A stretch of DNA of 64,000 nucleotides from Chiloscyllium plagiosum (Eukaryota): positions 26,277,377-26,341,376 of the forward strand of contig NC_057743.1 in the NCBI RefSeq assembly GCF_004010195.1. Reading direction: 5' to 3'. The translations under genes were made by a program, and so were the position numbers. The notes beneath the pieces are model-generated. The model saw only the letters and a list, made by a program, of their open reading frames with translations. It was not told the origin of the DNA and did not search any database. Shown in pieces: positions 1-64,000 of this stretch; within the stretch, counting starts at the first letter, position 1; each line of letters starts with the position of its first letter.

Positions 1-119
1 CTCAAGTATTTTAAAGTGTTTACCAAACTCCTCTTGAGATGTGCCCATCAATAATCTGACCTACTTCTTGTCTCCAATTTAATTAAATTGTCTGAAAGTA
101 AGCTTAAGGCATGACAGGA

Positions 120-600
120 TAACTCGACTGTGTGGAATGCCTATCCTGTGTCATGGGGGGAGTTGTGGAAGTTTCAATGTGGTCTAGACAATCACATGTA
201 TGGGAAGTGATTCCAGCAAGAACTTGAGCTCTAGATTTTTGAACTCAAGCAGAGGTAGAATCACTGGGGCATATATGAATAGTGTGTTTAACAAAATGGT
301 CACATTGCAGATTTAGAGTAACCAGGCAAAAAAGGAACAGATAAATGCTTAGCAGTTTAAGAAGACCAGGCACGTAATATTGGAATGCCATGAATCTATA
401 TGTCTCTAATTGGTTTTCACCCTGGATGCTGGTGTGGGTAATGGCACATCAGAGGAATGCATCAAGAGCTAACCTTGTGACACCAGAAGAGGTTCAGCTG
501 CACAGATGAGGACTGCAAAGGCAATAGGAGTAGGTGATTTGACTGGGGTGTTTATTTAGCTGTAGACATGACTTCAGGATTGTATGTTGCCTTCTTGGTG
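120..600 (+). mobile_element. Degraded CR1-type LINE ORF1 remnant
   Basis: Decayed Cys/His pattern (gaatgcctatcctgtgtcatg...cacatgtatgggaagtg) resembling the CR1 ORF1 zinc finger; many stops. Confidence 0.4.
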
Positions 601-659
601 CCAGAATCAAGATGAGATTAGCTTTTTTTAGGACAGTGAAAAACCAGAGGCTGTGGTTC

Positions 660-925
660 ATAGATTCACACAACAGAGAAGCAGACTCTTCAGTCCAACT
701 ACTCCACACCGACTTATGTTCCCAAACTAAACCAGTCCCATCTGCCTGCATTTGGCCCATATCCCTCGAAATCCTCCGCAAATCGCTTATATGTTTTGCA
801 ACAGGGGTTCCAGCACTGATTCCTGCAAACACCACTGGTCACAAATCTTCAGTCAGGAAAAAAACCCTTCAACCATGACTCTCTGTCCTCATGGGTAAGT
901 CAGTTCTGTATCCATCTTACCAGTC
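660..925 (-). mobile_element. CR1/HER1 LINE 3' tail fragment
   Basis: Reverse complement of the tail seen at 46740-46890. Confidence 0.75.
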
Positions 926-1019
926 CACTGATGACTCAATGTGACTTCAAGCCCCCATAATTATTGTAATAATACCTTTCTTACATGCCTTTTCTATCTC
1001 CTGATTTATTTTCTTCCCC

Positions 1020-1290
1020 ACATCCACAACGTACAAGAAACAATAACAAGAGGGCATAGATTTCAAGTGATGTGCAAACAAGACTGATGTGAGAAAAAAT
1101 TTCACACAGATGTTAAAAGTATGGAATGCACTGGCTGGAGTAGGTTCAATTGAGACATTCAAGAGGGCATTGGATTTTTCTTTGGATAGAAATGGCATGT
1201 GGGAAGATGGGAACAGACAGGAGATTGGCGTTAGATAATACAGACCAACTAGATAGTAGAATATGATGAGCCAAATGGCCTCCTTCTGCA
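1020..1290 (+). mobile_element. CR1 LINE 3' fragment
   Basis: TRGHRFQV...FTQ..KVWNAL-like end of ORF2 plus 3'UTR. Confidence 0.7.
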
Positions 1291-2199
1291 CCCATAATAA
1301 TTGTGATACTGTCATCCTCACCTGGTCTAGCTATATGTGATTCCAGGCCCACAGCAATGGAGTTGACTCTCAACTGTCCTCTGCAAAGACCTCGCAAGCC
1401 ACTCAGTTCAAGTGCAACTAGAGATGAGCAATAAATGTTGGACCAGCTCAATGCCAGCATTCCATTAACAAATTAAAAACAAAATATAAAGATTAAATTC
1501 TCCCATAACTGCTACATTACCTTTGTTACAAGCTGTGATAATTTTTTGTTTAATGCACTGTCCAATCATAACTACTATTGATGGAAAATAAACTAGTCCC
1601 ACCAGTGTTTTCTGAGTCTTGCTATTCTTAATCCCCATTCATAATGATTCTGCTTCCTCATTTTCTGAACCAATATTCTTTTCCATTAATCTCCATCCTT
1701 TATTATTAGGCTTACACAACCTCTTTTTCCATTCTGCCAGTCATTTTGAAATGTTGCGTACACTGGAATATTTGTTTCCCATCTTTGGTCACTTTGTTCT
1801 TACATCTAGTGATGGCAATTAGATCTAAACCATATCTTTCTCTTTTTCTTTACAGGTTCATCTGTCTTATTGCAGATTCTCTGCACATCCAGACAAAGTA
1901 GCTTCAATTTTATTTTTACGACAGTTCTCGGAGGCACTATTGCCACTAAACTCTGCTGCTTCTGGTCCCATCAGCATGTACTTACCCACATTGATAGGCA
2001 TCACTATTATCTCAACGTTTCTATTTGGATTTGGACATATCTCTTCACCTGAAAATCTTCCCTATCTCTGTAGTTTAAAACCATTCGTCCCTATTCTGGT
2101 CATAGTAGTCTATGCACTATTGTGTTTTGACATTTTGTTTCCTTCCTGTCACATTCTACTATTACTTGTACTGCAATTCTGGACTACTACCTTGTATTT

Positions 2200-2490
2200 T
2201 GTCTTTAACTTGCATTTCGGAAGAAGAAACATAGACAATACAAGCTCAAAGGCACAATTTTGAGGGGAGTACAGGAGCAGAGGAAACGTGGAGTTCAACT
2301 GCATGATTCTCCAAAGATGGCCAGGCAAATTGAAAGAGTTATGATGAAGATTTATAGGATCCTTGGGTTTATAAATAGAGATAGAGTATAAAACAAGGAA
2401 GCGATGCTACATCTCATTGTTCAGACCTTATTTGGAGTATTATGTTCAGTTCAAGGTACTTTATTTAGGAAAAGATGTAGGGGTTTGGGT
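2200..2490 (+). mobile_element. CR1 LINE RT fragment
   Basis: RPYLEYYVQF motif of CR1 ORF2. Confidence 0.7.
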
Positions 2491-2539
2491 TAGGACAAGG
2501 GAAAAGGTGCCTCAAGCTCTAAAATTGTTGAACTTGATA

Positions 2540-3075
2540 TTGAATCCAGAAGGCTGTAGAGTTGCCTGCCACTTCAATACACCACCTTGTTCCCTGGCCA
2601 ACATCTCTGACTCAGATCTGTTGCAGTGCTCCAGCATAGTTCAGCACAAGCTGGAAGTACAGCATCTCATTTCCTGCATGGGGTCTAACCTTCTGGACTC
2701 AATATCAAATTTCACAATTTCACCTAAGTCCTTACCCCACTTTGATATCACATGGTCTGTTATTACATACAACCCATTGTTAGCCACTAATCATCCCCAT
2801 TAGCAGTCATTCATTCTCCGAGGGGACTCATTATTCACTCTTTTGTCTGTCCAACTGTTCTTCTTTCTGTTTGGGCTCTATCTCTACCTACCGTTTACCC
2901 CTTATCCCCTTCCTCCACCCTATATTCTAATTAAAAAACTTGTTCCTAGCTACATCAGTTCTGAAGAAGGATCACTGGACTGGGAAACATTAACTCTGAT
3001 TTCTCTCCACAGATGCTGAGGTTTTCCAGCAATTTGTTTTGTTTTGTATTTCAGGCATCTGTAATTCTTTCGGTT
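2540..3075 (+). mobile_element. Penelope-like element 3' fragment (GIY-YIG C-terminus, 3'UTR, decayed hammerhead)
   Basis: VACHFNTPPCS...HKLEVQHLISCMG resembles the PLE endonuclease C-terminus; ctgaagaagg...gaaacattaactct at 2961-2997. Confidence 0.75.
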
Positions 3076-3357
3076 TGTTTGCCCCAGAACATCAGCTGAG
3101 TTTCTTGATTAATAGTCTTGCAATAATAGCACTAGGCCTCCACCATCTCATTACCCAATGTGTGATCCTCAAAGTTTCTGCAACAATATCTATCATATGA
3201 ATTGAACAAGTAACTAGTTGCAAAAATTGTATTGTGGTAACTAGATTTCTAATTAGACCAGAAAGTGGTTTTCCTTGGCCACATGAATCAAGCAGACCCT
3301 ATTAGATGTTTAGAGATTTGTGGCAATAACCTTCATCATAAGCAGCATGCGTATAGG

Positions 3358-3567
3358 TTAGAGTGGTGCTGGAAAAGCACAGTAGGCCAGGCAGCATCTG
3401 CGGAGTAGGAAAATCGACATTTCAGGCAGGAGCCCTTCCTGCTGAAGGGCTCCGGTCCATAATGTTGATTTTAGTACTCCTCGGATGCTGCCTGACCTGC
3501 TGTGCTTTTCCAGCACCACTCTAATCTTGTCTCTGGTCTCCAGCATCTGCAGTCCTCACTTTTGCCT
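3358..3567. mobile_element. Palindromic Penelope-derived hammerhead cassette, family A (degenerate)
   Basis: ~85-bp inverted arms (ttagagtggtgctggaaaagcacag... / ...ctgtgcttttccagcaccactctaa) meeting at a damaged ctgctgaagggc core. Confidence 0.8.
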
Positions 3568-4279
3568 TTGAGCAGCTGGTATGGTATAGTGTAGTGTAGT
3601 GTAGTGAGTTGACATGCTCATAGAAGGACTGGTTTCAGGAGTGTGCTTTTCGGGTGCTGATCAGCACCAAGAATAAGCTCAAACTTCTGACTGTATCTGT
3701 ATATGTTGAAAATTAGCATGACTGCAAATACTCCAGGCTCTTGTGGATACATAGATCCTGAGAATCCATACCTTCATAGTTTTGTGCTGCTGATTTTTTT
3801 CTATTTTAGAACACATTGCAAAGATAATTATTACAGCCAGTCTTTCCCATTGCCAGCATGTGTGATAAAGCCATTGATAAATCTAACTTTGTCAGTGCCT
3901 ATAGTTCAATAGTGATTGCTGTTGTGACATTGAACCATAACCTGAACTGTCCTTAGAGTCTGAACCAGCAAAACGTTCGATATTCCCATGCTGCACTCCT
4001 ATTGCGTTGATTGATATTTATATAAATGTCACATAGCCCAGCAGTAACACAAACATAGCAAGAGATTTGATGGAAGGGGAGAAGTGGGGTGACAAAAAAA
4101 ATTGAGAGAGAGATTTATAGTGAAGATACATCATATTGGAGTCAATATGCAAGACCTGAGTTGGTGCATAAACAAAATAGGTGGGATGAGAGTTTCAGTT
4201 TACAGTAGTAGTAGTTTGGTTGGGGGTAGTTTGCAGGGATAGGGATAAGGCAGGAGGGGATTTCTATTCAAAAGCAAGG

Positions 4280-4285
4280 TTTATT
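4280..4285 (-). terminator. Candidate DNAJC11 polyadenylation signal AATAAA
   Basis: tttatt on + is AATAAA on -, about 360 nt downstream of the stop in an AT-rich 3'UTR; usage not verifiable from sequence. Confidence 0.5.
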
Positions 4286-4642
4286 ATGGTAATAGCGTCT
4301 GGTTTTAATTTTAATTTTCTTTATACATCAAATAGACTTCATAAAATGGAATCTTCTTCCAGGGTACAGGAATCACTGACAAAAGGTCTGAATCCCAAAC
4401 TTCAAATTGTTACAGCATTCTGTGACAGATGACACGGAGAAACCCACAACCGGATGTTGCTATTTAGTGATCTGTAAAAGCAGTTTTTAAATCTTTGTAC
4501 ATTGAAAAGAACCAAAAAAATTCTACATACATAAAAATAATTATATGTGCACTCTCTTTAATTTATGGGACACTGAAGAGTTTTAGCAGCTGGTCTCTGT
4601 TCAGGTTCAACTTCTCATCACAGCCTGCAAATCACTTTCTCC

Positions 4643-4668
4643 TCAGCCATCTGTGTCAATCCTGTGTG
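4643..4668 (-). CDS. DNAJC11: DNAJC11 exon 16 coding part (26 nt, includes stop)
   Basis: ttcacag|(S)HRIDTDG-TGA, matching the C-terminus recalled for vertebrate DNAJC11. Confidence 0.95.
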
Positions 4669-7600
4669 CTGTGAAGGGAATCAGAGGAAACAGTTATTTT
4701 GCAGTAACGGATAACTCATCGATGAGCAGGAATAACCAAATCTAGTAGCATCTTCAAAACAAAGAAGCTGATGAGACAGCTTTATTAGTGAAGAACTTCA
4801 ACTGAAAAGTTAATGGGTTACATTTTCAAATTTAACGCAAGGTTCAAATAAATCAAACATTTCCATCACTTTCATAAAGGCAAAAACACTGAAAGCAAAC
4901 AAAATCTCAGTTTGCAGCAGTAACAAACTTTTAAATTGGACAAAAATGCTGATTGCAACAGATTTATTCTGTGTGGGTTGGGAGACAATGGAGATGATGA
5001 AAAGTCCTCAATGACATGGTGAGCTCTTATTCCCAGTTCACTAGATACAAATTTCACTTCCATACAGTTACTTTCTCCACTGAAATTTCACATTTCAGTC
5101 ATTAATATGGAACATTTCCAAGAACTTTCTGAAGTGATATGGTCAGTAATACCTTGGGCTTGGGGTGGATAAAAATATAGCAAGACAATTAAACTTTTAT
5201 TCAATTGAACCTTGCTTGAATTCATATTAACTGTCCTTTCTATTTAAGTGCTTGCATGACGTCTTGCAAAATAAATTTCATTCCCCCAAATTATGTTTAG
5301 CTTTGATTTCCATTTGCAACTCTTCAGATAATGTAGCAGTCAATATACAAATGCAATCTAACCTACAAAAAGTTCAGGCTTGTGCTTTAACAGGAAAGTA
5401 ACTCATTTCCCACACAACTGTCAGACATTAACCATTTCTGACAATTTCCCCTGACAATCAATGTGGTGTAAATGAGCCAGCAAGTTCTCAAAATACAGGT
5501 CTCTCAATCTCCTGCACTCATTGATGGACTAGTGTCTGTTTAACGTAGTTATTTTTCCTGCAAGATCCAGTTCACGTTCTCATTTATTAACAAACTGATG
5601 GCCCAAGGTATTACTGACCATATCACTTCAGAAAGTTCTTGGAAATGTTCCATATTAATGACTGAAATGTGAAATTTCAGTGGAGAAAGTAACTGTATGG
5701 AAGTGAAATTTGTATCTAGTGAACTGGGAATAAGAGCTCACCATGTTATTGAGGACTTTTCATCATCTCCATTGTCTCCTGGACATAATTTTGAATATAA
5801 CTCACATTGCTTTGGTATCCTGAGGGATTCATTATCGGCTGTCATGACCTGGTGCAGAACCCCTCGGAACAAATAGATCACTTTTAGGCTCTTTTCCTCT
5901 CCGACACATGGGTCATAGAATCCTGGTACACTAATCTGTAATAAACATATAGTTTGTGAATGATTATACAAACACACAACCGAATTCAGTAGGAAGAATC
6001 TGGCAATGTACACTATAACAGGTCCTCAAGGAAATTAAAATTCAAACTTTGCTCTCCCCATTTAATGACAACTTTGTTTTGGAACTTTAACTTACCTCAC
6101 TGGTATGTAGCAGCTTAACTCAACTGGCAGCACATTGAACTTTGAGACAAGTAATTGCAGGCTCAAACCCTGTTGCAGTATTTGACTATACAATTCGGAC
6201 TAACAGACCAGTGCAGTAATGTGGAAATACTGCACTCAGATGAAATATTAAATTGAGATTATTTTAGCTGGGTGTATTACAGCAGGTTCTCCAAGTTACC
6301 TGGTCAACAATTATCCTAAACAATATCAGAACTGAACAGCATTGCTATTTGTGAAAGGTTCTGTGTGCAAATGGACTATGTGTTTCCTTAAATTGCAACA
6401 ATTACTGTACTTCAATTGTACGAGACATGTTCTGAGATGTACTAAGGTCACAAAAAACATTTTAAATTAAAGTTCATTCTTTGTTTAATAGAACATATCT
6501 AGGTTCAATGTTGAGAAACTACCCGAAGAATTATGAACCGTGTTCAAGGTTCCTGAGTAAAGGGGATGAATTGGCAGCATGGTGACTAAACACTTTGACC
6601 AAGTGGTATATTATAAGGAGCTTTTTGATGGCCAGGACAGAGCACAGAGGTGGAGAGATTTGAAAAGAGAACGAAAGAGCTGTACATTATAGTATGGGAT
6701 GTTACATCACTGCTTGGATCAAATTCCCACATCATAGCACTCAATAGTTTGCAGTCACCTCAGGTCAGCAGGTTACACGTTACAGGCCCTCTCCAGAAAC
6801 TTGAGCAAATATTGTAGGCAAGCAGCACTTAGGAACAGCAGCACCACTGAAATGCCACCTCTCAGATAAGCTGTAAACTAAAGCCCTGTCTGTTGCCTCA
6901 GGTGGCACTATTGCAAAGAAAAGAGTAGGGGAGTGGTTCACAATGTGTAAATATAACTTCAAAGTTTGGGTGAAGATTTGTAGCTCGGGTGCTCGTTGTT
7001 GTGGTTCTGTTCGCCGAGCTGGAAATTTTTGTTGCAAACGTTTCGTCCCCTGTCTAGGTGACATCCTCAGTGCTTGGGAGCCTCCTGTGAAGCGCTTCTG
7101 TGGCGTTTCCTCCGCCATTTATAGTGGCCTGTTAGTTGATGTTCATGGATGCGGATCGTTAGCTGTCTTCCTGTTTGTCCTATATAGTGTTTTGTGCAGT
7201 CCTTGCATGGGATTTTGTACACTACATTAGTTTTTGTACACTACACTACATTAAATATAACCTTGGTATTTAAAAAAAAGGAGGGAATCAAAGGCCATTA
7301 GTAATAGGTAAAACTGCTAGAATCCATTATTCAGGACACAGTAATTGGGCACTTGGGAAAATCACTACGAATAGGAAAAAATCATGGTTTACCTTTTTGA
7401 AGGTGTAATAGTAGGTAAAGGGAAATCAGAGAAATGTAGTATATTTGGATTTTCAGAAAGCATTCAGCAAGGCACTAGAGGAAATTGCTGCACAAGATTA
7501 TGTCCATGGGATTGGGGAAAAATACGTTAGTTCAGATAGGCTAATGGACAGAAAACAGGATGTATAAATGGACTGGCAGTTTTCCAGATAGCAACGTGTA

Positions 7601-10600
7601 ACTAATGTTGTGTTGGGAGGATCAATGTAAAGAGCAATAGCTCAAGCAATCTAGATCGAGATTTGGATGACTGGATTGAATGTAATATAAAAAAGTTTGC
7701 TGACAATGCAAAGTTAGGGGAGAAAAGAAACTGAGGAGCTTGCAACGAGTATGCAAAGGAACACAGTCGGGCTAAGTGGATGGATATGAACTGGCAGATG
7801 GAATGTAAAGAGTATAAGTATGAAATTCATTCCTGATGAAGGGCTTTTAACCGAAATATCAATTTTCCTGCTCGTTGGACAATGCCTGACCTGCTGTGCT
7901 TTTCCAGCACTACTCTAATCTAGACTTTTGCCATAAGTATGAAATTTAGATTAGATTAGATTAGATTACATTACAGTGTGGAAACAGGCCCTTCGGCCCA
8001 ACAAGCCCTGCACATCTTTGGACTGTGGGAGGAAACCGGAGCACCCGGAGGAAACCCACGCAGACACGGGGAGAACGTGCAAACTCCACACAGTCAGTCG
8101 CCTGAGGCGGGAATTGAACCCGGGTCACTGGCGCTGTGAGGCAGCAGTGCTAACCACTGTGCCACCGTGCCGCCCGGCAAATTATCCACAATGATGGGAA
8201 ATATGGAAAAGAGGAATAGTTTCAAAAGATAAAGCATTATTATAATGCTGGTAATAAGAATTTGGATTCCTCTGCACTTGAATCACAGAAGTAAAATGAT
8301 CTCTGGTGCTCTGGTTTCTTCCCACGACCCAAAGATGTGCAGATTAGGTGAATTGGCCATGCTAAATTGCCCATAGTACATCAGGGAGGTGTAGGTTAGT
8401 TGCATTAGTCAGGGGTGAAATGTGGAGTAATAGGGTAGGGGAATGGGTCTGGGTGGGTTGCTCTTCAGAGGGTCGGTGCGGACTTGTTGGGCCGAAGGGC
8501 CTGTTTCCATACTGTAGGGATTCTATGATAACACATTAGAAAGGCAAATTGTACGTTAGCTTTAACAGCAAAAGAATTGAAGAACGTACAAGAATAAGAA
8601 AGTCTTGATACAAGTATTATGACTTTGGTAAGATCACAGCAGAAGACTGCAGAAGGATGGATGTACTTACTTTAGAGGAATTGCAACAAAGGATTACTAG
8701 GATGGATTCTTGGAATGAGGCTGCTGCCCTATAAGAACAGTCGAGTGGACCCATGCTCTCTCAATGTCAGAAGAATGAGAGGTGATCTGACTGAAAAGCA
8801 TAAAATTCTAGGACAACTTGGCAAGGTAGATGTTCAAGAAAAATGCTCCCTTTGCTCCTGAATTGGGGGCATAGATTCAGGATAACTAGATTGTCACTTA
8901 GGAATGAGATAAGGGGAAATTCTTTCACTCGAAAGATTGGAACCTTCAGAATTCTCTGCCCCAGAGTACTGTGATGCCAGTTAATGAGTATATTCAATAC
9001 TGTGATCCAGACATTCTTGGTCAATAAGTTAGGATAGAGGAGCTGATGTGGCATTTCAACCATGATCTCATTGAAAGTTGAAGGAGGTTTGAAAGACTGA
9101 AGAGCTATTTCTACTCCCACTTCTTAGCTAATGTGTGTCTTAGCCAATAATTATCTCCCAATCAACATCTTAAAACAGATTATTGCATCATTGTCACATT
9201 GTTATTCTGTATAAATTGTCTGTATAAATTGGCTTCTGTGTTACTTTAATTACAATAGTAACAACACCTCAGAATGACTTAAATGGCTGTAAGGTGCTTC
9301 AGGAAGTTGAGGCTGTGAAACGGTTGCATAAATGCAAATATGTCTTTGCTGTTCTTCTTGATCATTGCTGAGATACACTTGGGAGCCACACTTCCGCAGG
9401 TCAGAAGAAACCTTGAGGAGAGATTGAATTAAGAAGAAGCAGGTACGGCAGGTAGTTAAAAAGATAGAGAAAGGGAAAAAAAAAGTTCTCTTGGTCCAGA
9501 ATGAGAGCAGTGAAAGCAATACAGTGTTGGCAAACCAATGCAAAGGGCAACTTTTTATCAAATAAATATTTAGCCTCACCTTACAGGCTTCAGTAAGAAT
9601 GAGTTTTGACTCCTTTACCAGACACTGAAGAGGAACTGTCACATCAATCACCTTGGCCCTCTCATTCTTCCCACTGCTGTCAGTTACAAACTTTCCATAC
9701 CAGGCATTGGTAATAATTAAGCCTGAGGAGACAAGTAGATATTTACACATGTTCAGCAATATCATATTCACACAGACATGCCCAATACTGCTGTACAAAG
9801 CAGTGGGAGTCTAAAACAGAGATTCTCAATACGAAGTTCATGAACAGAACGATTCTTAAGGATTGTGATGAAAGCTTGGGGGTCAGTGGATTCCCGTCTT
9901 TGTAGGGTCTGGCACAGCGTGGCTATATTTGTTAATTTGGTCTGGGTTTATCTGAATTATAATATTCAAGATATGAAACATCCATAGCAATTATTGATTA
10001 GCTCTGGCTTTCTTTCCATTCCCAATCTGCGCTTTGCCATTTAGTACAAGGGGATTCCAGGATTGTGTGAATATTGGACTCAAGGACCCCCTCGCATGTT
10101 CAGATGTGGGTCATAGACTCTTGAAGAATGAGGCTATGGATCAGATGAGAGAATTTCTCTCTGAAACTACATAAATATTAGCAGAAGGCAGATACATAGA
10201 GAAGACTGGAAACATGGCTATCATAATCTTCTCACATTATATACAGAATCTAAGAATGATGATGTTGAGAAGTGCAATTTCTCCACAGACATAAGCCACA
10301 GATTTCTCTCCTCCTCTTTCGTGAACATATGGGTCCAAACTGGTTTACATTTTTTCATTATCTTCAGCTATGATATTCACTATTTTGGGAGAAAGTGAGG
10401 ACTGCAGATGCTGGTGATCAGAGCTGAAAATGTGTTGCTGGAAAAGTGCAGCAGGTCAGGCAGCATCCAAGGAGCAGGAGAATCGACGTTTCGGGCATGA
10501 GCCCTTCTGAAGGAATAAGAAGGGCTCATGCCCGAAACGTTGATTCTCCTGCTCCTTGGATGCTGCCTGACCTGCTGTGCTTTTCCAGCAACACATTTTC

Positions 10601-13600
10601 AGCTTTTATTCACTATTTTGCTCAGGTAGACATTACAAAGTAAATTAATCTCTCAGCGTTGCATTAATTTGGAGGAAGAATTTCAATTTTCAATAAACTT
10701 TCCGATGTTTTTCTCTACAGTTTTGTAGCTCAGGCCACTTTACAGTCAGTGGCTGGCTTATGCAGCATTAATGGGTGAGAAGAAAATGCAGCAAAAAAAT
10801 ACCTGACAGATGATTGAAATTGAAATCCAGATAAGCAATATTAAGTTCTGACCTAGTTTGGACTCTTCTATTTCTATTATCCTCCTCACAGACTCCTGCA
10901 TCAACCGGACCTTAAAATTAAAAGCAAAAACTATTAAAGAAAGTCTTAGTACTTTTAATAGATTACTCCCTACTCTAAATGATGTATATGCATTGAATTG
11001 ATTTTCCTACTCGATGCAGAAAATAAACATTTGTGAATTTCTCATGGCCAATTTTTATAACTCAAACCCTCCACTCCTGACAACATCTTGACAAATCTTT
11101 TCTGAACTCTCTCCAGAATAACAAGATCCTTCTTAAATAGGGCAATCAGAACCACACACATTATTTCAGAAGAGGCCTCATCAAGTTACTGTACAACCTC
11201 AACATGATGTCCCAACTCCTATACTCAAAGGTCTGAGAAAATGAGGGCAAGTGTGCCAAGTACCTTCTTAACCACCCTGTTTACCTGTGATGCAAGTTTC
11301 AAAGAATTATGTGCCTGAACCCTTACCTCTCTGTTCTACAGCACTAGCCAGGGCTTTACCATTAATTGTGTAAACCCTGCCCTTGTTTGTTTCACCAAAA
11401 TGCAATACCTCACATTTATCCAAATTAAACTCGGTCTGCCATTTCTTAACCCTTTGACCAAATTGATCAAGATGTCTTTGTAATCTTAGAGAACCTTCTT
11501 TGCTGTCCACTATACCACTAATTTTGGAATCACCTGCAAAATTACTGACTACGTTTCCTATATTCTCATCCAAAGAGAATTTTGCATCCAATTGGTAAGT
11601 TCACCCTGAATCGAATGTGATCTAATTTTATTAATTAGTCTATCCTTGCTTTCGGATTAAAGCTCCTAAGTCTAGCTGGAGTCTGAAACCATGTGATCCA
11701 ACCCAAAAACTAGAACCAGGAGGAGGCAAGTTAAGAGACATTTCTTCAGGTAAAAGATGGTAGAAGTGTCAAACTCTCTCCCACCTAAGTAGTTGAAGCT
11801 AACTCAATTAATAGTTTTAGGGTTTTTTTTGCTAGCTAAGGTTATCTAGAGACATGAAGCCAAGATAACACAGCAGAATTACGATACAGGTCAATCATGA
11901 ACTTAGTGAACAGTGCAACAGGCTATATGAGTTGAATGATTATTTATTCCTACGTAACTGCTGTGAAGAATGTTGCTGTCACATATAAGCAGATGAATGA
12001 GCAGAAGTAGGCTACTTAGCTCCTTGAGCTTGCTCTGCAATTCAATAAGGTCACGGCTAATCTAATTGTAACATTAAATTAGCATTCCCACCTAGCCCTA
12101 AGAATCTTTCAGCTCCTTTCTTAACAGAATCGACCTATCTCTGCCTTTAAGATTCTGTTTCACCTTTTTAGGAAGGGAGCTCCAAAGACTCACGCCATCA
12201 TCTTGGGTGGGGAACTCTGATTTTAAAACAAGTAATCCCTCTCTCAGATTATATGAGATTTATACCATTTCCTCTCCTTGTTTCAACGACTGCACTTACC
12301 GCTGCCTCAGCCTCTTGTTTCTTCAATGCTATAGTACTCGATGAACTTTCTCTTTGTTTCTCTAATTCTCTGTCACATATATGCACACAAAACAAAACAG
12401 CACGTTATTTAAGTGACCGCCAGAAGTCTCAAATTTTTACACCCAGTAAAACAAAAAAAAATGGTATTAAAAGGATTTCCTAACAAAGTAGGAGAAATAC
12501 AGGGAAAAACAGCTGAAAATAAACAACCTGAGCTACAAATCTTCTCAAAACTCGCTATGAGCAATCTAACAGGGTTTCATTGATTTAGTTATTTTTAAAT
12601 CAACCTGTTTGGACTCATTATGACTCACCTCTTGGGTTAGTGGGAGTTGAACTTGGTCCAATTAGCTCAAAAGTAGAGACATTACCACTGTGCAACAAAA
12701 GCCCAAGCCTATAGTGTAGCCATAAAGAGCCATAAATTTATACAGCATGGAAACAGACTCATTGGTCCACCTAGTCTACGCTGACCATGTTCCCAAACCA
12801 AACTAATCCCACTTGTCTGCGTTTGGCCCATATCCCTTCAAATATTTCCTGTTCATGAACGTATCCAAATGTCTTCTAAACAGTGTAACTGTGCCAACAT
12901 CCACGACTTCCCCGGCAGTTCATTCCACACACGAATCACTCTCTGCGTAAAATAGTTTCCCCTCGTGTCCTTTTTAAATCTTCCTCCTCTCACCTTAAAA
13001 ATATGCCCCTAGTTTTTTGAACTCCCCCACTCTAGGGAAAAGATCTTTTCTGTGCCCCTCACAATTTTATAAACCTCTATGAAGTCACCCCTCAGCCTCA
13101 ATGGCTCTAGGTATAAGGACCCCCAGCTGTCGGCATTAATTTGAGTTTGAATGGCTCCAATACAGAAGATGATATTTTACCAACATAGTGTACTCTATTA
13201 ATTTATTGCAATCTCCATAAGCTTTGATGGAAACCTAAACGGACTGACACAGTTAATAAACAAAGTTAAATTACGTAGTTATATCATTTCGAATCTTTAC
13301 AATTTTGGTAATTAGATATATAATTTATTCAATATTGAAGTTAGGAGGTAATAATACTGATTTAATTATAACCTCGTAAATCAATGAGAATAAAGTTTGG
13401 CGTACATGTTATTGGTATCAAGGTCTTCCTTTCTGTGAAAAAATATTCTCGGGTGATCCTTCATCTAAATACTAAGCAAAAAGTCTTAGCTTCTGAGACG
13501 AGCCATTTTCAGTCTAATAAAGGTCATAGGCAAAAATTACCTCACCGAAATAGAACATTTCAGCTAGTGCTGCTGACAGCCAATTGATAACTACATTTCT

Positions 13601-16600
13601 CTACCAGATTGTTGTGGAGTTGAGACGCATCAGAAACTTTCTCTTGTGCCACCCAGTGGCCTGTACCATGATAGCTGTCACAGCAAACTTTAATGGGAAA
13701 TATTGACATAGAAATTTACAATGGCAAAGATTGCAATGAAAATTCATATTTAGGAAAGAAATCTGAATTGGAGAAAAATAATTAAGATTTGCATGCAAAA
13801 TATTTAAAATACTTCATGCAATGGATTGAAGATAAAGTTGCAGGTAAAAATCTAACAAATATGTGTCGTTTATATAAACTAAATGGTAAAGATCCAAGAT
13901 CAGACTATCCACCAGGTTCTAAAAGATTGCATTGGAAAATTTAGAAATTGAATAGTGGACACTTTGAATCAGCTACAGGCAAGTGTCAAACCAAGGGTAT
14001 CAGACAGTTTATAAGTAGAACAACGCCACTGGCTTAAAATAGTGCCTAACCGATCCAAGAATCTAATAGACAGTTTGCAAAAACTGAGATAGTACTCACA
14101 TTCTCTTACTAGATTATACCAGAGTATTTAGTAATCATCATAAATTTCTAAGTGCACAATGGATTTCAATATCAAATAGCATTAGTTTGCTTTTCCTCTT
14201 TGGATGCCTGGGGCTTTCTGCTCTCTATGGTTCAGTAGAGAAGAAGGTAGTAGTACATTGTGGTGAATGAACAACTGATCAGCTGCAAGTGGAGAATGAA
14301 ATATACAGAAGGAATAGAGAAGAAAAACCTAGACAGTTTGACAGCCAGGCAAAAGCACACTCACTTTTCTTTCTGCATTCGGAGGTAGGGCTTGATGATA
14401 AGCCGGTGCATGGCAAAATAGAACACTAGAGGTCCAATTGTAGCATAGAAGATGGCACTGGGCAAGAGTTGGTCTGTTAGATGAATAGGGAAGAAGTAAG
14501 TCTGGCTGGCTCGATTTAACCTGGAGCAAAAGAAAGGTTTAAAAACAAAATTCAGGAAGGAAAAGTAAAAATCATGAACACAGGTTATTCTACTGATTAA
14601 AGGATTCCAGTCCACTACACAATCCTTAGGCATTATAATAAGGCACTGCGGCAGTTTTATTTGCTCATGAAATACTCATTCAGCAGCTGGACATCCACTT
14701 CTAATTGTTGGGATGAGGCTTGTACAATAATTCAATATCATAAAATGTCCAAAAAAGCATTATAAAACAAAGTATGACAAAGTTATACAAGGAGATTTAG
14801 GTCAGATGACCAAAACCTTGAGAAGGGCTAAGGAATGCCTTAAAAAAGTGGAAAGCAAGGCACAACTATGCAGGGATGGTACTAGTTAGAACCTTGGCAA
14901 GAGAAGGTGGTAAAGCAAAAGAAAAATCAGAGAAAACAAGAGGCCAGAATTAGAGCAACAGAGATTTCACAGAAGGCTGGAGTCTGGAGGAGATTATGGA
15001 GATGGGTTACGGAAGGATTTGAAAAATAAGATAAACATTTCAAAACCAAGACATTGTTTGACTGGGAGTCAATGTAGATTAGCAAGCACAAAGCTGATAG
15101 GGATCAGGACTTGGTGCAAGATCAAACTCTGGCAGGGAAGATTTAGATGACCCCATGTTTATGGAAGGTCAAAGACTAGAGACCATCTAGGAATGCATTG
15201 GAATTGTCAAATATAAAGACTTGGCTGCGGATTTTAGTAAGACATCAGCTGATGCAGGGGCAGAGGCAGGCAATGTTTCAGGGTTGGAAATAGGCAATCT
15301 TAGCATTGGCATATGAATTTGGGATCACAGGCAACACCAAGGTTACAAACAGTCTGGCTTCATCAATGGCCTTTGCCAGGGAGAGGGATTGTGTCAGGTA
15401 ATTAGGGAATGAAAATAGGAGCAGGGACCAAAACAACATGCCTTCAGTACAGGCCCACTCTGCATGTGCAAAGAGTTTCAGAAGGCTTTTCTATTGCTAA
15501 TGCATCAGTTGAGATTCACCTAAAGCAACACAGCCCTGAAAATGAACCTTTAATTTTATTATTTTGAGCAGTGCCTCTACTCACTAACCTAAGGAGGAAC
15601 ACAAAAAGAATCAACAGCTTGCTTTTGATAAAGAAAAGTCACTCCCGTTTGTGAATACTTGTTGCCATAGTCACTGGATGCAGCTTCTACCTATCACGTG
15701 CTATTAAGATCATCATATTCTGGAAGGGACTGAGGAAATGCCAAGGAAGGAACAATCTCTTAAGATTAATAAAATGAATAATTACGTAAGAAGTGTTTCA
15801 CAGTCTGTAGGATGGTCCCAATGACTCTTAAGAATCGGATAAGCTCCTTTACGTCGTTGAGCCTGTATCAACTTTATTTAGATAGTGACTGATCTGTATT
15901 CCATCCACCTGCTGTGTTCTGTATCTCTCACTACAATGATAAAAGTCATACAGCATGGAAACAGAGCCTTCAGTCTAACTCATCCATACCAGACATCCCA
16001 ATCTGACTGAGTCCCATTTGCCAGCATTTGGTCCATTTCCTTCTGGATGGTGTAGTGGATAGTGAAGAAGATAATCTCAGAGTACAGGGACCTTGATCAG
16101 ATAGGCAAATGGGCCGGGTGTGGCAAATAGAGTTTAATTTAGATTCATGCGGGGTGTTCATTTTGATAAGGCAAACTGGGGTAGGATTTGTACAATTAAT
16201 GGTAGTGCTTTGGGGAGTGTTGCCGAACAAAGAAGTCTCGGAGTGCAAATACATAGTTCCTTAAACTTGGAGTCACAGGTAAACAGGATGGTGAAGGCGG
16301 TGTTTGGACCATGTCTTCATTGGACATAACACTGAGTATAAAAGTTTGGATGTCATGTTGTGACTGTACAAGACTTTGGTGAAGCTACCTTTGCGTACAA
16401 TTCTGGTTCGAGTTGAAAAGCATGGCGTTGGAAAAGCACAGTAGGTCAGGTAGCATCCAAGGAGCGGGAGATTCAATGCTTTGGACATAAGCCCTTCATC
16501 AGGAATTCCGGTTGCTCTTCTACAGGAAGGTTATCATTAAAAACTTGAGACAGCGCAGAAAAGAGTTACAAGGATGTTACTGGCACTGGAGGGTTTGATT

Positions 16601-19600
16601 TATAGGGAGAGGCTGAATAGGCTGGGGCTTTTGTTCCTAGAGCATCAGAGGCTGAGAGGTGACCTTATAGAGGTTTATAAAATCATGAGGAGCATGGATA
16701 GGATGGGGGAGTCCAAAAGTAGAAGACATAGGTTTAAGTTGAGAGGGGAAAGATTTAAAAAGGACCCCAAAGATAACATTTTTACACAGAGAGTTGTGTG
16801 TGTATGGAACAAACTGCCAGAGGAAGTGGTGGAGGTGGGTACAATTACATCATTTAAAAGGCACCTGGTTGCGATATGATTAGGAAGGATATCTTCACAT
16901 CATAAAATTCTACTGGAGAGGAAAAATAACAACACAACATCTTTTAGGTGCCTTGTTAAAAACAAGAAGGTATAAATATTTTTCATAAAATTTAAACTGC
17001 AAAGCTATTTCTGTCCCTGCTCTCTCGGTACAATCAGACAGAGACAGCCAGATAATCCACTTTCAATCTTTGCCAAGCTCTCTCATTAATGAGCTGGTTC
17101 AAGCAAATGAGGAGGAAGAAGTTGAACCCCAACCTGTGTAATTTCTTATTTGGCTCTCTAATGGAAAAGTCTTCAGAAATCTTTGTAATTCCCCATGTGG
17201 GAGATTGTAAAGACTACATCCTTTTATCTTACTTTGTTTAGGATTGTGGATTGAATTGTATAAAAGGAGTGGCTGTGCTTTTAAAATGTAAGGTACTGAA
17301 ACCCATTGTGGGGTTACAGTATTGCTTTGCAACCAGTGGAGCAAGGAGGTAAACAGAAGGCATAGCAGCAGGGTGTGTCTACAAAAGTAAGCTCTGGCCA
17401 GCAACAAGTAGCTAACCGGTTTATGGGTACCAAAGGTTAGCAGCTTAATGATAACTTTCTGACTTGTTACTGGATAGCTGTACAGCTTGTCAGTATGAAC
17501 AATATTGAAAAACCTCCAGATCTTTGGAACTGGAAACGCTGCTGTCTCTTTCTCAGTCCGTAAAATATTTGAAGCTAAAGAATGCATGTTGTTTTTTCCC
17601 ATTAGTAGCTGCAAGCTGTTGCTTTTAACTAATAAGTCACTTTCATTTGTTAATCAGTCACTATGTGCTTACTGTGAGTAAGTGAAAGAACCTGAAGGAA
17701 AAGATTAAAAGAACTTGGCGACTAAAAGAAACACCCATGCAAATCCTGTGGTCTGGTGCTATAGAACTGCTTTCCTCATAGTTTATTTATTCCACCCAAA
17801 CACCAGTTTTCTTTGTCCATCTGTGTCTGTTTGAATGTGTACGTAACCTGGGGCAGGAGTTTAGAAGTAGGTTAGAATCTATTTATTTGCAATAAATAAT
17901 TGTTCAGTGCAGAAACTTGGTCAGTATTTTCTGTTAACCTGAATCTATCAGACAGGTAAATTGGGGGATTTGCATACTTTGAAATTAAAAAAAAAACTTG
18001 TGACAACTCCAGGAACAACTCAATTTGATTTCCGGTGTGTTACAACAGTGAGGCATGGCAAGACCTGCAGGGTTAAAGAGAAGGACTGAAGCTACTCTAT
18101 GTCACGAAGTAACACAGCAATTACACACAGCACCTGAAAAATGGTAAACTTGCAACAAATCCCTCAAGTCAACAATTCTGGCTTCCTAACTTGGACAAAG
18201 AAAATTATCTTGAGAATAAGCTAAATGATCTTCAGTACATACTTAATTTTGAGGGACACTCCCTGAGGCACTCCGATACTGACGGTTGCTCCTAGGATGC
18301 TGTGTCTGGAGATCTTCCTCTCGGCACCATATTCAACCAAAGTGCCGAAGAATCCAGTCCTGCAGGCAGAACCACACCAGACCCGTTCAAACATTGTTAC
18401 CTCTGTGCAGTTTTCATTCCTAGTTATCTGTTATAATTTTCCAGCCTGTAGTTCACCGTTAATTATAATTAAATTTTACATATGAACACCCAATACTTTG
18501 GTGAGATCCCTGCCTGTGGCTTATTTTCAATTGTGTGCTATTCTCTATATAAATCACCTGAACCTTGATTCACTTCCAGTCTGGAAACACAAGCCTTCAT
18601 TCTACATAGGAACAGCCTGAAACTCTTAGCGTTTCATCCTGTAATTCACTTCTACACATTTATTCTTAGAAACACTTGAAACCATTAACCTTCTAATTAT
18701 TATTAAAGTTACCTTGCTTTAATAAATATTTAATATTGTACGTTGTGCATTAGAATTGCCTGTTTCTTATACAGTCTAAATAATTTATATTTAAAATTAC
18801 AACAAAAAAAAGCTTACTTGATTGTCCCCTTTATTCTGGTTTGATCATCATCCTGGAACTTGTATTGGTAGCTGATTAGCATAAATGAATGAGGAATTCC
18901 GAGCTGTAAACAAATCAGCAAAATTAGTATGTGGAAAAATGTGAAACAGACTGAAGCAGCGTATTGTTTTAATGTAGAAAAATCACAGAACTTGGAGGTA
19001 CACAGGGATCTGGGTGTCTTGTTATATTAATCATAAGAAGTCAGTACACAGGTACAGCAAGTAATTAAGGGTGTAATGCTGTTGTTTATTGCGAAAAGAA
19101 TGGAATACGAGTAGGGATGTTTTACAAATATTGTATAAAACGTAGATGAGGTCTAACTTTGGAGTACCGTTTATAGTTTTGTCCTCCTTACTTACGAAAG
19201 GTTCTAATGTAATGGATTATGAGCGATTTGGATGGGGATTACTCAGTGATATTAAGGATTGGTAGTGGGGTACAGGGTGACTCATCAGATTTACTTTAAG
19301 GGATCTGGTTTAAACCCTTACCAGGCTGATCGGATAAAAGTGTCTACTATGTACAAGTTACAGAAGGCCAATGTAAGATGGATTTGGAAAGCATCAAGCC
19401 GCATTAAATAACATACTTTTAACTGGACACAAGCTGCTAATCTGTTAATCAAAGATGTAGAAGTGACAGATGTAAATGTTACTTGAGCATGGTTGAACTT
19501 ACAACAGTGTAAAATGAACTATTTCCAACCCATACTGAACTTGTACTGTGACCATCATGAATGGAGCCAAGATTTTGAGCTCTGCTCAACTCGGTCACAG

Positions 19601-22600
19601 AATCAGTTACCTAATTATCAGAACTCCTAGGTCAAGTGCTACATGGGTTCGATACAATATAAACTCTCTCCACACTACTCCTGACAGTGTTTGATAGGAC
19701 AATGTGGAGGAAGCTTAAATATGGTTGCAACCTCGGTTAAATGTCTGGAGAGATTTGATGGAACAGCATGGAGTGATCTTTACTCTGTACTTAACCAGTG
19801 TAGTAGCTATCCTGACAGAGTTTCAAATGGAAATGTGTAGAAAGCCTTTGCAGCATCCAGTGCCTTTAATCAGTTCTTGATATCACACAAAGTGAATCAA
19901 ACTAACTGACGACTTCCATCTGTGATACTGGGGACCTCAGGAAGAGGTTGAGATGGATCTGCAGCTTGATATTTCTGGCTGAAACACTTGCAAAAGTGAA
20001 CATTACTGCCTTATCGTTTGCACAGATATGCTGAGCTCCCTATCATTTGTAGCCTCTTCCTCTTGTGAGTTGTTTTAATTGTCCATTACTATTCACAACT
20101 GGATGCAGCTAGAACTGCATCCACTGGTTGAGGAATTGCTTAGCTCTGTCTATCACATGCTGCTTTTGCTGTTGGCATATAAGTATTTGTGTGCAGTGGT
20201 TTCACCAGGTAGACACCCATTTTTAGGTATGTTTGATTCTTTTCATGACATACTGTCCTGCATTCTTCACTGAACCAAGGTTCAACACTGCCTTAATGGT
20301 AGTGGTAGAATGGGGGATATGCCAGTCCACGACATTGTAGACTGTGTTACAATTATGTACAATTCTGCTGCCAATGCCCCACACTGCATTATGGATGCTC
20401 ATTCTTGTGCTGCAAGATTTACTCCAAATCTATCCTATTTAGTTACAGTGATAGCATGACATAACACCATGAGGAGTATCCTCAAAGTGAAAATGGGACT
20501 TTATCTCCACAAGAACTATTCCTACTGACTTTATCGTGGACAAATGCACCTGCAATAGGCAGATTGGTGTGGATGAGATCAAGTATGTTTTGCCCTCTTG
20601 TTGATTCCCTTACTACTTGCTGCAGACCCCATCTTGCAGCTGTTTAAAAAAAACCCTTTAATTCATTCATGGGATGTGGGCGTTGATGACTAAGCCAGCA
20701 TTTATTGCTCATCCCAGAAGGGCACTTAAGACTAACCCACATTGCTCTGGCTTTGGAGTCACATTAGTCCACAATATGAGTGAACCAGGTGTGTTTATTC
20801 GACAATTAGCAATGGTTTCATGGTCATCATTAATTCCAGAGTTTTGTAAATTGAATTCAAATTCCAGGATTCGAAGCAGAATTCTACCTGGGTTTCTGGA
20901 TTAACAGTCCAGTGATAATACCACTTGGCCATTGCCTCCCCTTAGGACTTCATCAGCTCAGTCAGTAGTGGTGCTGTTGAGCAACTCTTGGAGATGGACA
21001 CTGACCTTGAATATTTCCTCCAAGTGGTGTTCCACATGGAGAAGATCTGATTAATGAGCTGAGGTGTGTCTGGTAATCAGAAGAAGGTTTCCTTGTCTGA
21101 CTGGATGCCATGAGACCTTGAGCGGTCTGGACCAAGGGAAACTCTCTCCCTAATGTGTATATCTCTGTGCTGTCACCTTTGCTGGGTCTCTTGTTCTGGT
21201 GAGACAGGACATACTCAGGGATGGTGTTAATGGTATATGGGACATGATTTGCAAATTATGATTCCAAGAATATGACAATGTCAGGCTATGGTTTCACTAG
21301 TGGACAGCACAGCGGTTAGCACTGCTGCCTCACAGCGCCAGAGACCCAGGTTCAATTCCCGCCTCAGACGACTGACTGTGTGGAGTTTGCACATTCTCCC
21401 AGAGTCTGCGTGGGTTTCCTCCGGGTGCTCTGGTTTCCTCCCACAGTCCAAAAATGTGCAGGTTAGGATAATTGGCCATGTTAAATTGCCCGTAGTGTTA
21501 GGGGCAGGGGTAAATGTAGGGGAATGGGTTTGGGTGGGTTGCACTTCAGCGGGTCGGTGTGGACTTGTAGGGCCGAAGTAGGGCTGTAGTAATCTATTCT
21601 AATCTAATCTAATCTAGTCTCGCCTAGTGATATGTCAATTAAACCAAGAAAGACTGGCAGATTTCCTTGACCAAAGGACATTAGTGAACCAGTCGTTTCT
21701 TTTTACAACAACTGACAATGATTTCAATCATCATTACATTTTCTATTCTAGATTTTATGAATTTGAATTTCATCTTCTAACATGATGGGATTCAAGCTCA
21801 GATCTCCAGATCATTACCTGGGTTTCTAGATTACTAGTTGTGTAACAGTATCACTGTGTTTCATTGCCCCCTCAAATTACCAGGAGGAAGGAAGAGATAC
21901 TTTGAACTGAATGTTATGTGTATGATGGATACAAGAGACAATAGTACAGGTTTTAAATTGCTTAAATTTACATTACCTGTAAGGCTAATGTAAGGTGACT
22001 GGTCTTCGTGTCTCTTACTAGACTGGTATTCATGGCAGACTGACTACCCCAGCGCCACTGCAGGTAGCCCATTGTGTTCTTGTCCAGGTTTCGTGCTAGG
22101 ACTGTGGTCAAGCCAGGACGGATTCCACGAGATGAAAACTGTAGCCCACAATGAGTGGTGATAAAACTGTATCGGGTCGAGAAAAAGAGAAAGAACATTT
22201 GTCAGTGAAGGCTGCTGTTCTGTTTAAACAAAAAGTTGATTGTTCCTAATTTTCCACCTTCTTAGGTTGCCAGAGTAGCTGTTGATCATGTGTAAACTTA
22301 AATATAGGTTCCAAATCAGTCAAGCCAGACCTTGCCCATACCCAAATAATTTTCACAAGTGCCAGAAAATGACAGAAGGTAGGGTTAACCAATGGCAGTG
22401 GTTAGGTATGGAAATCCTACCTGATTTGTCCCTTCCTAACCCATGTAGTTACTAGCAGTACTCAATGGAGATCAGATAAATCAGCAACTGGCTAGAGATC
22501 GTGTCCAGTCCTTCTGGATAGTATGGTTCCATAGTCTGTTAGCTGCATATTTACTTACCCATTATCTGGCAAAGGTGAATCAAACTTTTGAGAACAGGTT

Positions 22601-25600
22601 AATTTAATATTCTCAGCTAATAAGGGAATTTTCCCCCTAACAAGGCTTTGTTGCAGCAGGTTTGCTTTTCTGCTTGACCTTGATTGCTGTATGATTCAAC
22701 TCTAAATTGTATGGCCACACGATCAGTTGCTCTACTCCAGAAAACAGCATGAACGCTGGATGGAGGGGAACAGTCATCATTAACTAAGTTTCTATTGAAT
22801 TTGAAACAAAAGGTTCAATTTCCACAATCTGGAATGGCCAATTGGCTAACTTGCCTCCAGGAAATCCATGGTAATGGAGAACTCTGAAAATCATGTGTCT
22901 AAACTAATTTTTGCCAGAGCATACACCACTCATGATGTCGTGTGTCAAATTACTGACATACTTCATCCCCAATTATCATTTGCTGAAATAAGTGTTTCTA
23001 ATTTGTATTGAGATGAATCAATACAAATTGTACCATCGCCCGGTGGTGCGGGATCTACAGACTGGTCACTTTGTTACTGAAATAATGTTCCTCTAGATTA
23101 GTTTTGAATTTACTACACTAAAATGTGCAGGTTGTGTTCTTGTAGTTCTTTTGTTCTGGACAGTGTAAAACAGCTGGCCATGTCCTATTTTATGCAGTTC
23201 CTTTACAATGCTAAAGATTAGATCACCTTTTTTATTCTAGAGAAGACATAATCAGTCCTCATAATCCAAACTCTCTATCCTTTCAATCATTGCTGTCTTC
23301 TGTACCTTTACGATCACCTACTTCCTTTGGTACAGTGGTGACCAGAACTATACATGGCAACGATTTACAATGTTGCTGGATTACGTCACCATTTCCGCTC
23401 AATATCAATTCTATAAAAATGTCCCCCACATCTGATTTGTTTTACTTACTATCACTGAATATTTTTCTTTCAATTTGTCAATCATGATCCCAGGAGTTTA
23501 ATTTTCTAATTTTTTCATACAAAAGATCAGTCATTTCCTAATAGGGAGAATTGTGGAGAATGGCCACTACTCGACTGCTTTTGCTGCTGTCTGACTATCT
23601 GCCAGAATTGGCAAGAATCTAGCCAGATTTCCACGTATTTCCCAACTATCAATCAAGGATTATGGAGCAAGTATTATGAAGAGGAGCCAGCTGAAATTAC
23701 ACTGTATCAGCATCAACGCATGGACCACATTTTTAAACTTTTAATTTTAAGCAGTGCAGTGCCTGCAGCTCAAGAAAGATTTGCAGCTGTACAGGACATC
23801 GGTTAGGCCACTTTTGCAAAATTGTGTGCAATTCTGGTCTCCTTCCTATCAGGACGATCATGTGAAACTTGAGAGGGTTCAGAAAGATTTATAAGGATGT
23901 TGCCAGGGTTGGAGGGTTTGAGCTATAGGGAGAGGCTGAACAGGCTGGGGTTGTTTTCTCTGGAGTGTCAGAGGCTGAGGGGTGACCTTATAAAATCATG
24001 AGGGGCATGGATAGGATAAATAGACAAAGTCTTTTCCCTGGGTTGGAGGAGTCCAGAACTAAAGGACATAGGTTTAGGATGAGGGGGGAAAAATTCAAAA
24101 GGGACCTAAGGGGCAACTTTTTCATGCATGGTGCGTGTATGGAATGAGCTGCCAGAGGAAGTGGTGGAGGCTGGTGCAATTACAGCATTTAAAAGGCATC
24201 TGGATGGTTATATGAATAGGAAGGGTTTGGAAGGATGTGGGTCAAGTGCTGGCAAATGGGACTAGATTAGGTTAGGATATTTGGTCAGCATGGACGAATT
24301 GGACTGAAGAGTCTGTTTCCATGCTGTCCATCTCTATGACTCTACTGGCTTTAGAGCGAGGTACATTGCCTATTCATGAACTGTGTATAAATACAGTAAT
24401 GAAGACAGGTTGTGCAATCTTAGGCGTATTCCCCTGGAGCTTAAAATATTGGAAGGGCAATTGGAATATTTGACATGATTGAGGGATCACAGAATCCTTA
24501 CAGTGTGGAAGCAGGCCATTCAGCCCATCGCGTACATGCCGATCCTCTGAACAGCATCCTCCCTAGACCCATCCCCGAAGAGCACCCCACCAAGACCCAC
24601 TTTCTATCATATCCCCGTAGCCCTGCACTTCTCATGGCTAATCTACCTAATCTACACATCTTTGGATTGTGGGAGGAAATCGAAGCACATGGAGAAAACC
24701 CATGCAGACATAGAGATTGTGTAAACTCCACACAAACAGTTGTTTAAGGTTGGAATCGAACTCGGGCCCCTGGTGCTGTGAGGCAGCAGTGCTAACCACT
24801 GAGCCACCATGCCGCCCTAAGGATTTCAAAGGGTAGATGTGGAGGTAGAGATCCAAAACAAGGAGGGAGCATTTGACAGTCCAAGAGAAAAATCAAGAAG
24901 TTCATATTCACACAAAGGATAATGGAGATCTAGAACACAGCAATTTCTGGTGAATACAGAGCAAAATACTAATAGCAATGTTCAAGTCTACTTGAAATTA
25001 AAATTGGAACTTGCTTATGTCACCTACCTTTGCGAAGTGATGTTTCTAAATATTTTCATCCCAAATAAAGGCCCTTGAATATCTCCTGCTCCAAACTCCA
25101 ACTGTCAAACATAAAATGAGGGAGTAATCAAGATTTAATGGAAAAATCCAGACTCTTGTTAACTTTATGACAGCTTTAATATCAGGGTTTTATATTGTTC
25201 ATTTTGATTTGATTTATTGTTGTCACATCTGCCGAGGTACAGTGAAGTGCTGTTTTGCATGTTCTACATGCAGATTGCAAGTGCATTAGGTCGTGGAACA
25301 TCGTGCAGAAGAATGTGGAAGAGAGTATAATTGGGAGGGGAGGGGTCCTTGATTACTTTCCCATGGAAGTAGGAAGTATAGATAAAGCTAATGGATGGAA
25401 TGCTGGCTTGCATGATGGACTGGGCTGTGTTCATTACTCTCCGTAGTTTGTGGTTTTGAGAACAGCAGTTGCCAAACCATGCTGTGAAGCATCCAGCTAG
25501 GATGCTTTCATGGTGCACTTATAAAAATTGGTAAGAGTCGTTGTGGACATGGCTAATTTCCTTCGCCTCCTGAGAAAGTAGAGGTGTTGTTGGACTTTCT

Positions 25601-28600
25601 TGACATGGGTGGACCAGGACAGATTGTTGGTGATTATCACTCCTGGGAGCTTGACGCTCTGGACCATCTCTATCTCAGCACCACTGGTGCAGACAGGGGC
25701 GTTCCCTCCACTCTGCTTCCTGAAGTCAATGACCAGCTCCTTCATTTTGCTGTCATTGATGGAGAGATTGTTGTCTTTACACCAAGCTACTGGGCACTCA
25801 GTCTCTTTCCGGTACTCTGTCTTGTCATTGTTGGAGATCCAACCTACAACGGCAGCGTGTTCATCAAACTTGTAAATGGAGCGGAGGTGAAATTTGACCA
25901 CCCAGTTGTGAGAGCATAAGGAGTGCTACAGTATAGGGCTGAATACGCAGCCTTGCGGGGCGCTGGTGTTGAGGATTATGGTGGAGGAGATGCTATCACC
26001 AATTCTTACTGATTTGTTGTGTCAATAGTTTTCTTGCAACTGAATTGAGAACGGGGGGGGGGGGGTTCAGGCACCACTTCAGACTTGATTATACAAGTTC
26101 ACTTGAAGGGTGAAATGCAAATACAGAGGTGAACATTAAAAATTTCAGGACACTTAAGAACAGAGAGATCCCCCTGTGCCTTGGATAACATGCTCTCTTT
26201 AAAACAAACGAAAAAAAACAACAGCTCATTCATTTCATTTCCAGTTGTGTTTTTGTGCGGTTGTACAAATGGCTTTGCTGTTCAGTCAAGCAGTAGTCAT
26301 TGCTTTTCAAAGAAATTCAGTGCTTTAAAACATTCCGGTGAAATGTAATGAGGAATAGTACAAATACAAAACTTACAGCTGCATATTATTCAGACTACAG
26401 AACACAAATCTCGACCCACAAACATTTTATGTCTAAACTCCATTCCCAGAGATTATATTAGTGTAGTGAAGGCAAGATCATATGCAATTTTTGAAAAAAA
26501 AAACTGTTGCTGCATGATCCTATGCTCAAACTGACAGCAACAACATGGATACACCAGCTGAAGTTCTCGGGCAGGTATCTGACAGGCACTACTAGTGGAG
26601 AATGCTACACAGCACTCCATCTTTAGCAATACAAAGAGATACATGGGAATCAGCTAAGTGGAGCAATGTATTGGGCATTACTTGGGGTGGTGATGGCAAA
26701 TACTTCCCAAACTAAAACAACCACATCTGCTGATTAAGGATGAAAAGGAAGTGTTATGTATTTCAACACATGAAATCTGGAGTTTGATAGCATGCCATTT
26801 TCATGTGAACAGCCACATTAGGTTGCTGCAGCATCACACAAGCAACCTGTTTGCATTCTTCTGTGAATCATAGCCTTGCAGAACATACAACACTCGAATA
26901 AAAAAAAAATCATAAAACACAAATTTACAGGCGACAAAACATAAATTCATGTATATATCTGGAAAATTCACAATGGATCAAACACTTATTCAATTCATCA
27001 ACAAGGCAGACTTTGTTTGGAGTAACTAAATGGTCTGTGGAGCAACCATGTACAAACTAACAACTTTGCGCAACTTTTTTTTATATGCAAGCACAATCCA
27101 AGTTCAACTTCAAAACTGCTGAGCAAACTCCTCCTGAATTGGGAGTGATATTTCAAACAATAATTGCAAAGGAATTTCAAGAAGTACGAAGTATACTGTT
27201 ACGGCAAGGAGTAAAAGTTCAGCCCTTACCTCACCCCATCCTTTTGCAGAGGTTACCCGCCTCAATGCAATATTGATTGAGCCACCGCCATTGCCATTCT
27301 GCGTTGATAGGCTCCCTGCAAGAACAGCTGTGTCTGTCGTGGTCAATGGAGCCTGCGAGAAAAACATCAACCTAGTGATTAACTTCACCTTTCTTACTCT
27401 TCTGAAGATGAACAATGGGGTGCATACCATGATGACAGCAGTCCTGTTATATATCATGCAAGTGGAGATTTTGTTTTGTCAGCTGGACAGTGCAACTTAA
27501 CAAAATATTTGACTATGGAGGGGATTATAGGTCAACCCAAAACATACACAAACACACTCCTACCACTACCAGGTAGTGATCAACAGCAGTAATGCAGCTA
27601 CCTTCCCCATCTATTAATTTCTCAATATAGTTTCTGCATGTCTTAAACTTCATAATAGGGCCTAATCTGTAGCAAGTATTGGGCAGTATAACCACACCTT
27701 GAAATTACTTTACAATGAAACAAGAAAATGGAGCAGTAGGAAAGTATATGTTCCTGTCAGTGCTCGGTTCTCAGTCCTGTCAGTACATGTAGTCTGCCAC
27801 TGAATAGGATTATAGTTGCCCTCTGCCTCAACTCTACTCTACTCTCCCACCCATGCCTCATATTCCTAGGTTTCCTGCACTCGTCTCAAAACGCTGACAA
27901 AACAGCTGGATTACTGAAAGCAAAGAACAACTGGTCAGTGCATATTATCTGAAGAGCTTAACAGACGGTGCCTATCCAATGTGCAGTGTCTACAGTCCAT
28001 TAGGTAACTGCAGTTTTACACTGTTGCCCCAACCAAGGCCATTTATCTAACACCTCCTTTCCTGGTCTGTAAGGCTTCATACTTCAAAACCAGAACAGGA
28101 TCTGGAGGTGTCACTTGATCTTGAACCATCATTTGGGAGTACAGAATGTTGGTAGGAGGAACAGCATTAGGAAATGCTCAGCATTTGTTTTAGCTCTTTA
28201 CATTTATATTTGGCATTTAAGAAGTCATCAAGAAAGGGTTACTGTACAGTTTCAAAAGTTATCCCTTTTACGAACTTTTGTGACAGGTTTTGAAATACCT
28301 ACTTCAATAGATTGTGATATGTGCATTTTATTAATTTCAATCTGAGGAAACCGACTGCCTGGCTCTTCAAACTCCTCATCATAGCGGTCAAAGAGGTCAG
28401 TGGCATCCACACCAACACTTATCGTACCCTGCAAGAAAATTAAATAAGTCATGACTCATTTATGAGAATGCACTATTCTAACGTGACAGTGCAACTGATG
28501 CATGTTGCTCTTGGAACAATTCAAAAGAAGAACTTCAGTCTTAAGCTGATATGTATGCTAAGCCATCTCTTACAGTGGTGCACAAGGAGTCAAAACCAAG

Positions 28601-31600
28601 TCCGATTTTCAGAGGAAGTAGGCTTAGGGGAACAATTCTGTATTTTTATATGTTACCATTATAAATTGCTATGTCCATATTTGGAAAGGAAACCAGACAT
28701 ACTCTTATTCTCTAATCGCAATAGTTGTGGCATTGTAGCGCTCGATTGATGGGAGTGTGCAATTAGAATGTGAAAAATTTAGAATAGTATATTTTTTAAC
28801 TGCAGAAAAAAGGATTTATAATGGAAACTATTTACAGTAACTCATTTTCAAAAATACCAAGGATACAGACTCAGATATACATGCACATTTTGAAACAATT
28901 TCACGTATTCACCTCTGAATCTGTTTCAAGTTTTAAAGTCACCAAGTGTATGACAATATAACGGTTTCATGAATAATACAATGCGATCATTCGGAGACCT
29001 TAGTTCCAAATGATTAAGCAGATCCTTGTGTACCTTGGGATTTGTTCTTTGTTGCAATCGCCTTTCTTCCCTTTCTCGTTGTAGCCTCTCAAATTCTTCT
29101 CGTATTTCAGCTGCCGCTTTCTTTCTTTCCACTACCTGTAAAAACAGAACAAAACATCAATTCACAAATTACAGCATTAGCCAGATAAGTCACAGACAAT
29201 AGTTGCAGTTTATTGTATAATACAGGGTCGAAGGACTAAATCTTCTACACAAGTCAAAAAAAAGCAGCCCTGTAAAACCTAACTTTCACTACTTGGAACA
29301 GGTAAAGCTGGTGGCTCAGCTGGTTAAGGCAGAGAGTGTTATCTGGACCCAACTTGAAATGTTTTAAGTTCTGCATTCTATTGTGTATTTAATGGATCTC
29401 AGCGAGGTTGGGGGCTGTAATTTAACTCTGTTGGGAAGCATGCACACATGTAGATGTCACATGAGGACAAATCATGCCAGAAGCCAATATACAGGCACAA
29501 AAAAAGCATCCATGCTCATGAAGTCAATAGCTTCAGTGAAGAAGATTGGGAAAGGAGAGGGAAGTTCAACTGGTTGAATTTTGACACAGATGTGAGGCAG
29601 TATACTTAAGAACAGACAGAAAAGCAGGATTGAGAAAGCTGAAAATTGAAATGGATTAATGACACATTAAATTGGTCTGATAGGCAAGTCACTGACAAGA
29701 GTCACTCAGATCAGGATACAGAGATTCTGATTGTATATTGAGCAATGAATATAACAGTTTACAAAGTTGAATTGTTACTCCCTCTTGTACTAATACATAA
29801 ACTTTCCAAAACTCCTTGACCTTATGTTGTCCAGGCACCAGTTTATATGCAAGCTTCAAATTGATCATACTGAAAACAAATCTTTAAGCATTTGCAACAT
29901 GCAATTAGATCACTACTGCCACCAAGATTTTGGTATCTTCTGCAGTACCACTGTGACAATGTTTTTAAAATCAGTCCTCCCAAAAATGAAACCTGTTGGC
30001 TTGTTAATTTATTGATGAATTAGAGAATAGTTTGAACTATGGCCTCAAGCTCACTTCCTGACACAGAACACACAGATTTGTTTCATGCAAGGCTCTTTTA
30101 GCTCGCAACGAAAGAAAATTGAATTGCATTCTACAATGGGGTGAGTTTTGGGAATAGAATAATGGCTTACCTCCCATCCTTCCATTTCCAGGCCCTTTTT
30201 ACCATAGATGTCATAGATGGCTCTGCTCTGGGGATCACTAAGTACTGTTAAGGAAAAAATAGAAAAATAACAAGGATTCAGAACAAACTGATCTTTGAAA
30301 ATCAGAAGAGTCATGATGCACAAGGGACGCAATACACGATTCCATATTCAAATAGTTGTAGCCCAGGTTGTAGGAGGATTTTGAGAGACAGAGAGGGCGA
30401 GAGAGAAAGAGATAAAGACGAAGAATATGAGAAACAGGGAGGGGAAGGGGGAAGAGGGTGAGGGTGAAAGAGAAAAGTAAAAGCAAGCTAGGAGAACAAA
30501 AGGGAGCAAACAGAACAGGAGAGCACTATACAAAAGACTATAAAATACAAGCGGGAATTAAGGGACATTTTATTTTTCTTTTTGCTTTCAGAAGGGTGAT
30601 CTGCAACCTGCTTCTTGTTTGCAAAGGGAAGATGGGAAATTGATGTGCCACACTGTGAATTGGTCCACAACTCCCGCAGCTACTATGGAAAAAAATAATT
30701 TGGGATTGTTACAAATGCAATGTACGAACTGAGTAAAGTTACTGATGAAATGGGGGGTTGACACAGACACAAGATGGCCACTGAGCCATAAATTGGTCAC
30801 GTAGCACACAAGATGGCTGCTGAGCCATTACATGGAAAAATACAGCCAAAAATATACAGATACTGCCTAAGGCTAACAGGATACCAGCACAATAGACATA
30901 GAGCATAGATGATTAGTTTAAGGTGGATGGGGAAGAGGATACACATCAGTAACGGCTACTGCTGCCCAAGTGCCTGAGTCCAGCCACTACCTTCAATAGC
31001 AATGTTAACTACCTGACACTGCTTGTATAGAAGTGTTCATACTTCAGATCTGCAGTAATGGAAAATGATCTTCCTTCTCAGGAAGAACAATCACGACCAC
31101 TGAAACTGACACTAATTTTGTAACGTTTTCTGTAAACAAACCATGTTGTACAAAGACTTGATACTTAAATAATTGTACCACAAAAGGTATAAAATATCAT
31201 GACATGTGCTCCGAGAGTGAGACGAGGCCCACAGCTGACAGCCATGTCGACGAATGTCTCTCTCTCCCTAGAGCTCCAGTTTCTTTGTACAATAAATTTT
31301 GTTATTGGATCCCGATTCTGACTCCGAGACTGGTGATTTTTCCCATAACACTGGCAAAATAGGTGGTGATGGGGGAACAGAGAGAAAGCACTTAATTTTT
31401 CCATGACCCAAGGTACTTGCCTTCATATGCCTGATGTACAAGATTGAAGAGAGTCTCTGCTTGTTGTTTCAGTTCAGGATCTCGGTGCTTGTCTGGGTGA
31501 TACAGCATACACAACCGGCGATAGGCAGCCTTCAGTTCATCTTGTGTGGCCTGCAAAAAACAGACAGATCAGCAAAATTATATTAAAAAAACAGAAAGTG

Positions 31601-34600
31601 TTGTTTCAAAGTAACCTGATAGAGTCAAGATGATAGTGGTGCTGCTTGATCCAAAAAACATAATTTTGGTCATTAGATACTTTTTTTGGAAAATTCACTC
31701 AATTCTCTCTGTTTAGTCTACATATGAAGCACTGGGGTTGTTGGCATGGAAGATGACAGGTACAGCCATTCTGACACTGTCTACCTCATTGAAAAGCTGA
31801 GTGCTAAATTACGAACTTCTCATTTACTCTTTAGGGCTCATCAGATTGACTTAACAAGTTAAGTGGTACACAGTCATACAGATGAAAACTATCATGATTT
31901 CAGTACCTTCAAATTCCCTCTCAGCTTCTCTCTCACTCACACAATCATGATCATCTTTTGAAAGAATAGCCAGAACATTTATTACACATGTCAAGTGGAT
32001 GTGGCAAATCTATTCTTAGTTCTGCAGGGAGACTGAGGTACATAATTCGAAGCACTGAAAACCTGAAATTAAATGCAATGTCAGAAGTTGTTTTCTCATA
32101 CTTTTGTCAACTATTTTGTTGACAATTTCATTTCTACTTCTATTAAGCCATTGTTCCACAGGGAACAAATGTCTTTTGGAATTTCAACCAAGTGGTCATT
32201 CTTCATACAAGGGTCTGGACAAAAAGACTTGCTGGATGAAAAATAAATCCTGGTCAATCTAATTCACCTCCTATCATACCAGTAGTTGCCTGATATAACA
32301 GTGATGAGATTGTTGACAATCATAGCAATCAATCTTCTGCAATGAGTCAAGAATAGATGCAGACATTTGTTAATATTTATTCAAGCACCAGCCTTACATA
32401 ATTATACACACTAAATGTACACACTTACCATCAATATATCAGACACCACTAACACCAAAAATCCTGTTATGCCCTGTCCAGCAGCAGCACAGATCTAGAG
32501 GTGACAGCACAGTGGTATACAGTCGGATGGGATTTGCCTCTGATGTTGACTCTGGACCACATGATGTCTCAAGCAAAGGAATCTCCTGCTGATTACCTAT
32601 TGCTTTCATCTGCTATTGGTCTGTGGTACAACTCTCTCAATGTTGGAATTGAAAGTGGTTAGTAAGAAGGACTCTCTAGAGTCAACAGGGCTATTTAAGA
32701 GTTGACCATTACTGTGGGTCAGGTGTCACATCCAGGCCAGGACTGGATAGCAGATTTCCTTCCCAAAACAATGTTAGTGAACAAAATAAGTCTTTACAAT
32801 CAATGCTAGTTTCATTGTCATTATTAATGAGTAAAGATTTTAATTCTAGATTTACTAATTATAATTTTAAATTTGTACCTACTGCCCTCCTTCAGCTGGT
32901 GAATCAATACTCCTCCATGTTAACATCAATTGGAAGAAGCACCGAGGATGGCAAAGGTATGCAGAATGCACTGTGGGTGGAGATTTAAAGGTCGATCATC
33001 AAGTGTGGCTTGATGCACAAATACTGACCAAATTGAATGAGTCCTGAAGGACATAGCTGCTGGATTTGGTCTGCAGCAGGTTGTGAGAGACCAACAAGAG
33101 GGAAAACTTACTTTGCCTCTTACTCCCCAATTTATCAGAGGTCACCAGCATCGTGGATGCCAGTCATCAATTAATTTGATTTACTTTATAAGAAACTGAA
33201 CACATATGGATACTGCCAAGAAAATGGGCCCTAACAATATTCTGGTAGTAGCACTGAAAACTTATACACCAGAACTATTCCAATCAAGCTGTTCCAATAT
33301 AACTAGGTTAGGTGGATTGGCCATGCTAAATTGTCCTGCATTGTCCAGGGATGTGCAGATTATGTGGATTAGCAGGGTTATGGGGCTAGGGTACAGGGAT
33401 GGGTGGGGGATGGTGGTGGTCTGGGTATGATGCTCTTTGGAGGGTTGGTGTGGACTGGATGGGCTGATGGGTTGGGTTCTATGAATTACAACAATAGCAT
33501 CTATCCATCAACATGGAAACTTGCCCTGGTTAGTGCTGTCCACAAACAAAAGTCAAATCCAACTCAGTTAATTGTTTCCCTAGTCTACTCTTGATCATCA
33601 AAGTGAGGGAAGGGGTCACTGAAGTACAACAAAAGCATTTATCCAGAAACAACTTGATCAATTATACGCAGTTTGGGTTCTATCAAGACCATTCATTACA
33701 GCCATAGTCTAGAACTTGACAAAAGACCTGAATCTAAGAAGTGAGATTAGATTTTAGATTAGATTAGATTACAGTGTGGAAACAGGCCCTTCGGCCCAAC
33801 AAGTCCACACCGACCTGCCGAAGCGAAACCCACCCATACCCCTACATTTACCCCTTACCTAACACTACAGGCAATTTAGCATGGCCAATTCACCTGACCT
33901 GCACATCTTTGGACTGTGGGAGGAAACCGGAGCACCCGGAGGAAACCCACGCAGACACGGGGAGAATGTGCAAACTCCACACAGTCAGTCGCCTGAGGCG
34001 GGAATTGAACCCGGGTCTTTGGCGCTGTGAGGCAGCAGTGCTAACCACTGTGCCACCGTGCCGCCCGAGATGAGAGTGACCTCCCATGACATCAAGGCAG
34101 CATTTGAATAAAGGTGGTATCAAGAAACTCTAGCAAAATTGAAGTCAGTAGGAGATGGGAAAAAAAAACTTTGCCTTAATTAAAGTCATATCTAGCAAAA
34201 GGAATGGTAGTAGATTTTGGAAGCCAGTCATCTGAGCCATAAAACATCCTCAGGGTAGTGTCCTTTATCGAAACACCAACAGCTTTAGTTGCATTCATGA
34301 TCTCACCTCCATCAAAAAGTTGAGATGTTTGCTGATGATTGCACAACATTCAATAATATTCACAACTGCTCAGATACTGAAATGTACATGGTTGTATGCA
34401 GACGAGGACTGATAATGGCAAGCAACATTCATGCTGAATCCTTCAATTTCAAAATCTTGTGGTTACTGATGAGGAATTTAACTGCACCAGCCATAAATAT
34501 AATGAGCAGGTCAGAGGCTGAGAATTCTGCAGCAAGTAACTTATCTCCGACTTCCTAATGTCTGCCCACCATCTAAAGCACATCAAGAGTGAAATGAAAT

Positions 34601-37600
34601 ATTCTCCACTTGCCGAGATGAATCCAACACCACCTAAGGAACTCAGTACTATACAGTACAAGACAGCTTGTTTAATTGGCACGCCAGCCACCATTTTAAA
34701 GATTAACTTCCTCCACCAGGGACACAGAGTGGCAACAATTGATATCATCTGCAAGATGAACTCACCAAGACATGTTCAAAAGCATCTTTGTAACCTGCAA
34801 TCTCTACAAACTAGAACGACAAGGGCAGCAGAACTAAAATACCTCGAAGTAATGCACAGCCACTTCAAGGTTCCATGCACAGTGATTAGTGTTGGCTCAT
34901 TGATTGTGGCGTTAACTTCCAGTTTCAGAAGCCGCTGATGCACATGAGCCATGGAGGCCTGCATAGCCAGGGAGGAAACTAAACAGAGTGTTGATAGAGT
35001 CCCAACACCTTGCAAGTTTCTTTCCAAGTCACACATCACCTTGACTGAGAACTATGTTGCCATTGTCTCTCTGCCATTAGGTCAAACTTCTTCTCAACAT
35101 TACATGGACTCTAGTAGTTTAAGAAAGCAGCTCACCATCACCTTCTCAGGGGTTACTAAAGATGGATAAAAAATGTTTGCCAGCAAAGCCCACATCTTTT
35201 GAAAGAATTTTAAAAATCAACTAGAGATAAACAGCACAGCTTGATCATACCCTCACATGATGACACTTTAAAGGTAGGAGTCACTAGTTTACAAATTAAG
35301 CCCCAATATCTCACTCAAGATTTTTCACCTGGCTCCAGAAACATTCAAATCCACTAAAACACTCTTGCTATTTTCACTGCTGTGATCAGCAAGCACAGCA
35401 AGAGGTGGGAACTGGGGATCTTCCTTGCTTGGATAGTCATGTTTCTCACTCAATAGAACTAAAAAGCCATCAAAACAAGCATAAGGAAGTTAAACAACAA
35501 AGGTAATCACCTTTGACTAAAATAGTCAAAAAGAAAGATGATAGGCTCCAAAAGCTGTTAGACACAGTCATTAACATATACTTTCTGCAGTCAGTATTAG
35601 TTTGTCATCATTTGCAACAAATTTTCCTTGTGAATGTTTTGGAAAGTGGAACTTGTTGGTAGAATTAGTAGTTTAAAACTCATGAGCTCAAGAGACAAAC
35701 TGTTCTTCTACCACTTTTCTCTTGGAAGAGTGTTTCAGCAGGATCATTAATTTTCTGAACACTGCTTTCTTGATCCTCCACAGCAATACCCATTAACAAT
35801 AAAACCAAGGAAAGGATCTAGCTTTAGAATTTATTGCCTTTCTTGACCTCACCCAGTGATCATCCTTCATATGTTAACCTGGAGTAAATGTTAGTGGGGT
35901 GCTCAAATATGGAAGAATATCAGTCCTGAACAATTGTGCCACAATCATTCATGCAGTTACTCACTGGCCAACTCATCCATAACTTTATTCAAAATTCTTT
36001 AAGCTGTGAACTAATAAAGAGCAAGAGTATTTGAGACCTGCCTTGTCTACAGCTTTCAGATCACTTATTGCTCTGTGCCTTTGGGTTCCATTGTCTTGCT
36101 CCCCAGCTGTGATACATTGACTGCAGCAAGATACAGTACTGCTATTTCTCCTTAAACCTCACTAGTTAAAAAGGTAATATTCCCAAGGAGCCAGAACATT
36201 CTAATTTTAAAGGACTTTTATGGTACAGTCTTAGTGTACCTACCACTGAGCCAGGGAACCCAAATCTAATCAATCAATCTGTTCCAAAGGTCTAGTCTGA
36301 ACAGATCGATTGGAAAATATTTAACCTAAGTTTAAACCCCACTTGAGACAGCAATAGCAAGTGGACATCAGAATCAGTGGTTAAATTTTTGGGTCAATGT
36401 CCAACATTGTGAATGTGTTGTGAGTGATCCCCTCATTAAGTGGGTTGTGGGACTCTATCCAGTAAGACCCCAACAATTAGGATAAAAAAGAGTTGTAGCC
36501 CAAGAACCAGTGTTCATGTTGCAGCATGTCAGACTGTTAAACAGCCTGCAAAACTTCATATTATTGTGAAAGTGTGATGAAATGTAAACCACGTTGTGCT
36601 CCAGCAGAAAAAAATTCGTAGTCAAGATTATCCCAGCTATTATGCAGTGCTTTGATAGATCAAAGTATCTCAAAAGAAAATATTTCTGTATTCTGTTACC
36701 ATCAATGTATCATTGAGAACAGAGTTGTTATCTCTGGTTTGTTACCTGTGCCACATGATAGCAAGGCAAGGAATGGGGAGAGAGATCAGCTGAACATGTG
36801 GCTGCAGAAGGGAGGGTATCAGCTACATGGAAAATTGGGGGTCATTCTAGGGAAGGTGGGACCTCTACAAACAGGACAGTCTTCGCTTGAACTAGAGGGG
36901 TTATAATATCTAGAGTTCCAGGGATATGGAGGAGAGGATTGGCAAAGTGTTTCTGGGTAGGAGTGAAAGTAAAAGGGTGGTCACTATGGGGGACTCTAAC
37001 TTCCCCAACATTGACTGGAAATGCTATAACTCTAGTACGTAGGATGGATCAGGTTTTGTCCAATAGGATATCTGGTAGGCATGAACGAGTTGGACCGACC
37101 GGTCTGTTTCCATGCTGTACACCTCTATGACACCATGACACTCTGTGTGCAGGAGGGTTTCCTGGCACATTATGTTGAAGGGCCAACAAGAGAGGAGGCC
37201 ACACTGGATCTTGTGCATGGTAATGAACTAGGCCAGGTGTTTGATTTAGTGGTAGGTGAGCACTTTGGAGAGAGTGACCATAATTCTATTATGTTTGGTT
37301 TAGCAATGGAAAGGGATAGGTACATGCTACAGAGCAAGAGTTATTGATGGGGGAAGGGCAATTATAATGTGATTAGGCAAGATTTAGGATGCATAGAATG
37401 GAGTAGCAAAATGCAGGGGATGGGGACAGTCAAAATGTGGAGGTGGTTTAAGGAACAGATATTGTGTGTCCTTGATACATACATCCCTGTCAGGCATGTA
37501 TGTATCAAGGAGGTGATAAGGTAAGGGAACCATGATTTACTAAAGAAATTGCATCCCTTGTTAAGCGGAAGAAGGAGGCTTATGTGACTTTAAGATGAGA

Positions 37601-40600
37601 TAGTTCAGATGAGGTGATGGTGAAATACAGATTAGCTAGGAAAGATTTAAAGAGAGAGAGTTAAGAAGAGCAAGGAGAGGATTTGAGCAGTCTTTAGCAG
37701 GTAGAATAAAGGAGAACCCTAAATCTTTCTATAGATTCTATAGTGAGGAACAAAAGGATGACTAGGGTAGGAATAGGGTCAGTCAAAGACAGAAGTGGAA
37801 ATTGTGTGTGGACCCTATGGAGGTCAGAGAGGTTTTAAGTGAATATTTTTCAATCGGTTTTCACTCAGGAAAAGCAGAATATTGTAGAGGAGAAGAATGA
37901 TATACAAGATATTAGAGTAGAAAGGATCAAGGTTAGTAAGGAAGAGCTGACAACAATTCTAGAAGGAGTGAAAGTAGACAAGTCCCCTGGGCCGGATGGG
38001 ATTTATCTGAGGATTCTCTGGGAAGCTAGGGAGGAGATGTTGCAGCATTTGGCTTTGATCTTTGAGTCATCATTGTCTACAGGTTTAGTACCAGAGGACT
38101 GGAGGATTGCAAATATTGTGCCCTTGTTCAAGAAGGGCAATAGAGATGACCCAGGTAATTATAGAGCAGTGAGTCTTACATCTGTTGGAGGAAAAGTTTT
38201 GGAAAGGATTATGAGAGATAGGATTTATAGTCATCTTGCACGCAATCATTTGATTGCAGATAGTCAACATGGTTTTGTCAAGGGCAGGTCATGTCTCACA
38301 AACCTCACTGAGTTTTTTTGAGAAGGTGACCAAGCATGTGGATGAGGGTAGGGCAGTTGACGTGGTGTACATGGACTTCAGTAAAGCCTTTGATAAGCTT
38401 CCACATGGTAGGCATTTGGAGAAAATGGGGGTCTAGATTAGAGTTGTGCTGGAAAAGCACAGCAGTTCAGGTAGCATCCGAGGAGCAGTAAAATCGACGT
38501 TTCGGGCATAAGCCCTTCATCAGGAATACAGGCAGAGAGCCTGAAGGGTGGAGAAAATGCAGAGGCATGGGATGGAGGAAGATTTAGCAGTCTGGATTAG
38601 AAACGAGCTTTCTGGAAAAAGGCAGTGAGTGGTGTTTGATGGAAAACATTCAGCCTGGAGTCTGGTTACTAGTGCTGTGCCACAAGGATGTGTTTTGGGA
38701 CCACCGCTGTTTGTCATTTTTATAAATGACTTGGACACAGGCATAGGTAGATGGATTAGTAAGTTTGCAGATGACACTAAACTTGGTGGAGTAGTGGATG
38801 TGTGGAAGAATGTTGCAGATTGCAGAGGGACTTGGATAAACTGTAGAATTGGGCTGAGAGGTGGCAAATGGAGTTCAAGGCAGATAAATGTGAGGTGATT
38901 CGCTTTGGTAAGAATAACAGGATGGTACTGGGTCAATGGAAAGATTCTTGGTAGTGTGGATGTGCAGAGGGATATTGGAGTCCATGTACATAGATCCTTG
39001 AAAGTTGCCACCCAGGTTGACAGTGCTGTTAAGAAGGCACACTGTGCGTTAGGTTTTATTGGTAGTGGGATTGAGTTCTGGAGCCGTAATGTCATGCTGC
39101 AGCAAAACAAAACACTAGTGCAGTCACACTTGGAATATTGTGTACCGTTCCTGAAGAAGGGCTTATGCCCGAAACGTCGATTCTCCTGTTCCTTGGATGC
39201 TGCCTGACCTGCTGTGCTTTTCCAGCAATATATTTTCAGCTACCGTTCTGGTTGCCCATTACATGAAGGATGTGGAAGCATTGGAAAAGGTGCAGAGGAG
39301 ATTTACCAGAATGTTGCCTGGTCTAGAGAGAAGATCTTATGAGGAAAGGCTGAGAGAAAAGAAGGCTCAGAGGGGATTTGATAGAACCATACAAGATGAT
39401 CAGAGGATTAGATAGGGTAGACAGTGAAAGTCTCTTTCTTAGGATGATGATGTCAGCTTGTACGAGGAGGGCATAGCTACAAATGGAGGGGTGATAGATT
39501 TAAGACAGATGTCAGAGGAAGATTCTTTACTCAGAGTGTGGTAAAGGCATGGAATGCCCTGCCTGCCAATGTAGTTCACTCAGCCACATTAGTGATATTT
39601 AAACAATCCTTAGATATGATGGGATAGTGTAGGGGATGGGCTTAGATTAGTTCACGGGTCGGCATAACATCGAGGGCCAAAGGGCCTGTCTGTGCTGTTA
39701 TGTTCTATGTATAAACAAAGTACAATGCCTTTCTCCTCAATAAGACAATCCAGCCAAGACATATATTTGGCACTCGGGTAGGGGCAAAGAGAGACAGGGC
39801 CAGCCATTAGAGGCATCATTTATTATAATCAGGATCGAATCCAGTTATTTACCAATCTCAGTTTTCAAATATTAGTGCTTGTAGAATTGTGGCAGGCACC
39901 CAAAATAGTTTATAGTGATTAGATATCAAAAGCAAAAAAGAACCCCAGAGATTGTTCACACTATATTTTTGAGTGACAAATAATATATTTTCTAAAACCT
40001 GAGAAACAATATATCCATTCTTCAAAGGCTGTTTCTACTTGAAAGAATGATCTCAAGAGATACACACGGTCAACAAACTAGGGTTTTTCAAATTACTTGT
40101 CTCTATAATGAGTAGTGAAGTTTCAAATGTGAAGGAGTTGATATATCAAATCATAGAATGGTTACAGCACAATTAGAGACAGTTTAGTCCATCGTGCCCA
40201 TGCAGGCTTTCTCACTTCCTTACACTTGCCCCAATGTCCTGAAAATCTTTTCAAGAGCTTATCCAAATACTTCAAAGCTCCTAACTTTATCTGCTTCAAT
40301 ACACTCAGGTGTTGCATTCCAGACTGTTGTTTTATTAATTCAGGTAATGTGGGCATCACTGGCTGGCCAGAATTTACTGTCAATCCCTGATTGCCTGCAG
40401 GGCAGTTAAAAGTCAACCATATTGTTGCAGATCTGGAGTCAAATATAGGCCAGACCAGGTAAAGACGGCAGATTTCCTTCTCTTTAGGACAGTGAACCAA
40501 ATGCTTTTTTCCCCCCACAACATTCAACATTGGTTTCATGATCATCATTAGACTCTTAATTCCACCATTAGCCATGGCAAGATTTGAACCCATGTCTTCA

Positions 40601-43600
40601 GAACACGACAGTGTCTCTGGATTAATAGTCCAGCAACAATATCATCAAGCCAAATTTAACTGATAACATCATATTATTATGTAAAATGTTTTTCCTCAGA
40701 CCCAGTTTGCTTCCTTGCCAATCATCTAAACTCAGTGTCCTTTGGTTCTCACTTCTTCTGCCAACAGGAGTAGTTTCTCTTAAGTTTACTTTGTCAAGAC
40801 CCTTCACTATTCAAGAGTTCAGATCTTGCTTACAAACAAATTTGATCAATAGTTTTAGCCCAGTGCAAAACATTTTCTGTATCTCAAATGTAACAGGAAA
40901 ACTAATGAGCAGTATCAGTGGTGCATCATTCCACGGTAAAACTAACTACAGTATTAGACTTCTGGTACACCATTTCAATCAATACATACATGTTCAGCAT
41001 GTTTGCTAAGAGGCATCAGGGATTTGCTTCCAGAAACTTGTGTTCTGACAAAAAGACAGTTAAGAGTTGGGAAGCAGCCAGAACCTCAACAGTAAGTGAA
41101 GAGGCCACGTGAAAACAGGAGTAATTAATTGAACAATTCACCCAGAATTTTGCTTTCTTCCAGTCTAAAGCAGCAGGACCTCCAGCAACAACAAATAAAA
41201 TCAGGAATTCAAAGTGTGGAGAGACACAGGTGCTGATCTATGCCCTGTCTATTTACAATGCAGTTCACTGCATTCCAATGGGCAAGCTTTCAGTAAGACA
41301 TTGGTTGAGACTTTAACTTTGACCACTAGGTTCTTCAATGAAGCCTCATCAAAGGACAGATAGGAATTTTTTTCCAAAGCTTTATTTTTGTAAACATTAT
41401 TCAAAACCATATTTTTTAAAAAAGGTCCAATGGCATTAAGTAGCATTTTGTAAAATAAAGCTGAAACTGGAATCACTGGAAGCAGGGTGCAAAATAGATC
41501 TTTCCAATTTGAACAAAAGATAAACACCCAAAACATAAATCTTTATCTAATGATGTTTAAATGACCAGAAATTACAGTTTATTTTAGAAAGATAATTCAT
41601 TGTTTGGGAAACTACTTCCTTATCTCTCATTCAACATGGTTGACACCAAGCAATATTCCCAGCCCATTTAGTCAGCACTACAAAGCACATGAAAGCAGTC
41701 TGCATCTGGATCAACTCGACCAATTAGCCTTCAGAACGACGGCCTCTTCTTCATCTACCCTACTAAAAATGAAAGCCACATTATCAGCCACACCAAGAAA
41801 GGCCAGAATACGATGCACCATTTTAGAGCAATCTTGATGATATGCATCAATACTAATACTGCAATGAAAAATCTGTCAATTAATTCTGACAGCTTGGGAG
41901 AGAAGCTAACCTATATCATTATACCTGCACCCATCACCTGACAAAAGCAAGCCAAAATAGACAAGAAACATGACAGGGAATCAAAGTTTAAAAGTAAAAT
42001 ATTGTTCGAACCTTTGATCCATACAATCATATTACATACAGTTATTAATATAAAACTAAATTAGAAGTGAAGATCCCTGAATAGGCACTTCAAGAATGAC
42101 CTTCTCTCCCTAGTTATTTGACAAATTATTTAATAATCTATTGATTATGTGATATAAGTGAACAGTTTCATTTCTCGTGAATATTGAATTCATTGAGACA
42201 GCAGATTGAATCATCCATCACAGATGAGTCCTTAAGGTCAGATGTTCAACATTTGATGAATGACAACTTACGTCTGTAGTGGTTGTACAGGGCAAGGTAC
42301 CATCTCCACCCAGATCATAACAAGCTACATCTGTCAATCCCACACTGTCAGTGTGTTATCAATAGAATATATTGGAGGGTGAATGAAATTTGTTTCCTTA
42401 CTCCTCCTCCCACCTACCTTCTCCTTCCCTTCAACTTTCACCTGGATTTGAGACCAATAGTCAACAAAGCAGCACTTCTTTGAATGAGCTGGCTCATCTG
42501 AAGGAAACACTTCAGCCAAGTGCTTTCCTGTACTCACTTGACATCAGAGCATTCAGCTGGATAGCAACCAGGAGCTGTAACTTGAGTGGATATCCTCCTT
42601 CCTCAACCAGCAGGAGCAAGACTATTGGAGCACACAATCACATCAAGGTGCACTGTCCAGGGATCTCTCTTACCCAAAGCATACAATGCACTTATAAACT
42701 GGCCAAATTAGGAAAGCTAAAGAACACATCAATAAGCTTTTACATGCAGTAATTAAGATCCTTTCTTAAAAAAAAAAGAGCTCAACAAGATTGCAACAAG
42801 GACTCAGAGCCTTGATGCTTCATGTAGCTCCAATCGTCATGTATTATATACAGACCTTCAACAAGCAAGAGGGCTCATTATTAATGGAACAGATTACCAG
42901 ACAATGTCTGACAATAGTCAATAGTTTGAATTCTGGATAGATGTTTGTTGGAGTAAGGTTTGTATAAGAAAAAGTTAAACACAAGATTGTTTGTACAGTG
43001 AACATGCAGTGGAATGGAGATTCTCTCAGTAACCCAACAGCTCAGTGCTGAATTTAATCTAGTTCATCAGACAAAAGCAAAGTTAGTCCTGCAGACATGG
43101 TTACTTGCAAGTCTATGTTTCCTTAAGGTACGAAAGAAGGAGCTAAGGATCTGAACCATACATACCTGATCTAAGAGTATTTTCTTGGACATGTACCCAA
43201 CTGAAAGCAATCAATTCCAGTTGTTGCAGAGTTTGAAATGTTCCATCTTTAAAATGGTTATTATTCACTTCATCCACAGTATTCAAAGACTGGACAAGAT
43301 TTCAGAGTAGCTATGATGTAAAAATGTTAACCCAAGAGCTGATATTCTAGTGATGACTAGAAACAAACATTTGTTGATAATAAAATGATTTTCAAAACAA
43401 AAATAAAAGTTTGATTATATGCATACCTAACTCACAAAACAGCCAAGGAGTTATCAGGCAAAGCAATCTAAAGCAATACCAATATATTTCAAGCATACCA
43501 TCACTGGATTCAATGACTTGGTACAGATATGCCCTGTCAATATTACCTCGACTGTGATTCTCTTCACTTATCCCTTAATTGCCAGAGGCAGGTTTATACT

Positions 43601-46600
43601 CCCCAATACTTTACTCTAGATTAGAGCGGTGCTGGAAAAGCACAGCAGTTCAGGCAGCATCCAAGGAGCAGGAAAATCGACGTTTTGGGCAAAAGCCTGG
43701 CCTCCATTCCTGATGAAGGTTTTTTGCCTGAAACATCGATTTTCCTGCTCCTCGGATGCTGCCTGACCTGCTGTACTTTTCCAGCACCCACTCCAATCTA
43801 GACTCTGGTTTCCAGCATCTGCAGTCCTCGCTTTTGCCTAATACTTTAGTCTATAAAAATCAATGTGCTCTTCCAGATGGAGCCGACATTTAGGACTTTT
43901 TTTTCAACTGAGTGGATATACACCAGAAGAAACATTTGATGGCTCCACTGCTACATTTTTCTGAGACCCCAGTGATTGGATTGTACTGGAGCAATTTCAA
44001 GTGCAGGGTTAGTAATTGTTTTCAGTGTATTTTCTATATTTGAAGCAAACCATGAAGCTATATGGGATGCCAATGATTTACAGTGTAACAGTTCCAATTT
44101 TTCTACTGAGAATACATTCAGTATTTTAGATTTGCTAAACTCTGACAATTATCTGTGAAATAATCAAACATTCTCCAAAAGTTCACCATTTACAATTTTT
44201 GATCTGGAAATTGCACAGCATTTCTTAAGATTCATTTTTAGATAAAATGTACAGTTGAAAACAGTCACGGCAGGCAGGGACCAAGCAGAGAACAAAGGTA
44301 AGATTGATAAATTAAACTGCATTTATTTCAATGCAAAAGGCCTAACAGGGAAGGCAGATGAACTCAGGGCATGGTTAGAAACATGGGACTGGGATATCAT
44401 AGCAATTACAGAAATATGGCTCAGGGATGGGCAGGACTGGCAGCATAATGTTCCAGGATACAAATGTTACAGGAAAGACAGAAAGGGAGACAAGAGAGGA
44501 GAGCGAGTGGCATTTTTGATAAGGGATAGCATTACAGCTGTAAAGGTGCAAAACTTGACCTACTCTTAGGAAATAAGGCAGGGCAGGTGACTGAGCTGTC
44601 AGTGGGGGAGCACTTGGGGCCAGTGACCATAATTCTATTAGATTTTTAAAAAAGTGATGGAAAAGGATAGACCAGATCTAAAAGTTGAAGTTCTAAACTG
44701 GAGAAGGGCTAATTTTGATGGTATTAGTCAAGAACTTTCAAAAGCTGACTGGGGGCAGATGTTCGCAGGTAAAGGGAAGGCTGGAAAATGGGAAGCCTTC
44801 AGAAATGAGATAACGAGAGTCCAGAATCAGAATATTCCTGCCAGGGTGAAAGGGAAGGCTGGTAGGTGTAGGGAATACTGGATGACTAAAGAAATTGAGG
44901 GTTTGTTTAAGAAAAATAAAGAAGCATATGTCAGGTATAGACAGGACAGATCGAGTGAATCCTTAGGAGAGTATAAAAGCAGTAGGAATATACGTAAGAG
45001 GGAAATCAGGAGGGTTAAAAAGGGGACATGAGATAGCTTTGGCAAATAGAGTCAAGGAGAATCCAAAGGGTTTTTACAAATACATTAAGGACAAAAGGGT
45101 AACTAGGGAGAGAATAAGTCCTCTCAAAGATTAGGAAGGCAGCCTTTGTGTGGGCTGCAGGAGATAGGGGAAGATACTAAATTTGCATTTTGCATCAGTA
45201 TTTACTGTGGAAAAGGACATGGAAGATATAGAATGTAGGGAAATAGATGGTGACACCTTGAAAAATGTCCGTATTACAGAGGAGGAAGTGTTGGATGTTT
45301 GAAACGCAGAGAAGTGGATAAATCCCCAGGACCTGATCAGGTGTATCCTAGTACTCTGTGGGAAACTAGGGAAGTGATTGATGAGCCTCTTGCTGAGATA
45401 TTTGTATCATCAATAGTCACAGGTGAGGTGCCGGAAGACTATAGTTTGGCTAACGTGGTGCCACAGTTTAAGAAGGGTGGTAAGGACAAGCCAGGGAACT
45501 ATAGACCAGTGAGCTTGAGGTTGGTAGTGGGCAGGTTGTTGGAGGGAATCCCGAAGGACAGGATGTACATATATTTGGAAAGGCAAGGGCTGATTAGGGA
45601 TAGTCAACATGGTTTTATGCATGGGAAATCATGTCTCACAAACTTGATTGAGTTTTCTTGGAAGAAGTAACAAAGAGGATTAATGAGGCAGGGCGATAGA
45701 CGTGATCTATATGGACTTCAGTAAGATGTTCAACAAGGTTCCCCATGGGAGACTGGTTGGTAAGGTTAGACCTCATGTAATACAAAGGTGAACTAGCCAT
45801 TCAGACACAGAACTGGCTGAAAGGTAGAAGACAGAGAGTGGTGGCACAGGGTTGTTTTTCAGACTGGAGGTCTGTGACCAGTGGAGTGCCACAAGGATCG
45901 GTGCTGGGTCCACTACTTTTCATCATTGATTTAAATGACTTGGGTGTGAACATAAGAGGTATAGTTAGTAAGTTTGCAGATGACACCAAAATTGGAGGTG
46001 TAGTGGACAGCAAAGGAGGTTACCTCAGATTACAACGGGACCTTGATCAAATGGGCCAATGGGCTGAGAAGTGGCAGATGGATTTTAATTTAGATAAATG
46101 TGAGGTGCTCCATTTTGGGAAAGCAACCCTTAGCAGGACTTGTACACTTAATGGTAAAGTCCTAGGGACTGTTGCTGAACAAAGAGACCTTGGAGTGCAG
46201 GTTCATAGCTCCTTGAAAGTGGAGTTGCAAGTAGATAAGATAATGAAGAAGGTGTTTGGTATGCTTTCTTTTATTGGTCAGAGTACTGAGTGAGTACAGG
46301 AGTTAGGAGGTAACGTTGCAGCTGTACAGGACATTGGTTAGGCCACTGTTGGAATATTACGTGCAATTCTGGTCTCATTCCTTTCGGAAAGATGTTGTGA
46401 AACTTGAAAGGGTTCAGCAGAGATGTACAAGGATGTTGCCAGGGTTGGAGGATTTGTGCTATAGGGAGAGGTTGAATAGGCTGGCATGTTTTCCCTGGAG
46501 CGTCGGAGGCTGTGGGATGACCTTATAGAGATTTATAAAGTCATGAACAGCCTGGATCAGATAAATAGACAAAGTCTTTTCCATGTGGTGAGGGAGTCCA

Positions 46601-49307
46601 GAACTAGAGGGCATAGGTTTAGGGTGAGGGGGGAAAAGATATAAAAAAAGACCGAAGGGGCAACTTTTTCACGCAGAGAGTGGTACATGTCTGGAATGAG
46701 CTGCCAGAGGAAGTGGTGGAGGCTAGTACAATTGCAACATTTAAAAGGCATCTGGATGGGTGTATGAATAGAAAAGGTTTGCAGGGATATGGGACAGGTG
46801 CTGGCAGGTGAGACTAGATTGGGTTGGGATATCTGGTCGGCATGGTCAAGTTGGACCGAAGGGTATGCCACGCTGTACATCTCTATGACTATATAAAACA
46901 ATGACTTCTACCTTTTCATCCTCTTCTCTATCTCCCAGCAAGCAATCCAATGAAGTCATGAAGTTAGGCTTGTTTCCACTGGGAAATACACTTGACTCCT
47001 ACTAGACATCTATGCCTACTCAGTCCAGTTGGGAACTTATTACTGGAGCATAGTAAACTTTGGCAAGGTTCTAATTATGTCAAAATACTACGCTTGTATC
47101 CAGAAGAATGTAACCTTACATTTCATTCTGTGCAAAAATAGTAGCTTGCAAACTCACCACTTTTTTGGCAGATTACACACCCTGGATTAACACCCATATG
47201 AATCTGTGCCAGAGTTACCACTTGCTGACAAGGCTCTCTATTCCAAAAAATGTTGCACTAAGACTATCTACAATATAAACAGGTGCCAATATGTCTTTTG
47301 CTATGGGAATCAATTCCTTCCATGTATTTCTATGTCACGTGATATACAGGCTTTAATTATTGAGGCTACTGATTTTTGTCAGCAGCAAAGCAAAGTCTTA
47401 AACCACTGCCCCAGTACTTTTTGGATTTGGCAAAAAGCAATAGTTCTTGGGACTTTTTATATCTTCACATCAGTACACTGTGACAACACACTTCTTGTAT
47501 AATAATTATGCCATTATCAGTAACAAAATTGAAACCTCAATATTTTGGAGAAGTGAAACATATCCAAAAATGGTCACTTTACAGGTACAGCTTATTTCTT
47601 CATGTCCACTTGAAACTGGTTGACCTTCACTCAAAATAATTGCACACTAAATGTGCGCAGCCATCACATCGAAGAGAGTCAATGCTGCTGCCAAGTCAAA
47701 AAGGTTAAAGGACAAATTCTTCAGGCACGGCACTCATATCGCCTAGTATACATTTGAATCCCTTAGTATATAATGCACTTCAATAATAGATCAGACACAT
47801 TGGCAACTGAAGGTTTCGCTGCCAATGATGGCACAATTAACATTGTGTTTCATACTAGACCAGAATTGGAAGAGGACAAAAGTCTTGGTAGTTTGTAAAG
47901 TTGAAAGGTAAGAGTAACAAGAAGATGGGGTACTGGGCTAATGGTCGGATACTTGGTAGTGTGGATGAGCAGAGGGATCTTGGTGTCCATGCACACAGAT
48001 CTCTGAAAGTTGCCACCCAGGTAAATAGTGCTGGCTTTTAGGCATATGGCGTACTGGCTTTTATTGGTAGAGGAATTGAGTTCCGGAGCCCTGAGGTCAT
48101 GTTGCAGTTGTATAAGACTCTGGTGCAGCCGCATCTGGAATATTGTGTGCAGTTTTGGTCGACATACTATAGGAAGGATGTGGAGGCATAGGGGTAGATT
48201 CTTTACTCAGCGAGTCGTGAGTTCATGGAATGCCCTGCCAGTAGCAGTGGTGGACTCTCCCTCTTTATGGGCATTTAAACAGGCATTGGATAGGCATATG
48301 GAGGATAGTGGGCTAGTGTAGGTTAGGTGGGCTTGGATCGGCACAACATCGAGGGCCAAAGGGCCTGTACTGATGTATTTTTCTATGTTCTATAGCTAGC
48401 AAAAGGAACAATCTGAGTAGAAGAGAGAGATTCTTAAAAGAGGCATTACCAGATTAGATGCTAATGTAGCTCAAAGTGCAGAACAGATCAGCAAGCAGGA
48501 GTTGGTCAGATGGTCTGTCGAGTTTAGGGTGAGCTCAAATGTAGAGGATGGTACATAGTTGACTGGCGAGTTTGGAGAAGACAACCTTGAATATCAAAAT
48601 TTCTGCGGCACACACTTTAATCAAGAGGGAGAATTGGCTGATATTACGGAACGAGAAGTAGTCGATCTTGATGAAGATGTGAACAGGGGTTACAAGCTCA
48701 GCTCTGGGTCAACCTGGACAGCAAGGTTACCGACAGCCGGGTTCAGAAGCAATGGCCGGGGAAACTTAATTAGCCTGAGGTTGCACGGTCCTTAAACTGG
48801 ACAGATGCCAGTTTCGTTATGTCATACCTTCACAAGGACAAAACCCAACTGTCGTGTCTGCGTTTACCCACAAATCAAGTGGATTAAGTGTAAAATTTTC
48901 AAACAGATCGTGAGATAGTTGGGGAAAAATAAAAAGTCCATGCACTATTGAGTTATTTATAATAATTGAACAGCCTGATTAATAATTAAAATAGGCTTCT
49001 ACATTAATATTCAGGTTTGCTCTATACACATATGAATGTGTTGTATTACACGGCGGATCGCACGGTGTTAGTTAAGGCCGTGCCGCACGTTAACTGAAAT
49101 CCGCCAGGCGCCCGCGGTCACCAACGACAAAGCAGCAACTGACGACGAGATTGCCACCTCCTCCTCCCGCGACATGCCCTTCACTAAATCAGCCACAAAA
49201 TAAACCGAGCGCGGTAACGACAACCACCCCCTCACCTCCCTCCTGACGTTCAGAAGTGCGTAAAAGTCATCGTTATTAATCTCTTCATCCACCAAGGCCG
49301 CCGCCAT
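4643..49307 (-). CDS. DNAJC11: DnaJ homolog subfamily C member 11, complete 16-exon gene (spliced CDS 1677 nt, 558 aa)
   Basis: Sixteen exons join in frame from [24 protein letters not shown], through a J-domain with HPD, to ...LRIPKQSHRIDTDG*. This is co-linear with vertebrate DNAJC11 as recalled. All introns are GT-AG except intron 2 (GC-AG). Confidence 0.98.
4981..5779. repeat. 179-bp inverted repeat (4981-5159 / 5601-5779, 178/179 identical) in DNAJC11 intron 15
   Basis: Base-by-base comparison; single mismatch at 5013/5747; 441-bp spacer. Confidence 0.97.
5806..5935 (-). CDS. DNAJC11: DNAJC11 exon 15 (130 nt)
   Basis: ttacag|[43 protein letters not shown](S)|gtgagt. Confidence 0.97.
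6958..7251 (-). mobile_element. Internally deleted Penelope-like element, family D: GIY-YIG motif plus hammerhead, 10-bp TSD
   Basis: Minus strand encodes [34 protein letters not shown]; TSD taaatataac at 6948-6957 and 7252-7261. Confidence 0.88.
7034..7073 (-). ncRNA. Minimal type I hammerhead ribozyme motif (PLE-type)
   Basis: GCA-CUGAGGA-U-GUC[ACCUAGACAGGG]GAC-GAAA-C-GUU^UGC; core intact, stem I GCA/UGC, palindromic AACGUU in place of stem III. Confidence 0.75.
7828..7932 (+). mobile_element. Single-arm hammerhead cassette, family A, 14-bp TSD
   Basis: cattcCTGATGAagggcttttaaccGAAA...; TSD ataagtatgaaatt at 7814-7827 and 7933-7946. Confidence 0.82.
7947..8176 (-). mobile_element. HE1-type tRNA-derived SINE (internally deleted)
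   Basis: tRNA-like A/B boxes (tggcacagtgg, gggttcaattccc), central domain, (tctaa)n tail. Confidence 0.88.
8300..8530 (+). mobile_element. HE1-type SINE, 5'-truncated
   Basis: Central and 3' parts homologous to 21299-21617. Confidence 0.8.
9580..9722 (-). CDS. DNAJC11: DNAJC11 exon 14 (143 nt)
   Basis: ctcag|[47 protein letters not shown]|gtgagg. Confidence 0.97.
10388..10606. mobile_element. Palindromic Penelope-derived hammerhead cassette, family A, 14-bp TSD
   Basis: ~88-bp inverted arms; TSD tattcactattttg at 10374-10387 and 10607-10620; both cores broken at the centre. Confidence 0.88.
10853..10910 (-). CDS. DNAJC11: DNAJC11 exon 13 (58 nt)
   Basis: ttttaag|[19 protein letters not shown](G)|gtcaga. 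Confidence 0.95.
11055..11645 (-). mobile_element. CR1 LINE RT fragment
   Basis: ORF 11307-11591: [14 protein letters not shown]...[16 protein letters not shown]. Confidence 0.85.
12300..12369 (-). CDS. DNAJC11: DNAJC11 exon 12 (70 nt)
   Basis: gtgacag|[23 protein letters not shown]|gtaagt. Confidence 0.95.
12725..13125 (-). mobile_element. CR1/HER1 LINE 3' end
   Basis: Reverse complement of ORF2 end and tail. Confidence 0.8.
14365..14520 (-). CDS. DNAJC11: DNAJC11 exon 11 (156 nt)
   Basis: ctccag|[51 protein letters not shown](K)|gtgagt. Confidence 0.97.
14720..15420 (-). mobile_element. Ancient L2-like LINE remnant
   Basis: Purine-rich reverse of a decayed L2-type ORF2 3' part; similar pieces on + at about 62990-63790. 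Confidence 0.45.
15940..16890. mobile_element. CR1 LINE with inverted architecture (3' tail on -, internal part on +)
   Basis: 15940-16043 is the reverse of the tail; 16044-16890 is forward RT C-terminus ([10 protein letters not shown]...[17 protein letters not shown]). Confidence 0.85.
16409..16503 (-). mobile_element. Single-arm hammerhead cassette, family A (degenerate), inside CR1
   Basis: Reverse complement ccTGATGAagggcttatgtcc...; TSD aattc(t/c)ggtt at 16399-16408 and 16504-16513. Confidence 0.8.
17135..18060 (+). mobile_element. Possible solo LTR
   Basis: TG...CA ends, TATAAAAG near 17258, AATAAA at 17891; no convincing TSD. Confidence 0.35.
18243..18359 (-). CDS. DNAJC11: DNAJC11 exon 10 (117 nt)
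   Basis: ctgcag|[38 protein letters not shown](K)|gtatgt. Confidence 0.96.
18818..18903 (-). CDS. DNAJC11: DNAJC11 exon 9 (86 nt)
   Basis: ttacag|[28 protein letters not shown](K)|gtaagc. Confidence 0.96.
19860..21298 (-). mobile_element. Degraded non-LTR retrotransposon (same family as 32880-35210 and 57775-59150) with a SINE-like insert at about 20650-20940
   Basis: Shared blocks such as ggcagattggt..ggatgag.tcaa.tatgttttgccc recur at about 58490. Confidence 0.65.
21299..21617 (+). mobile_element. HE1-type SINE, near full length
   Basis: A/B boxes, central domain, (aatct)n tail. Confidence 0.9.
21977..22166 (-). CDS. DNAJC11: DNAJC11 exon 8 (190 nt)
   Basis: gatacag|[63 protein letters not shown]|gtaatg. 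Confidence 0.97.
23778..24343 (+). mobile_element. CR1/HER1 LINE 3' fragment
   Basis: [16 protein letters not shown] through to the ctctatgactcta tail. Confidence 0.88.
24488..24817 (-). mobile_element. HE1-type SINE
   Basis: gggcggcatggtggctcagtggttagcactgctgcctcacag head on the minus strand. Confidence 0.85.
25028..25101 (-). CDS. DNAJC11: DNAJC11 exon 7 (74 nt)
   Basis: ttgacag|[24 protein letters not shown](S)|gtaggt; not in the ORF track, read by hand. Confidence 0.95.
25204..26010 (-). mobile_element. Rex1/Babar-like LINE 3' fragment
   Basis: [23 protein letters not shown]...[22 protein letters not shown]...HLYFLRR; aataaatcaaatcaa tail. Confidence 0.8.
27230..27352 (-). CDS. DNAJC11: DNAJC11 exon 6 (123 nt)
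   Basis: tcgcag|[41 protein letters not shown]|gtaagg. Confidence 0.97.
28303..28428 (-). CDS. DNAJC11: DNAJC11 exon 5 (126 nt)
   Basis: ttgcag|[42 protein letters not shown]|gtaggt. Confidence 0.95.
29034..29135 (-). CDS. DNAJC11: DNAJC11 exon 4 (102 nt)
   Basis: tacag|[34 protein letters not shown]|gtacac. Confidence 0.97.
30171..30244 (-). CDS. DNAJC11: DNAJC11 exon 3 (74 nt)
   Basis: ttaacag|(V)[24 protein letters not shown]|gtaagc. Confidence 0.97.
30707..31350 (+). mobile_element. Possible solo LTR in intron 2
   Basis: tgttac... start, ...cccataaca end, AATAAA near 31291, short internal direct repeats (cacaagatggc..ctgagccat); TSD not found. Confidence 0.35.
31421..31550 (-). CDS. 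DNAJC11: DNAJC11 exon 2 (130 nt), J-domain HPD motif
   Basis: ttttttgcag|[43 protein letters not shown]; donor AAG|gcaagt (GC). Confidence 0.96.
32880..35210 (+). mobile_element. Degraded LINE ORF2 and 3' end, interrupted by SINEs
   Basis: [20 protein letters not shown] and MFADDCT RT motifs. Confidence 0.7.
33745..34066 (-). mobile_element. HE1-type SINE, full length and young
   Basis: Intact head with CpGs retained, (tctaa)n tail, short gagat flanking duplication. Confidence 0.92.
38428..38548 (-). mobile_element. Single-arm hammerhead cassette, family A, intact core, 11-bp TSD
   Basis: Minus strand: uauuc-CUGAUGA-A-GGGC-UUAU-GCCC-GAAA-C-GUC^GAUU; TSD tggagaaaatg at 38417-38427 and 38549-38559. 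Confidence 0.85.
39151..39240 (+). mobile_element. Single-arm hammerhead cassette, family A, intact core, 8-bp TSD
   Basis: CTGAAGA-A-GGGC-TTAT-GCCC-GAAA-C-GTC; TSD taccgttc at 39143-39150 and 39241-39248. Confidence 0.85.
40335..40640. mobile_element. Old SINE-like repeat (related copies at about 1310, 20650, 21640, 32690, 59160)
   Basis: Recurrent block gggcagttaa.agtcaaccatattg...ctggagtca.at.taggccagaccagg...ggacattagtgaacca. Confidence 0.65.
41650..42350 (+). mobile_element. Ancient RTE-like LINE remnant
   Basis: Decayed FR-DG-LF-L...MKA pattern typical of RTE RT; very diverged. Confidence 0.35.
43619..43839. mobile_element. Palindromic Penelope-derived hammerhead cassette, family A, 14-bp TSD
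   Basis: Inverted arms; cattcCTGATGAagg.ttttgcctGAAA on +; TSD aatacttta(c/g)tcta at 43605-43618 and 43840-43853. Confidence 0.88.
44262..46890 (+). mobile_element. ~2.6-kb CR1/HER1 LINE (ORF2 with internal EN deletion, full 3' tail)
   Basis: [14 protein letters not shown]...[35 protein letters not shown]; ctctatgacta tail. Confidence 0.94.
47900..48395 (+). mobile_element. CR1 LINE 3' fragment, internally deleted
   Basis: [14 protein letters not shown] and [14 protein letters not shown] motifs; ttctatgttcta tail. Confidence 0.85.
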
Positions 49308-49500
49308 TGTCACCTTTCACCCCGTAGCGGGGCACCGGCTTCTCGCCAGGCCCCGGCTGCCGAGGAGGGAACGATTCACCAAGAGATTCCCTCTCCTTTC
49401 ATACGGCACAACTCCTTTGTGCTGCCCTCTGCTGGCCTGGGAGGACTTTGGTGTGGGGTGTGGGGTGTGAACCCAATCAAACAGGAAATGACGTCCCAGA
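49050..49500 (-). promoter_or_regulatory. CpG-rich promoter/first-exon region of DNAJC11
   Basis: Only markedly CpG-dense non-repeat stretch in the window. Contains CCAAT at 49473-49477 and an ETS/CRE-like CAGGAAATGACGTC at 49482-49495. Confidence 0.75.
49236..49307 (-). CDS. DNAJC11: DNAJC11 coding exon 1 (72 nt)
   Basis: ATG at 49307-49305; [24 protein letters not shown]; donor GAG|gtgagg. Confidence 0.96.
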
Positions 49501-50217
49501 AGCGAGAGTTTGGACCTTTAAGACTTTGTAATGGCACATTTCAGGTCGTCAAAACACCTCGTATATCAAATAAACGCTGGAAATGGTCAGCAAGCCTGGT
49601 AGCATTTATGGAAAGAGAAAGGAGAACTGATTCTGACGGAAACTAGATGGATTGCCTCCTTAGTTTTACATGCGGCGGTGGCAGCTAAAAAGCCTTACTG
49701 TAGGCCCCAGTTTGCTCACAACCACCCAACTGGATCAATCGGCCCAAGAATATTGGTTGTTTCTGAGGCAGGGATTTGCAGTGCAGAACAAGTATACATA
49801 TAATTTTAAACAAACATAAATAGGTACCTAATGGAAGAAAACTCCACCTGCAAAATTTCCCCTGCCAGTCATGCACATAAAAAAAGCTCTGGCTGTAATT
49901 GAGAAACCGATTCCATTTAACTTCTGTACGTGTTGGGTTTTGATATGCTATTATCAAAGGGCCTGCAGCACCATAAAAAGGTCAGTAATGGATATAATTC
50001 ATGTAAACTGGTGCCCAGCTACTTCACTTGGGCAGCCTATCTGATTATGCTGCTGTCATTAGTAAAATTTCCCAACCATGGGATACAGTTGGAGAACCAT
50101 TATAGTTCCTCATGATTTTCCCAATAATACACAGCCTGTCTCGCCCCAGGCTCTGTTCCCACCTCCTGGGGACTGGTAAAATTCTGCCCAAAGATAGTGG
50201 TAGGGAAACAGAATTTG

Positions 50218-50258
50218 TCCTGGAGGCTTAGTCTCCTGGAGGCTTAGTCTCCTGGAGG
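50218..50258. repeat. Short tandem repeat, 16-bp unit (tcctggaggcttagtc) about 2.5 copies
   Basis: Seen directly. Confidence 0.9.
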
Positions 50259-50719
50259 AATTTGTGACCTACTACTCGGACTGCAGAGAGACAGCAAGGG
50301 GTTTCAAAACTATTATGGAAAAGGAAAGCTGAGTATCACCATGTGAGATGTGACCCCATGCTAACAGGTAATGAAGCCCGTACATGCCCAATCCCCGTTG
50401 GGATATTCTAAAGTCTCTTCACATTTCTTCATTGAAAGCAGATTTGAATAGCCCCTGTACACCACGACCTTTCTTCCCTGTTGGGGTTGTTCTCACTTTT
50501 AACAATTTCTCCTTCAACTCGTCACATTTCCTCCAAGTCAGTGTTGTATCTTAGTTATGACTGTCTCTTTAAGGGGTATGTGGAATATTCAGTGTCATAG
50601 AGATGTCCCACAACTCTATCTGGTGCACTAATCACATCAAAACCAATTAACTCTGGACCTCAGCAGAAAACAGCACAGATTACAATGTTGCTTCCTGCTG
50701 TCATGTAGAATTAGTTCGT

Positions 50720-51860
50720 TTTACTTTCAATTTCCATTCTTCCCTTCACCTGGTCCATCTCTGACTCTTCCTTGACTCCTCTTCCTATTTTTGAGGATCA
50801 ACTGTCCACCAATATCCACTACAAACCCACTGGCTCCCCCAGTCACCTTGACTACAGTTCCTCTCAATAAGGACTCTGTCTGGACCCACTTCTGCTCCCT
50901 GCCAGAATAATGATAGGGTCCTTCTTGTCCTCAATTTCCACCCCACCCGCCTCTGCATTCAAAGGATCATCCTCTGCTATTTCATAACCTCCAGCAGGAT
51001 GGCACCACCAAACACATCTTCGCTTCTTCACTGTCAGCATTTCGCAAGGACCAATCTCTTCTTGACACCAAGTCCACTCTGTTGTCACTCCTAACACTTC
51101 CTCATCCCTGCCCATGACATCTTCTCATGCAATTACAGAAGGTGTAACACTTGCCCTTATTTCTTCCCCCTCCTCACTGTCCAAGGCCCCAAACACATCT
51201 TCCAGCTGAAACTGCAGTTTAGTTGAACTTCTAACAATCCAGTTAACTGTATACGTTGCTTATGATGCAATCTCCTGTACATCAGCAAGACCCAAATGCA
51301 GATTGGGGGACTGCTGTCTGGAACTCCTCTGATCTGTTTGTAAGAACAACCCTGACCTTCTACTCGCTTGCAGTTTCAATACACCACCTTGCTCTCATAC
51401 CAACAGGTACATCCTATGCCTGCTGTAGTGTTCCTATGAGGCTCAGTTCCCTGAAAAGCAACACCTCATTTCTACTTAGGCACTGTACAGCCTTCAGGAC
51501 CCAATGTTGAGTTCAACAACTTAAGAACATGAATGCTGTGCTCCATTTGTGATTACATTTGTAATAGGTTTGCTGTTGGCAAAACTGAACCTATTTTCTG
51601 CTTTTCATACCTGCCATCGACACCTGTTTTGCATCTATTTAAACTTTACCATCATTAATACTCTTATTTTGATTATCCCTCTGGGCAGCCTCACCATCTG
51701 ATCCACTCCTTCCTCCTCTCTCTTTGATAGCAGCATCAAATAAAAGCCATCATTTTCCAGCTCATTTCAGTTCCTTAGGAAGAGACATACTGGATCTTTG
51801 TTTTTATCTCCATGGATGCTGCCAGACATGCTGTGTTTCTGCAGTACTTTTTATTCTTCA
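50720..51860 (+). mobile_element. Degraded Penelope-like element (RT thumb, Cys linker, GIY-YIG, 3'UTR)
   Basis: FTWSISDSSL, STNIHYKPT.S..LDYSSS and CNYRRCNTCPY...QGPKHIFQ motifs; decayed family-C tail at about 51770-51850. Confidence 0.8.
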
Positions 51861-51987
51861 GCTGATGTTATTGAGTGACAAGATATAGATAAAATAAGAG
51901 GAGCTAAGGATAAATATTTGGGAGAACTCTTGAACTAATATAATGGAAGAAGACAGAGACGTTATTTTTGGGGGTACATGACCCACG

Positions 51988-52863
51988 CTATAATAACTTA
52001 CTTTATTCATTTGTGAGATATGGGTGTCACTGGCTAGGCCGGCATTTATTGCCTGTCCCCAGCTGCCCTTAAGAAGGACTTGGTGAGCTGCCCTTTTGAA
52101 CTGCTGCAGTCCATGTCTCATAGGTTGACCCCTTAGGGAGGGAATTCCAGTACTTTGACCCAACAACGCTGAAGGAATGGCAATATATTCTGAGTCAGGA
52201 TGGTGAGTGACTTGCAGCAGAACTTGCAGGTGGTGGTGTTCCCATTTATCTGCTAACTTGGCCTTTCTAGATGGAAGTAGTCATGGGTGTGGAATTTGTT
52301 GTTCCAGGATTTTTGATTAATTTCTACATTGCATCTTATAACTAGTGCACTGTGCTGCTACTGAGCATCAGTTGACTGGATGGTTATGGATATGGTGCCA
52401 ATCACAGGCTGCTTTGTTCTGGATTGTGTCAAGCTTCCTGAGTGTTTTTGGAGCTGCATCCATCTGGGCACGTGGGGAATATTCCATCATACTTCTGACT
52501 TGTGCCTTGTAGATGATAGGCTTTAGAGAGTCAGGAGGTGAGTTACTTGCTGCAGTATTCCTAGCTTCTGACCTGCTCTTGTAGCTATTGTGTCTATGTG
52601 GCAAGTTCAGTTAAGTTTCTGGTCAGTGGTAACCCAAAGGATGTTCAGAGATGTTCCGTGATGGTAAAACAATTGAATTTCAAGCGGCTGTGGTTAGATT
52701 GTCTCTTATTAGAGATGGTCATTGCCTGGCATTTGGGTGGCACATATGTTACTTCCCATTTGTTAGGCCAAGTCCTTCTTAAGGGCAGCTGGGGACAGGC
52801 AATAAATGCCAGCCTAGCCAGTGACACCCATATCTCACAAATGAATAAAGTAAGTTATTATAG
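51988..52863. repeat. 96-bp inverted repeat (51988-52083 / 52768-52863, 95/96 identical)
   Basis: Base-by-base comparison; single mismatch at 52040/52811. Confidence 0.95.
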
Positions 52864-52930
52864 TATCTTTAGTATCTGAGGAATCGTGAATGGTGCTGAA
52901 TATAGTGTGATCACTGATGAACATCCTGTT
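52000..52930 (-). mobile_element. LINE 3' fragment (same family as 32880-35210)
   Basis: IYKAQVRSMMEYSP...LDTIQNKAAC and KWEVTYVPPKCQAMTISNKR. Confidence 0.8.
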
Positions 52931-53227
52931 TCTCACCAACCTGGTGCAAGGTAGTGGCAGAGTAACAGGGCTACATACGAGCTCTAGCACGAGGCCCACC
53001 CTCTTTCCTTCTTTGTTTTACTTTTGCTTCTGCTCTTTGACTTTATTTTCCTTTTGTTCTTTTGTTTCTTTTTTTCTGTGGCGGGTTGGTCGGTAGCATT
53101 GGTGTGGCAGCGAGAGAGGGCTGGATGTGAAATGGCAGACGTGGTTTGTCCCAGTCATAGGAGGCAGTGGCAGCAAGTTCATTCTCCTGCCACTTGGGGC
53201 CTATGGCTGTGGCAGCGGGGTCATTCT

Positions 53228-54330
53228 GATTGATTTGATTTATTGTCACATGTACCTAAGTTTAGTGTAAAGTTTTGTTTGCAAGCAGTACAGGTCATAG
53301 TAAGCAAGGACATCCAGATTATAGGGTGAAAAAAAAATGGACAGAGTGAGGCACACAGGCTACATTGCACAACGCAAGAAAAACATTAACAAAATCAACA
53401 TTATTTGAAGTTGGAGAGTGTGTTCATCAGTTTAATAACAACAAGGAAAAAGCTGATCTGAGGCCTGCTGGTGTGTGTGCATGCTTCTGTATCTTCTGCC
53501 TGACAGAAGTGGTTCTAGGAGAACATTACCAGGATGGGATGGGTCTTTGATGATGTTGTCAGCCTTTCCGCAGCAATGAGTGGTATACTTGGAGTCCATG
53601 ATGGATGGTCTGGGCTGTGTGCACACAACCAAGTTTTACAGTCCTTGGCAGAGCTGATGTCATACCAGGGCGTTATGCACCAAACAATATGCTTTATATG
53701 GTGCACCTGTAAAAGTTGGTGAGGTACTTATGGACATGCCAAATTTCCTGAGCTGCCTGAGGAAGAGGAGGCATCATTGTGCCTTCTTGACCATTGCACC
53801 TGTGTGGGAAATCCAGGACAGGTTGTCAGGTATCATCACTCGTCGGGACTAAATGCTCTCAACCCTCTCAACCTCTGCTGTGTTGATATAAATGGGGGCG
53901 TGTGCTTCTCCTTTCTTTCTGAAGTCAATGATCAGTTCTTTTGATTTCCTGACGTAGAGAGTGTTAGCATTGTACCATGTCACCAAGCCTTCTACCTCCT
54001 TTATGTATTCTGATGCATCATTGTTTGATATCCGTCCTACCACGGTGATGTCGTCGGCAAACTTGTAGAGTACAGTAGGGGGCTGAGAACGCATCCAGTG
54101 CTCCAGTGTTGAATGTTATCGTGGAGGAAGTGCAGTTGTCTTATCTACACTGATTGTGGTCTATGGGTCAGAAAGCTGAGAATCTGGTTGCAGAGGGTGG
54201 AGCCGAGACCTATGTCTCAGAGTTTTGAGTTTATTCTGGAGGGGATAATGGTGTTGAAGGCAGAGCTGTATTAATGAGCAAGAGTTTGATGTATATGTCC
54301 TTGTTGTCCAGATGGTCCAGGGATGTGGGT
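53228..54330 (-). mobile_element. Rex1/Babar-like LINE fragment
   Basis: YKFADDITVVGRISNNDASEY...KELIIDFRK; aataaatcaaatcaatc tail. Confidence 0.82.
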
Positions 54331-54611
54331 TCACTAGCATCCTGCAGTGAAGAGATGGTACTTAAAGTGGGGCAACTCCTATGCTGGTGGGTCTGGTGCA
54401 GGCAGTGTCAAGGCAGTGGAAGTCTCCCTTGAGGCTGAGTGCCATCTTGGACTGGGGTCAGAAAGATTGATATTCTGAAATTTTCACTTCTTTATCTTTC
54501 TGATTTATTCCTATGACTTGTAATGCTGGACTGCTTATTTCTTTATTTGCCTAATTTCTTTTATTTCCTAAGAATTTGATCTTGAGTATCTGTACCTAGA
54601 CACCTTTGTAC

Positions 54612-55906
54612 CACCTGCCAGCACCTGGCCCATATCCCTCCAAACCTTTCCTATTCATATGCCCATCCAAATGCCTTTTAAATGTTGCAATTCTACTAGC
54701 CTCCATGACTTCCCCTGGCAGCTCATTCCATACACGTACCACCTTGGGTCTCTTTTATATCTTCTCCCTCTCACCCTAAAACTATGCCCTCTAGTTCTGG
54801 ACTCCCCCACCCCAGGGAAGAGACTTTGTCTATTTATCCTATCCATGCCCCTCATGATTTTATAAGCCTCTATAAGGTCATCCCTCAGCCTCTGATGCTC
54901 CAGGGAAAATGGCCCCAGCCTATTCAAACTCTCCCCATTGCTCGAATTTTCCAACCCTGGCAACATCCTTGTAAAACTTTTCTGAACCCTTTCAAGTTTC
55001 TTGACATCTTTCCGATAGGAATGAGACCAGAATTGCACGCAGTATTCCAAAAGTGGCCTAACCTGTACAGTACAGCTGCAACATGACCTCCCAACTCCTG
55101 TACTCAATACTCTGACCAATAAAGGAAAGCAGACCAAACGCCTGTTTCACTATCCTATCTACTTGCGACTCCGCTTTCAAGGAGCTATGAACCTGCACTC
55201 CAAGATCTCTTGTTCATCAACACTCCCTTGGACCTTACCATTAAGTGTATAAGTCCTGCTAAGGTTTGCTTTCCCAAAATGCAGCACCTCACATTTATCT
55301 AAATTAAACTCCATCTGCCACTTCTCAGCCCACTGACCCATCTGATCAAGATCCTGTTGTAATCTGAGGTAACCTTCTTCGCTGTCCACTACACTCCAAT
55401 TTTGGTGTCATCTGCAAACTTACTAACTATGCTGCTTATGCTTACATCCAAATCATTTATATAAATGATGAAAAGTAGTGGACCCAGCGCCGATTCTTGT
55501 GGCACTCCACTGGTCACAGGCCTCCAGTCTGTAAAACACGCCCTACACCACCACTCTCTGTCTTCTACCTTCGAGCCAGTTCATTATCCAAATGGCTAGT
55601 TCTCCCTGTATTACATGAGATCTAACCTTGCTAACCAGACTCCCATGGGGAACCTTGTTGAATGCCTTACTGAAGTCCATATAGATCACATCTACCGCTC
55701 TGCCCTCATCAATCCACTTCGTTACTTCTTCAAAAAACTCAATCAAATTTGTGAGACATAATTTCCCACGCGCAAAACCATGTTGACTATCCCTAATCAG
55801 TCCTTACCTTTCCAAATACATGTACATTCTGTCCCTCAGGATTCCCTCCAACGAATTGCCCACCACCGACATCAGGCTCACTGGTCTATAGTTCCCTGGC
55901 TTGTCA
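54612..55906 (-). mobile_element. CR1/HER1 LINE RT to 3' end
   Basis: [53 protein letters not shown]. Confidence 0.93.
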
Positions 55907-55914
55907 CAGAGTTC

Positions 55915-56233
55915 TAGGGTAGAAAGGGAAGTGATTGCTGGGCCCCTTGCTGAGATATTTGTATCATCGATAGTCACAGGTGAGATGCCCAGAAGGTTGG
56001 CTAACATGGTGCCACTGTTTAAGAAAGGTGGTTAGGACAAGGCAGGGAACTATAGACTAGTGAGCCTGACATCGGTGGTGGGCAAGTTGTTGGAAGAAAT
56101 TCTGAGGAACAGGATGTACATATGTTTGGAAAGGCAAGAACTGATTAGTGATAGTCAACATGGATTTGTGTGTGGGAAATCATGTCTCATAAACTTGATT
56201 AAGTTTTTTGAAGAAGTAACGAAGAAGATTGAT
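55915..56233 (+). mobile_element. CR1 RT fragment inverted relative to 54612-55906
   Basis: LANMVPLFKKG..DK.GNYR.VSLTSVVGK...QHGF. Confidence 0.88.
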
Positions 56234-56239
56234 GAAACT

Positions 56240-57770
56240 AAGTGGGAGGTGGGTAAGCATTCAGTTATAGGAGAAATTAGAAAACCTGAATTAAAGAGGA
56301 AGCAAGAGTACAGAACTGCAGCGAGGTCATTAAAGTCTCCAGCACAGATACAACTCGGACAGAGTGTTTGAAAAGGGTTAGCAATCAAACTTCAAGCACA
56401 CTGGACAAACAAATGTCAGCGAGAAGAGGGACGGTTAATACAGGACTGAAGGTGTTATATCTAAATGCATACAGTATCAGGAATAAGGTAAATGAGCTTG
56501 TGGTGTAGATCGAAATTGGCAGTTACAGCATGGTGGCCATCACGGAGACGTGGCTTCAAGTGGATCAGGATTGGGAGCTGAATATTCAAGGATATACATC
56601 CTATTGGAAAAATAGGCTGGTGGGCAGAGGGGTAAGGTTGCCTTATTCGAAAGAAATTAAATTAAATCAATAGTAAGAAACAAAGTAGGGTCAGATAGTG
56701 TAGAATCTGTGTGGGTAGAATTGAGGAACTGTAATGTGAAAAAAACATAGTTGGAATTATGAACAGGCCTCCAAACAGTAGTCAGGAGCTAGGACACAAG
56801 ATAGAAAAGATGTACAGGAAAGGCAAAGTTATAGTGATCCTGAGGGATTTCAATATGGGAAAATCAGATTGGTAGTGATTTGCAAGAAAAGGAATTTGTA
56901 GAATGTCTACAAGAAAGCTTTTGGAGGAGCTTGTGGTGGAGTCCACTAGGGAACAGGCAATATTGGGTTTAATGTTGTGCAATGAGGCAGACTTGATAAG
57001 AAAGCTTAAGGTAAAAGGAACCTTTAAGAGGCAGTGAGCATAATATAATTGAATTTACTCTGCAATTTGAGGGGGAGAAGATAGTATCAGAGGTAACGGT
57101 ACTAAAGCTTAATAAAGGCAACTACAGAGGCTTGAGGGAGGAGCTGGATAGAATTGACTGGGAGAGGAGCCTAGCAGGAAACACATTGGAACAGCAATGG
57201 CTGGAATATCTGGGAGTAATTCAGGAGACACAGCAGAGATTCATCCCGAAGAAAAAGAAGCATGGTAGAAGGAGGATGAGGCAACCATGGCTGACTGGGG
57301 AAGTCAGGATAGCATAAAAACAAAAGAGAAAGCATATAATGTGGCAAAGGGCAGTGGTTAACCAGAGGATTGGGAAGCTTACAAAGACCAACAAAAAAAG
57401 AAATAAGGAGGGAGAAGATTAAATATGAGGGTAAGCTAGCCAGTAATATAAAGAAAGACTGTAAGAGTTTCTTGATGTAAAGGGCAAAAGTGGATATTGG
57501 ACCACTGGAAAATGACACTGGAGAGATAGTAGTGGGGAACAAGAAATGGCTGAGGAACTGAATAATTACTTTGCATCAGTAGATGTTGGGAAGATGTTTC
57601 CATTGGTAGGATCCAAGGGCACAGTCTTAGAGTAAAGAGAAGACCTTTTAGAAAGGAGATAAGCAGAAACTTCTTCAGCCAGAGTGTGGCAAATCTATGG
57701 AATTCAGTGCCAAAAATGACAGTGGAGGCCAGGTCATTGAATATATTTAAGACGGAGACAAATAGATGAA
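56240..57770 (+). mobile_element. CR1 LINE endonuclease/linker region joined to a 3' piece
   Basis: LKVLYLNAYSIRNKVNEL...ITETWL; STREQAILGL; FFSQ....WNSVP. Confidence 0.85.
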
Positions 57771-57774
57771 TAGG

Positions 57775-59150
57775 TTGGGAACATTTGTGGAGCTTCCTTC
57801 TCCAGTGAGCTTAACTGTCCACTACTATTCATGACTGGATATGGCAGGATTGCAGAACTTAGATCTGATCCATTGGTTGTGGGATCATTTAACTCTGTCT
57901 GTCACTTGCTGCTTATGTTGTTTGGCATGCAAGTTGTCCTGTTTGATAGTTTCACCAGGTTGACACCTTATTCTAGGTATGTCTGATGCTGTTCCAGCAC
58001 ACTCCATTGAACCAGGGTTAATCCTTGGCTTGACAGTTATGGTTAAGTGGAGGATATGCTGGATGTTGCAGATTGTGCTAAAGTACAGTTCTGCTACTAT
58101 TGATGGTGACTGATGCTCAGTCTTGAATTCCTAGATTGGTTTAAAGTCTCTCCCATTTAGCACCATGGTAATATCACATAACACAATGGTGGGTATTCAC
58201 AGTGTGAAGATGGGCCTTCATCTTCACAAGGACTGTGTGATAGTCACCCTTACCAATGCTGCCATGGACAGAGTTAAATATCAAACAACACCAGATTATA
58301 GTCCAACAGGTTTATTTGGAAGTACAAGCTTTCAGAGCGCTGTTCCTTTATAAGGTAGCTACTTGATGAAGGAGCAGCGCTCTGAAAGCTTGTACTTCCA
58401 AATAAACCTGTTGGACTATAACCTGGTGTTGTTTGATATTTAACTTTGTCCACCCAGTCCATATATCATGGACAGAAGCAGCTAGAGCGGGCAGATTGGT
58501 AAGGATGAGGTCAAATATGTTTTGCCCCTTCATTGGTTCCCTCACTACTTGCTGCAGAACCAGTTTAGCAGCTATGTCCTTTCGGACCGATCAGCCCGAT
58601 CAGTAGTGCTGCTGCTGAGCCACTCTTGTTGTGGACATTGAAATCCCACTCCCAGACTACATTTTGCACCCTTGCCACCCTAAGTGCTGCATCCAATTGT
58701 TGTTTCAACTTCGAAGAGTATTTATTCATCAGTGGAGTCAGTACATGGTAATTAGCAGGATGTTTCTTTACCTATATGTAACCTAGGACTTCATGAGGTC
58801 TGGAGTCAATGTTGAGGATTCCCTGGGCAACTCCTTCCCAACTGTTTACTACCATGCTGCCTCCTCTGCTGGATCTGTCTTGCCAGTGAGACAGGACACA
58901 TCCAGGGATGGTGATGGTGTCTTGGATATTGTCACTAACATTTGATTCTGTGAGTATGACTATACTGGCAGTTGCTTGACTAATCTCCCAATTTTGGCAC
59001 TACCCCCCAGCTGTTAGTCAGGAGAACTTTGCAGGGTCAACAGGGCTGTTTCTGCTGTTGTCTTTTCTGGTGCCTATGTGGATGGCAAGTGGTCTGTCCG
59101 GTTTCATTTCTTTGTTAAGACTTCATAGCGATTGTTACAACTGACTGGCA
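57775..59150 (-). mobile_element. Degraded LINE endonuclease region (family of 19860-21298)
   Basis: REPMKGQNIFDLILTNLP motif. Confidence 0.7.
58273..58466. mobile_element. Palindromic Penelope-derived hammerhead cassette, family B, 10-bp TSD
   Basis: ~78-bp inverted arms; tTGATGA-A-GGAGC-AGC-GCTCt-GAAA-GCTT; TSD catggacaga at 58263-58272 and 58467-58476. Confidence 0.88.
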
Positions 59151-62079
59151 TGCTAGGCCATTTCAAATGGCAGTTGAGAATCAACCATATTGCCCTGGGT
59201 CTGGAGTCACATGTAGGCCAAACCAGATGAGGATGGAGATTTCTTTCCCTGAAGGACATTAGTGAGCCAGATGAACTTTTTCAACAACCGATAATGGTTT
59301 CATGATCATTAGTAAATTCTTGGTTTCCATAATTTATTTTTTAATTGAATTAAAATTCCACCATCTTCCACTAATCAAACTTGGTTCCCCAGAATAGTAG
59401 CTGGATTAGTAGTCTAATGATAATAGCATGCCTTGGAATTTAGGAATGGAACAACAATTTGGCAGTACTGTTACCACATAGACTGAATAGTTGAAGAAGG
59501 AGGCTCACCAGATCTTCTCAAGGACAACAAGAGATGGCTAACGAATGCTGACCTTGTCAGGTCTGCAATGAATTAATACATTAAAAGTTAGGAGCAATCT
59601 CACAGAGTTCAACGACAGAGCAGAGTATGGTGTTTCAGACCTTAATCTCATTGAATTCTGCAGAAATACAGAGGAGGATGCAATGTGAGAAAGCACCATG
59701 TTCACAAACAATATCATTTATGAAATGGCTGCTTTCAGTGCTTTGAAAAAGCTACACTACACTAGAAGAGAGATTCGGGAGTTTTGGGAAAGGTGGGAAT
59801 TGAGTTTAAAATAATGGCACCATGTATGAGGATCCAACATGGAAAGAGGTTAGAAGGTAAAAACCATACAGTAAGGAAAAGAATTTCTACCCCAACACGC
59901 CAGTTGTACAGAATTTATATGGACCCTGTAGCACATGATTACCTGAGGCGACAGTCTGAAAAACATTGATCAAAGTGAACAACTCCTATAATAACCTCCA
60001 TGGCAACAAAACGCTTGCATTTATGTAGTATCTATATGTAGAAAAATATACCAAGGAATTCTTGGGAGTATTATTGAACACATTTTTGCAATGAACCACG
60101 TGGTGAAAGGTCGGGACTCGTTTCCCCCCTCCAAATTTGATCAAGCAAAACCCCAGAATATTTCCACTATTTGGCAGAATGTTAGTATGTGTTACATAAA
60201 TATATCAATAAGAATTATTTTGGGATATTACTGACTATTACAGTATGGCACTGAAGGTGATATATTAGGTTTTTGGGATGTAATCGTAAGGATTTGAAGA
60301 GTATCCTGCTCCAATTATTGGGCAAGATGGTAGAGCTTTGAAGGCTGTTATGATATGGGCTGATAGATGTTATGGTAGTGTGTTGTGGGGTATTGTTGTA
60401 GCATGTTGACTTAGAATCCCTGTAAGGCCTCACTTGTCCCTATCTCTGTAGTCTAATCCTAGTCCTCAAACCTCCAGGTTCTTAGCGGTCCTTTAATTCA
60501 GGGCATCTGCACATTTTTGGTTTTAATTGCTGTATCATTGCCTGCTGGCTGTTGACTTCTTTGGTCCAAAGCTTTGGAATTCCTTATCTAAACCTCTCCT
60601 ACTTTGTCCTTCTTTAAGATGTTCCATGCAATGTGTCATCAACCAAATGTTTGGTCACCTATCCCAATACTCCTTAGCTTCAAACTGTGTTTAGTAAAAC
60701 TCTGTTAAAGTCCCTTGGGTTATGCTTAACCGAATTAACAGCACTAAATAAATGCACACTTGTTATCATACTAAAGCTGTTATAGAAATAGTTCTGATTG
60801 GTCAATGTTTCATAAAGGAGTGATGCTCTTATCTAAAATGAATGTGCACAGAAATATTGCATTATGCAAAACGTTGTCCTGGGGAAAATGGCAGGCTACC
60901 TGAAAAGCAGTAAAATACAGAAAGTATATGATGATCTTTCTGTAGAGACATGGATTTTAATGTCATTCAGCAGCCCTGAAATCTCATGATCTTTTATAAC
61001 AAAGTCATCACTTTTTAATGACTGACTGGAGGTTGGTGGTGCTGGATTAATGCAAGTCATGTAACTCTTCTATAAATTACATTCGTCAGCAGTTCCCAGA
61101 CGAACAACTTGCAAAAAAACCGCTTTGGCTCGTCTCCATAGAAACTTAACATTCTGCAAGGAGCCCATCAGATAAAATGAATACTGACAGCACTATAATC
61201 TGATAAAAGTGTAGTTTTTTTAACATTTCTTTTTGTACTTTGTGAATTTTGTTCTTATTAAGTAAGGAATATCTGCATTTAGGAATGGAGCACTTTCATT
61301 TTGTGTTTCAAATGTCAAGGATAAGATATAGTGTAGAGACAGACTTGAACAGCTTCTCCTAGTTTTGTGTCATTTATCACCGAGAATGAACAAGGGTGGC
61401 AATGTCAGACAATATATTTGCTCTTAAGTTCTTCTCCAAGCCATACACCATCTTTATTTGAATAAATTGAACATATTCATGTTTACTGGGTAAAATCCTG
61501 GAATTTCCCAACTAACAGCATCATGGCAACATCAATATCAGCTGGACAGCAACAGTACAAGGTGGAGGTTCACTATCAATAACTTAGAGATGGGCCATGG
61601 TCAGAATTGTCCAAATTACCAGAACAAACCTTAGCCCAACAAGGCATCTTGGCCTGAAACTGAACCCAAGTAAATCTCCTCCTGTTGCGGCAATTTCTTT
61701 TGTCCACCTCCTGTCTTGTCCTCTCTGCTTCAGGTATTTTGTATAGTGTCAACTGTTTTTGAATTGCAGGCAATTTTATATGTTGCCTGATTGGAAAGAA
61801 ATATTATGCATTTATATAGCATTTTCATCCGAGGGTGTCCCACAGCACTTCACACTTTAGAAAAGTAGTCAAAGCTTGTATGTAATCATTCACAGCAATC
61901 GGTTTGAGAATAGCAAATTATCACAAGTGGGGAATGAGATGGGTGAACAGATAATCTATTTTTATGGAATTCGTAAGGTATAATGGGAGTCACTTCTATG
62001 TTGTGGGCTCAAGGGACTGGTGTGAAACTTCCCTCACCTAGGCAGGATGCTTACAACTAACAGAGAGTCCCATCATAAT

Positions 62080-62420
62080 AAAACAAAGAACTGTGGATGC
62101 TGAAGATCTGAAAAAAACCCAGAAATTATTGGAGAAACTCAGCATCATCTGTGAAGAGAAAACAGAGTTAATGTTTTGAGTCTGGTGATTTCTTCAGAAC
62201 TGATAGTATCATTTATGCTGATGATGTGGATGTGCCGGTGTTGGACTGGGGTGGACAAAGTTAAAAGTCACACAGCACCAGGTTATAGTCCAATAGGTTT
62301 ATTTGGAAGTACTAGCTTTCGGAGCCCAGAAAGTGAGAGAAAGACAGGTAGATAAAGGAATGGCTGCTAATAAGCCAGGGAAAGAGAAAATGGTGAGCTG
62401 GAGATGTCGAAAATGGTGAG
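62080..62420 (-). mobile_element. Penelope family C 3' tail with a nested family B arm (62222-62325)
   Basis: Reverse complement ttCTGAAGAaatcaccagactcaaaacattaactct; nested gctccGAAAGCTAgtacttccaaataaacc arm. Confidence 0.72.
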
Positions 62421-63225
62421 CCCCATTATCTGGGTTTACTTCAAATGCAAGTCACAGACTCAAAAAACAAATATTTAGTGTGCTGTAATACCGAGACCCA
62501 AGAAATATGCAACAAAAACAGAAAATGTTGGAATTACTCAGCAGGATACCAGTCTTTTCCACAAATGCTGAGTGTCTCATCTTTTTGTTTTAGTTTTAGA
62601 TTTCCTGACATACAATTTTTATATCTCTTCTTATTCCAAAAAATGTTTTTTCTGAAATAAATGATGGTGATAATGACTGAGTGCTATGAAAATGAGTTTC
62701 ATGTCGAGCTAATTGAAGCTTGGAAGTAATAAACAAGTCCTCACTGGGCCCCCTTAGATCTGCATTGACTTCCTTTTTATGTGGAATCCAACATTCACTC
62801 CTAGTGTACCAATTGTACTTGGCACCATTGGTGTCACTAGTGTTCCAATACCAGTTCCAAATGACCATTCTTTCTTCATGAGCAAAGGCAGTGAAAATTG
62901 ATAGACTGTGGAGTATAAGCTGCCTGAAAAATGAGTGTCCTCCTACATATATGCACCATCAATAAAGACAATCTATTTCTATCATGTAATATTGCCCAAC
63001 TGTACCACTATTCCATCTCATCTGCTGATGAAAGTTTATCCATGCCTTTATGATCCCTGGACATGGTCGTTCCAAAGCAATCTTGGCTGACCTTTCACAT
63101 TTCCTCTCTGCAACTTGAGGTCAAAGCCTGACTTCCCATGTTTCAATTCACCCCAAATCTTGCTCACGCTTCACCCTTATACTTGCTGACTGTCAATTAT
63201 TACTAATTAATCATAATCACCATTA

Positions 63226-63452
63226 TAGAACATAGAACATTGCAGTACAGGACAGGCCCCTCGGCCCTCGATGTTGCGCCAATCTGTGAAACTGATCTGA
63301 AGCCCATCTAACTTACACTATTCCATTATCATCCATATATTTATCCAATGACCATTTAAATGTCCTTAAGTTGGCGAGTCTACTACTGCAGGCAGGATGT
63401 TCCACGCCCTTACGACTTGCTGAGTAAAGAACATCCCTCTGACATCTGTCCT
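63226..63452 (-). mobile_element. CR1 LINE 3' tail
   Basis: atagaacatagaaca tail; reverse complement of FFTQ.VVRAWNILP. Confidence 0.8.
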
Positions 63453-64000
63453 AGAAGATTCACATTCTTGTTTTCAAATTCTTTTATAGCCTCACACCTC
63501 CCAAACTCTATGATCTTCTCCAAAGCCCTCCAATAACTGTGCACCTGTCATCATAGACTCGTTTTAATCACCCTGCCATTGATCGCTGTGCCTTTAGTTT
63601 CTAAGACTCTAAACTGTAGCCTCCTTTGCCTAAATTTCCTCCCTGTCAATCTCTCTTTTGTAATTTTTTTTGACCTAATGTTTTGACCAAGCTTTTGGCT
63701 GTGTGCTCTTCATTTGGTTTGATGATAAATTTTGTTTGATTCCACATATAAAGCACCTTCAGACTTTTTATTACATTGAAGACACTGTATAAAAACAAGC
63801 TGCTGTTGAAGACATGCCGGCCAATCTTATCTTGACCAACTTCCACAAAGTGTGTTTTCCAGTGATAATTAGTGAATAGTGATCCAGGGTGAGAATCCTG
63901 GTGAATTTTTATTCACCCTAGCTTGCCAATTAAGGCCAATTTTAACAACTCAACTGAAGCTATCTGACATAGCACAGGGCAGAGATCTCATACCTAGGAC

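Follow-up and report, generated by a model that had tools for sequence, protein, structure and literature searches.

What are the short inserts, each built around a minimal hammerhead ribozyme, that recur through one stretch of the Chiloscyllium plagiosum genome? In the current study, we analyzed 64,000 nt (GCF_004010195.1, NC_057743.1:26,277,377-26,341,376, forward strand; here called the window), in which an earlier note had seen ribozyme-centred, retrozyme-like elements. We put at roughly 70% the probability that the short inserts are mostly decayed end-pieces of Penelope-like elements (PLEs), likely produced by the copying machinery of their parents, and not a separate ribozyme-driven system. 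Underlying this reading are the target-site duplications (TSDs), two alternative 3′ ends, hairpins with mixed ends and links to coding remnants at C1, C3 and D, together with the homology of family-A arms to a family-C arm, a preferred 5′ edge at position −4 and the decay of most ribozyme cores.

Hammerhead-bearing loci in the window

All 12 loci previously claimed to bear hammerheads were present, lying within about 10 bp of where they had been placed or containing those places: seven of family A (10 arms), two of family B (3 arms), two of family C and one of family D. The copies announced in the title of the earlier note thus exist, but their number ("about 11") does not hold, as the window contains 13 loci; the thirteenth, C3, had been overlooked. 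Family-A arms occupy roughly 1.5% of the window. The loci are as follows.

C1, 2555-3075, plus strand: 5′-truncated 3′ end of a Neptune-type PLE; endonuclease C-terminal remnant (about 2555-2700), then 3′ UTR, decayed hammerhead (2957-2998) and arm
A1, 3351-3568: head-to-head hairpin; left arm with short end, right arm tailed; both cores decayed
D, 6958-7251, minus strand: GIY-YIG start (7133-7234) fused across an internal deletion to the terminal repeat; minimal, intact hammerhead (hammerhead nucleotide C3 at 7070); 10-bp TSD (6948-6957 and 7252-7261)
A2, 7828-7932, plus strand: single arm starting 5 nt 5′ of the core; tail with internal deletion; stem II broken; 14-bp TSD
A3, 10388-10606: hairpin; tail of 34 nt on the left arm, whose 5′ edge lies at −4; the other arm short and truncated within the core; 14-bp TSD
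A4, 16409-16503, minus strand: single arm with short end, core decayed; sits in a LINE-like repeat
A5, 38428-38548, minus strand: single arm with 11-bp TSD; hammerhead intact (hammerhead nucleotide C3 at 38523; cleavage predicted between 38496 and 38495) and preceded by native sequence of 25-31 nt
A6, 39151-39240, plus strand: single arm with short end; intact core at the extreme 5′ edge; 8-bp TSD
A7, 43614-43839: hairpin with 9-bp TSD; left arm short, truncated within the core; tail of 37 nt on the right arm; decayed stem II
C3, about 50470-51860 (5′ limit approximate), plus strand: decayed Neptune-type PLE; the C-terminal part of the RT is followed by a CX4CXXC linker, the endonuclease, a 3′ UTR, the remains of a degraded hammerhead (near 51770-51810) and the arm
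B1, 58273-58466: near-perfect hairpin centred between 58358 and 58359 (−5/−4 of each core); right arm with partial 17-nt tail; cores mutated; 10-bp TSD
C2, 62075-62204, minus strand: decayed family-C terminal repeat
B2, 62222-62325, minus strand: single arm with 39-nt tail, truncated within stem II; immediately upstream of the C2 core

Coding links and family relationships

Coding remnants had been claimed beside families C and D, and this was borne out for C1 and D, whereas no coding match was found beside C2. C1 adjoins the C-terminal portion of a PLE endonuclease (tblastn E=3.4e-6), and the C3 locus holds remnants of reverse transcriptase (RT), linker and endonuclease, which have whale-shark relatives (E down to 5e-16). 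The order typical of EN+ Neptune elements (RT, CX2-5CxxC linker, GIY-YIG) was seen in family C only, at the C3 locus, with C1 retaining the endonuclease end. In D, the terminal repeat adjoins 34 residues of a GIY-YIG start (Pfam PF01541, E=0.01; 16.5 bits, under the cut-off of 22.6); a motif suggests that D is Poseidon-type. The hammerheads of C1 and the C3 locus (degraded) and of D (intact) lie downstream of, and on the same strand as, these remnants. Both families, C and D, thus consist of coding elements that have been truncated in the ordinary way.

All seven A and both B loci are short and noncoding. The arm of the C3 locus resembles the A arms (best E=7e-6), and C1 resembles A6 (E=0.006); only this arm homology would tie family A to a coding frame, and no A copy in the window reaches an ORF. 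Judged from sequence, C is Neptune-type, and so probably is A, via arm homology only. The surroundings of B1 and B2 gave no coding match, and B was tentatively assigned to the PLEs by its hammerhead, tail and hairpin anatomy. No full-length or partial-tandem (pLTR-ORF-pLTR) parent was found in the window or in two metagenome scans. Of the earlier description, the origin of the units from PLE termini stands, as does their possession of the published minimal type I hammerhead; their retrozyme-like status is not supported.

Insertion anatomy

Exact direct repeats flank 7 of the 10 A, B and D loci (A2, A3, A5, A6, A7, B1 and D, with the lengths listed above), and A4 has a 10-bp repeat with one mismatch, so that the eight copies said to carry TSDs of 8 to 14 bp were recovered, seven exact and one imperfect. 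Among 2,000 random pairs compared with ±25 bp of slack, exact repeats of at least 8, 10 and 14 bp arose in 5.3%, 0.55% and 0.05%, respectively. Comparison of flanks with the same slack revealed no convincing TSD at A1, B2, C1, C2 or C3. For A4 and B1, an insert-free (empty) site exists in another copy of the host repeat elsewhere in the window; for A5 and A6, the best match in the window was another A copy, and no empty site was found.

Four of the 13 loci (A1, A3, A7 and B1) are head-to-head hairpins of ca. 190 to 225 bp, whose two arms form near-perfect inverted repeats of 80 to 95 bp. All four combine one short and one tailed end (the A1 tail is similar to those of A3 and A7), and no two of the three A hairpins share a centre. 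This is the published anatomy of PLE insertions, which show 5′ truncation, an adjacent inverted truncated copy and a 30- to 40-bp tail at one end (PMC8557442), as well as 8- to 10-bp TSDs and palindromes at the inverted junction (PMC3846280). In PAc (Poseidon of Anolis carolinensis), the tail lies between two RT start sites, and the ribozyme need not cleave (PMC11167929); PLE transcription starts inside the pLTR (PMC2377424; PMC8557442). On the strength of this published work, the inserts may have been made by target-primed reverse transcription of uncleaved RNA from two internal start sites flanking the tail. Extension on both target strands (PAc-type initiation) would explain the hairpins; these presumably arise anew at insertion, when both strands prime and two short cDNAs become joined head to head. 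The −4 edge would mark a transcription start inside the terminal repeat.

The family-A 5′ edge

Four sequencing runs were aligned to A5 as the reference, with 45,381 and 53,743 DNA contigs aligned, counts that over-weight unique flanks and are not copy numbers. In these reads and contigs, family A behaves as a discrete, very abundant unit of ca. 95 to 130 bp that favours one 5′ edge. This commonest edge falls on one base, 4 nt 5′ of the catalytic core, the peak being one to two bases wide; on the upstream side, the largest loose end listed in all four runs lay behind 38527 (838, 914, 421 and 237 records). DNA flanks beyond this edge were long (median, 255 letters) and agreed poorly (0.32 to 0.33), while a minority continuing past 38554 shared one upstream sequence (151 and 167 contigs; agreement, 0.56 to 0.57). 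Since the loose ends at 38527 began with letters common to all four runs and agreed at 0.45 in raw RNA reads, part of the peak represents not an insertion edge but another subfamily, whose upstream sequence differs. RNA reads on family A were about equal on both strands, and no pile-up of molecule starts or ends was seen in the RNA run, which covered 2% of a poly(A) single-cell library and is a poor test. The initiator-like consensus YYANWYY, with its A at −4, occurs in the A7 right arm, C1 and C2 but fails in A5 and D, both of which have native upstream sequence.

The −4 edge would fit RT running off the 5′ end of its RNA; in those parts of the literature covered by our search, we found no description of such a fixed edge. 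One possible, though tentative, scheme is that shark Neptune RNA starts at the first base of helix I and that “strong-stop”-like cDNAs of 95 or 130 nt, primed from two internal RT sites, are mostly integrated as they are, alone or head to head, whereas a jump to the RNA 3′ repeat leads to a long pseudo-LTR copy. If so, pseudo-LTR regeneration would be explained by these first intermediates, preserved in the genome as tens of thousands of mini-copies.

A rival account, which we find doubtful, makes −4 a truncation hot spot and not an RNA 5′ end, with RT stalling on a folded or protein-bound hammerhead or cDNA being joined by microhomology. It draws on the coincidence of the edge with the helix I 5′ strand and on the 3 nt that A4 and A6 have in common with their TSDs at this edge; moreover, the PAc ribozyme is protein assisted (PMC11167929), and in Drosophila Penelope this point corresponds to the end of an intron rather than to a start (PMC4209133). 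However, an enzyme that stalls would more simply be expected to do so at the 3′ side of stem II, the part it reaches first; the narrowness of the peak also speaks against it, as do the weak folds predicted for the core (−7 to −11 kcal/mol, with A5 the only one to beat most shuffles).

It is unlikely that the short units of family A (and B) behave like SINEs, as solo pseudo-LTRs equipped with an internal promoter and RT start sites, which yield linear RNA from −4 and are mobilized in trans by Neptune protein. Some copies, including A5, continue into shared upstream sequence, hairpin centres vary between copies, and the RNA reads show no strand preference or start peak, even though there are a fixed 5′ edge and tens of thousands of contigs and every A and B locus is short and lacks coding sequence. 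Precedents do exist: the Penelope promoter is internal (PMC2377424), pLTR sequences suffice for trans mobilization in Adineta (PMC3846280) and putative nonautonomous PLEs occur in Chlamydomonas (PMC8557442). Were the Neptune strong-stop scheme true, solo copies with an internal promoter could likewise spread in a SINE-like manner.

Ribozyme cores and palindromes

Three sites in the window, at A5, A6 and D, matched a strict descriptor that required the core, a stem II closed by G-C, the palindrome and a cleavable H. These have the features of the PLE minimal type I hammerhead, namely, CUGANGA and GAAA boxes, an extra base before stem II, G10.1-C11.1, the palindrome and NUH. The hammerhead is therefore intact in 3 of 17 arms, the other 14 being mutated or truncated inside the core. 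In 100 dinucleotide shuffles, core plus stem II gave a mean of 0.01 matches (maximum, 1), and adding the palindrome gave none. Helices I and II of the 10 family-A arms contained no two-sided compensatory change (92.5% of cells were paired), as expected for copies decaying after insertion. Between families, stem II letters differ yet still pair, a comparison in which automatic alignment misplaced D and the intact copies had been preselected for pairing. The high-frequency variants listed for the ribozyme in A5-aligned DNA were N7 (39%) and loop II (44%); changes in the stems and the core were CpG-type, at 6 to 10%; the core appears to be conserved in the source elements.

The palindrome is ACGU in both A and D, AGCU in B and probably ACGU in C, so that the palindromes are not family specific as had been supposed. 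With A15.1-U16.1 fixed, four 4-nt palindromes are possible. An A/D duplex is predicted to be as stable as A/A (−3.3 versus −3.1 kcal/mol), and only the B palindrome differs, being predicted unable to pair with A or D. The proposed self-recognition code is weak because A and D have ACGU in common and only four palindromes exist.

That the units are retrozymes, which self-cleave as dimers guided by such a code, circularize and reinsert, is very improbable. Minimal hammerheads with palindromes are present, the source cores seem conserved and B stands apart in pairing; retrozymes have also been proposed to derive from PLE pLTRs, with some in one cartilaginous fish genome (bioRxiv 10.64898/2026.07.22.740005). 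Contradicting the reading here, head-to-tail tandem units are absent from the window, no dominant head-to-tail joint emerged in A5-aligned reads (among 15 of 20 joints listed) and the units measure 95 to 130 bp against monomers of 150 to 450 bp (PMC7229834). Without tandems, with none of the 10 A arms beginning at the cut site and with 14 of 17 cores lost, the retrozyme reading is unsupported. We rejected DNA transposons of the MITE type, to which four loci with long terminal inverted repeats and TSDs might point. The terminal inverted repeats of MITEs are symmetric and their TSDs uniform in length, whereas here TSDs vary from 8 to 14 bp, the tail is one-sided, centres differ and single-arm copies with TSDs are equally common; the arm, moreover, shows homology to the 3′ end of a retroelement.

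Relation to known elements

The literature already describes minimal hammerheads at PLE ends, as well as truncated solo copies, inverted copies and tails. Like EN+ PLE insertion units (Neptune and Penelope/Poseidon; PMC8557442, PMC3846280, PMC8969392), the inserts comprise 5′-truncated 3′ ends with an inverted copy, a one-sided tail, TSDs of about 8 to 14 bp and a terminal-repeat hammerhead, with RT, CX2-5CxxC linker and GIY-YIG in longer copies. Unlike these, most family-A copies are the last 95 to 130 bp, with a preferred start at −4 and not at scattered points. The ribozymes share with metazoan PLE minimal hammerheads (Cervera and de la Peña 2014, PMC4209133) a type I core, the extra base before stem II, G10.1-C11.1, palindromic positions 15.2-16.2 and the lack of helix III; those motifs are mostly single copies from truncated PLEs, some forming opposite-strand pairs 100 to 700 bp apart. 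Helix I (2 to 3 bp) and stem II (3 to 5 bp) in the window are shorter than in Schistosoma (4 to 5 and 7 to 8 bp), and abundance, judged from contig counts and not copy numbers, seems above the 4,000 to 9,000 motifs of coelacanth and Xenopus.

As in PAc (PMC11167929), two alternative 3′ ends with the tail between them lie downstream of an uncleaved hammerhead; however, internal initiation was shown in vitro for PAc and would only be deduced here, and C, like probably A, is Neptune-type. The units resemble non-LTR retrozymes (PMC7229834; bioRxiv 10.64898/2026.07.22.740005) in being short, noncoding and PLE-pLTR derived, with a type I hammerhead and larger TSDs, but retrozymes form head-to-tail tandems and circular RNAs and mostly carry canonical hammerheads (6-bp helix I and loop contacts), whereas units in the window occur singly or as inverted pairs, are shorter and have minimal hammerheads, most of them dead.

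These loci are of little importance if taken for a new ribozyme system; their value lies in data on how PLEs regenerate the pseudo-LTR and on the role of the hammerhead. Tens of thousands of copies with one 5′ edge make the choice between RNA start and RT stall directly testable. Hairpin copies would bury the hammerhead in a duplex of 80 to 95 bp, and host transcripts containing them would gain duplexes of this length, a possible substrate for editing or small-RNA production.

Results and discussion

All 12 hammerhead-bearing insert loci described in the earlier note were present in the window: family A with 7 loci and 10 arms (an arm being one terminal unit), family B with 2 loci and 3 arms, family C with 2 listed loci, and family D with 1 locus. 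A sensitive self-search added one more locus, C3, giving a window total of 13 loci and 17 arms. The target-site duplications (TSDs) of 8 to 14 bp also stood up to inspection; they are exact at 7 of the 10 A, B and D loci, and A4 has one of 10 bp with one mismatch. With equal slack, 2,000 random pairs gave duplications of at least 8 bp in 5.3% and of at least 10 bp in 0.55%. No convincing TSD was found at A1, B2 or C1 to C3. Copies of the host repeats elsewhere lack the insert at the A4 and B1 sites. A strict minimal-hammerhead descriptor matched the window 3 times (A5, A6 and D), and 100 shuffles yielded a mean of 0.01 matches for the core plus stem II and none once the palindrome was added; hence, the motif is not due to chance. 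The core is mutated or cut within in 14 of the 17 arms, and an Rfam scan of the window (E ≤ 10) gave 21 matches, none of them to a hammerhead family. miRNA-like Rfam matches over A3 and B1 fell under their gathering scores and are due to perfect hairpins. The hammerhead inserts are real and abundant. A4, A5 and A6 are hosted in LINE-like reverse transcriptase fragments, which are numerous in the window.

We consider these inserts to be the ends of Penelope-like elements (PLEs), with a probability of about 0.95. One further locus had been missed in the earlier note:

about 50470-51860, plus strand: C3, decayed Neptune-type element, 1.4 kb

It reads from a reverse transcriptase C-terminus through a CX4CXXC (zinc-finger) linker into an endonuclease and then a 3′ UTR, and closes with an arm whose hammerhead is degraded. 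We name it Neptune-type because of the linker and because only Neptune and Poseidon are reported from vertebrates; in the accessible text of the sources, a linker of the CX2-5CxxC type distinguishes the clades Neptune and Nematis (PMC8557442), and Neptune and Poseidon alone were found among vertebrate PLEs (bioRxiv 10.64898/2026.07.22.740005). With a 42-residue piece of C3 as the query, 6 proteins were found at E ≤ 0.001, 5 of them whale-shark predictions, in agreement with the shark lineage proposed in the earlier note; the top match, P0003, was excluded as a low-complexity repeat protein, and tblastn was run with the other five. On the window, these whale-shark proteins matched C3 with E values down to 5e-16, C1 at 3.4e-6 and D weakly (E = 0.049), and they left C2 unmatched. 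D additionally carries the first 34 GIY-YIG residues (Pfam E = 0.01, below the cut-off). The proposed linkage of families C and D to coding remnants stands for C1, shows weak matches at D and finds no counterpart at C2. Pfam reported neither a reverse transcriptase nor a GIY-YIG family in proteins P0004 to P0008. D is probably of the Poseidon type.

The family A arm is homologous to the family C arm (in the window self-search, C3 versus A gave a best E of 7e-6, and C1 versus A6 gave 0.006), and none of the A or B copies in the window extends into a coding frame. In metagenome contigs, a 32-nt family A motif had 0 matches and the whale-shark protein P0008 led to no confirmed locus; a homologue search with the C1 remnant and an Atlas search, both weak negatives, returned nothing. 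In D, a large internal deletion has brought the start of the endonuclease up against the terminal repeat, and the 5′ end of D (7218-7251) contains a short tandem stutter. At 62205-62440, B2 adjoins the C2 core on its upstream side, and the purine-rich sequence beyond B2 is similar to a family C 3′ UTR on the minus strand; this is probably one PLE end inserted into another.

The suggestion that family-specific palindromes act as a self-recognition code for ribozyme dimers finds little support, as at most four words exist, A and D share ACGU (which the decayed C copies fit too), and the A/D duplex is predicted to be as stable as A/A (-3.3 versus -3.1 kcal/mol, for the 6-nt palindrome duplexes only). 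The B palindrome is predicted to pair with itself alone, and in whole-core cofolding the hammerhead dimer was not the minimum-energy fold in any of 15 pairs. The inserts had also been likened to retrozymes, which the accessible parts of two papers describe as head-to-tail tandems of 150 to 450 bp that yield circular RNA (PMC7229834; bioRxiv 10.64898/2026.07.22.740005). We do not favor this comparison: the window holds no head-to-tail tandem, no head-to-tail joint is dominant among the 15/20 joints listed, and 0 of 10 A arms begin at the cut site. RNA reads placed on A5 (38428-38548, minus strand) lie on both strands and have neither a start nor an end peak, although such reads test cleavage or circularization only weakly. 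No RNA data set was listed as containing the probed stretch, a result with no bearing on expression.

The anatomy of the inserts is shared with published PLEs, in that both have a head-to-head copy and a tail at one end. Family A has two alternative 3′ ends 34 to 37 nt apart, and family B has two 39 nt apart. The hairpin loci (A1, A3, A7 and B1) all pair two arms head to head, one ending short and the other long; the B1 tail is partial, and the centres differ among the three A hairpins. As far as the accessible text of each source goes, PLE insertions show strong 5′ truncation and have an inverted, truncated copy at their 5′ end, along with a tail of 30 to 40 bp, often at one end only (PMC8557442), together with 8- to 10-bp TSDs, solo pseudo-LTRs and palindromes at inverted junctions (PMC3846280), a description summarized likewise in PMC8969392. 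Within the same limits, reverse transcription in vitro begins at two internal sites bounding the tail, with initiation on both target strands and ribozyme cleavage dispensable (PMC11167929), and minimal hammerheads are mostly single motifs from truncated PLEs, with some opposite-strand pairs and low activity, dimers included (PMC4209133). In predicted folds, the hairpin loci have 160 to 192 bases paired, and such a duplex would bury the hammerhead core.

The preferred 5′ edge of family A is at position -4, counted back from the catalytic core. In 5 of 7 A loci (A1, A2, A3, A4 and A6), the arm starts 0 to 5 nt before core nucleotide C3 (not to be confused with the locus); A7 starts about 9 to 15 nt and A5 25 to 31 nt before it. 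Inverted partner arms begin inside the core, and the symmetry centre of B1 lies between -5 and -4. Four of 24 sequencing runs were placed on A5, comprising 45,381 and 53,743 DNA contigs, 2,370 raw RNA reads, which make up 2% of their run, and 7,987 contigs from a second organism; contig counts on A5 do not equal copy numbers. In all four, the largest upstream loose end among those listed was behind 38527, which is -4 (838, 914, 421 and 237 records). DNA flanks there have a median of 255 letters and an agreement of 0.32 to 0.33, long and disagreeing as would be expected of unique genomic flanks, and raw-read depth across 38527 drops from about 920 to about 160. A minority (151 and 167 contigs) extends beyond 38554 into a single upstream sequence that is pyrimidine rich and common to these contigs, and longer parent-type copies therefore exist. 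The loose-end consensus at 38527 begins alike in all runs and reaches an agreement of 0.45 in RNA reads; the upstream sequence of another subfamily thus accounts for part of this peak. We attribute the loose ends at 38488 and 38446 to subfamily differences from A5 and do not count them as edges. Opposite-strand joints on A5 connect 38522-38532 (the -4 edge) with 38476-38515 and cluster at 38486-38498, bracketing the predicted cut (38495/38496); the loose-end consensus at 38488 in the RNA run likewise departs from the element after 38495. Such joints could be arms reverse transcribed from cleaved RNA, or alignment clipping at subfamily differences plus one expressed locus.

Initiator-like matches to the consensus YYANWYY (chance rate, 1.3% of positions) have their A at -4 in three arms, A7R, C1 and C2; A5 and D have no such match there. 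We give even odds that -4 is the RNA start. In the most likely scheme, a promoter within the terminal repeat drives transcription of the parent element, as the accessible text of two papers shows for Drosophila Penelope (PMC2377424) and a Chlamys element (PMC8557442). The element protein would then nick target DNA, and cDNA would begin about 95 or 130 nt downstream of the ribozyme front edge, at either of two sites; in family A it would frequently terminate at -4, probably because the template RNA goes no further. Both target strands would prime, and two short cDNAs, once joined, would give the hairpin loci. The template seems rather likely to come mainly from coding-type parents, not from the mini copies. 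That RNA might start at -4 and its short cDNA be integrated as such is a lead worth testing.

Within the ribozyme, the high-frequency DNA variants listed lie at N7 (39% of depth, run X1) and in loop II (44%), positions free to vary; among the variants listed, changes in stem II, the palindrome and the cut site are CpG type, at 6 to 10%. We read this as a ribozyme kept in source elements, with copies decaying neutrally. In family A, helices I and II are paired in 92.5% of cells over the 10 arms, with 0 two-sided changes. RNA run X21 exceeds DNA in A>G/T>C changes at 38459 (about 14% versus 0.2%), 38481 (about 8% versus 0.3%) and 38467 (31%/8% versus 2%). Strand bias is as expected for editing at 38467 (T>C, 31% versus 8%) and 38455 (A>G, 9% versus 28%). 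A-to-I editing of hairpin copies is possible, but we do not claim it, because two other A>G excesses are strand symmetric and nonediting changes are likewise strand biased.

The element class, ribozyme variant, dimer cleavage (cited for PLEs in the accessible part of PMC6765202) and insertion anatomy are already published. In mainly openly readable papers, we found no literature on these shark families and no publication of a 5′ edge that is fixed at helix I; the supplements of bioRxiv 10.64898/2026.07.22.740005 may list shark families.

Other features of the window

Three inverted repeats are unrelated to the hammerhead families and are maybe inversion-duplications:

4981-5159 / 5601-5779: 179 nt, 99% identity, 441-nt spacer
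51988-52083 / 52768-52863: 96 nt, 99% identity, 684-nt spacer
55706-55905 / 56036-56235: 200 nt, 88% identity, 130-nt spacer

The remaining features are as follows:

35651-35782, minus strand: SCARNA4-like Rfam match (41.2 bits, E = 1.9e-4), short of the gathering score of 60
36484-36558, plus strand: weak and probably fortuitous CPEB3-ribozyme Rfam match (22.9 bits, E = 0.13)
14361-14516, minus strand: likely host exon, without a Pfam match; its peptide presumably resembles DNAJC11
near 49050-49500: CpG-rich stretch that may be a promoter
8007-8176, 21307-21502 and 33858-34067: young SINE-sized repeat, copies 93 to 98% identical
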